Source: Chiloscyllium plagiosum | Lineage: Eukaryota | DNA: 46,290 bases | Assembly: GCF_004010195.1 (NCBI RefSeq) | Contig: NC_057757.1 | Span: forward strand, 3,181,350-3,227,639 | Direction: 5' to 3' | Notes under the pieces: generated by a model | Told to the model about the DNA's origin: nothing | Database searches by the model: none | Seen by the model: the letters and a program-made list of their open reading frames with translations, nothing else | Program-made: the position numbers and the translations under genes | Shown: positions 1-46,290 of the stretch, one piece after another | Layout: each line of letters starts with the position of its first letter | Position numbering within the stretch: position 1 is the first letter of the stretch

Positions 1-3000
1 CACACTGACCCACACTGGGGTACACTGACCCACACTGGGGTACACTGACCCACACTGGGGTACACTGACCCACACTGGGGTACACTGACCCACACTGGGG
101 TACACTGACCCACACTGGGGTACACTGACCCACACTGGGGTACACTGACCCACACTGGGGTACACTGACCCACACTGGGAAACACTAACCCACACTGGGG
201 AATATTGACCAGACTGAGGTACACTGACCCACACTGGGGAACACTGACCCACACTGGGGACACATTGACCCACACTGGGGTACACTGACCCACACTGGGG
301 TACACTGACCCACACTGGGAAACACTAACCCACACTGGGGAACATTGACCAGACTGAGGTACACTGACCCACACTGGGGAACACTGATCCACACAGGGGT
401 ACACTGACCCACACTGGTGTCACACTGACCCACACTGGGGTACACTGATCCACACTGGGGTACACTGACCCACACTGGGGTACACTGACCCACACTGGGG
501 ACACACTGACCCACACTGGGGACACACTGACCCACACTGGGGAACATTGACCAGACTGAGATACACTGACCCACACTGGGGAACACTGGCCCACACTGGG
601 ATACACTAACCCACACTGGGGAACATTGACCAGACTAAGGTACACTGACCCACACTGGAGCACACTGACACACACTGGGGACTCAGTGACCCACACTGGG
701 GTATACTGACCCACACTGGGGACACACTGACCCATACTGGAGCGCACTGACACACACACGGGGGACACACTGACCCAAACTGGAGTGCACTGACACACAC
801 TGGGGACACACTGACCCACACTGGGGACACACTGACCCACACTGGGGTACACTGACCCACACTGGGGACACACTGACCCACACTGGGGACACACTGACCC
901 ACACTGTAGGCACACTGACCCACACTGTGGTGACAGACATACACTAGGGTACACTGACACACACTGGGGAACACTGACACACACTGGGGACACACTGACC
1001 CACACTGGGGACACACTGACCTACACTGGGGAACACGAACACTGACCCACACTGGGGACACATTGACCCACACTGGGGTACACTGACCCACACTGGGAAA
1101 CACTAACCCACACTGGGGAACATTGACCAGACTGAGGTACACTGACCCACACTGGGGAACACTGATCCACACAGAGGTACACTGACCCACACTGGTGACG
1201 CACTGACCCACACTGGGGAACACTGACCCACACTGGGGAAAGACTGGGGACACACTGACCCACACTGGGGACACACTGACCCATACTGTGGAACACTGAC
1301 CCACATCGTGGAACACTGACCCGGACTGGAGTGCACTGACACACACTGGGGACACACTGACCCACACTGGGGACACACTGACCCACACTGGGGACACACT
1401 GACCCACACTGTGATGACTAACATACACTGGGATACACTGGCACACACTGGGGAACACTGACCCACACTGGGGAACACTGACCCACACTGGGGTATACTG
1501 AGCCAGACTGGAGCGCACTGACACACACTGGGTAACACTGACCCACACTGTGGGCACACTGACCCACACTGTGGTGACTGACATACACTGGGGACACACT
1601 GACACACACTGGGGAACACTGACACACACTGGAGACACACTGACCACACTGGGGACACACTGCCCCACACTGTGGTGACTGACATACACTGGGGAACACT
1701 GACACACACTGGGGACACGCTGACCCACACTGGGGACACACTGACCCACACTGTGGTGACTGACATACACTGGGGTACACTGACACACACTGGGGAACAC
1801 TGACACACACTGGGGACACACTGACCCACACTGGGGACACACTGACCCACACTGGGGACACATTGACTCACACTGGGGTACACTGACCCACACTGGGAAA
1901 CACTAACCCACACTGGGGAACATTGACCAGACTGAGGTACACTGACCCATACTGGGGAACACTGATCCACACAGGGGTACACTGACCCACACTGGTGACA
2001 CACTGACCCACACTGGGGTACACTGACCCACACTGGGGACACACTGATCCACACTGGGGTACACTGACCCACACAGGGGACACACTGACCCACACTGGGG
2101 ACACACTGACCCACACTGGGAAACACTAACCCACACTGGGGAACATTGACCAGACTGAGATACACTGACCCACACTGGGGAACACTGACCCACACTGGGA
2201 TACACTAACCCACACTGGGGAACATTGACCAGACTAAGGTACACTGACCCACACTGGTGACACACTGACCCACACTGGAGCACACTGACACACACTGGGG
2301 ACACACTGACCCACACTGGGGTATACTGACCCACACTGGGGACACACTGACCCATACTGGAGAGCACTGACACACACGGGGGACACACTGACCCACACTG
2401 GGGTATACTGACCCACACTGGGGACACACTGACCCATACTGGAGCGCACTGACACACACGGGGGACACACTGACCCACACTGGAGTGCACTGACACACAC
2501 TGGGGACACACTGGCCCACACTGGGGACACACTGACCCACACTGGGGTACACTGACCCACACTGGGGAACACTGACCCAAACTGGGAAACACTAACCCAC
2601 ACTGGGAAACATTGACCAGACTGAGGTACACTGACCCACACTGGGGAACACTGACCCACACTGGGATACACTAACCCACACTGGGGAACATTGACCAGAC
2701 TAAGGTACACTGACCCACACTGGTGACACACTGACCCACACTGGAGCGCACTGACACACACTGGGGACACACTGACCCACACTGGGGTATACTGACCCAC
2801 ACTGGGGACACACTGACCCATACTGGAGCGCAGACACACACGGGGTCACACTGACCCACACTGGAGTGCACTGACACACACTGGGGACACACTGACCCAC
2901 ACTGGGGACACACTGACCCACATTGGGGTACACTGACCCACACTGGGGACACACTGACCCACACTGGGGACACACTGACCCACACTGGGGTACACTGACC

Positions 3001-4300
3001 CACACTGGAGCACACTAACACACACTGGGGTACACTGACCCATACTGGGGACACACTGACCCATACTGTGGAACGCTGACCCACACTGGTGACCCACTGA
3101 CCCACACTGTGGACACACTGACCCACACTGGGGACCCACTGACCCACACTGGGGACCCACTGACCCACACTGTGGAATGCTGACCCACACTGGGGTACAC
3201 TGACCCACACTGGGGTACACTGACCCACACTGGGGTACACTGACCCACACTGGGGAACACTGACCCACACTGTGGACACACTGACCCACACTGGGGTACA
3301 CTGACCCACACTGGGAAACACTAACCCACACTGGGGAATATTGACCAGACTGAGGTACACTGACCCACACTGGGGAACACTGACCCACACTGGGATACAC
3401 TAACACACACTGGGGAACATTGACCAGACTAAGGTACACTGACCCACACTGGGGACACACTGACCCACACTGGAGTGCACTGACACACACTGGGGACACA
3501 CTGACCCACACTGGGGGCACACTGACCCACACTGGGGTACACTGACCCACACTGGGGACACACTGACCCACACTGGGGACACACTGACCCACACTGGAGC
3601 ACACTAACACACACTGGGGTACACTGACCCATACTGGGGACACACTGACCCATACTGTGGAACGCTGACCCACACTGGTGACCCACTGACCCACACTGTG
3701 GACACACTGACCCACACTGGGGACACACTGACCCACACTGGGGACACACTGACCCACACTGGGGACACACTGACCCATACTGTGGATTGCTGACCCACAC
3801 TGGGAACACACTGACCCATACTGTGGAACGCTAACCCACACTGGTGACCCCACTGACCCACACTGGGGACACACTGACCCACACTGGGGTGACTGACCCA
3901 CACTGGGGTACACTGATCCACACTGAGGACACACTGACCCATACTGTGGAACACTGACCCACACTGGTGACCCACTGACCCACACTGGGACACACTGACC
4001 CACACTGGGATACACTGACCCACACTGGGGACACACTGACCCACACTGGGGGACACTGATCCACACTGGGGACACACTGACCCATACTGTGGAACACTGG
4101 CCCACACTGGGGACACACTGACCCATACTGTGGAACACACTGGCCCACACTGGGGACACACTGACCCACACTGGGGACACACTGACCCACACTGGGGGAC
4201 ACACTGACCCACACTGGGGGACACTGATCCACACTGGGGACACACTGACCCACACTGGGGACACACTGACCCACACTGGGGACACAGTCACCCACACTGG
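1..4300. repeat. Tandem satellite array, 20/21-bp unit CACTGACCCACACTGGGG(TA/ACA), about 200 copies, runs off the left edge
   Basis: Direct periodicity; perfect 20-mers at 1-180, variant units (CATTGACCAGACT, CCATACTGTGG) recurring in higher-order blocks further in; abrupt end near 4300. Confidence 0.98.
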
Positions 4301-5413
4301 CTGCACTGGCTTCCCTTGACTGGTTTATTCTCTCTCAGCGCACGCACTCCCCTGCCGTGTTATACGGCAGTTCTGTCACTGTCGGTGAGTGATTTTAATT
4401 CGGTTCCCTTCTCCGTCTGGGCGGCCCTCCGTATTAACGTTGACAGTCTGGTCCGGTCACCTCTCAGCCTCTGGTTAAATGCTGCCATTGACTTGGCCAC
4501 TTGCAACAACTGCCTTGTCGACTTTGATGCAAAGACCTCTCGCCCCACCACCGGCCTGACCCGCCCTTCAGTCTCCTTGTTCTGTCGTGGTGACTCTTGA
4601 GCATTAACCCTGCTTTCCCTCCACAGACCTGCTGAGTTCCTCCAGCGATTTATCAGCCCCATATCTCTCGCCCCATCTGTTTGTCCCTGTCTGGCCTGTC
4701 AGTCTATTTCTATATATAACCACATAGAAGCCTGTCTTTGTCTGTTTATACGTGACTCAGTCTATTTATAAGACTGGATCTTGTCCACTCTCACGTACAC
4801 ACAGCCTGTGAATTGGGAAAGTTGCCTGCTACGTTTCGCCACCCAGTGCTACATTTGGTACCCCCCCAACCACTCACCACTCATTCAAATCCCGCAGCTT
4901 CTGTTCTCTCGCTCGCACTTCCTGACGGATTTATCACATGCAGCCTTCCCCCAGCACCGTCCGGGGACTACAGACGTACCTAAAACTTTCAAACATTAAG
5001 ACGTCAGGTAAGACACGAATGTCTATGAAGATTTGTCCTGAGGGTCTCCCAGCAGGGTAAGGGCTGAGGGGTCGGTGGGGAAGGGGGGGCCCAGAAGCGA
5101 GGTACCACCCTTTTGATATGTGGGAAAGAGGTGGGTGGGGGTGGTGGTGTGGTTAAACGTGTTTTTAGAAAGATACACCCCCCCTTCCTCATCCCTCTGT
5201 CACTGGGAGACAGAGCTTGGGAGAGGACTCTCTCTCTCTCCCCCTTACACACAGACACACACACACACAGACATAGACGCACACACACTCAGACACACAC
5301 AAACCGGTCTATTGAACGTGGCAGGGAGAAGGGTGGGAGGATTTAGTTCTCGTGAGGAAATTGTCTGATTTCAAGCTACACTTGGTTTTTGGGGATGTGG
5401 AGATGTAGAGACG

Positions 5414-5438
5414 GTTGCTAAGCGACTGCATCACGTCA
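5414..5438 (+). promoter_or_regulatory. Candidate RFX X-box (GTTGCTAAGCGAC, 5414-5426) next to a CRE/ATF-like site (TCACGTCA, 5431-5438) in the putative LRRC55 promoter
   Basis: Match to RFX palindrome GTTGCYNNRGYAAC-type and one mismatch from TGACGTCA; ~760 bp upstream of the ATG in repeat-free sequence. Confidence 0.4.
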
Positions 5439-5801
5439 TTAGATGCACTGGGCCCTACAGGAGCAGACAAGAGACAGAGAGAAAGAGAGAGTGGAAATAA
5501 TTAGGAAAACAGTTTAATTTCACAGTGGGCAGATAAAGCTCCTGATCCTCTCTTGTCTGCACCAGGCGTGGATTTGGTTAATTCTGGGGTGGAAGAGGAG
5601 GGGGGGTTGGGGTGGGGTGTATTGGAGGAGAGGAGGCATTCAGTATTCCTTTCAGAGAACAGGGCCTCCACCCTAGGAATATTTTTTCTTGTCTTATATA
5701 TATATTTCTAAAAAAAAACAAAGACGAGGGAGAGATCTGGGAGCATGAGAGAGCGGACAAAAGAAACCAGCACCGCGTCTGTTCCCCCAGCAGCTACGTC
5801 G

Positions 5802-5991
5802 GTAAGTCGGAGACTCGGCGCGAAATGTCTTTTCCTCTTGCTATTTTTTTTTTGTTTGTTTTTGGCAATAAAACAAGCAAGGTAAACAGCCCAAGTGTGC
5901 GAGCCCGCTTCGCCCTCCCCCGCTCTAAGGGTGAGTTTGTGCTCTCTTGTTCGCTCCCAGCCCTCTTTGTGTCGTTATCCTTGTCTTCCAG
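5802..5991 (+). other. LRRC55: Probable 5'UTR intron of LRRC55
   Basis: Consensus donor TCG|GTAAGT at 5802 (alternative AGG|GTGAGT at 5931) and a long pyrimidine tract ending TTGTCTTCCAG at 5991. Confidence 0.5.
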
Positions 5992-6123
5992 GTTTCGTGG
6001 GAGTGGTCTGTGGGCGAGGGCCATTGTCGAGGGAGAGCCCCACATCCCACTTCGGAGAAAGGGGAATTCTCGGTGAGCTAGGCTTCTCTGAGGTTGGCTC
6101 GGGAGACAAAGACGGAGGACCAC

Positions 6124-6146
6124 AGAGAGAGAGAGAGAGAGAGAGA
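6124..6146. repeat. (GA)n microsatellite in the 5'UTR, ~50 nt upstream of the ATG
   Basis: Direct dinucleotide run. Confidence 0.9.
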
Positions 6147-6193
6147 TAACGTGGAGGGGGACAAGGAAGGGGAAGTGTCCAGAGGCCAGGATT

Positions 6194-6797
6194 ATGTATG
6201 TGAGCTCTTTACTTTTGTTACTTGTGGCTCGAGGACTAGCAAGGAGCTGTCCAGCCCCTTGTAGCTGCTGGAATAAGGTGTCGGACTGCAGCGATAAGGA
6301 ATTGGTCGCCCCGCCTTTCGGCTTGCCCTTGCACACCACCAACCTCAGCCTGGCTCACAACAAAGTTCTCGCCCTGCCCCCGGGCTACTTCTCCTGCTAC
6401 ACCGACCTGATGGTGCTCGACCTCCGCAACAACTCGCTGACCGAGCTGCCGGCCGGCCTGTTCCGGCCGCTGGTCAAGCTGACCCACCTGGACCTGAGCT
6501 ACAACAACCTGAGCCGCCTCACCCGGGAGCTGCTGAGGCCGGCCCGCAACTTGGTGCACCTCCTGCTCAGCCACAACCCCGGGCTGTCGGTGATCGCTCC
6601 GCGGGCCCTCTCCGGACTGCCGCGCCTCCAGCACCTGGACCTCAGCTTCGACGGCCTGACCGGGGTCAGCCAGGACCTGCTGGACGGCCTGCCCGCCACC
6701 GTCTCCGTGCGCCTGGCCGGCAACCCTTGGCTGTGCGGCTGCTCCATGGAACCCCTCCTCAAATGGGTGGCCAGGAATCTCCACCAGTGCAACTCCG
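6194..6797 (+). CDS. LRRC55: LRRC55 coding exon 1: signal peptide, LRRNT (CPAPCSC...C), LRR repeats, start of LRRCT (GNPWLCGC)
   Basis: ORF with hydrophobic leader, LxxLDLxxNxL repeats and GNPWxCxC cap; ends at phase-1 donor TCCG|GTGAGT (6798) that joins in frame to the exon at 24414. Confidence 0.95.
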
Positions 6798-7055
6798 GTG
6801 AGTTGGGGGGCGAGGGGGGTGGGGTTCATCACCGAGTTGCCTTAAACAAAAAAACGCGGGACCGACCCCACCACAACATGGGACCTGGTCAACTCTGTCC
6901 ACAGCCGGTGGCCCGGCGTCGACCCCAGTTTGCTGCCAGATGAGAGAGAGAGTTTTGTGAGCTCTTCGACTAGGGCAGGCAGCACGGGGCTCCCCCACCC
7001 CCAACAAGTGCCTGCCTCACGGGGGAGCTTGTTTCAATAGAGGTGGCCTGATACA

Positions 7056-7620
7056 AGTTCATAAAGTAATGAGGGGGGTAGATAGAGTAGCTGTCTTTTC
7101 CATAGGATGGGGGATTTCAGGACTAGGGGGCACATTTTTCAGGTGAGAGGGAGAGGGATTTTTAAAAAAAGACACCAGGGGCAACTCTTTTACACAGAGA
7201 GTGGTTGGTGTATGGAATGAACTTCCAGCGGAAGTGGTGGATGAGAGCACAGTTACAACATTTTAAAGGATGGATACATGAAAAGGAAAGGTTTGGAGGG
7301 ATATGGGATAGGAGCAGGCAGGAGGGACTAGGTTAGTTTGCAATTATGCTCAGCATGTACAGGTTGGACCTGTTTCTATGCTGTTTGACTCTGAATAGGA
7401 AAGGTTTGGAGGGATATGGGGTAGGAGCAGGCAGGTGGGACTAGGTTAGTTTGCAATTATGCTCGGCATGTACAGGTTGGACCTGTTTCTATACTGTTTG
7501 ACTCTGAATAGGAAAGGTTTGGAGGGATATGGGGGTAGGAGCAGGCAGGTGGGACTAGTTCAGTTTGAGATTATGCTCGGCATGGACAGGTTGGACCTAT
7601 CTCCATGCTGTATGATTCTA
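7056..7620 (+). mobile_element. CR1-type LINE 3' end with the terminal ~113 bp tandemly triplicated
   Basis: RT C-terminal remnant (FTQRVVGVWNELP-like) followed by three near-identical 3'UTR copies starting near 7280, 7393, 7506. Confidence 0.85.
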
Positions 7621-7706
7621 TAATAGGAGCAGCGGCCAGTCATTTAACCTTGTGAACTTGCACGTGCATTCCTAGAAATCATGAGTCTGCCATTCTGCCC
7701 TTTGAG

Positions 7707-7907
7707 AAAGTGAGAACCGCAGATGCTGGAGATCAGAGTGTGGCACTGGAAAAGCACAGTAGGTCAGGCAGCACCAAGGAGCAGGAGAATCGATGTTTCA
7801 GTCAAAAGCCCTTCACCAGGAATGATGAAGGGCTTTTGCCCAAAACGTTAATTCTCCTGCTCCTGGGATGCTGCCTGACCTGCTGTGCGTTTCCAGCACC
7901 ACACTGT
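7707..7907. mobile_element. Penelope-like terminal-repeat insert in inverted (fold-back) arrangement with two decayed hammerhead motifs; 17-bp TSD
   Basis: Arms are reverse complements about ~7820; CCATTCTGCCCTTTGAG at 7690-7706 and 7908-7924; same family as the insert joined to GIY-YIG sequence at 41.8-42.2 kb. Confidence 0.8.
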
Positions 7908-8164
7908 CCATTCTGCCCTTTGAGCCTGCTCCACCATTCAATATGACCATCCAAGGCATTTCCTGCTCCCACTTAGAGTCGTAGAATTGTACAGCATGGA
8001 AACAATCCTTCGGTCCAACTCATCTGTAGCAGGGCCACAGGGAAAGTAGAGAGGACATAAATTAATTGGATAATCTTAACAAAGCTGTAACAGCAGACGT
8101 GTAGTGGGCTGAATGACTGCTTTCTGATTTGAGTGTTTCCATGATTCCACCTAAGGTCACCTGT

Positions 8165-8670
8165 GTCATAGAGCTGTACAGCACGGAAACAGAGCCTTTG
8201 GTCCAACTGATCCATGCTGACCAGATATCATCAATTAATCTAGTCCCATTTGTCAACATTTGGTCAGTATCCCTCTAAAAACCCTTCCTATTCATATACC
8301 TATCCAGCTGCCTTTTAAATGTTGTCATTGTACCAGCCTCCCCCACTTCCTCTGGCAGCTCATTCCATACATGCACCACCCTCTGTGTGAAAAAGTTGCC
8401 CCTTCGATCCCTTTTAAATCTTTCCTCTCTCACCTTATACTAATATTTAGTTTTTGACTCCCCTAGCCTGGGGTAAAGACTTTGGCTATTCACCCTGTTC
8501 GTGCCCCTCATGATTTTATAAACCTCTAAAAGGTCACCCCTCAGCCTTTGACACTCCTGGGAAATTAACCCCAGCCTATTCAGCCTTTCTCTATAGCTCA
8601 GAGTCTTCAACCCTGGCAACATCCTTGTAAATCTTTTCTACACACTTACAAGTTTCACAATATCTTTGCT
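8165..8670 (-). mobile_element. CR1-type LINE 3' fragment
   Basis: Minus-strand RT C-terminus (LSYRERLNRLGL...RGDLLEVYKIMRG) plus 3'UTR and tail. Confidence 0.85.
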
Positions 8671-8959
8671 CCCCTTTACCCTTTGATCCCTTTGGGCCTG
8701 AAAATGATATCTAACTTCAACAGGAAGGATGTTGATTAAGATAATTGGTGAAAAAGACAAATTTGACATGAGGTAATGTTTTATCACTTGACATAGTGAG
8801 TTCTTGTCCCACCTGAAGGGAGCAGACTCAATCCAACTTTTGGGAGGGAATTAGATTAATACTTTGAAAAGGAAAATAAAATATAAATGGTAGGGGTATG
8901 AGGAAAGTAGAAATGACAGGAATCAATTGGATTATTTTAACACCGCTGTAGATATGTGT

Positions 8960-9835
8960 GGAATGAACTTCCAGAGGAAGTAGTGCAGGCAGGTACACTA
9001 CAATTATTAATAGATATTCAGATAAGTAGGTGAATAGGAAAGGATTGGAAGAATATGTGCCAAAACTGGGCACATGAGACTAGTTTAATTTGGGATTATG
9101 GTTGGCATGGACTGGTTGGACCAAAGGATCTGTTTCCATGCTTTATGTATTATAGAGATACAGAGTTATGTAACACGGAAACAGACCCTTCAGTCCAACT
9201 CATCCATACCAACCAGATACCCTAAATTAATCTAGTCGCATTTGCCAGCATTTGGCCCATATCCCTCTACACCCTTCCTATTCAAGTAGCTATCCAGATG
9301 CCTTTTAAATGTTATCATTGTACCAGCCTCCACCACTTCCTCCAGCAGCTCATTCCATGCACACACCACCTTCTGTGTGAAAAAAGTTTCCCCTTAGGTG
9401 TCTTTTAAATCTTGCCCCTCTCACCCTAAATCTATGCCCTCCAGTTTTGGACCCCCCCACCCTGGGAAAAGGACCTTCGGTGTTCACCCTATCCATGCCC
9501 CTTGTGATTTTATAAACCTCTAGAAGATCAGCCCTCAGCCTCCAATACTCCAGGGAAAATAACCCCATCCTTTTCAGCCTCTCCATATAGCTCAAGGCCT
9601 CCAAACTTGGCAACATCCTTGTAAATCTTTTCTGCACCCTTTCAAGTTTAATAACATCTTTCTTATAGCAAGGAGATCAGAACTGAAACCAGTATTCCAA
9701 AAGTGGCCTAACAAATGTTCTGTACAGCAGTAACATGGCCTCCCAACTGCTATACTCAATGCACCAGTCAATAATGGCAAGTGTACCAAACACCTTCATC
9801 ACTAGCCTGTCTACCTGCAATTCCACCTTCAAGGA
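8960..9835. mobile_element. Tail-to-tail CR1 pair: short + copy (~8960-9150) and longer - copy (~9165-9835)
   Basis: ORF 9350-9637 (-) QKRFTRMLP...RADLLEVYK; conserved 3'UTR in both orientations. Confidence 0.85.
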
Positions 9836-9890
9836 GGTGATGTTCTTTTTAAAAACAATTATGGAATTTCACGGTTCCATAATCCCTTAT

Positions 9891-10225
9891 GGGTGGTACA
9901 GTGGCTCAGTGGTTAGCACTGCTGCCTCACAGTATCATGGACCTGGGTTCGATTCCAGCCTCAATGACTGTCTGTGTGGAGTTTACACATTCTCACTGCA
10001 TCTGTGTGAGTTTCCTCCAGGTGTTCCAATTTCCTCCTACAATCCAAAGATGTGCAGGTTAGGTGATTTGGCCAAGCTAAATTGCCCCATAGTGCCCAGG
10101 GATGTGTGGGTTAGGTGCATTAGTCAGGGTAAATGTAGAGAAACAGGGTAGGGGGATGTGTCTGGGTGGATTACTCTTCGAGTGTCATTGTGGATTTGTT
10201 TCCACATTGTAGCGGATTCTATGAA
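9891..10225 (+). mobile_element. tRNA-derived SINE (HE1/V-SINE-like)
   Basis: A box GGCTCAGTGGTTAG, B box GGTTCGATTCC, core GTGGAGTTT..CATTCTC, LINE-like tail. Confidence 0.85.
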
Positions 10226-10593
10226 ATAATTAGAATTCATATTGTATTGAGTTCCGCCAGCACAGAAATAGGTCACTACAGGTCAATATTTACTGGCCAC
10301 ATTTGCCACTCTCTTCCCCTCGTACTGACTTTGAGTGGTGGGGCCATGTGGAGTACAAATTATTCTGGAGGACTCAAGGGAAACTGTAGCACAGAATTGG
10401 AACAAGAGATAGCTATTGAAGTTCTTTGGTCTTGCACTCATCAGGACAGAATGGCAAGAATGCCAACTCTTGAACAACAATTTATACTTCATGGGAAGAG
10501 GGTGTCAACAGATTGGCATTTTCATGGAGAATGCACCAGGGAACAGTAATGGACAAATTTCAGTTCAAAGCAGGCAAGTTGTCTCTTGTTTAT

Positions 10594-11410
10594 AGAAATA
10601 TAGAAAATAGGTGCAGGAGCTGGCTATTCAGCCCTTCGAGCCTGTAGCACTAGTCAATATGATCATGGCTGATCATGCAATTTCAGTATCCCAGTCCTGC
10701 TTTCTCTCCACCCCCCTTGGTCCCTTTAGCTGTAAGAGCTATATTCAGCTCCCTCATGAATATATCTAATGAACTGGTTCCAATAGCTTCCTGTGGGAGA
10801 GAATTCCACAGGTTCCCAACTCTCTGAGGGAAGAAATTCTTCCTCATCTCCGTTCTGAATGGCTTCTCCCTTATTCTTAGACTGTTAGCCCTAGTTATGG
10901 ATGCCCCCTACATTGGGAACATTCTTCCTGCATCCAGCCTGTCTGGTCCCATCAGGATTTTATATGTTTCTATGAGATCCCCTCTCATTCTTCTAAATTC
11001 TGGCAAACACAAGCCTAGCCGATCCAGTCTTTCCTTATATGTCAGTCCTGCCATTCTGGGAATCAGTCTGGTGAACCTTCGCTGGACTCCCTCAATAGCA
11101 AGAATGTCCTTCCTCAGACTAGGAGACCAAACCTGCACACAATATTCAAGGTGTGGCCTCACCAAAGCCCTTTATATAAATATAGCAAGTCATCCCTACT
11201 TTGATACACCAATCATCTCACTATGAAGGAGAGCATGCCATTAGCTTTCTTCACCACCTGCTGCGCCTGCATGCCAACCGTCAGTGACCGCTCCACCATG
11301 ACTCCAGGGTATCGTTGCACCTCACCTTTTCCTAAACTGCCACCAATCAGATAACAATCTGCCTTCCTGGTTTTGCCACCAAAGTCAATACCCTCCATTT
11401 ATCCACATTA
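10594..11410 (-). mobile_element. CR1-type LINE RT/3' fragment
   Basis: ORFs 10908-11165 (VRPHLEYCVQVWSP...RGDLIETYK) and 11213-11398. Confidence 0.9.
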
Positions 11411-11889
11411 TTATCAAGGATTTTCAATGGGTAAATACGCCAGGCTGCTCCCCCCACTCCAAGCTTTCATTCAGCTGCTGTCTGTCAAGGACAGGGTGTG
11501 TGAAGATTGGTGGTTTCTGGTATGTTGTCAGCCAGCTATGCTGCAATCAGCTTAAGTGGCAGTACCTCTACCAATCTGGGTCCACTTGCCCAACCAATCG
11601 CTGCCCCTTTTCTCATGTGGACTACATTGCTGCCCCTTTTGAGGTTTGGCATTCTTGCCATCAGGACGATTTAAAAAAAGCCCCAACAGCATGACTTCAG
11701 CAACAGTTAGGAATCGAGATAAGTCAATGAGGGAGACAGTTATATAAAGCAACATTGACAGGATTGGATTTAATCAGAATGAATGGATGCATTCCATTTG
11801 CATGAGGTGCTCAAAATAGTGCTTAGTGGAATTTTTGGTTTGTTGTTGACAGGGCATCAAGGCATTGATAGTTGCCATGTGAAATAGGA

Positions 11890-12040
11890 GCGTGGTGTAA
11901 TGGTAGTGTTGTAGTGGACTAGTAAGAGGGGGACATGGCTTCAAATTCCACCAGTGCAGATGGTGGAGTTTGAATTCAATTTGGAATTAAAATTGGACCA
12001 AATGGTGACTATCTCACCGTCAAACCCATCTAGCTGACCG
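11890..12040 (+). mobile_element. Decayed SINE of a second tRNA-derived family
   Basis: Similar to the reverse complement of the copies at 44830-45515 (GGTTCAAATCCCACC...GGAATTTGAATTCAAT-like). Confidence 0.55.
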
Positions 12041-12622
12041 AGCCACAGATACAAGGGCAAGCTAGCTTTTGGTAAACTGAGAAGGGGATAGATGCAACTC
12101 ATCACCCAACCTGTTTATGTTTAGCGTCCAAACTGTTGAAGACTTGACTTGCCAGACCGAAGTGTCAGGGTCAGGATCCACCTAACCTCCAGCTTGTATC
12201 TTGAAGTTATTCGAGCAAGTGGGGGAGATTCTGCGTCTGAAATCAAAGGGCTCTGCCAAGATTAAGAACAGACAGTTCTGCAGCCTGAAGTTTTCTCAAT
12301 CCACCTATAAATACATGTGTTTATCTCACGGCCCAGACATCTGAGAGAATGTGTGACTGAGTGACAGAAGATTATTTTTGGAAGCAGCCAGATGTTTTGC
12401 ATTTCTTTCCATTGCTGGATTCTTGTCATCTGGTGTAATTTCAATTCCCACTATCTGTCTCTGTCTATCTTCAGCTGCCTATTTCTCTCTGTCTCTTTCA
12501 TTCTGTCTGTCTCTTTCATTTTGTCTGTCTCCCTCTGTCTGCTTCTCTTGGTCTCTTTCCCTCACCCTGTCCTTCTCTGTCTATGTTTGTCTGACATACT
12601 TGCTCTCCATTCCTCTCTTTGT

Positions 12623-12784
12623 TGAAAATGTGTTGCTGGAAAGGCGCAGCAGGTCAGGCAGCATCGAAGGAACAGGAGAATCGACGTTTCGGGTATAAGC
12701 CCTTCTTCAGGAATCTTCGGGCTTATGCGCTTTTCCAGCAACACATTTTCAGCTCTGATCTCCAGCATCTGCAGTCCTCAATTT
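12623..12784. mobile_element. Penelope-like terminal-repeat insert, partly inverted
   Basis: GAAAATGTGTTGCTGGAAA...TTTCCAGCAACACATTTTC arms; possible low-complexity TSD CTCTCTTTGT (12613-12622, 12785-12794). Confidence 0.8.
12683..12710 (-). ncRNA. Minimal type I hammerhead ribozyme motif, intact core
   Basis: Minus strand reads CUGAAGA-A-GGG(CUUAUA)CCC-GAAA-CGUC. Confidence 0.7.
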
Positions 12785-13874
12785 CTCTCTTTGTGTCTCT
12801 CACCTGTTCTTTCTCATTTTGCCCATCTGTCTCTTTCCCTCTCTGTTCTTTCATTCTGACTCTGTCTCTCTGTCTCTGTGTCTGTCTCTGTTTCTTTCTC
12901 CCTGTCTCTGTTTCTTTCTCCCTGTCTCTGTTTCTTCCAGAGCTCAGAGCTCATTCCCCAGCATCCCTGTGGCTGCTTTGACTTTCCATCTCTAGTAAAA
13001 CTCGCGGTTCCTCATTGTCCTTCTCTCTTTTTCTCTCTCTCTGTCTGTCTCTTTCACTCTGTCTCTCTCTCTGACTCACACTGCCAATCTCTCTGTTCCC
13101 TGCTTCTCTCAGTGTAGCCAATTCTCTCTGCCTCAATCTCTTGATATTTCTTTCTCTGTCTTTTACTTTGTGTCTATCTCTCACTTTCTATCTGCCTCAC
13201 TTTACCATTCTTGCCCTTCTATCTCAGTCATTATCTTCACCTCACTGTACTTTCCTCTCCATATCTCTCTTTCTTTCTGTCAGTTTCTATTTTCTCTCTC
13301 TTCAAGCATCTGTTTCTCTCTCTTTCTCCATTTCCTCTGAGCTTCTCAATGCACCCTTCACTCTTTCTCTCCCTCTGCTACTTTCTGTATGTCCCTGTCC
13401 ATTTCTCACTGTCTCACTTTCTCCCGCACACGTAAAATGTATGAGCTATACTCATATGAATATTCAAAGATAGAACTTTGACCCACATAGGTTGGAAATA
13501 CTTACATTTATTTTTGTGTTGACAATCCAGTTTGATAGTCCCCAGCTTCTGTTATAATCTCCTGTTCTGTAGTGGATGCACTGACCCCAATAGTTTCCTG
13601 TAATTGACCTTAATTAAGACGGAGTAACTGTGCAAAGATCATTAATCTCTCAGTAGTGGGGTTATGACACAGAAGAAAATGAGGACAGTATAACTTAATT
13701 GCGGGTACTGGGTGTGAATATTCCCAGTTTAAGGGGTGGGGGAATGGACAGAACTGAATTGTACTGCTAGTCATAGATTGTTGCTGAACAATGGGAGCCA
13801 ACTATGCAATGAACATATAGGGTTAAGAATTAGTTAGTAACTGTCTTCAGGTTGTCAATGGGCGAAGGTGCAGG

Positions 13875-14365
13875 CCTCAGAATTCAGGATATTATTTAAT
13901 TGGAGAGAGTGCAGAAAAGATTGACAAGGGTGTTACAGCAATTGGAGGGCTTGAGTTATAAGGAGATGCTGGGACTTTTCTCCCTGGAGTGTAGGGGGTT
14001 GAGGGCTGACCTTAAAGGTTTATAAAAATCATAAGGGGCATGGATAGGGTGAATGGTAAAGGTCTTTTCCCCCTGAGTAGGGGAGCCTGAAACTAGAGGA
14101 CATGGCTTTAAGGTGGGGAGGGAAAGATTTAAAAGGGACATAAAGGGCAATTTTTTCACACAGAGGGTGGTTCATAAGTGTAATGAATGCCAGAGGAAGT
14201 GGTAGCTGCAGGAACAATTACATTTAAAAGACATTTGGATAGGTACATGAATAGGAAAGGTTTAGAAGGATGTGGACCAAACACAGGCAAATGGGACTAA
14301 TATGGTCAGAGTGGATGAATTGGGCCCAAGGGTCTGTTTCCATGCTGTATGACTCTATGACTCTA
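13875..14365 (+). mobile_element. CR1-type LINE 3' fragment
   Basis: LERVQKRLTRVL-like remnant, 3'UTR, GACTCTAT tail repeats. Confidence 0.85.
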
Positions 14366-14562
14366 TTGACTGAAGGACTGGTCATGTCTTTGACCAGAGA
14401 CTGCTACCTTGATCCAACTATTTCCTCAAGGTGGGGCTAACTCCGCAAGGGGAAGACTATCTCCTTGCTTTGAGGTACCTCCATGGGATGAGGCCTTTGA
14501 AATGAAATTCCGACCTTTTGATGATGCAATTCCCCTCCAACTGAGGCAGTTCGATTGAGATT

Positions 14563-15185
14563 AGAGTCATAGAGCTGTACAGCACAGAAACAGACCCTTT
14601 GGTCTAACTCATCCATGCTGACCAGAAATCCTAAATCAAAAGAATCCCATTTGTCAGCACTTGGCCCATATCCCTCAAAACCCTTCCTATTGATGTACTA
14701 TCCAGATGCCTTTAAATACTGTAATTGTACCAGCCTCCACCACTTATTCTGATAGCTCATTCCATATACAGACAGACTCTGCGTGAAAAAGCTACTCCTT
14801 ATGTCCCTTCTAAATCTTTACCCTGTCACCCTAAACCTGTGCCCCCTAGTTCTGGACTTCCCTATGCCAGGGGAAAGACCTTGTCTACTCATCTTGTCCA
14901 TGCCCCTCATGAATTTATAAACCTCTTTAAGGTCACCCCTCAGCATCCCATGCCTCAGGGAAAACAGCCGCAGCCTATTTAGCCTCTCCCTATAGCTCAA
15001 ACCCTCCAACCCTGGCAACATCCTTGTAAATCTTTCTCAACCCTTTCAAGATTCACAACATCCTTCCTGTCGGAGAGAGGCCAGAATTGCACACAATATT
15101 CCAAATGTAGCCTAACCAATGTCCTGTACAGCTGCAACATGACCTCCCAACTCATACACTCCATACTCTGACCAATAAAGGAAAA
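14563..15185 (-). mobile_element. CR1-type LINE 3' fragment
   Basis: ORFs 14818-15021 and 14997-15335 (LQLYRTLVRLHLEYCVQFW; LEGLSYRERLNRL). Confidence 0.9.
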
Positions 15186-15256
15186 CAGACTGACGTCTGT
15201 GAAGTTAAAGGATTTCCCTGAGGGTTGGAAGTGATGACTTGAGAAAGCATGACCTT

Positions 15257-15437
15257 TTGAGATGGTCCAGCACCATCGGAGATAGGACCTCGCTATTTGT
15301 GGTGGTACCTCATTGGTTGAGGTGATACTCACCATCTGAGGTTGTATCTCACTCTTTGAGCTTGTACATCACTGTCTGGGGGTGGCAGCCCATGGTCTGA
15401 GATGGCACATAATTATCTGAGGTGGTACATCACAGCA
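15257..15437. repeat. Degenerate ~20-bp tandem repeat (TGAGGTGGTACATCACTGTC-like), ~9 copies
   Basis: Recurrent TGAG(G/A)TGGTAC.TCAC at ~20-bp spacing. Confidence 0.6.
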
Positions 15438-16244
15438 TATGATCTTTTGCAGTTTCAGGCAAAATCCAAGCAGAAGCCCTTGGGATTGAACTGAACCCTC
15501 TGTTGATGCCCACTCTCCCCCTACCAATTCCCCCATCCTACCCTCTCCATTCCCTCAAATCTCGGTAGGCGCTGCGAAGAATGGGATGACCTTGAGGGCA
15601 TTGCGGAGGCAATATAAAGCCAAAATAAAGTATTGAGCCACAGCCAGTTCTCAAAAAGAAATATTTGAGGGCCTGCTACTGAGATCAAGTCAAACAGTAG
15701 CCCAGTGCTTGAGAGAAGCCTGCATTAATCAACGAGAGAATGTATTCGCAACTAGGTCACTGAGCGCAAAGATAAACTCACAACATGGCACAGGGGACCA
15801 GGGAAGCTTGCCAGCTCAAAGGAACATAACCAGCCCCTTCCATATTCAATTTGTGCCTCATTGACAAGTTGAACAGTAGAAGACAAATGAACAGAAGTAT
15901 ACAGACCTGTTTCCAGACAGTCATAAATCTCAGTGATGAGGCAGCTCCGACACCTCTTGGAGCAATGGTGGAACAAATAAATAATTTCCACTCTCACCAC
16001 CTCCCCCACCCCCTCCACCCCACCATTCCCAGAGATTTCTTCCGATTCATATCGCAGCCGGAGGCAGAGAATTAATCCCAAAGAAAGGCTCATAATCTAT
16101 CAGGTCCCAGTCCAAACCTTGCTACTAGGAAACTACAACTCAAACCTAATTGGAATCATTATACATTTAGCCCCGACTCTGCTGTCTACCCAGGTCATGA
16201 TCTTTCGGACTCAAGGTAATTTTTCTGCACTGTTCCCTTAATTC

Positions 16245-16563
16245 ATAGAATTCCTCCAGTGTGGAAAGAGTCATTCAGCCCATCGAGTCAACTCTAACCC
16301 TCCCACCCAAACCCACCACCCTACACTACAACCCTCCATTTCCCAAGGCTAATCCACCTAGCCTACATATCCCTGGACACTACAAGGGCAATTTAGCCTG
16401 GCCAATCCACTTGGCCTGCATAGCTTTAGACTGTGGGAGGGAACCCACACAGATACAGGGAGAATGTGCAAACTCCACACAGACAGCCCCCAAGGGGGGA
16501 ATTGAACCTGAGTTCCTGGCACTGTGAAGCAGCAGTACTAACCACTGAGCCACCATGCTGCCC
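16245..16563 (-). mobile_element. tRNA-derived SINE (HE1/V-SINE-like)
   Basis: Reverse complement of A/B boxes and core. Confidence 0.85.
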
Positions 16564-16786
16564 CACATGGCCTCTGCACACCATTTATATCTAGCAATCA
16601 GCCTATGTCATCTTGAATGCCTCAACTGAACCTGCCTTCTCATATACATTCAAGACTCTCACTGACAGACAGTAAAAGACTCATTGGGGATTCTTCATCA
16701 GCTTGAGCTAATTCAAACTTCTGCCAAGTCCAATTCTCCCACTGCACACCTGCCCTTTTACCCACTGCCTGACTGCTCAATAACCT

Positions 16787-17025
16787 ATCTCAGTAGCAGG
16801 CCCTCAAATATTTCTTTTTGAGAACTGGTTGTGGCTCAATACTTTATTTTGGCTTTATATTGCCTCCGCAATGCCCTCAAGATCATCCCATTCTTTGCAG
16901 CGCCTACCGAGATTTGAGGGAATGGAGAGGGTAGGATGGGGGAATTGGTAGGGGGAGAGTGGGCATCAACAGAGGGTTCAGTTCAATCCCAAGGGCTTCT
17001 GCTTGGATTTTGCCTGAAACTGCAA
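16787..17025 (-). repeat. Inverted copy of 15447-15685 (239 bp)
   Basis: Base-by-base reverse complement with three mismatches seen. Confidence 0.95.
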
Positions 17026-17297
17026 GCTGATGAAGAATCCCCAATGAGTCTTTTACTGTCTGTCAGTGAGAGTCTTGAATGTATGTGAGAAGGCAGGTTC
17101 AGTTGAGGCATTCAAGATGACATAGGCTGATTGCTAGATATAAATGGTGTGCAGAGGCCATGTGGGGCAGCATGGTGGCTCAGTGGTTAGTACTGCTGCT
17201 TCACAGTGCCAGGAACTCAGGTTCAATTCCCCCCTTGGGGGCTGTCTGTGTGGAGTTTGCACATTCTCCCTGTATCTGTGTGGGTTCCCTCCCACAG
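17023..17297 (-). repeat. Inverted copy of 16431-16705 (275 bp, includes SINE head)
   Basis: Base-by-base reverse complement with one mismatch seen; overlaps the previous segment by CAA. Confidence 0.95.
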
Positions 17298-18251
17298 GTT
17301 ATTAACTTGTATCGCATGATATAGAACATTGTGCAATGTATTTACGATACAGAAATTCCTCTCTATTTTCAACCTAATCTGTGCTACATAAAGTTTGGTA
17401 CCGCCAGCTGGTTTTGGGACTGGAGAACTTGTACTTTTGTGTCAATAAGCAATTGCCCAGTTGAGATGACCAGAAGACAGAGGAGCAGAAGTGGGCTATC
17501 AGCCCATCAAGCCCACTCTGATATTAAATGAGGATCATGGCTGATCTATTTATCCTCAGCTCCACTTTCCTGCCTTTCCCCTTGGCTCACCTTCCTGATT
17601 AAAAATACCTCTCTCTCTCAGCCTTGTATATCCTTATTGACACAGCCTCATCTTATCTTCCCTTCATTGCTCACACCTTTGAGTACAGGAGTTGGGAGGT
17701 CATGTGATGAGGTTCTACAGCACGTTGGTGAGGCCTCTTCTGGAGTACTGTGCATTAAGTTCTGGTCACCCTGGTATGGGAAGGATATTTTTGGGCTGGA
17801 CAGAGTTCAGAGGATATTTACCAGGGCGTTGACGGGAATGGAGAGTTTGAGTTTTATGGATAGGCTGGGACTTCTTTCTCTGGAGCATGGGAGGTTGAGG
17901 GGTGATCTTACAGAGATTTATAAAATCATGAGGGGCATAGATAAGGTGAATGGCAGGTGTCTTTTCCCTCTGGTGGGGGTGGGGGTGGGATGGGGTTCAA
18001 GACTAGGTTACATTTCTAGGGTGAAAGGAGAAAGATTTCTTTTTTAAATGAGGGGCAATTGTTTTTAAACAGTAGTTCGTGTGTGTAATGAACATCTAGA
18101 GGAAGTGGTGAATGAGGGTACAGTTACAAGGTTTAAAATACATTTGGATACATACATGAATAGGAATGATTTGGAGGGATATGGGCCAAGCGCAGGCAGT
18201 GGGACTACCTTGGTTTGGGATTATGCTCAGCATGGACTGGTTGGACCAAAG

Positions 18252-18697
18252 AGGTAAAAACAATGACTGCAGATGCTGGAAACCAGATTCTGGATTAGTG
18301 GTGCTGGAAGAGCACAGCAGTTCAGGCAGCATCTGAGGACAGGCAAAATCGACGTTTCGGGCCAAAGCCCTTCATCAGGAATAAAGGCAGAGAGCCTGAA
18401 GCATGGAGAGATAAGCTAGAGGAGGGTGGGGGTGGGGAAAGAGTAGCATAGAGTACAATAGGTCAGTGGGGGAGGAGATGAAGGTGATAGGTCAGGGAGG
18501 AGAGGGTGGAGTGGATAGGTGGAAAAGGAGCTGGGCAGGTCGGACAAGTCCGGACAAGTCAAGGGGACAGTGTTGAGCTGGAGGTTAGGACATTGTTGAA
18601 GAGCTTCAGGGCAGAGGAAATGACCTGGGAGTTGCAGTGGGAGAGAGACTCCCTGAGATTCTTGTAGAGAGAGGAGGAAAACTTCAAACTTCTTCAA
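18252..18697 (-). mobile_element. Penelope-like insert (terminal repeat plus internal piece) in a CR1 3' end; 13-bp TSD
   Basis: GGTTGGACCAAAG at 18239-18251 and 18698-18710; insert absent from the paralogous copy at ~32.1 kb. Confidence 0.85.
18351..18378 (-). ncRNA. Minimal type I hammerhead ribozyme motif, intact core
   Basis: Minus strand reads CUGAUGA-A-GGGC(UUUG)GCCC-GAAA-CGUC. Confidence 0.75.
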
Positions 18698-19553
18698 GGT
18701 TGGACCAAAGGGTCTGTTTCTGTGCTGTATGACTCTATGAGCTCTTTACCCAACATGCATCAAATTAGAAATTCTCACCCCATTTTCAAATGCATTCCAA
18801 TTTTAACTCCTTTGCCAAGGCCTGGCCCTCAGCTCTGCCCAAGACACAACAGTCTTCACCCACTTCATTAATGACCTTCCGTCCATTGCAAGGTTATTGA
18901 TGATTGCATAATGTTCAGCACCATTACTGCCTCCTCAGACACTGAAGTGTTGATGTGCAATAAATTCTGGAAACCTTTCAGGCTTGGAATAAAGAGTGAC
19001 ACTTGACATTCATGGCAACTAAGACCCAGGCAGTAAACATTCCCAAAAAACAGAAAGTCTTAACTATTGCCCCTTGACATTTAGTGGCATTCCCATCACT
19101 GGAGTGTTCTGGATTATTGCTTATCCATGGAAGTGGAGAGTATTTCATTAGACTTGTGCCTTGTAGATTGTGGACAATGCATTAAATAGTACCACTGTTT
19201 TTAACTATCTCCAGAATTGATTGCTGCCTAGAGTTGTTGACAACTTCACACAGAAAGTGTGGGACTGGAGTTATGTGGAGGCTCAAACTAGGCATCTTTT
19301 AAAAAATTCATTAATGGGATGTGTGTGTCGCTAGCTAGGCTGAATTTATTGCCCTGAAGAATGTGATGGCATGCTTGAACTACTTCAGTCCTCGAGCTGT
19401 AGAACCACCTGCACTGTTGTTAAAACCTAAAGCAGGGCAGAAACAGCATGATTGTTCAGAGATGGCGTAGTAGTCCAGGCAGGAGATCACTGAGAGCCAT
19501 GTTAGGGAGGTTGCACAAGTGAAGTGTTAAGGCTTGAGAGTGTGTTTCATCAA

Positions 19554-20065
19554 ACAGTGTAGAGAGAGCTTTACTGTACATCTAATCCTGTGCTGTCCCT
19601 GTCCTGGGAGTGTTTGATGGGGGACAGTATAGAGAGGGCTTGACTCTGTATCCAACTCCATTCTGTCCCAGTCCTGGGAGTGTTTGATAGGGGACAGTAT
19701 AGAGGCAGCTTTACTCTGTATCTAACCCTGTGCTGTCCCTCTCCTGGGAGTGTTTGATGGGGGGACAGTGTAGATGGAGATTTACTTTGTATCTAATCCT
19801 GTGCTGTTCCAGTCCTGGGGAATGTTTGATGGGGGACAGTGTAGAGGAAGCTTTACTCTCTATCTAACCCTGTGCTGTCCCAGTCCTGGGAGTGTCTGAT
19901 GGGGGACAGTACAGAGGGAGCTGTACTTTGTATCTAACCCCATGCTGAACTTGTCCTGGGAGTGTTTGATGGGGGACAATGTAGAGATAGCTTTACTCTG
20001 CAATTTTGTGCTGTCCCTGTTCTGGGGAGTGTTGGCTGACTCAGGCTAGAGGGAGCTTTGTACTC
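19554..20065. repeat. Minisatellite, 70-71-bp unit, ~7 copies
   Basis: ACA(G/A)T anchors at 19554, 19624, 19694, 19765, 19836, 19906, 19976; unit ...GAGCTTTACTCTGTATCTAACCCTGTGCTGTCCC.GTCCTGGGAGTGTTTGATGGGGG. Confidence 0.95.
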
Positions 20066-20534
20066 AGTATTGCATTCAGAAACATTTATTATACATTGTG
20101 CCAATATTCATCCATTCTCCAAGTATCTAATTACTGTCTGCTGGTGTCAAATGCAGAGTTCATTAGATCAGTAACCTGTTGTGAGTCTTTGATTTGACTT
20201 TGCAGAGGAAGTGGATGATGAAACATTTGTATCACTGTGAATTCAGATTGGCTGTAACGTCCTGGTGGTGTTTGTGACTTTAGATTAAGGAGTGACTCAC
20301 AGAAATGAATGAGCTGCAGTTCCCTCGTATTGTAGCTTGTCTATCTCAAAGCTGACACCACACTTACTCCAATTCAACTCTTGATCTTTGTCTGGTTCGA
20401 ATGTGTCTCAGTTGGAATGTATTGTTTCCAAGTTTTGCCTGTGTGCAGTCAGTCCCACTGTAGGAGTTCTTTCACTTCATATCAAAGATTCCATAGAATC
20501 TGAATTCATTGCACAGCAGGTAAATATTTGGGAG

Positions 20535-21440
20535 AAACTGGCATCACCATTTTCTCCCCATAGCCTTGTGTCAATCCCAAGCTAATTCCAATCCCCGTTC
20601 TATCTCCACTCCCCTGTATCAACCCTCAAACCATTCCCACTGTCCTGTGCTCTCCCCACAGCCTGAGTCAATCCCAAATTAATTACACTGCCCCACTCTA
20701 TCTCCATCCCCCTGTATCAATCCTCAAACTAACCCCACTGCCCCACTCTCTCCCCATAGCCCTGGATTAATCTCCAAACTAATCCCACTAACCCATTCAG
20801 TCCCCCTTGCCCTGTGTCAATCCCACTGACCCACTGTCTCCCCACAACCCTGTATCAATCCCAAACTAATCCCACTGCCCTGCTCTAACCCTACTGTCCC
20901 CTGTATCAATTTCCAAACTAATCCTACTGCCCCGCTCTATCCCCATTGTCCTGTATCAATTCCCAAATTAATCCTATTGCCTCATTCAGTCCCTGTTCCC
21001 TAGATCAATCCCTAAATCAATCCCACTGTTACCCCCCAGCCCTGTATCAATCCCCAAACTAATCCCACTGTCCCACTCTTTCTTCATTGTCCTGTATCAA
21101 TTTCCAAACTAATTCCACTGTCCCACTTTCTTCATTGTCCTGTATCAATTTCCAAACTAATCTCACTGCCCCATTCTCTCCCCATAGCTCTGTATCAATC
21201 CCAAACTACTCCCACTGCCCTGCGCTATCCCCATTGCCTTTTGTCAATCCTAAACCAATCCCACTGCCTGCTCCCTCCCCATGGCCCTGTATCAATCCCA
21301 AACTACTCCTACAGCCTTGCTCCATCCCCATGGCCCTGTGTCATTCACAAACCAATCCCACTGCCCGGTCCCTCCCTGTGGCTCTATATCAATCCCAAAC
21401 TAACCCCTGCTGTCTCCTCCATATCAATTTTAAACCAATT
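20535..21440. repeat. Minisatellite, ~49-50-bp C-rich unit, ~18 copies
   Basis: CCTGTATCAATCCCAAACTAATCCCACTGCCCC... recurring mostly every 48-51 bp. Confidence 0.92.
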
Positions 21441-21917
21441 TAAAGTTGCTACAATCCCAAAGATATTGGGTGGGGTCAATCAATCTTGAATGAGAGAGCA
21501 GTTAAATATGCAACATGGTGACCTCATCCAGATCATACCACAGTTACGGTCAGCGGCATATGGTTGCTGAACAACTCTCAACAAGTCTTGTCACATGGGT
21601 CCCCTGCTCATGAATACCGATCTGGTGAAAATTTGGTTGAAAATCTAACCATGTTGGTCACTGAAGAGCTGAAGGTGAGCCAGGAGAAGCCTAAAGGGAG
21701 AACGATTGATATATTAGACTGAGGAACATGGGCCTTTCATCTCAGAACTGAGGGCATTCAGTGGGGAAGTTTATAAAGATTAAATATTATCGGAAAGATA
21801 AATGTGGGGGATTTATTTTCAGTTAATCTGTGAGGGTAGAATAAAGGACACAAGATCTAATCAACAGTAAAGAAAATTTAACATATCTAGCAGGAAATCT
21901 TTCTCTGTCCAGAGAGA

Positions 21918-22250
21918 GGTGGCTCAGCAGTTAGCACTGCTGCCTCACAGCACAGGGACCCAGGTTCAATTCCACTCTCAAGCTGTGTGGAGTTTGCACA
22001 TTCTCCCTGTATCTGTATGGGTTTCCTCCAGGTGCTCTGGTTTCCTCCCTCAGATCAAAGATGTGCAGGTCGGGGGGATTGGCCATGCCTAAATTGCCCA
22101 ATAGCATCCAGAGATGTGCAGGCTGAGTGGGTTGGCCATAGGAAATGCAGGGATAGGGTGGGGAGATGGGTCTGGGTGTCATGATCTTTGGTGGATTGAT
22201 GTGGACTCGATGGGCCAAATGGCCTGCTTCCACACTGCAGAGATTCTAGA
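21918..22250 (+). mobile_element. tRNA-derived SINE (HE1/V-SINE-like)
   Basis: A/B boxes, core and tail. Confidence 0.85.
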
Positions 22251-23069
22251 ACTAGATTGATGTTAAAAATTGGAATAAAGACACTCAATGCAGACATGCA
22301 AAGCTTAAATCCACTTGTATATTGGAATATGCAAGGCCTTTGACAATTCTGTGCTTCTTGAAATTCACTGATGCCATCAATGAGACACAAAGCAGGTCAT
22401 CTTATCATGACCTCATTGCGAATTGTGCGATCTTGCTGTACACAAAATGGCAGCTGCATATATATGACAACAGTGATGTCGCTTCATGTGGGTGAAAGGT
22501 TATTGGGGTAGATGGGAATATGAGGCAATGAGATCTTATTGAATGGTGGGGCAGGCTTGAGGGGCTGAGTGGCCTACTCCTAAACCCTATGCCCATTCAT
22601 TTCAGTGTGCATTGGGTTGACCTGAAAATATGAAAGCTGCTACAGAAATGCAGCATTTATGCTTGTTGTAAGCATATTTTTTACATGTAGGTGGCGCTTA
22701 ATCAACACAATACAGTAGAAGGTAATTTTGAACTTGAGGACCTCACTGAAAAGAGAAGACATCTTGCCATCTGGAACTATCATCAGGACAAATGCACGAA
22801 TGTCAAATTCTAGACGGTTCCAATTTATACCACAGAAGGGAGCTGATTGGTTGGCAAGTTGACTCTGATTTGCCACATTGTTGCTATGGTGAAGGCAATG
22901 TGGAGCTATAGGCTTTCGTAATTTGGCTGTTGGAAATTTGGCATCATTGGATTTGTCCTGATGAAGGCTCAACAAGAAAGTTTGGCAACATGTCTATATT
23001 TTCAACAATGTTGAAAATGCTCTTTAATATCATGATAGACCTCATCCAAAAAAAAAGGTTATCTAAGTG

Positions 23070-24355
23070 TGCAATGCAATCATGATCAGCTGGACCAATG
23101 GGCTGAGGAGTGACAGATTGAATTTAATTTAGATAAATGCAAGGTGTTGTATTTTGGAAAGACAAACAAGGGCAGGACTTGCTCAGTTAATGGGAGAGCC
23201 CTGGGGAAGGTTGCTTAACAGAGAGACTTAGGAGTCCAGGCACATAGTTCATTTAAAGTGGTGTCACAGTTAGATAGGGTGGTGAAGAAGGCATTTTGCA
23301 TGTCTGTCTTCATTGGACAGAGCACTGAGTATATGAGTTGGGACATCATGTTATGGCTTCACAGAACATTGATGAGGCCACTGAATACTGGACCACAGTT
23401 CTGGTCACCCTACTATAGAAAGGATACTATTGAACTGGAAAGGGGGAAGAAAAGATTTGCAATGATGTTACCAGGACTGGAGGGTTTGAGTTATAAGGAG
23501 AGGCAAGATAGGCTGGGACTTTTATTTTTCCTGGACCATAGGAGGTTGAGGGGTGGACTTATAGAAGTTTATAAGTTTACTTATAGAAGTAAATCATGGG
23601 GGGGCATAGATACGGTGAATAGCAAAGCTCTTAATGTTAAGGGCATAATGTTAAGGTGAGAGGAGAAAGATTTAAAATGGAGCTGAAGGACAACTTTTTC
23701 ACACAGAGAGTAATATATACTGTATGTGAAAGGAACTTCCAGAGGAAATGCTAGATGTTGGCACAGTTACAAACTTTAAAACACATTTGTCAAGTACATT
23801 AATAGGAAAGATTTAGAGGGATATGAGCCAAAGGCAGCAAATGAGACTAGTTTAGTTTGGGAAACTTCATCGGCATGGACAAGTCGGACCAAAATATCTG
23901 TTTCTGTGCTGCATGACTCTATGACTTTATTACACTTATGACATTTGGAAGGTACATGACTAGTAGAGGTTTAGAGGGATATAGGCCAAACACAGGCAAA
24001 TGGGACTAGTTCAGTTTGGGATTTTGTTTGGCATGGTCGAGTAGATCTTAAGGATCTATTTCTGTGCTGTATTACTCTATGACCTTTGGACTGGCACATG
24101 AATAGGAAAGGTTCAGAGGGATATGGTACAAATGGGACTAGTTCAGTTTGAGATTCTTGGTTGGCATGGACAAGTTGGTATGAAGGGTCTGTTTCCATGC
24201 TGTATAACTCTAAGACTATATGGCATTTGAACAGGTACATGATTAAGAAAGGTTTAGAAGGATATGGCCTGGATGTAGGCAAATGGGACTAGTTTAGTTG
24301 GGAAATTGGTCAGCATGGAAGGGATGGACTGAGAGGTGTTTCCATGCTGTGTGAA
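23070..24355 (+). mobile_element. CR1-type LINE 3' fragment followed by about four tandem 3'UTR copies
   Basis: ORF 23258-23659 RT remnant; repeated AATAGGAAAGG...GGGACTAGTT..GTTTG...GACTCTATG units. Confidence 0.88.
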
Positions 24356-24413
24356 TCTGGATAAAATTGAGTTCTTTTGTTCTGTCATAACTTTCTGAGG
24401 CTTTTTGTGTCAG

Positions 24414-24649
24414 ATTCCAGGGAAGTGGAGTGCGCTGGTCCACCAGAGGTCAAAGGTATTCCACTCTTCACCCTGACCGAAGAGAGCTTTAAGGCATGCC
24501 ACTTCTCGTTGACCCTGGATGACTATCTCTTCATTGCCTTTGTTGGCTTCATTGTGTCCATTGCATCAGTCGCCACAAACTTCCTTCTGGGAATTACTGC
24601 CAACTGCTGCCATCGCTGGAACAAGGCAAATGAAGAGGAAGAGATGTGA
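24414..24649 (+). CDS. LRRC55: LRRC55 coding exon 2: end of LRRCT, transmembrane helix, short acidic cytoplasmic tail
   Basis: Acceptor TTTTTGTGTCAG|AT, phase 1; ECAGPPEV...[46 protein letters not shown] closely matches the mammalian LRRC55 C-terminus as I recall it; spliced CDS 840 nt, 279 aa. Confidence 0.96.
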
Positions 24650-25395
24650 CAACTCCCTCCCCAACTTTGGTGGACGAACCAATCGCAAAGCTGCAAGGTT
24701 TGACCGGTATTTTGGCTCCTTACATTCAGCCCATGCGAGGAAAGAGTGAGGGAGGAGAAATGGGGATGAGATCATGACGAAGACAACATGTCTTGTCAAG
24801 GGAAGAGCTTGGCGTTCACGAAGAAACCCACTTTTCCTTTTATATTCTTTCTGTCTCCGGTAGTGAGAGGCAACCAAGGAAGATACAGATTTGATTCCAC
24901 CAGCCATGACCCTCTGAGCAAGGCTAGTGAGGAAAAAAGGGCATTTTTCGGTGCCGTTGTACCGAACGATTTGGAGAAGCTGAATTTGCTCTGAGACTCG
25001 AAAGCTACTTCTATGGGAGTCTTTGATGACATTGGAGAGGATGATCTTGAAAAGAGAATTCAAGTTTCTTGATGTTATAGCCATCGGAACTGGAGAGTTA
25101 AGCCTTATTCTTTATGCTGTTTGTACGATTGAAGATCAGAGTTGACTCCAAATCATTCAACTGTAATCATCACCTCAGTTGTCAAGCAATGGAGGATGCA
25201 GTTGAATCTACTCATTTACTAAGTTTTAACTGAGATTGTAATGGTGGAAAGTGACTGAGACTTTGCAACTTTGAAATTCAGATGAGAAGGAAAACTTTGA
25301 AATGTTCATTCACTTTTACAATCCGATGTGAGGAAGATCCGATTGAAGATGATCTGATAAATGAAGACCAGAACTCTAAGCACTGTTTGAAGAAA

Positions 25396-25401
25396 AATAA
25401 A
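25396..25401 (+). promoter_or_regulatory. Candidate polyadenylation signal for LRRC55 (another AATAAA at 25884-25889)
   Basis: First AATAAA seen after the stop codon in repeat-poor sequence. Confidence 0.4.
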
Positions 25402-26189
25402 GCTTAAAAAGAAACAAACAAGTTCTTCATTTGTCCTTAATGCTGAGAGGGAGAGGACAGACAGAGTTCAATTCCAGCCTAATTGGTATCAATCTAATTG
25501 GCCTTTGGAACTTAGTTGAGTATTCAATGGACAAGAAGCAAAGGACTGTGATTGCAAATAGTTTTGACATGTTTCTCAGCTAGGGTCAAATGTAATTACC
25601 TCCAATTACTTAGCGCAGAACCAGGCCATTTGGCCCAACAGGCCAGTGCTGATGTGTCAAGCCTCCTCCCAGTCCCTACTTCATCTCACCTTAGCAACAT
25701 AACAGATGGTGAGGAAATGTACTGTGCTGTATGGGAGGCTTTCAAAGGTATGCACATCTTGCACATAGCTAACTGTGGGCGATTCAGCGCTTGCTATATA
25801 TATTTCACAATAGTCCTAAACTGAATTTGAACTTTGTGAAACTGACGGAAGGAAAAGGCAATTTGTCAATATCATTATCTTCAAATAAATGTTTGGGGAG
25901 CCTTGATGAGCAAGGATATGACAATATTAAGACCAATTTTAACAGGATATATCTTGGTGATGCAAACTGTGCAGGCATCTGCTCATTAAAAGCTGACTAG
26001 GTCTGACAGTTCCTGATAAACACCTGATTTATGAGTGTGGATACAAAATACAGAGAGCTTCATATCCGTTGGGCTATTTAAAGACAGAAGCAAAATGAGA
26101 TTGAGAGGCTGCCTTCCCCTCCAAAAAAAATAAATCGGGTAAGGACAATGTTGGCAGGCCTGCCTCAGGAATTCTAACCAGCCTGAGAA

Positions 26190-26232
26190 TGTGTGTGTGT
26201 GTGTGTGTGAGAGAGAAAGAGAGATAGAGAGA
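26190..26232. repeat. Compound (GT)n(GA)n microsatellite
   Basis: Direct sequence. Confidence 0.9.
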
Positions 26233-27091
26233 AGGCTGGTTAATATGTCCACTATGGAACCAGGTCACTCAGCATCCTGGAGCAATTTGCCTTTAGGTAG
26301 CAGCAGTTTTTATGAGGAGAATGTTCCCTAGCCAATTCATGGGGAGGGGGCATTTGTCAGGTGAAGAATCGCATGCAAGCAAGTTTGGGGCGGTAGCAGA
26401 GGTGAACAAAGGAGTAACTTTTAAGCAGCATCTTACCAGAGCAGAGAGAGAGATGGCAATGCTGAGAGAGGGAATTCTTTCGGACTCCAGGCAGCTGAAA
26501 GGACGGGTGCCCCAAAGGTGTGACTAAAATTGGGGCTATTTCGGCAGTCAAAATTGTAGTTTACTCTCCTGATCAGTTATACGCTCGGCAGACCTCTGAC
26601 GTCTTCAAGTAAGGCTGGAATTTATTGTGTGACTTCTGATGCCCAAATCATGGAAAGGATTAAGAGCCACCCTAAGGTGACCTTCCTTTGAAGGTTGTTA
26701 GAAAACTATTCAGTGTTTGCAGCAATTTCTGGTGGTGATATCAAGGTTCCAGATTTATTGGACTGTGTCCAGTAGCAGAATCAGGACTCGTGCCCTGTAG
26801 GTGCCATCAGTTCAGCCCAGCCTTATCCACACGTAATAATTTGTTGCTTGAAAACTATACCGTAGTTTATCGAAAGGCCTCTCATTGCTCTTTGACCTCA
26901 TTCAGTTTATCTATCTAAATGGCCTTTGAGCCATTTATACTATTTAAACACCCTTTCACTCCCATTCAGATGATTTGCCTTTGCTTTTATATTCATTCTT
27001 GGGATGTGTGCATTGCTGGCTGGGCCAGCATTTATTGCATGTACCTAAATATCCTTGAGAAGGTGATGGTGGGGGGGGAGTGGATGTGGTG

Positions 27092-27180
27092 GAAATGTGT
27101 TGCTGGAGAAGCGCAGCAGGTCAGGCAGCATCTAGGGAACAGGAGAATCGACGTTTCGGGCATTAGCCCTTCTTCAGGAA
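27092..27180 (-). mobile_element. 89-bp Penelope-like mini-insert; 10-bp TSD
   Basis: GGATGTGGTG at 27082-27091 and 27181-27190. Confidence 0.85.
27150..27177 (-). ncRNA. Minimal type I hammerhead ribozyme motif, intact core
   Basis: Minus strand reads CUGAAGA-A-GGGC(UAAU)GCCC-GAAA-CGUC. Confidence 0.75.
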
Positions 27181-28114
27181 GGATGTGGTGCCAATCAAGT
27201 GGGGCTGCTTTGACCTGAATGGTGCTGACCTTCTTGAGTCTTGTTAGAGCTTGAATACCATTTGACCCTGTTTCTCCTCAGAACATTCTGACCCCAGTTA
27301 TCTGTCTAGATGTCCTTCGACCCCCATTAGTTTTATTTTCTTCCCTGGCAACAGATTGCTTAACACTCAAATCTACAAGGAATGTCGCAATATGAGGAAC
27401 ATGAGGCCATTCAGACCCATTGTGCATATGGCCATTTTGCAGCTCAACTCCTGTAGCCTCACCTTTCCCATACAATTCATGCATCTGTGCTCTCCACCCT
27501 CTACCCCACCATTGCTTGTATTTTAAAATCTGGCTACATCCGAAGACATTTTAACCCTCTAGGGAAAGGAATAATTTCCAAGGAGTGGAGGAATGCATGA
27601 TGGAAGAAGAAAACAATAAACTGAGGAAACCTATGAAGAAGGGGTGAAATTAGGGAAGACAACTGGGATTGAGAATGCTAGTGCAGTTGGGGAAGTGAGG
27701 TAAGCATTTCAGGTCCTTTTCCAGCCTCATGTCACCTTGACTTGAAACTACATTGGCTGTCGGTCCCTTCAAAATCCTGGGACTTCCTTCCAAATGGCAC
27801 TGTGTGGGTGTTCCCTACACTACACAAACTGCAGTTGTTCAAGAATAGGCCTCTCCACCTCCTCAAGCAGCAATTAGACTTGGACACAAATTCTGGTCTG
27901 GCCCACCATGCCCCTCATCCCAAACAATAGCTTTCAAAAGACACTTCACTTGAACCCATTTTCTTGTCAATTTCTATTTTGGTTTGATGTTGAATTTTTC
28001 TTTACAGTCCTTGGAACTCAAAAAGCAGCAACGTCCCAGAAACAAGCCATGTTTATGAGATCCTTGGCTAAATAGCGGATGGTTCGGACACTGAGGATTT
28101 TCTTTTTCCTTTCA

Positions 28115-28443
28115 AAGAATCCTACAGTATGGAAAGAGGCCATTTGGCCCAACAAGTCCACACAAACTCTCTGAAGAGCGTCCCACCTTATCCCCATAAC
28201 CTCACATTTCCCATGGCTAATCCACCTAGCCTGCACATCATGGGGTGATTTAGCGTGGCCAATCCACCCTAACCTGCACATCTTTGGGTTGTGTGAGGAA
28301 ATCAGAGCACCCGGAGGAAATCAGAGCACCCAGAGGAAACCCACACTGACTGCAAACTCCACACAATCGCCTGAGGTTGGAATTGAACCTGGATCCATGG
28401 TGTCGTGAGGCAGGAGTGCTAACCACTAAGCTACTGTGCTGCC
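28115..28443 (-). mobile_element. tRNA-derived SINE (HE1/V-SINE-like)
   Basis: Reverse-complement head/core; internal tandem duplication GAGGAAATCAGAGCACCC. Confidence 0.85.
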
Positions 28444-28774
28444 CTCGGACTCCAGGAATTGAGGGACACAGGAATGGGCAGGATCAGTGACCATCTTATG
28501 GAATTGCAAACCACCTTGAGGGACCAAATGGCCTATCCTTTATCCTATTTCTGGTACCCACAACTGCTCTTTAAAAAAAAACAATTTTTTTGGGATATGA
28601 GGATTGATTGCAAAGCCAATTCATGTAGCATGGGAGAGAGGGGTTGGGTGGGTGAGTGTGGAGGTAGGCAAGGAAAAGGCTGAATTCTGGAATCAATTTG
28701 GGGAAAAGTAGGGTAAATGCCAACAGGTTATTAGCCATTCAGACTTACCCCACAACTCCCTCTCCCTTAGAAAC

Positions 28775-29750
28775 ATAAAATCCCTACAGTGCTGAAGCAG
28801 GCCATTCGGCCCATTGAGTCCACACCAACCCTCCGAATAGTATCCCACCCTATCCCTGTAACCCCAGACTTCCCATGGCTAGCTCACCTATCCCTGGACA
28901 CTACAAGGCAATTTAGAGTCATAGAGATGTACAGCGTGGAAACAGACCAACTAGTCCATGCCGACCAGATAGCCTAAATTTATCTAGTCCCATTTGCCAG
29001 CACATGGCCCATTACCCTCTAAACCCTACCTATTCATGTACCCATCCAGATGCCTTTATGATTTTATAAAGCACTAATAAAGTCACCACCAGCCTTTGAC
29101 GCTCCAAGGAAAACAGCATCAGCCTACTCAGCCTCTCCCTATAGCTCAAACCCTTCAACCCTGGCAAAATCCTTGTAAATCTTTTCTGAACCATTTCAAG
29201 TTTCACACCATCCTTCCAATAGGAGGGAGACCAGAATTTCTCACTATATTCCAAAAGTGGCCTAACCAATGTCCTGCACAGCCACAACATGTTCCCAACT
29301 CCTCTACTCAATGCTCTTACCATTAAAGGAAAGCATACTAAATGCTTTCTTCATTATCCTATCTACTTGAGACTTACTTTCAAGGAACTATGAACCTGCA
29401 TTCCAAGATCTCTTTGTTTAGCAACACTGCCCAGGACCTTACTATTATTGTATAATTCCTGCCCTGATTTGCCTTTCCAAAATGCAGTACCTCACATTTA
29501 TCTAAATTAAACTCCATCAGCCACTCCACCCATTGGTCCATCTGATCAAGATCCTACTGTATTCTGAGGTAACCTTCTTTGCTATCCAATTGCCAATCCA
29601 CCCTAACCTGCACATCTTTGGACTGTGGAAAGAATCCTGAGCACCTGGGGGAAACCCACACAGGCACGGGGAGAATGTGCAAACTCCAGGCTGGAATCGA
29701 ACCAGGATTCCTTGTATCGTGAGGCAGAAGTACTAATCACTGAACCACTT
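28775..29750 (-). mobile_element. SINE (tail ~28775-28913, head ~29590-29750) interrupted by a CR1 fragment (~28914-29588), all minus strand
   Basis: SINE halves are colinear across the insert; ORF 29030-29323 is an RT remnant. Confidence 0.8.
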
Positions 29751-30249
29751 TCTTCTCACCCAAATGTTCTGGAGTGCAACGGGTGAAATGCGATTGTGAA
29801 ACCTTGAAGGGCAGGAGCACTACAGGAGATGCTACAATCAGCATCAGCGCCATCGCAACCTCTGAAGCAGGTCTATTAGTGCCCGGACTCCAGCCTGGTT
29901 ATCCTGCTGTCTGACATTTCACATGGTGAGATGTCCTCACTGGGATTTTTCCCTAAGCCATTGCCTCCTCCTTGAGTGCAGGCAATTAGCATCTCCATAG
30001 GAGCATCCTGAAAGCTGTTTGTTCTCAGTTCTTTTAAAAACTATTTTTCCCTCCTTAATGTACCAAGGCCTCCCTCCACTGCTCCCCGCAAACCCTCCCC
30101 TCCCCCCACCACCCCACACTGGCAGCGAAACTGTGGGAGAAAGGCTTTTCAAATTTGTAGATTAGCTTTTCCTGCCTGCGCTCGAAAAAGAAGTAATTGA
30201 ATTTGCACTTTGATATTTTTACACTGTGTACACATTGTATGGTAGCATT

Positions 30250-30830
30250 TATAGAATAATATGGCACAGAAACAGATCCTTCAGTCCAACTCGTCCAAAC
30301 TGACCAGATGTCCTAAATTAATCTAGTCCCATCTGCCAGCATTTGGACCACATTCCTCTGAACCCTTCTTATTCATGTACCCATCAAGATGTCTTTTAAA
30401 TGTTATAATAGTACCAGCCCCCACCATTACTTCTGGCAGCTCATTGCATACATGCACCACCCACTGCTTGGAAAAGGTTACCCTTTTTAAATTTTTCCCC
30501 TTTCACCTTAAGCCTATAACCTCTACATTTGGACTCCCCTACCCTTGAGTCAAGGCCCTGGCTATTCGCCTAATCCATATCCCTCATGATTTTATAAACT
30601 TCTAGAAGGTTACCCCTCAGCCTCCAATGCTCCAGGGAAAATAGCTCCTATTCAGCCTCTCCGGCTAATTCATACCCTCCAATTGTGGCAACATCCTTGT
30701 AAGTTTTTCTTGCACCCACTCAAGTTAAACAATATTTTGTCTATAGCAGGAAGACCAGAATTGAATACAGTATTGTAAAAGTGCCCTAGCCAATGTAGTC
30801 ACAACATGACATCCCAACTTCTACACTCAC
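30250..30830 (-). mobile_element. CR1-type LINE 3' fragment
   Basis: Similarity to other copies in the window. Confidence 0.85.
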
Positions 30831-31339
30831 TGCCTGAACAGACAGGACCATGGATTTGTTTGGAGGCTGGAGGAGGCCATTTGGGCTGCTGTGTCTGTAC
30901 CGGCTGTCTGAGTGTAAGCATCAAACTCCTACCTTTCTTCCCGTTACCATTGCAGCATTGCATTCTAACACAAATTAATATTCAGTGGGCTCTTGGTCGA
31001 ACGATCATATGATGTCTGAGGGAGGATACTGGAAGTCTGGGAGAAGCACACAGCTCTGAACGCGACATCTCCTGAATTCGGGCAAATTTTACAAAATATC
31101 GTTCCCTCCTTGACATCGCCATCCAATTCTTTCTGCATGAAACAACTCCCAGAAAACATCAAATGCACCTTCGTTCCGGCTGAATTTAACTTTGTTTCTC
31201 CCTCATTTGCAACTTTAGATGGTTTCCTTACCTGCTATTTTAGAGGACTGTCACAATACTAAAGGAGGCTTTTCAGTCCATTCTATCCCTGCTGGCATCT
31301 GAACAGGCAATTCATAAAAGTGAATCCTAGTGTTGTTGA

Positions 31340-31722
31340 TAGACCTAGAGATGTAGGTACAGAGTTCCTTGAAAGGGGCATCACAGGTCGACAGGCTGTT
31401 GAAGAAAACTTTTGGAACACTTGTTTTCATCGGTCAGAGAATTGAGTATAGGATTTGGGATATAATGTTACAGCTGTACAAGACATTGGTAAGGCCACAT
31501 TTGGAGTACTGCATACAATTCTGGTCACCTTGCTATAGGAAGGACATTATTAAACTGGAAAGAGTGCAGAAAATATTTACCAGGATGTTACCAAAACTGG
31601 AGGAATTCAGGTATAAGGACAGGCTGGATAGGGCCAGGATCTTGTTTCATTCTGGAGCAGAGGAGGTTGAGGGGTCCCTGGTGCTGTGAGGCAGCAGTGC
31701 TAACCACTGAGCCACCATACCA
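31340..31722. mobile_element. CR1 RT fragment (+, to ~31672) fused to a SINE head (-)
   Basis: ORF 31369-31689 LQLYKTLVRPHLEYCIQFWSPCYRKDIIKLERVQ; then CTGTGAGGCAGCAGTGCTAACCACTGAGCCACC. Confidence 0.85.
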
Positions 31723-32050
31723 CCCATGTCTCACTCCTTCTTCATCTGCCCCAAAATATCCTTCTACTCTTCTGCCCTCATATGTTGAGCTAGTATTGCT
31801 GTTATTCATCTCAACTGATGCCTCTGGTAGTGGATTCCAAGTGCTCACTACCCTTTGGGGATTAGTGATTGGCAAACATATGGTTCCTCCATTCTGGGCT
31901 TACCCATATTGTCTCTTTGTCAACCTTATCAAACCCTCCCATGTTCCTAAGACCTCAAATGGTCACCTCTTAGCCTCTCTTCAAAATGAAAAGACCCTCC
32001 AGCCTGTTCAGATCTTCCTAATTATGATTTTACAGTTCAGGTAGAGAACA

Positions 32051-33162
32051 GAGTTATAGAGTCATACAACACAGAAACAGAAGCTTCGGTCCAAACTGTC
32101 CATGCTGAACATAATCCCAAACTAAAGTAGTCCCATTGCCTGCACTTGTCCCATATCCCTCCAACCCTTCCTATTCATGTATATATCCAAATGTCTTTTA
32201 AATATTGTAACTGCACCGCCATTCACCAATTCCTCACCACACGAACCATTGTTTAAACAATTGCCCCATATTTAAAAAAAAATCTTTCTTTCACCCTAAA
32301 AATGTGACCTAGTCTTGAAAATCCCCACCCGAGGGAAAAGACACCTGTCATTCACCTTATCTATGCCCCACGTAATTTTATAAATATCTGTAAGATCACC
32401 CCTCAACCTCCTGTGCTCCAGTGAAAGAAGTCCCAGCCTATCCATAAAACTCAAATTCTCCATTCCTGGCAACATGGAACATAGAAAAGTACAGCACACA
32501 ACAGGCCCTTTGGCCCACGATGTTGTGCCGAGATTTAATCCTAATGTAAAATATAGTAACTTAACCTACGCTTCCCTCAACTCACTGCTATCCATGTGCA
32601 TATCCAGCAGTCACTTTAACGTCCCCAATGATTCTGCAACATCACGGTAAATCTCTTCTGAACTCTGTCTAGCATAATAATAACTTTTCTATAACAGGAT
32701 GACCAGAATTTAGTGCATAGTACTCTAGAAGAAGCCTCATCATCCTGTAGAACCTCAACACACGACGTCCCAACTCCTGTACTCAAAAGGTCTGAACAAT
32801 GAAGGGAAAATGAGATGAGGCTGGATCAATAAGGATATACAAGGCTGAGAGAGACAGATTTTTTTTAATCAGGAAGGGGAGTTAAGGGGAAAGACAGGAA
32901 AGTGGAGCTGAGGATTAGTAGATCAGCCATGATCATCATATCAGAGTGGATTCGATGGGCTGAATGGCCCACTTCTGCTCCTCTGTCTTCTGGTCATCTC
33001 AACTGTGCAATTGTTTATTGACATGAAAGTACAAATACTCCTGTCCCAAAACAAACCGAAGGTACCAAACTTCATGTAGCACAGATTAGATTGAAAATAG
33101 GAGAATTTCTGTATCATAAATACATTGCACAATGTTCTATATCATGTGATATACATTAATAA
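32051..33162 (-). repeat. Copy 2 of the old inverted duplication, carrying its own 160-bp LINE-tail insert (32476-32635, TSD GCAACAT)
   Basis: Reverse complement of 17298-18742; GCAACAT at 32469-32475 and 32636-32642. Confidence 0.9.
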
Positions 33163-36100
33163 TCTAGCTTCAGAGTTTCATATGTGTTTAGATGGCATGA
33201 TTATTGGCACAACTTCATTCAAGGGATGGAAACACTGAATGAACTCTGCTTCCTCCTAATCCGTATGTCAGTCAATAAATTGGTGATTCCCGGTTTTATT
33301 TCAGGGGTCTCCAAATCTGTGAACAATGGCAAAGCACGCAGTCTCCTGGGTGAGCCAGTATAATTTCTTCAGCCACTGCAGTGAGTGGAGGCTAGCTGAA
33401 TGATGTTACATAAAGCGCGTGATTTCCAAATCTCTTCAAGACGTGATGGGCAGGGAAGAAATTACTCAATCATTGCTGTCCTGACTGAGACTAGATTTGT
33501 GATGCTCAATGCACTCTTTTCAAGACCCATACATCAATGCAGCTGTCAATATATATCAGCTGGTCCCAGGGATATGCTTTCCGGTGACAGACCCCCGCCT
33601 GATCCTGCTAAAACAAGTCAATGTGATTCACTCACAAAATACTAATAACTCGTTCAGGATCTGCAAGTGTAGAGTGCAACATCTTTACAAATGTCTATGC
33701 ACTTAAAGCCCCATTGTGTCTTTGAATAGGCTCTATCCATGGGTGATAGAAGGTCTGCAATATTTGGGGCAGAGCTATCCACAAAGTCATTGTTCTATTC
33801 AGTTACAGTTGCTTTTGACATAGATCACTAGCACCAACCCCTCTCTGTCCAACAGACCATCCCTTTCATTTGGAAAGTTAGCCAAATACATTTCAGATTT
33901 TTGTTTTCAGTGTATAAACATTGGCATCATCTTGTGGGTCTTTTTCACGCTGCCATTTCCATGTAATTAACTTGTAAATAAATCTCATGGTTTTTGCCTG
34001 AAAATAATGTGCGTGATGTTGCCACCAGATGTAAACCAGATAGGGGCAGATGTTATGGCCTTTGCTGAGGAGTCCCACTGAGGCCAGTCTTCATCAAGAG
34101 AATTCACACCACACTATTCTCATTCCCATCACTGTATGAGATGATGAAGTTTCTCCTGATTTCCCCATCGGGATTCTTGGTGACAATGTTACAAAGATGG
34201 CCTTTGGATCTTCTCTTCCTTACTGTAGGACACATCTCTGCATTCAGTCAATTCCAAACTGGGGCTTTCTAACCTTTTCAAACGGGTGGGAGCACATTTT
34301 AGTTTATTTCTCACTCGATGGGGGGCAGGAGGGAAGGAGAGGTGGTGTGCAAATTTCACACATCCCCCTCTATCCCTCCCCCCCCCCCCCCCCCCCTTAG
34401 AATTGGTGGCCCAATCCTCACTTCCCATTCTACCCAACATGAACTAACTCTTCTGTTCTAGTCCCCCAGCATCTTTGAAGATTTTGTTTAAAACAATCAA
34501 AAACAGCCGGGGAATTGGCAGTGTCCTTACCTCTGAGCCAGGAGACCTGAGTTCAAGACCCACCTAATCAAGGAGGTGCATAATAGCATTTCTGAACAGG
34601 TTGATTAGAAAATAAAAAGGTGCATTAGGAGATCTTTCAGTCCTCGAATTGCTCCTCTCCATCTGGATCATACCCCGTTCCAATTTAAAGCCCTTTCGTC
34701 AAGCAATTGATGTTGAGGCATTTTAGACAGCAAGGTGGTGCTGATTGGTTCGATGATCGTTGACATGGGAGATGCAACAAGAGCAGTTAACTGTCAATCT
34801 TCACTCACAGTTGGTAAGCAGATTCTGATTTGTCATGGTGCTGCCAAGGGCATGCAGCAGAGGGCTTTCAGAAAAGGTGCACCGTATGCTTATATTTAGC
34901 TTCCTGCACGCGCAAATGCATCACTCTACAAACCTAGCTGATTTGACATTTGTTTCTGTTGTAAACCTTAGCAGAGTCTGGATTGTTTAATAAATGATAC
35001 ACAATCACAGATTCACATCAAATGTGGAACCTTCTTCAAGTCTGTTTCTTGTGTTGCAGCTCTGATGAGTACAAGATAAAAAGCTTCTTGTCTCCTTTTT
35101 ATGACAAATTCTGTACTAACGAGCATTTAATTTTGTTATTAACACATCACCATCAATTCTTTCCCGTTCCATTTCTTCTCATGGCTGATCATCCAATTCA
35201 GTTCCACGTTCCTGCTTTCTCCTCCATGCCCTTTCATCCCTTTAGCCCTACGAACTACTGTATATTCTCAAAGTAAAATCTGAAAAATTTGATTTTTATG
35301 TAAGGTTACATTTATGGGGTTGACCACTACATGGATACTACTTCTGAGGGAATGAAATTCACGCTACTGTCCAAAATACCGTATCCTGAGCAAAAGCCTT
35401 CCTTCTGCCGATTTCTGATTACAAACTGGCAAAACTGTAATATCTTACCTTCTAGCTCAGCAGGCAGCTTTTCTGCGAGCTTAGTTCTCTGCCGAAGTGT
35501 TAAGTTATGCCTTCTGATGTGTTGTGGTCTCTGCTGAGCAGTACTATTGAAGCCTGCCTTCATCGAAGGAATTCACAGCACGCTGTTCCTGTCTGGATAC
35601 TATCCCATTCTGTTCACTTCAGTTCAGAGGAGAGTAGACCTGCACTCTTCAGAACAGCATAGAAACAGGCCATACGGCCCAACTAATTCATCCCATCTAA
35701 TTCTACCTTCCTAACCCTCGACTCGTTTCACCCTCACGTGCCAGTCGGTTTTCCCAGAAAACGCATACAGACGTTTTCCTTCCATCACTTCCGTGGGAAC
35801 CTTGTGAACCATCCAGACCTTGCCTTAAAATCTGAAATTCCATCCTTCTTTCATTCGTTTCATGCTTGGATTCAGATGGCTTCACAACTAACATTTTCCA
35901 TTTTAATGATTTTCAAGGATCCACTCTAACTTTTTTCTCCAACTGTGGCCGCTTGAGAGGTTTATCTCTGTTGGCACACTTGTGTTTTAGTATTTTCTGA
36001 AGTTGGTTCGATATCAGTCTTCAGCCTAACCATTAACCTCAACTAGGTATAGGACTGTATTCCATGAATGCTACGGGGAACCTGAGCTCAGCTGAACTGC

Positions 36101-36269
36101 AGACAAACGGAGGTTGTCACCTGATTCTGACTTGATGCAGCTTGAACTTTTGTCAAATTGGTATGAATTATACATAAAAACATACACAATAGCACAAAAA
36201 CATTAATTTCCTGATCATAACACTTATGTACAGGATAATACCTTGACTCACAAATGTTGATCTGTTATC

Positions 36270-36385
36270 CATGAAGAACTAGGGTTGACTTTTACAAAGG
36301 ATATGTGGAAAATTCCAGACTTTTTGGCCAAAAATAGGGTTGACTTTTACATGAGATCGACTTTTACTGGAGTATACACTATATA
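36270..36385. mobile_element. Possible decayed Tc1/mariner-superfamily (Tc2-like) DNA transposon end
   Basis: Three GGTTGACTTTTAC/ATCGACTTTTAC subterminal repeats ending GAGTATACAC; family call is from recalled consensus only. Confidence 0.35.
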
Positions 36386-36394
36386 TCTACTTAA

Positions 36395-36655
36395 GAGTCA
36401 TGGAGTCATAGAGATGTACAGCATGGAAACAGACACTTTGGTCCAACTCGTCCATGCCAACCAGACATCCCAACCCAATCTAGTCTCACCTGCCAGCACC
36501 TGGCCCATATCCCACCAAACCCTTCCTAATCAAATACCCATCCAGATGCCTTTTAAATGTTGCAATTGTACCAGCCTCCACCACTTCCTCTGGCAGCTCA
36601 TTCCATACATGTACCACCCTCTGCGTGAAAAATTTGCCCCTTAGGTCTCTTTTAT
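36395..36655 (-). mobile_element. CR1-type LINE 3' end
   Basis: KRDLRGKFFTQRVVHVWNELPEEVVEAG remnant and tail. Confidence 0.85.
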
Positions 36656-36798
36656 CCAAAACAATGCAATAGCATATAAAACAGCAATTGCTGCTCCAGG
36701 AATTCGAGGAAATCACCTCCAACACCTAAAATACCTCTTTAAAAAAAAAGGAACAGCTGTTACAGCCAGAAGTTTTTCCCGTCCTCCATCTTGCTTCT

Positions 36799-37918
36799 TA
36801 GAACATAGAACATAGAACAATACAGCACAGAACAGGCCCTTCGGCCCACGATGTTGTGCCGAACTTCTAACCTAGATTAAGTACCCATCCATGTACCTAT
36901 CCAAATGCCGCTTAAAGGTCGCCAATGATTCCGACTCCACCACTCCCACGGGCAGCGCATTCCATGCCCCCACCACTCTCTGGGTAAAGAACCCACCCCT
37001 GACATCTCCCCTATACCTTCCACCCTTCACCTTAAATTTATGTCCCCTTGTAACACTCTGTTGTACCTGGGGAAAAAGTTTCTGACTGTCTACTCTATCT
37101 ATTCCTCTGATCATCTTATAAACCCCTATCAAGTCACCCCTCATCCTTCGCCGTTCCAACGAGAAAAGGCCGAGAACTCTCAACCTATCCTCGTACGACT
37201 TCCTCTCCATTCCAGGCAACATCCTGGTAAATCTTCTCTGCACCCTCTCCAAAGCTTCCACATCTTTCCTAAAGTGAGGCGACCAGAACTCCACACAGTA
37301 CTCCAAATGTGGCCTAAACAAAGTCCTGTACAGTTGCAACATCAATTCACGACTCTTGAATTCAATCCCTCTGCTAATGAACGATAATACTCCATAGGCC
37401 TTCTTACAAACTCTATCCACCTGAGTGGCAACCTTCAAAGATCTATGTACATAGACCCCAAGATCCCTCTGTTCCTCCACCTGACTAAGAACCCTACCAT
37501 TAACCCTGAATTCCGCATTCTTATTTGTTCTTCCAAAATGGACAACCTCACACATGGCAGGGTTGAACTCCATCTGCCACTCCTCAGCCCAGCTCTGCAT
37601 CATATCTAAGTCCCTCTGCAGCCGACAACAGCCCTCCTCACTGTCCACAACTCCACCTATCTTCGTATCATCTGCAAATTTACTGACCCACCCTTCGACT
37701 CCCTCATCTAAGTCATTAATAAAAATTACAAACAGCAGAGGACCCAAAACTGATCCCTGCGGAACTCCACTTGTAACTGGGCTCCAGGCTGAATATTTAC
37801 CATCTACCACCACTCTCTGACTTCGACCGGTTAGCCAGTTTTCGATCCAATTGGCCAAATTTCCCTCTATCCCATGCCTCCTGACTTTCCGCATAAGATC
37901 CTGACTTTCCGCATAAGA
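36799..37918 (-). mobile_element. Young 5'-truncated CR1-type LINE with uninterrupted reverse-transcriptase C-terminal frame
   Basis: GVPQGSVLGPLLF, FADD motif, RPHLEYCVEFWSP; (TAGAACA)3 tail at 36799-36820; 20-bp tandem duplication at the truncation point. Confidence 0.97.
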
Positions 37919-38049
37919 AAGCATTCCCTCACACAGTGAGGGAATGCTGTCGTTTTTTGTGCACAGCACGTTCCCACATGGGGAGGGAATGCTGTAGTAG
38001 TTTGTGCACAGCATGATCCCACAGTGAGGGAATGGTGTAGTAGCTTGTA

Positions 38050-38345
38050 GAAAGGAGCAGATATGTTGGCAAATCACAGAGAGGTGTGAGAGGAATAGGG
38101 TTATATTATTGGGGAATTTCAACTTCTCTAGCATGAACTGGGATTGCCTTTGTGTGAATGGTAGAAATTTTAAAGTCCATCCAGGAGAGCTTTTGGTGCC
38201 AGTACATAGGTAGTCCCCCTAAACGTGGGCAGTGCTGGACTCAATCCTTAGTAATGAAGCCGGTCAAATGGTTGAAGAGTCAGTGGGTGAGCATTTTGGA
38301 GATAGTGAACATAACTCCGTAAGTTTCATTAATTATTATGGAAAA
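38050..38345 (+). mobile_element. Decayed LINE AP-endonuclease fragment
   Basis: VILLGNFNFSSMNW (GDFN-type motif) and downstream GDS(D)HN-like sequence. Confidence 0.7.
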
Positions 38346-38509
38346 GAGTAACGGTCATCCCCATCTCCATTATACTCACCACTTGACAAATCCGTACATG
38401 GCACGATGGCTCCTCAAAAACTGGGAGAGGAACCAAGGACCAAGGACGCTGGTTCTGTGCTGAGGCTCACCCACAACTTGAAAAGCAGGACAAGCTCTAC
38501 AAAACTGCA

Positions 38510-38960
38510 TCACATCCCTATCCAATCATTCAATGTTTTGGTCTCAATCACTTTGTGTGGCAGAGAATTCCACAGGCTCCCCACTCTCTGGGTGAAGACA
38601 TTCCTCCTCATCTCAGTCCTACCCGGTCTCCTTTCGACTGTGACTCCCTGGTTCTGGACTCTCTGGTCATCGGGAACATCCTTCATCCGTTTACCCCTGT
38701 CTCCTCCTGTTAGAATATTATGGGTTTCTATGAGATTCCCTCTTCATTCTTCGAAACTCCAGCAAATATAATCCTAACCGATCTCAATCTCTCTCTTCAT
38801 TCACCTGTCCTGCCATCCCAGGAATCATCTGGTATACCTTTCATTTCACTCTCTCTATAGACAGAGATATCTTCCTCAGATAAAGAGGCCACAACTACAC
38901 ACAGTATTCCAGGTGAGGTCTCACCAAAGCCCTGTACAATTCCAACAATATATGCCTGTT
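38510..38960 (-). mobile_element. Decayed CR1-type LINE fragment
   Basis: Similarity to 10750-11180. Confidence 0.75.
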
Positions 38961-39564
38961 ACTGTATCGATAATATAATGATAGCCCCTTCAGAAACTGC
39001 TTTGCTGACACCAAAGCATTTGGGGATGTCCTGAAGTCATAACAGGTGTTGAAAGGAACATGACATTTAAACATTAATCTTCTCCTTTCAGTCCTCTGCT
39101 AAGGAACAGGAGCCAAAGTTTTATCCAGTGAGTGTTACCAGTGGCCTAATTGCTAAAAGGTATCCCTGTGGTCCCTTAGCCTTGGCCAGGTCAACAGTCT
39201 TTCTTCAGCTTGTCATTAAAGATCCTCTGGGATCTCAAGAGGAGCTTATTAATTAGAGTTTGGGAATGCCAGGATATCAATAACTCACTTTAACTTCTCA
39301 TTAGAGGTTTGAGCAAACGTTACCAAGTAACAAAGGCCTGTCAATTAATTACCGCTCATATTAATGAGAAAATCAAATGCGGATTGCCTCTGGAAATAGT
39401 GACCCACTGGCGATTGCACAACCCATACACACAACTAATCCGGTGCTGATACACAATAAAATGTGTTCGGGTTGAGTAATGGCATTTACACAGATGAAAA
39501 CCTCATCCCTTTTTAAAAAAAAATGATGTTGGGGGGTGGGTGTTTCCCATGAGCCTCTCAGATC

Positions 39565-41350
39565 ATGCAGACCAGATATCCTTTATAGATCTCGTCCCAT
39601 TTGCCAGGATTTGGCCCACATCCATCTAAAACCCTTTGTATACATATATCCATCTGAATGCCTTTAAAATGTTGTATTCATACCAGCTTCTACCACTTCC
39701 TCTGGCAGCTTACTCCATGCATGCGCCACCCTCGGCGTGAAAAAGGTGCCCCTTAGATCCCTTTTAAAGTGCTCCCCTCTCACTTTCAACCTATACCATC
39801 TAGGTTTGCACTTCCCTTTCGCCAGGGAAGACACCTTGTCTATTTATCTAACCATGCCCCTCATGATTTTATAAACCTTATAAGGTCACCCCTCAGTCTC
39901 CTACACTTCCGGGAAAACAGCCCTGGTCTATTCAGCCCCTCCCTATAGCTCAAAACCTCCAACTCTGGCTATTTCCTTGTAAATCTTTTCTGTACCTTTC
40001 CAAGTTTCACAGCATCCTTCCTGCAGCAGGAGGATCAGAATAGCCCATATTATTACAAAAGTAGCCAAACCACTATCCTCTACAACCACAACATGACCAC
40101 CCAACTCTTATACTCAATGTACTGACCAATTAAGGCCAGCATACTAAATGCCTTCTTCATTATCCAGCCTACCTGAGGCTCCACATTCGAGGAATTATGA
40201 ACCTGCACTCCAAGGTCTCTTTGCTCAGCAACACTCCCCGGGACCTTAACGTTAAGTGTAAGTCCTGCTCTGAAACTCCATCTGCCACTTCTCAGCCCAT
40301 TAGCCTATCTGATCGAAAACCCACAGTTGTCGAAGGTAACCTTCTTCGCTGTCCACTACACCACGGATTTTGGTGTCATCTGCAAACTTAATAACCATAC
40401 TTCCTATGTTCACATGCAAATCATTTATATAAATGATGAAACACAGTGGACTCAGCACTGATCCTTGAGGCACACTGGTCAGTCCTCCATTCTGAAAAGC
40501 AATCCTCCGTCACCACATACTGTGTTCTACCTTTGGACCAGCTTTTTATCCTAATGGCTTGTTCTCCCTGTATTACATGTGATTCAACATTGTTAACCAG
40601 TCGACCATGAGTAATCTTGTCAAAAGCGTTATTTTGTCCACACAGATCACATCCACTGCTCTGCCCTCATCAATCCTCTTCATTAGTTCTTCAGAAAACT
40701 CAATCAAGTTAGTGAGACAATTTCCCAGACACAGTCATGTTGACTTTCCCCAATCAGGCCTTGCCTTTCTAAGTACATGTAAATCCTTTCCCTCAGGATT
40801 CCCTCTAACAGCTTGCCCACCACCGATGTCAGGCTCACCCGGTCTATAGTTCCCTGGCTTTTAGAGGTTTATAAAATTATAAAGGGCATGGATAGAGTGC
40901 ATAGCAAAGTCTTTTTCCCAGGGTTGGGGAGGTCAAATCTACAGGGCAGAGGTTTGAGGTGAGAGGGGAAAGATTTAAAATGGATCTGCATTTCTCATGC
41001 AGAGGGTGGTGCGTGGATGGAATGAGCTGCGAAACAAAGTGGTGGAGGCTGGTACAATTACAACATTTGAGGCATCTGGATGGGTACATGAATAGGAAGG
41101 ATTTGGAGGGGTAAGGGCCAAATGCTGGCAAACTGGACTAGATCAATGTCTGGTCAGCATGGATAAGTTGGACCGAAGGGTCTGTTTTTCTGCTGTACAT
41201 CTCTGACTCATGACATTTCGATGGTACATGAATAGAAAATGCTTAGAGGGATATGGGCCAAAATCAGACAAACATGACTAGTTTAGTTTGGCACTATTGT
41301 CAGCAGGGACTGGATAGACCAAAGGGTCTGTTTCCATACTGCGGGACTCT
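39565..41350. mobile_element. Head-to-head CR1 pair: - copy (~39565-40860) and + copy (~40861-41350, duplicated tail)
   Basis: RT remnants and 3'UTRs pointing outward. Confidence 0.85.
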
Positions 41351-41519
41351 AAGAATGGTTGGACAGACAAAGGACTGGCTAAAAAGGTGATTAGCTATTA
41401 ATGGCGACTGTGGCTAAAAATCAATTGCGTAGTAGCAAACTGTGTGAAAACAAGGCCTACTGTGTGGGGTTTGGGACGTGGGAGAGCTCAAGTCCTCAAC
41501 TTATTGAACTCTCAGAATA

Positions 41520-41617
41520 TAGACATAAACAGAAGTTGCTGGAAAAGCTCAGCAGGTCTGGCAGCATCTGGCAAGAGAAATCTGAGCTAACGTTTCGGGT
41601 CCTGTGACCCTTCCTCA
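41520..41617 (-). mobile_element. Penelope-like terminal repeat whose hammerhead core is cut by an adjacent CR1 tail
   Basis: Minus strand (A)UGAGGA-A-GGGUC(ACAG)GACCC-GAAA-CGUUA; the first core C is lost at the junction. Confidence 0.7.
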
Positions 41618-42000
41618 TAGAACAGTACAGCACAGGAACTGCTCTTTGACCCACTATGTTGTGCTGAACATGACGCCAAATTAAACTAATTTCTTCTGCC
41701 TGCCCTTGGTCCATATCCCCCCATTCCTTGCATGTTCATGTGCTGATCTAAAAGTTCCTTAAACACCCCGATCATGTCTGCCTCCATCACCACGCCTGGC
41801 TGCATGATCCAGACTCCTCCCACACTCTAGGAGAAAGTGAGGACTGCACCAACCAACCCAACCACCCCGTGGCTCAACACTTCAACTTCCCCTCCCACTC
41901 CAACAAGGACATGCAGGTCCTTGGACTCCTCCATCGCCAGACCATAGCAACACAACGGCTGGAGGAACAGCGCCTCATCTTCCGCCTAGGAACCCTCCAA

Positions 42001-42070
42001 NNNNNNNNNNNNNNNNNNNNNNNNNNNNNNNNNNNNNNNNNNNNNNNNNNNNNNNNNNNNNNNNNNNNNN
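42001..42070. other. Assembly gap (70 N)
   Basis: Run of N. Confidence 1.
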
Positions 42071-42085
42071 ACACTCTCCTCATTC

Positions 42086-42113
42086 CTGAAGAAGGGTGCT
42101 TGCCCGAAACGTC
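42086..42113 (+). ncRNA. Minimal type I hammerhead ribozyme motif, intact core
   Basis: CUGAAGA-A-GGGU(GCUU)GCCC-GAAA-CGUC, same strand as the GIY-YIG frame. Confidence 0.75.
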
Positions 42114-42434
42114 GATTCTCCTGCTCCTTGGATGCTGCCTGACCTGCTGCGCTTTTCCAGCAACACATTTTCAGCTCCTCCCACACTCTGCAAACCTGAC
42201 CCTCCTTTGGACATCTTAAATGCATGCCCCTCGTATTACACATTTCAGCTATCTGGACCATCAAACCAATCTCATAATTTTACAGACTTCTCCTCTCAGC
42301 CTCCGCCACACCAGAGTTTCTTTTGAGCTTCTCCTTAAAGTACACGCCCTGTCATCTATTTTTGAGTTAAGTTTTCAATTACATCACACTGTAAACTTTT
42401 GCTATAAATTCTGTGTCTTACAATCTTATTCTCC

Positions 42435-42613
42435 CAACACCAGGTTATAGTCCGACAGGTTTAAACTGGAAGCACACTAGCTTTTGGAGCGACGCTCCTT
42501 CATCAGGAGATTGTCGCTCCGAAAGCTAGTGTGCTTCCAATTAAACCTGTCGGACTATAACCTGGTGTTGTGTGATTTTTAACTTTGTCCAACACCGGCA
42601 TCTCCAAATCATG
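42435..42613. mobile_element. Second-family Penelope-like fold-back insert nested in an older copy of the same family (older copy to ~42730); 13-bp TSD
   Basis: Arms 42435-42493 and 42513-42570 are reverse complements; AATCTTATTCTCC at 42422-42434 and 42614-42626; hammerhead-type CTGATGAAGGAGCGTCGCTCC(G)AAAGCTA. Confidence 0.8.
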
Positions 42614-42849
42614 AATCTTATTCTCCACAGCTGCCTGAAGCAGCAGCAGCAGCACTCAGAAAGCTAGTCTTCCAGATAAACCTGTTGGACTATAACCTGG
42701 TGTTGGGTGATTTTTAACTTTGTACACCCTGTCATTTGTGCAGCCACCTGGTAAACCCCTTCAGCAGCCTCTGAAAAGCCTCCACATCCTTCCTGTAATG
42801 CAGCAACCTGAGCTGAACGCGATACTCTATTTTCCCTCCCACCCCCCAG

Positions 42850-43580
42850 TGTGGCCTAACCCAAGGCCGACGTCTGAACGGAAACCCTGTGCGCGCGCAA
42901 GTACCACTCAAGGGAGGCCAGGCCCAGTCTCACCGAGCGCCCGCGAAGGGGGCGAGGGCCAGGCGCCAGAGCTCTGCCGCGCGGGGTCACGTGCCGGAGA
43001 CGGGCCACGTGCCGCAGCGGGGGGCCGCACTGGAGCAGCTTCAGGCACGTGCTGAGGGAAAGGAGAAGGGTCACGTACCGAAGGGGGTGACGCACTGGAG
43101 AAGGTCACGTGATGGAGGTCTCGCGCTGGAGCAGAGCCACGTGCTGGGGAAAAGAGTCTCGCGCTGCAGCAGCGGTGGAGGAGGAGAGCCACGAGCCGGG
43201 CTGGTGCCGCGCCCAGGAGGCCGAATCCCCGCCCAGGAGGCCGATTCCCCGGATGTGATGGACATCTCGAGAGATGCCCGCAGCGGCCTCGGCCACCTGC
43301 CCGCCCGTTACCGCGCCTGGGTCAGGGGCCCCGGATCGAAGAGCCATCCCTGCGGAAAAAAAATGTGATGGACATCTCGAGAGATGCCCGCGGCGGCCTC
43401 GGCCACCTGCCCGCCCGTTACCGCGCCTGGGTCAGGGGCCCCCGCTCGAAGAGCCATCCCTGCGGAAAAAACAAAAGGGAAAGTAGTGAGTGTGACCTCT
43501 CCACCAGTTTCCAACCCCCGCCATGCCGAACTAATACCGCCGCCTCCCCCGCGGGCTCTTTCCGGCCTCGGGGGCTCATT
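42850..43580. promoter_or_regulatory. CpG island with clustered CACGTG E-boxes; promoter/enhancer or GC-rich exon of an unidentified gene
   Basis: Sharp rise in GC and CpG; CACGTG at 42988, 43006, 43046, 43106, 43138. Confidence 0.65.
43253..43471 (+). repeat. 110-bp tandem duplication (43253-43362, 43363-43471)
   Basis: Two near-identical copies; preceded by a 20-bp tandem pair at 43211-43250. Confidence 0.95.
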
Positions 43581-43684
43581 ATTTAATTTCTCAGGCACTA
43601 ATCTGGCCCCGACACTCACTCCTGACCCAAGTCTAACTCCTCTCCCTCACCCCCTTTCGAGTTGCCTTCCCACATAGCCTGCTT

Positions 43685-43895
43685 TGACGCTCCAACCTCC
43701 ACCCTCCAACCTCCACCCTCCACTCTCCATTAGCTCCAGCTCCAAACCCCACCTCCACCCTCCATTAGCTCCAGCTCCAAGCCCCACCTTTGTCCTCCAT
43801 TAGCTCCATCCAACCTCCAAACCCCATCTTTGCCCTCTATTAGCTCCTCCACTAACCTCCAAACCCAACCTTCATCCTCCATTGGCCCCTTCCCT
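43685..43895. repeat. C-rich degenerate tandem repeat (CTCCAACCTCCACC / CTCCATTAGCTCCAG)
   Basis: Direct periodicity. Confidence 0.8.
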
Positions 43896-44525
43896 AACCT
43901 TGAATTCACATTTTTCACCCTCAGTTAGCTGCTTCCCTAACCTCAACTTTCTCCTCCATTCACCCCACCCTGCTGGTCTCCATCCCCATCTCCTGTGTCT
44001 ATCCCGATCTTTAGTGTGGTCTACTTTGAGTCAAACCAGATGTTAAGGTGGCAATATCCTCCTGTCTGGCCTCCTCATGGTGTGCATGAGATCAAGGGTC
44101 TCTCTTTCGAAGGAGATGTCTCACTGCCTCAATGGTCCTCCACTCTGTACTGCTTTCCATGGCCCCACCCTTTCACTCAGTGAGTAGTATTGTGGTTTGA
44201 CTGGTAATTCAAGGTTCAGTTCCCAGGGGCATTGGTTCCCAATTGATGTTAATTCAATCCAGTTAATGATGATCGTTGGGAGAGCGTAGACATGGCAGTG
44301 GCTCTAGAAGGAGGCCATTCTGCCCAGTTTGATGATGGCCTGCATCTTCAGAGTGGCAAGATGGTCTTCTAATTAATTTCCTTTCACAAATTTTCTCTGC
44401 CATCTCGTCATGAGAGTTAATCTAACCTTTTTTTGACTCACTAATGGGATGTCTCCAGCGAGGCCTAGCATTTATTGTCCATCTCTAATTGCCCAGAGGG
44501 CAGTTAGGAATCAACCTCATTTTAG

Positions 44526-44810
44526 TGGCAGCATGGTGGCTCAGTGGTTAGCACTGCTGCCTCACAGTGCCAGGGACCCTGGTTCAATTCCATCCTCAGG
44601 CAACTGTCTGTGTGGAGTTTGCATATTCTCCCTGTGTCTGTGTGGGTTTGCTCTGGGTGCCCTGGTTTCCTCCCATAGTCTAAAGGCATGCAGGCTAAGT
44701 AGAATAGCCATGGTAAATGCAGGGTGATGGGGTGGATCTGGGTGGCTTGCTTTTCAGCTGGGTTTTTGGGGATTCGATGGGACAAATTGCCTGCGTCCAC
44801 ATTATAGGAA
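44526..44810 (+). mobile_element. tRNA-derived SINE (HE1/V-SINE-like)
   Basis: A box GGCTCAGTGGTTAG, B box GGTTCAATTCC, core. Confidence 0.88.
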
Positions 44811-44829
44811 TTCTTTATTTTTTTTAAAA

Positions 44830-45515
44830 TACATTCATGGCATGAGGGCATCACTGGCTGGGCCAGCATTTAATACCCATCCTTAATTGCTCAGAGAGCA
44901 GTTAAGAGTCAGCTACATTGCTGTGAGTCATATGTTAGCCAGACCAGGTAATGTCAGCAGATTTCCTTCCCTAAAGGACATCACTGAACCAGCTGGGGTT
45001 CCCGAGCAATCCAAAATGGATCCATGATCATTAGACTCTTAATTCCAGATTTTCATAAACTGAAATTCCAACATCTTGAATTCGAAGGGTCCTCTCTGCC
45101 TCTCGCCCTCTTCCTTTCAGCCGCTCCGTAAAATCTTTGACTGAAGTCTCGCACTGAATGCCCCCTCTCGCGGCCTGGGGTCGAACCTTCTGCTGGATTT
45201 GCCTCTCCTTCACGGGATGAAGGCATCACTGTCTTGGCCTAGCATTTATTGTCCATTCCTAATTGCCAAAGGGCAGTCAAGAGTCCAAACACATTTTGTG
45301 TGGAGTTACGTGTAGGCCAGACCAGGTAAGGATGGGAGTTTTCCTTCCCTAAAGAATATTAGTGAACCAGATGGGTTTTCCAACATTCAAACCATGTCCA
45401 TCATTGGAATCTTAATTCCAAACTTTTACCAATTTCAAACTATCATCTATCATTACATTGTCCCCAAGAACATTACCAGTATCTCTGGATTAGCAGACCT
45501 GCCAATAAGCCATCA
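44830..45515 (-). mobile_element. Two copies (~44830-45080, ~45213-45515) of a second SINE family
   Basis: Shared CATCACTG..CTGGCC.AGCATTTA...AGACCAGGTAA...TTCCTTCCCTAAAG..CAT..GTGAACCAG; related tails at 19305, 26990, 44440. Confidence 0.75.
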
Positions 45516-45598
45516 CCTACCCTTTACCTGAGTATCTTAGACAGGAGGGGCGATTTCCAGTTTACTGATGTTGGACGCCAAACAAATGCACATCATTG

Positions 45599-45900
45599 TG
45601 TTATGGACTAGGCGAGACCACTCAAAATATTCTTAAGCAGAAACCCCAGATCATAACTTTACAATTTGTTTCATAACTGTACAGTGAGAATTAGCTGGAG
45701 TAAGCTAGCTCGGTTGACTACTAGGTTTTAAAACAGACAGAAATTTATTCTCAAAATTACACAATGAAACACAGAGAACAGAATAAAGAACCCCTACAGA
45801 ACTCAATCTATCCAAACTTGACTTAATTATGCTGTTCTGAATATACACAACAGTCCCAATAAACAAACCCCCTTAAAACACAGTTTTAAAATGGAACAGA
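45599..45900 (-). mobile_element. Possible LTR fragment interrupted by CR1
   Basis: Begins TGTTATGG (…CATAACA terminus on - strand), AATAAA on - strand near 45745. Confidence 0.4.
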
Positions 45901-46290
45901 AGGAGCTTATTCAAGGAAAAGCTCCTGTGTGTCCTAGATAAGTATGTACCTGTCAGGCAGGGAGGAAGCTGTAGAGCGCAGGAGCCGTGGTTTACGAAGG
46001 AAGTGGAATCTCTGGTCAAGAGGAAGAAGAAGACTTATGTTAGGATGAGATGTCAAGGTTCAGTTAGGGCGCTTGAGGATTACAAGGTAGCCAGGAAAGA
46101 CCTAAAGAGAGAGCTCAGAAGAGCCAGGAGGAGACATGAGAAGTTGTTGGCGGATAGGATCAGGGTAAACCCTAAGGCTTTCTATAGGTATTTAAGGAAT
46201 AAAAGAATGACGAGAGTAAGATTAGGGCCAATCAAGGATAGTAGTGGGAAGTTGTGTGTGGAGTCAGAGGAGATAGGGGAAGCACTAAAT
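45901..46290 (+). mobile_element. Young CR1-type LINE ORF2 segment (between endonuclease and RT), open to the window end
   Basis: My translation: SLFKEKLLCVLDKYVP...EPWFTKEVESLVKRKKK...NPKAFYRYLRNKRMTRVRLGPIKD, no stops; not in the ORF track because it has no stop in the window. Confidence 0.9.

Follow-up and report, generated by a model that had tools for sequence, protein, structure and literature searches.

Minimal hammerhead motifs in a window of the Chiloscyllium plagiosum genome lie in short, probably reverse-transcribed end-pieces of Penelope-like elements

Minimal hammerhead motifs are dispersed through a 46,290-nucleotide stretch of Chiloscyllium plagiosum DNA (the window, to which all positions refer). 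With a probability that we put at roughly 0.7, the inserts that carry them are end-pieces of endonuclease-bearing Penelope-like elements (PLEs) bounded by target-site duplications (TSDs), probably short cDNAs that the element's own reverse transcriptase (RT)/GIY-YIG protein has made, and not a separate family of mini-elements. Both the motif and its class of host are already known (Cervera 2014; Frangieh 2024); what is new here is that joints linking the ribozyme end with the ORF start recur, four of them being common to two organisms.

A pattern search for exact hammerhead cores gave four matches in the window, against a mean of 0.00 in 100 shuffles, and a looser core pattern gave six, where 0.74 were expected. 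A sequence-only reading of this DNA had listed four intact cores, and all four were confirmed in position and strand. Five further core-bearing arms, decayed or partial, were found in the window, and three inserts had been left out of that listing: 7707-7907, 41528-41617 (a third family) and 42356-42726 (a second type, with an AGCU palindrome). Searching with hammerhead models, the check that had been proposed, failed to recover the motif, as none of the eight Rfam matches to the window at E<=1 is a hammerhead. Insert G was spuriously matched by Rfam MIR860. The seven inserts in 46 kb and their parts are as follows.

7707..7907, mixed strands: insert A, two PLE ends inverted head to head, the minus arm at 7707-7823 and the plus arm at 7823-7907; 17-bp TSD at 7690 and 7908
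12623..12784, mixed strands: insert B (minus arm 12623-12714, intact core; plus arm 12726-12784, consisting of tail only); TSD of 10 bp at 12613 and 12785
12683..12710, minus strand: core of B; stem II of 3 bp (fourth pair C.A); 5' break 4 nt ahead of C3
18252..18697, minus strand: insert C, PLE copy with an internal deletion, made up of ORF start, 3' UTR, hammerhead and long tail; TSD of 13 bp at 18239 and 18698, the host site being another repeat
18351..18378, minus strand: core of C; stem II of 4 bp; 3' end +99 past the predicted cut
18383..18586, minus strand: putative PLE 3' UTR in C, assigned by its position upstream of the hammerhead
18587..18697, minus strand: first ~35 codons of the PLE ORF in C, joined to the 3' UTR
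27092..27180, minus strand: insert D, 89-bp stub with core 27150-27177; starts 3 nt ahead of C3 and ends at +58; 10-bp TSD at 27082 and 27181
41528..41617, minus strand: insert E, stub of another family; stem II of 5 bp, GUU triplet; starts at about U4
41829..42174, plus strand: insert F, 5'-truncated PLE (GIY-YIG end, 70-N run, hammerhead, short tail to +61); 15-bp TSD at 41814 and 42175
41848..42000, plus strand: C-terminal 51 codons of the GIY-YIG endonuclease in F
42086..42113, plus strand: core of F; fourth pair of stem II U-G
42356..42726, mixed strands: insert G, from a further family and in four pieces, AGCU palindrome; 9-bp TSD at 42347 and 42727

It can be seen that TSDs of 9-17 bp flank six of the seven inserts, E alone having none that was resolved. 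The range of 10-17 bp given in the sequence-only reading holds for the inserts it named (10, 13, 10 and 15 bp) except at its upper end, as the 17-bp duplication belongs to insert A, which it had not listed. Its smallest insert of 89 bp is indeed D, with a 10-bp TSD. The general description of the inserts as tiny fits less well: the four it named measure 162, 446, 89 and 346 bp, so that just one, at 27092, is a plain mini-insert, while the other three are an inversion (B), an internally deleted copy (C) and a 5'-truncated copy (F). Inversions are present in A, B and G. In A both cores have decayed, the minus arm breaking at -4 and the plus arm beginning at U4, and in B the arms are separated by a short junction built from pieces of stem II. 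Insert G consists of a plus-strand UTR piece, a minus arm with a core at 42478-42506 that lacks G12, a plus arm that starts in stem II and a degenerate plus-strand copy; it carries no ORF piece, and motif and architecture mark it as a probable PLE derivative. Head-to-head inversions, TSDs, an optional tail (of 30-40 bp), inverted 5'-truncated copies and an internally deleted derivative are likewise described for known endonuclease-bearing PLEs (Arkhipova 2013, PMC3846280; Craig 2021, PMC8557442), from which the present inserts differ in the size of their units (89-450 bp), their density and the recurrent ORF-start joints.

The link to PLEs comes from protein pieces in two of the four named inserts, C and F. 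In a tblastn comparison (E 6e-23) the GIY-YIG fragment in F is 86% identical to residues 306-356 of P0001, a shark-labelled PLE protein whose relatives carry RVT_1 and GIY-YIG and which has, between thumb and endonuclease, a CxxC described as a feature of Neptune/Nematis. Pfam searches returned no family for the 56-aa endonuclease fragment alone and none at E<=0.001 for P0001. The 5' piece of C matches the N-terminus of P0080 with 94% identity over 77% of the 43-aa query (E 2.6e-9), and this N-terminus in turn matches P0020, a full-length RT plus endonuclease protein (E 3e-19); P0080 had no significant match to P0003, which lacks the N-terminus. A first N-terminal HMM placed the C piece first of 1,530, with an E of 0.26 and in the wrong register, and its identity therefore rests on the P0080 and P0020 matches and on a later N-terminal profile, in which it ranks first of 26,842 window frames. 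A search of representative proteins gave 143 matches, which were left out of the analysis. The window holds no full-length PLE, and for an RT ORF with C-terminal GIY-YIG upstream of a terminal repeat it offers fragments only, the endonuclease end in F and the ORF start in C. We conclude from sequence comparison that all four motifs are genuine sequences of minimal hammerhead ribozymes inside short inserted PLE end-pieces; the protein pieces, the architecture and the alignment support the earlier proposal of a PLE origin and of a minimal type I hammerhead with a palindromic stem III.

To compare the motifs, eight window arms were aligned with L001 as an outgroup only; this is the sole metagenome locus matched, an unrelated repeat-rich contig with an identical core, and the viral contigs searched gave no match. 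The CUGANGA and GAAA boxes with an NUH triplet are exact in the four intact cores and decayed in A-, A+, E and G-. An extra unpaired A between positions 9 and 10.1 is found in all nine rows, the G10.1-C11.1 pair in eight, and a palindrome at 15-16 without a loop III (ACGU or AGCU) also in eight. The minimal hammerheads in pseudo-LTRs (pLTRs) of metazoan PLEs, as described in Cervera & de la Pena (2014, PMC4209133), share the core, the extra nucleotide, the G10.1-C11.1 pair, a palindromic 15.2-16.2 and the occurrence mostly as solo copies with some opposite-strand pairs, which that paper regards as truncated PLEs; it reports them from fish, coelacanth and Xenopus, and in the sections consulted it mentions neither sharks nor 5' ends clustering at the core. 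The supplements of that paper and of Li et al. (bioRxiv 10.64898/2026.07.22.740005) may list shark motifs. The present copies differ from those described in having a stem II of 4-5 bp and a stem I of only 2-3 bp (helix I is given as 4-5 bp in Schistosoma and 2 bp in D. virilis; PMC4209133). As the sequence-only reading had noted, stem I is weak, comprising 2 bp and one more pair beyond a U.U mismatch, and in three of the four copies it is predicted to be unpaired (pair probability 0.02-0.06).

The view that stem II is kept while its loop varies was overstated, since the core at 12683 has lost the fourth pair and that at 42086 has U-G there. Nor does the UUUG loop of the 18351 copy represent family variation: it is specific to this copy, with the other letter accounting, in both DNA runs, for 98% of the depth of contigs at 18363. 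Loop variation among the copies is mostly point decay. No compensatory change was found among the four named cores, either in the alignment or in a pair count by coordinate, and changes that keep the pairing, in stem I, in stem II and in the palindrome alike, occur between families only. The covariation score of 0.329 was equalled or exceeded in 11 of 500 shuffles, a count that undercounts G- pairs because the G- row is misaligned in the alignment; the pairs were recounted by coordinate. Copies of a family are 83-93% alike, and in many of them letters needed for catalysis have been lost at CpG sites, which lends no support to the suggestion that the population is active.

Measured from the predicted cut, the 3' ends of six arms lie at +58, +58, +60 (B) and +61 and at +85 and +99, giving two classes (+58-61 and +85-99) that correspond to the known PLE 'tail'; in run X13, 93 contigs with long unlike flanks end at +61. 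Poseidon of Anolis carolinensis (PAc; Frangieh et al. 2024, PMC11167929) is likewise described as having two classes of 3' end downstream of its ribozyme; there the RT initiates internally, at either of two sites downstream of the hammerhead, and the main template is uncut RNA. The portion of the element that an insert carries varies here (none, 3' UTR, GIY-YIG end or ORF start), and this differing content, together with the two shared end classes, indicates that most inserts are short reverse-transcription products of ordinary PLEs.

The predicted cut site is spanned uncut by every copy, and no window arm starts or ends at it. We conclude that the inserts do not owe their boundaries to the ribozyme cut. 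PAc is similar in that the uncut ribozyme is copied into DNA and RNA-seq shows no ends at the cut (PMC11167929). The proposed search for RNA ends at the cut found no molecule ends piling up at any point of the stretch in one polyA single-cell RNA run with an unclear strand rule, a run with 95% read-through that is ill suited for seeing cut ends; the ratio of plus to minus reads drifts from 0.74 to 1.43 across the site. It is very improbable that dimers cleave themselves into unit RNAs or circles which then serve as templates, even though the core, the extra A, G10.1-C11.1 and the ACGU/AGCU palindromes are kept across families and Schistosoma dimers cleave weakly in vitro (PMC4209133). Apart from the uncut boundaries, positions 18350 and 18351 are absent among the best loose-end rows of every run (5' starts there being masked by an indel for the other subfamily), a secondary-structure model puts the active-dimer fold 11-17 kcal/mol above the dimer MFE, and cleavage is reported to be dispensable for PAc insertion (PMC11167929).

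The 5' break falls between -4 and +1 in five of the seven inserts, with a cluster 4 nt ahead of CUGA. The 12623 and 27092 copies had been said to break just upstream of the core, and they do, 4 and 3 nt ahead of C3. Under exponential truncation with a mean of 30-200 nt, the clustering has a P of 3e-3 to 5e-7 for a zone picked post hoc. Loose ends at exactly -4 (18382) were seen in 262 contigs of X13 (median 246 nt, agreement 0.33) and 280 reads of X21 (agreement 0.49), and no other upstream place appears among the best six rows per run (1,148 further rows over all runs); 18382 is absent among the best six for X2, the lowest of which stands at 158. Part of the signal, about 4-9% in X13 and 33-37% in X21 by a rough agreement model, is another subfamily running into its own UTR. 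Depth over 18383..18586 is high and even in both DNA runs, and contig depth of the C subfamily shows no drop from the post-cut region into the UTR (1.6M vs 1.7-1.9M in X2, 1.4M vs 1.4-2.8M in X13); many copies therefore extend upstream, which counts against a stop at -4.

We consider it likely that the front-edge start of the inserts marks where the copied RNA begins. A possible but doubtful alternative is that the ribozyme fold or bound PLE protein makes the RT stall or switch, or that the endonuclease trims the cDNA at ATT. The junctions of inserts A, B and G begin or switch within stem II, three families with unlike upstream letters break at one structural place, and PAc cleaves ATT within its own pLTR and helps the ribozyme to fold (PMC11167929); however, the breaks in E and G are not at ATT, and the peak lies just past the whole fold, which with so weak a stem I leaves little to stall the RT. 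For an RNA start, the transcription start site is described as lying within the pLTR in Penelope and Chlamys-3, but in D. virilis the front edge of the ribozyme is the end of an intron ~120 nt past the start site and not the start itself, which counts against it. Two candidate signals were set aside. A match at -4 to YYANWYY, an initiator-like motif, holds for C and F and not evidently for E or G, and is weak; a non-native C after -4 (cDNA strand) occurs in B and one joint and not in the loose-end majority, so that no cap signature is claimed.

Four of the 15 listed joints between ribozyme end and ORF start are found in both DNA runs (18449-18623, 18454-18599, 18499-18598 and 18521-18614), with summed depths of 9-188, compared with 17-18 for long single contigs in X13. 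These identical joints suggest that some deleted derivatives have been re-copied. Joints that skip the whole of insert C were also considered as polymorphism; most simply they are other copies of the target repeat. The notion of a mini-element population thus survives in so far as some internally deleted forms recur in two organisms, but the inserts carry differing portions of the element. We regard it as unlikely that the stubs are a self-propagating non-autonomous family of SINE or retrozyme type, transcribed and re-copied in trans by PLE protein. The sharp 5' boundary and the shared joints would fit such a family, and non-autonomous PLE derivatives are already known; however, two of the four named inserts contain ORF pieces, all differ in size and layout, the identical break occurs in three or four sequence families, X21 reads come from both orientations with 95% continuing into unlike flanks, and none of the 38 tandem-repeat rows of the window overlaps a hammerhead copy. 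Non-LTR retrozymes (PMC7229834; bioRxiv 10.64898/2026.07.22.740005) resemble the inserts in their type I hammerhead, PLE relationship and dispersed monomers, but the window has no head-to-tail tandem units and its motif is minimal, not canonical (compare PMC7229834); one cartilaginous fish is included in the survey of Li et al. Copy C also differs from PAc, in which the ORF starts at stem II (PMC11167929), in that its ORF start is separate from ribozyme and tail.

The reading we prefer, of short cDNAs from ordinary PLEs, would work as follows. The PLE protein would nick target DNA and start reverse transcription inside the RNA, at either of two tail sites ~60 or 85-100 nt downstream of the cut. 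It would copy through the uncut ribozyme, often halting ~4 nt ahead of CUGA, most likely because template RNA from the upstream terminal repeat begins there. Direct joining of the stub to the target would give D and E, a template switch the head-to-head inversions A, B and G, a jump to the ORF start C, and a start in the downstream repeat an ordinary 5'-truncated copy such as F. The motif would be under selection in source elements only, dispersed solo copies being predicted to be mostly inert and to decay at CpG sites.

The value of these data lies in the junction statistics. The origin of PLE pseudo-LTRs, inversions and solo ribozymes, and the purpose of the ribozyme, are described as still open (PMC8557442, PMC11167929), and no printed account of the 5' clustering or of a strong-stop idea was found in literature listings, most subscription papers and supplements lying outside that scope. 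A fixed 5' stop at -4 and jumps to the ORF start lead to direct predictions for 5'-end sequencing and an in vitro PLE assay. A further caution is that such copies are mistaken for microRNA hairpins (Rfam MIR860), and that the hammerhead models of Rfam pass over them. We tentatively propose that shark-type Penelope transcripts start at the front edge of the ribozyme, and that internal initiation within the upstream repeat produces, much as with retroviral strong-stop DNA, a short run-off cDNA which is integrated as it is or jumps to a second template. If this is true, direct integration of the strong-stop-like product would explain why animal genomes contain solo minimal hammerheads in such great excess, and jumps that land in the ORF's first ~110 nt would have founded small non-autonomous families common to several species, composed of ORF start, UTR, ribozyme and tail; pseudo-LTRs, inverted copies and solo ribozymes would then all arise in one step, an origin that is open to test.

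We found that the four hammerhead cores predicted by the sequence-only reading lie exactly where it had placed them, and sensitive comparison added decayed or partial arms in A, E and G, so that the window holds seven hammerhead-bearing inserts, six of them with a clean target site duplication (TSD).

7707-7907, both strands: insert A, 201 bp, decayed or partial arms, TSD 17 bp
12623-12784: insert B, 162 bp, minus-strand core at 12683-12710, TSD 10 bp
18252-18697, minus strand: insert C, 446 bp, core at 18351-18378, TSD 13 bp
27092-27180, minus strand: insert D, 89 bp, core at 27150-27177, TSD 10 bp
41528-41617, minus strand: insert E, decayed or partial arm
41829-42174, plus strand: insert F, 346 bp, core at 42086-42113, TSD 15 bp
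42356-42726: insert G, 371 bp, decayed or partial, with a minus-strand arm, TSD 9 bp

The pattern CTGANGAAGGG-N6-CCCGAAACGTCGA gave four matches in the window versus none in 100 shuffles, and a generic hammerhead core pattern gave six, with 0.74 expected. The proposed covariance-model check with Rfam recovered no hammerhead among eight matches at E<=1; the top match, to MIR860 (42451-42553), scored 51 bits, short of the threshold, and arises as an artefact from inverted insert G, which belongs to a further hammerhead family.

Eight window arms were aligned with L001 139-168 (minus strand), from a repeat-rich metagenome contig that is likely a eukaryote Penelope-like element (PLE) and has the same minimal core with a five-pair stem I and another stem II. 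The extra A after A9 was present in all nine rows, and G10.1-C11.1 and a palindromic ACGU or AGCU replacing stem III were each present in eight. A 2014 account (PMC4209133) lists these features, shared by the window motifs, for PLE minimal hammerheads and already describes solo and opposite-strand copies. The minimal hammerhead motifs of the window are real and of a kind already known. Formed stem II pairs were predicted at 0.71-0.96 and stem I poorly in three of four copies; a secondary-structure model, which cannot score the core, placed the active dimer fold 11-17 kcal/mol above the minimum for the dimer. The claim that stem II is kept while loops vary stood only in part, as the four copies hold no compensatory changes, B has lost one stem pair, and the loop letter of C is private to C (the other makes up 98% of depth in both DNA runs). 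Between families, stem I, stem II and the palindrome all change with pairing preserved; 11 of 500 shuffles covaried as highly, in an alignment of related sequences with one misaligned row.

Within its TSD, insert F carries 51 codons that match the C-terminus of P0001 at 86% identity; P0001 bears the label Chiloscyllium punctatum and has relatives with RT and GIY-YIG domains. The first 35 or so codons of insert C match the N-terminus of P0080 (same species label) at 94% identity, and P0080 is homologous there to the N-terminus of the full-length RT-endonuclease protein P0020 (E 3e-19). The species labels suggest a shark-like genome. These matches assign the host element, by homology, to the endonuclease-bearing PLEs, and testable features of such insertions were found in the window inserts. 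In C the ORF-start codons abut about 200 nt of 3' UTR directly, and it is therefore an internally deleted copy. None of 79 query proteins revealed an RT fragment in the window.

Elsewhere, an open RT fragment of 448 codons (36872-38218, minus strand; RVT_1, E 3e-16), presumably from a CR1/L2-type LINE, has many related fragments across the window. An open frame at 6092-6943 (plus strand), with a signal-like start and LRRNT and LRR_8 repeats (Pfam E 2e-24), probably represents one exon of a gene for a small LRR membrane protein, and the inserts may be intronic or downstream of that gene. Positions 1-4300 hold a long 20/41-bp minisatellite (20-mer, about 212 copies), and the adjacent inverted duplications 15447-15685/16787-17025 (98.7%) and 16431-16705/17023-17297 (99.6%) reflect either recent rearrangement or an assembly artefact. 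An abundant host repeat tail was the common landing site of C and E (18239-18251, 18698-18710, 41500-41640).

Measured from the predicted cut, six arms end at +58, +58, +60, +61, +85 and +99 nt, in two classes, and 93 contigs with long unlike flanks in DNA run X13 depart at +61. This segment is the PLE 'tail', which in Anolis PAc corresponds to two internal RT start sites 3' of an uncut ribozyme (PMC11167929). The ribozyme is likewise uncut in the window DNA, where the predicted cut site coincides with neither the start nor the end of any arm, and the tandem units of retrozymes were not found among the window copies. It is unlikely that cleavage-defined units or circles were the templates of these inserts. 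RNA ends at the cut, sought as a sign of cleavage, did not pile up: no place had many molecule ends in X21, one polyA single-cell library with 95% read-through whose strand rule is not known. Under the same strand limit and in small numbers, one orientation of its reads was 2-5 times commoner over the UTR (18426-18551; about 10 versus 33), and the core was balanced. Nor was an active population borne out, four equal-length arms being 83-93% alike.

The 5' breaks cluster in five of seven inserts, at -4, -4, -3, -1 and about +1 relative to the first core letter, C3 (simple truncation models give P 3e-3 to 5e-7, for a zone chosen after the data were seen); no printed account of this was found in main texts of the open-access literature. 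We compared contigs from two organisms (59,898 and 61,758) and 1,771 RNA reads with copy C, in which -4 is 18382; a fourth run gave no reads on it. Loose ends at exactly -4 comprised 262 contigs in X13 (median 246 nt, agreement 0.33) and 280 reads in X21 (agreement 0.49). Against this clustering, roughly 4-9% and 33-37% of these ends are another subfamily running into its own UTR, -4 was absent among the six loose-end rows listed for the other DNA run, X2, and the depth of C's own subfamily did not fall going into the UTR.

Many distinct joints connect the ORF-start piece with the UTR or directly with -4/-3 (18381-18616 in X2 and 18382-18605 in X13); those listed all land at 18587-18630. Four of the 15 listed have identical coordinates in both organisms, with summed depth 9-188; long single contigs in X13 have 17-18. 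The evidence is joint sides of 20-27 nt, most marked 'between: not known', and joints beyond the ORF-start piece are invisible to it. We infer that template jumps have recurred and that some of their products were copied again as small non-autonomous forms. At the junction in insert B (12715-12725), stem II pieces from both strands precede a jump to the tail, which suggests several template switches inside the hairpin.

A PLE protein would carry out target-primed reverse transcription, started internally, and would halt at -4 where the template RNA starts; joining, inversion or a jump would follow. We give an RNA start as the cause of the stop a probability of about 0.4. The TSS lies within the terminal repeat (pLTR) in the two characterised PLEs, yet the edge of the ribozyme in D. 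virilis marks the end of an intron and not a TSS (PMC4209133), which counts against an RNA start at -4. Structure, bound protein or ATT trimming could also stop the enzyme there, and we regard this as rather doubtful.

Among the core places listed for contigs and reads against C, N7 and two loop places varied. G12 and the palindrome showed CpG decay in a loose-end consensus of RNA reads and likewise in both arms of A and the minus arm of G. Source elements would thus be under selection, with dispersed copies decaying neutrally.

Follow-up and report, generated by a model that had tools for sequence, protein, structure and literature searches.

A probable repair scar of two nearby inverted copies in the predicted intron of an LRR gene of Chiloscyllium plagiosum

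The window analysed here is a stretch of 46,290 nucleotides of Chiloscyllium plagiosum (NCBI RefSeq assembly GCF_004010195.1, contig NC_057757.1, positions 3,181,350 to 3,227,639 of the forward strand). It holds a predicted LRR gene of two coding exons separated by a single intron (Table 1). Two of the four GT/AG pairings tried for this intron give an open frame, and the insert described below is intronic in both. LRRC26 chains match residues 16-195 of the first exon in one stretch (E 7e-28), while other LRR proteins score higher, and the sequence points to a gene of the BK channel gamma-subunit type. We take the gene to be LRRC55-like, a name given from the C-terminus; a protein atlas search returned no name for it. 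Directly upstream lies a satellite array (1-4308) of 20-bp units, strongly asymmetric between the strands.

Table 1. Positions in the window of the insert, its donors, its flanks and the host gene
Feature	Position	Strand	Remarks
Host coding exon 1	6194-6797	+	Signal-peptide-like start, LRRs; LRR_8 E 8e-25
Single predicted GT-AG intron	6798-24413	+	17.6 kb; contains the insert
Donor X	15447-15685	+	Retained in place; without other match in the window
Donor tRNA-type SINE	16246-16562	-	A-box-like motif at 16552, B-box-like motif at 16508
Donor Y	16431-16705	+	Retained in place; head half of the minus-strand SINE plus 143 bases without other match in the window
Left 8-bp arm AATAACCT	16779-16786	+	Exact reverse complement of 17296-17303
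Inverted copy of donor X	16787-17025	-	Reverse complement of 15447-15685; 236/239 identical, 3 mismatches
Middle joint CAA	17023-17025	.	3-base overlap of both copies; end of Y linked to start of X
Inverted copy of donor Y	17023-17297	-	Reverse complement of 16431-16705; 274/275 identical, 1 mismatch; 3' arm of predicted RNA stem
Copied SINE head without tail	17166-17297	+	A-box-like motif at 17176, B-box-like motif at 17220, first T run at 17366
Right 8-bp arm AGGTTATT	17296-17303	+	First 2 bases common to donor Y; also first bases of the older duplicated block
Right flank	17296-18745	+	Older inverted duplicate of about 33165-32045; about 89% identical
Later insertion	18252-18698	.	12-13-base target duplication; absent from the paralog
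Host coding exon 2	24414-24649	+	LRRCT end (E 6e-4), hydrophobic helix, short tail
Right-flank paralog	32045-33165	-	Downstream of the gene; internal outgroup for the junction

In the assembled sequence, the intron carries an insert of about 510 bases that consists of inverted copies of two nearby stretches, here called donors X and Y. The copies agree with their donors at 507 of 511 positions overall, a divergence of 0.8% (95% range 0.2-2.0%), and the four differences are all transitions, one of them at a CpG. Both matches have sharp ends, and the X and Y pairs are the longest and most perfect inverted pairs among the best 25 of the 169 in the window. The donors lie 745 bases apart, both intact and on the same (left) side of the insert, and they end 81 and 1,101 bases before it, within 1.35 kb. 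The template strand is plus for all copied pieces, both long pieces are inverted, and 317 nt separate donor Y from its copy. The coordinates given for both copies in the preliminary description proved exact to the base, with the mismatch counts listed in Table 1.

Part of donor Y belongs to a tRNA-type SINE, which we take to be HE1-like by name, and its head in the insert (17166-17286) is 88.5% identical to a copy at 44527-44648. The insert lacks the 3' tail and the target-site duplication of target-primed retrotransposition (SINE/LINE, class 1 TSIP). The SINE is cut internally, only its head is present, it has no tail, and no direct repeat was found at the edges of the insert. The earlier proposal that a SINE head was duplicated here without retrotransposition is thereby borne out.

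At the left junction (16786/16787), the microhomology with the donor is 0-1 base, the first inserted A being also the first base of the right arm. The two copies meet in the middle on CAA, as had been described, and the donor sides of this overlap read TTG at 15447-15449 and at 16703-16705. At the right junction, the two bases AG (17296-17297) are common to the donor and the right arm. Each of these microhomologies is near chance taken singly (0.056 for at least three bases, 0.165 for at least two), and they weakly back template switching. The flanking 8-bp arms are exact reverse complements and do rejoin to a palindrome, as first reported; with AG assigned to the insert, the empty site becomes a 6-bp stem with a 2-base loop. 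The chance of arms of at least 8 bases between random positions, estimated from 400,000 draws, is 3e-5 when exact and 4e-4 if a slack of 0-3 bases is allowed on each side, so the structure of the insert and its link to the arms are not chance. The window holds eight perfect palindromes with arms of at least 6 bases, one of which has arms of at least 8. The last ten bases of the left flank (16777-16786) also mirror 18891-18900, 2.1 kb downstream, a match longer than that of the 8-bp palindrome.

The insert is probably a germline repair scar, a templated insertion made by serial template switching on nearby plus-strand DNA, which is a known class (MMBIR/FoSTeS, local n-jump). It copies nearby sequence that stays in place, and it draws on more than one template in series, the two donors being joined with a 3-base overlap. 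The event would have begun with a break or a collapsed fork near 16786/17296, where a plus-strand 3' end would have primed on the plus-strand DNA just behind it, either its own resected tail or the lagging-strand template. A first tract of 239 bases would have been copied backwards from 15685. A 3-base match would then have let the strand slip to 16705, where a second tract of 275 bases would have been copied in the same backward direction, and a 2-base match would have served for the return to the right flank. Tracts of this length suggest that the polymerase was processive (Pol delta type, MMBIR or fold-back), and closure was presumably by end joining; the order of the steps is likewise our reconstruction. 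A single plus-strand 3' end, one switch and then rejoining account most simply for donors on the same strand and on the left side, as inverted pieces from one side are expected from one folded-back strand. Serial switching from two local donors (FoSTeS/MMBIR) had been suggested in the preliminary description, and the two-donor structure, the sharp ends and the overlaps of 0-1, 3 and 2 bases agree with it. The homology of 0-1 base at the first switch counts against template switching. Excision of a DNA transposon was considered as the source of the break, and no footprint of it was seen.

Several published systems share parts of this structure. Local n-jumps are a recognised copy-and-paste class in the available text of Li et al. 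2020 (PMC7025897), and they likewise bring serial local templates into one locus with copy gain, inverted junctions and retained donors. However, they are described from tumours and are generally of larger scale, whereas here a 0.5-kb germline-looking scar is known from an assembly. Yeast fold-back inversions at double-strand breaks also give inverted copies from one side of a break, and the available part of Yu et al. 2024 (PMC11724301) gives them 10 to >150 bp, Pol delta and closure on 0-5 bp of microhomology. They differ in being primed by a 10-bp inverted microhomology and in their length, mostly 5-34 bp, where the present insert has a priming homology of 0-1 base and two tracts of 239 and 275 bases. 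Short-range switching in great apes (the four-point model; Walker et al. 2021, PMC7954356, available sections) is also germline, inverted and local and creates perfect inverted repeats, and the conversion of a quasi-palindrome to a palindrome is discussed there. Its tracts have a median of 12 and a maximum of 128 bases and come from a single switch, whereas those described here are longer and consist of two or three pieces.

Polymerase-theta TINS, as excerpted from Carvajal-Garcia et al. 2020 (PMC7165422), use direct or inverted local templates in repeated rounds with short or no priming homology. Polymerase-theta-type repair had also been put forward for this locus. The 8-base AT-rich arm fits that suggestion, but the tracts of 239 and 275 bases do not, since those in the source are rarely longer than 10 bp. 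Class 2 TSIPs, in the part of PMC5110952 available, are germline patches with end-joining features and neither target duplication nor poly(A); their donors are distant by definition, whereas both donors here lie so close that 81 and 1,101 bases separate them from the insert. Multi-template insertions have been modelled for the human germline (PMC7615360, partial text). A weak literature search, covering 15 of 335 matching papers, found no shark-specific report of such an insertion, and the number of look-alike windows found in relatives was 0.

Other routes to the same arrangement can be envisaged. With the end of Y linked to the start of X, the middle junction has the geometry of a circle joint. 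The insert might come from a 1,259-base intermediate, either a circle or a tandem duplication (15447-16705, closed on TTG), of which a piece containing the closing joint was captured in reverse. We regard this as quite improbable: the DNA would have to be excised, closed and cut again, and then captured 81 bases from the end of the circle itself, whereas template switching yields the same joint in one step, and the window holds no other copy of the joint. An RNA-templated patch is very improbable. Here, a broken plus-strand end would prime reverse transcription on the nascent RNA of the gene and jump once, with a LINE/Penelope reverse transcriptase or polymerase theta as the enzyme. X, Y, the arm and the older block described below all run antisense to the transcript of the host gene, retroelements are abundant in the genome, and RNA patches are proposed for class 2 TSIPs in the available part of PMC5110952. 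However, this orientation is equally expected from a DNA fold-back, the four differences include no donor A changed to a copy G, as editing would leave, and no splicing mark, tail or target duplication is seen. Neither the circle nor the RNA template has positive evidence of its own.

It is rather improbable that the insert is an assembly or library artefact, with two local pieces misplaced in reverse owing to a chimeric molecule or a mis-resolved graph. The near-identity of copies and donors (507/511) and the local position of the donors would suit such an error, as would a scaffolded assembly, which is evident from a 70-base N gap in the window (42001-42070). Against it stand three base-precise junctions with 0-3-base overlaps, the 8-bp inverted arm and the four differences from the donors; a single chimeric molecule also rarely becomes consensus. 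The four transitions fit aged copies rather than sequencing error, and they could also represent two haplotypes, since transitions dominate heterozygous sites as well. Among the 24 runs listed (two rows with shares of 0.07-0.09 left out), sampled words of the region occur at shares of 0.40-0.78 in eight runs of one organism (two studies), the best holder of which may be the source sample, and at 0.22-0.34 in ten runs of two further organisms; none of these shares can resolve the junctions. No RNA run was among those listed, which is not evidence in either direction. The shares of the two further organisms imply a divergence of at most 3-5%, above the copy-donor distance of 0.8%, so that these organisms probably retain the allele from before the insertion. 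The DNA of the region exists in reads by these word shares, which are not informative on the junctions. An absolute age of 1.5-14 million generations at 7e-10 per generation (PMC10587355, partial text) was set aside because this rate may not suit the species or the region.

The preliminary description overlooked that the right flank is an older inverted duplicate. Between 17296-18251 and 33165-32084 (inverted), 811 of 912 aligned columns are identical, and the match resumes at 18699 and runs to a tail near 18745. The flank is made up of sequence with one other match in the window, followed by LINE pieces with a tail that we take to be CR1-like, and the insertion that interrupts it (18252-18698) is presumably Penelope-like. 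The duplication is old, because each copy of the block later gained an insertion of its own. Judged by sequence divergence (about 11% against 0.8%), it appears long to precede the insert. The homology of the older block begins at the right junction of the insert. A single position is therefore shared by the edge of this block, the young insert and the palindrome's centre.

Left of the junction, the paralog matches the left arm at four of five bases and is unrelated beyond (anchored score 5, p 0.052). A reading of the left flank as a continuation of the upstream sequence of the paralog was rejected, since its local score of 21 equals the shuffled mean and its anchored score of 5 lies below the 9-75 of 11 positive controls. 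Nor was a reading as a Penelope remnant supported, the observed scores being reached by 21, 48 and 19 of 200 shuffles. Alignment gave no sign of the left flank continuing past the duplicated block (score reached by 100 of 200 shuffles) or of the two neighbours of the paralog joining each other (195 of 200). An inversion of the interval between the two blocks was rejected on the grounds that both exons point the same way. An 8-mer shared by 16757-16764 and about 18745-18753 is a weak hint (p 0.04) of a possible decayed target duplication around the old block.

These findings bear on whether the palindrome was the cause of the repair or its product. It had been suggested that a hairpin at the palindrome stalled the fork, a claim that is poorly supported because the 16-mer folds as DNA at only -1.5 kcal/mol. 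The rejoined 58-mer (-2.8) is less stable than the median for the intron (-3.4), with 111 of 180 control 58-mers equally or more stable; on this modelling, the arms would not fold above background in the manner of a fragile palindrome. We therefore consider hairpin stalling unlikely. The same grade applies to the fuller scenario, compatible with serial template switching, in which a 16-bp palindrome already in place folded into a hairpin or cruciform, suffered a stall or break at its centre and was then patched. In one sub-case, the palindrome would have been left by the older duplication, one repair scar seeding the next. The insertion is exactly central in the palindrome, the older duplication begins at the same place, and the 4/5 core of the paralog makes the inner core look older than the insertion. 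Nevertheless, the folding energy lies within the intron background, the known fragile palindromes in the available text of PMC7999016 are about 200-600 bp, and the left arm mirrors the local right arm even at the base that differs in the paralog, which in a rough sketch favours a young origin by about 3 to 1.

The right flank is an older duplicate that starts at the junction, and the core kept by the paralog is only quasi-palindromic (4 of 5 bases), so the perfect palindrome may have arisen through the repair instead of causing it. Junction repair is known to leave short inverted arms, as the available parts of three reports describe (PMC11724301, PMC7954356, PMC3734650). It is a serious possibility, again compatible with serial template switching, that the left arm is a third templated piece of 8 bases from the same event, which would also have removed the DNA once lying between the flanks, namely the upstream part of the old duplicate. 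A single step would then account for the homology of the old duplicate starting at the junction. As an inverted AT-rich tract of 8 bases, the arm would be a typical polymerase-theta insertion (PMC7165422, excerpt), small palindromes arise de novo at junctions (PMC3734650, excerpt), and the arm with two further bases mirrors 18891-18900, another plus-strand template. However, this reading requires an extra switch without microhomology, the template of the arm must stop exactly at the later return point of the strand, and the paralog core argues for some earlier adjacency. On balance, we lean slightly towards arms that predate the insertion, hold their formation in the same event together with a deletion to be quite possible, and consider a chance origin highly improbable.

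The older block and the young insert can also be combined. It is doubtful, if conceivable, that one position was patched twice at widely separated times, an inverted copy from 15 kb downstream leaving the 8-bp arm and a later two-piece copy from 0.1-1.3 kb upstream hitting the centre of the palindrome. A version in which a retroelement reverse transcriptase extended the broken end along RNA of the gene itself has very little probability; if true, the germline would here preserve a trace of RNA-templated repair in cis, one scar seeding the next.

Serial template switching at this locus would also have left a structure in the transcript. A 275-bp near-perfect stem with a 317-nt loop had been proposed for the pre-mRNA, and the predicted fold agrees: all 275 positions of the Y stem pair (the alternative X stem excluded), inside the predicted intron. 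The region folds at -699.5 kcal/mol, against -251 to -360 in all six controls of the same length. On the gene model, the stem would be a long, near-perfect intronic dsRNA within one transcript, of the kind proposed earlier as a candidate ADAR or endo-siRNA substrate. Among the 28 inverted alignments of at least 100 nt in the intron, only the X and Y pairs exceed 83% identity, the other 26 being older. If transcribed, the Y stem would be a plausible editing substrate in this model, and the intronic RNA stem is most likely a neutral by-product. The right junction (17296-17297) also carries an AG that is acceptor-like in the host sense, with a pyrimidine-rich stretch of 14/20 that equals the count of the true acceptor, and a donor-like motif lies at 17728, 430 bases past this AG; both, like the A-box-like and B-box-like motifs of the copied SINE head, are motif matches only.

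A single case matters little, local inverted templated insertions being a described class. The locus is nevertheless a clean example of how repair, rather than transposition, can copy a SINE promoter and in the same step give rise to a 275-bp intronic hairpin. Whether small junction palindromes are cause or product could also be tested cheaply here, as relatives should hold the earlier allele. The case would carry greater weight if the stem proved to be edited or to affect how the host gene is spliced, or if scars of this kind were biased with respect to transcription genome-wide.

Further features of the window include intronic minisatellites at 19484-20070 and 20546-21407, with units of about 70 and 49 bases, and a LINE tail at 7279-7628 in three tandem 113-base copies, the first two of which are 96% identical. 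A long open LINE reverse-transcriptase frame occupies 36872-37900 on the minus strand (RVT_1 E 4e-16), and short fold-back elements at 7737-7905 and 42435-42570 look to us like Penelope ends. A GC-rich, promoter-like stretch at 43253-43471 has undergone a young tandem duplication of 109 bases, with 97% identity between the copies.
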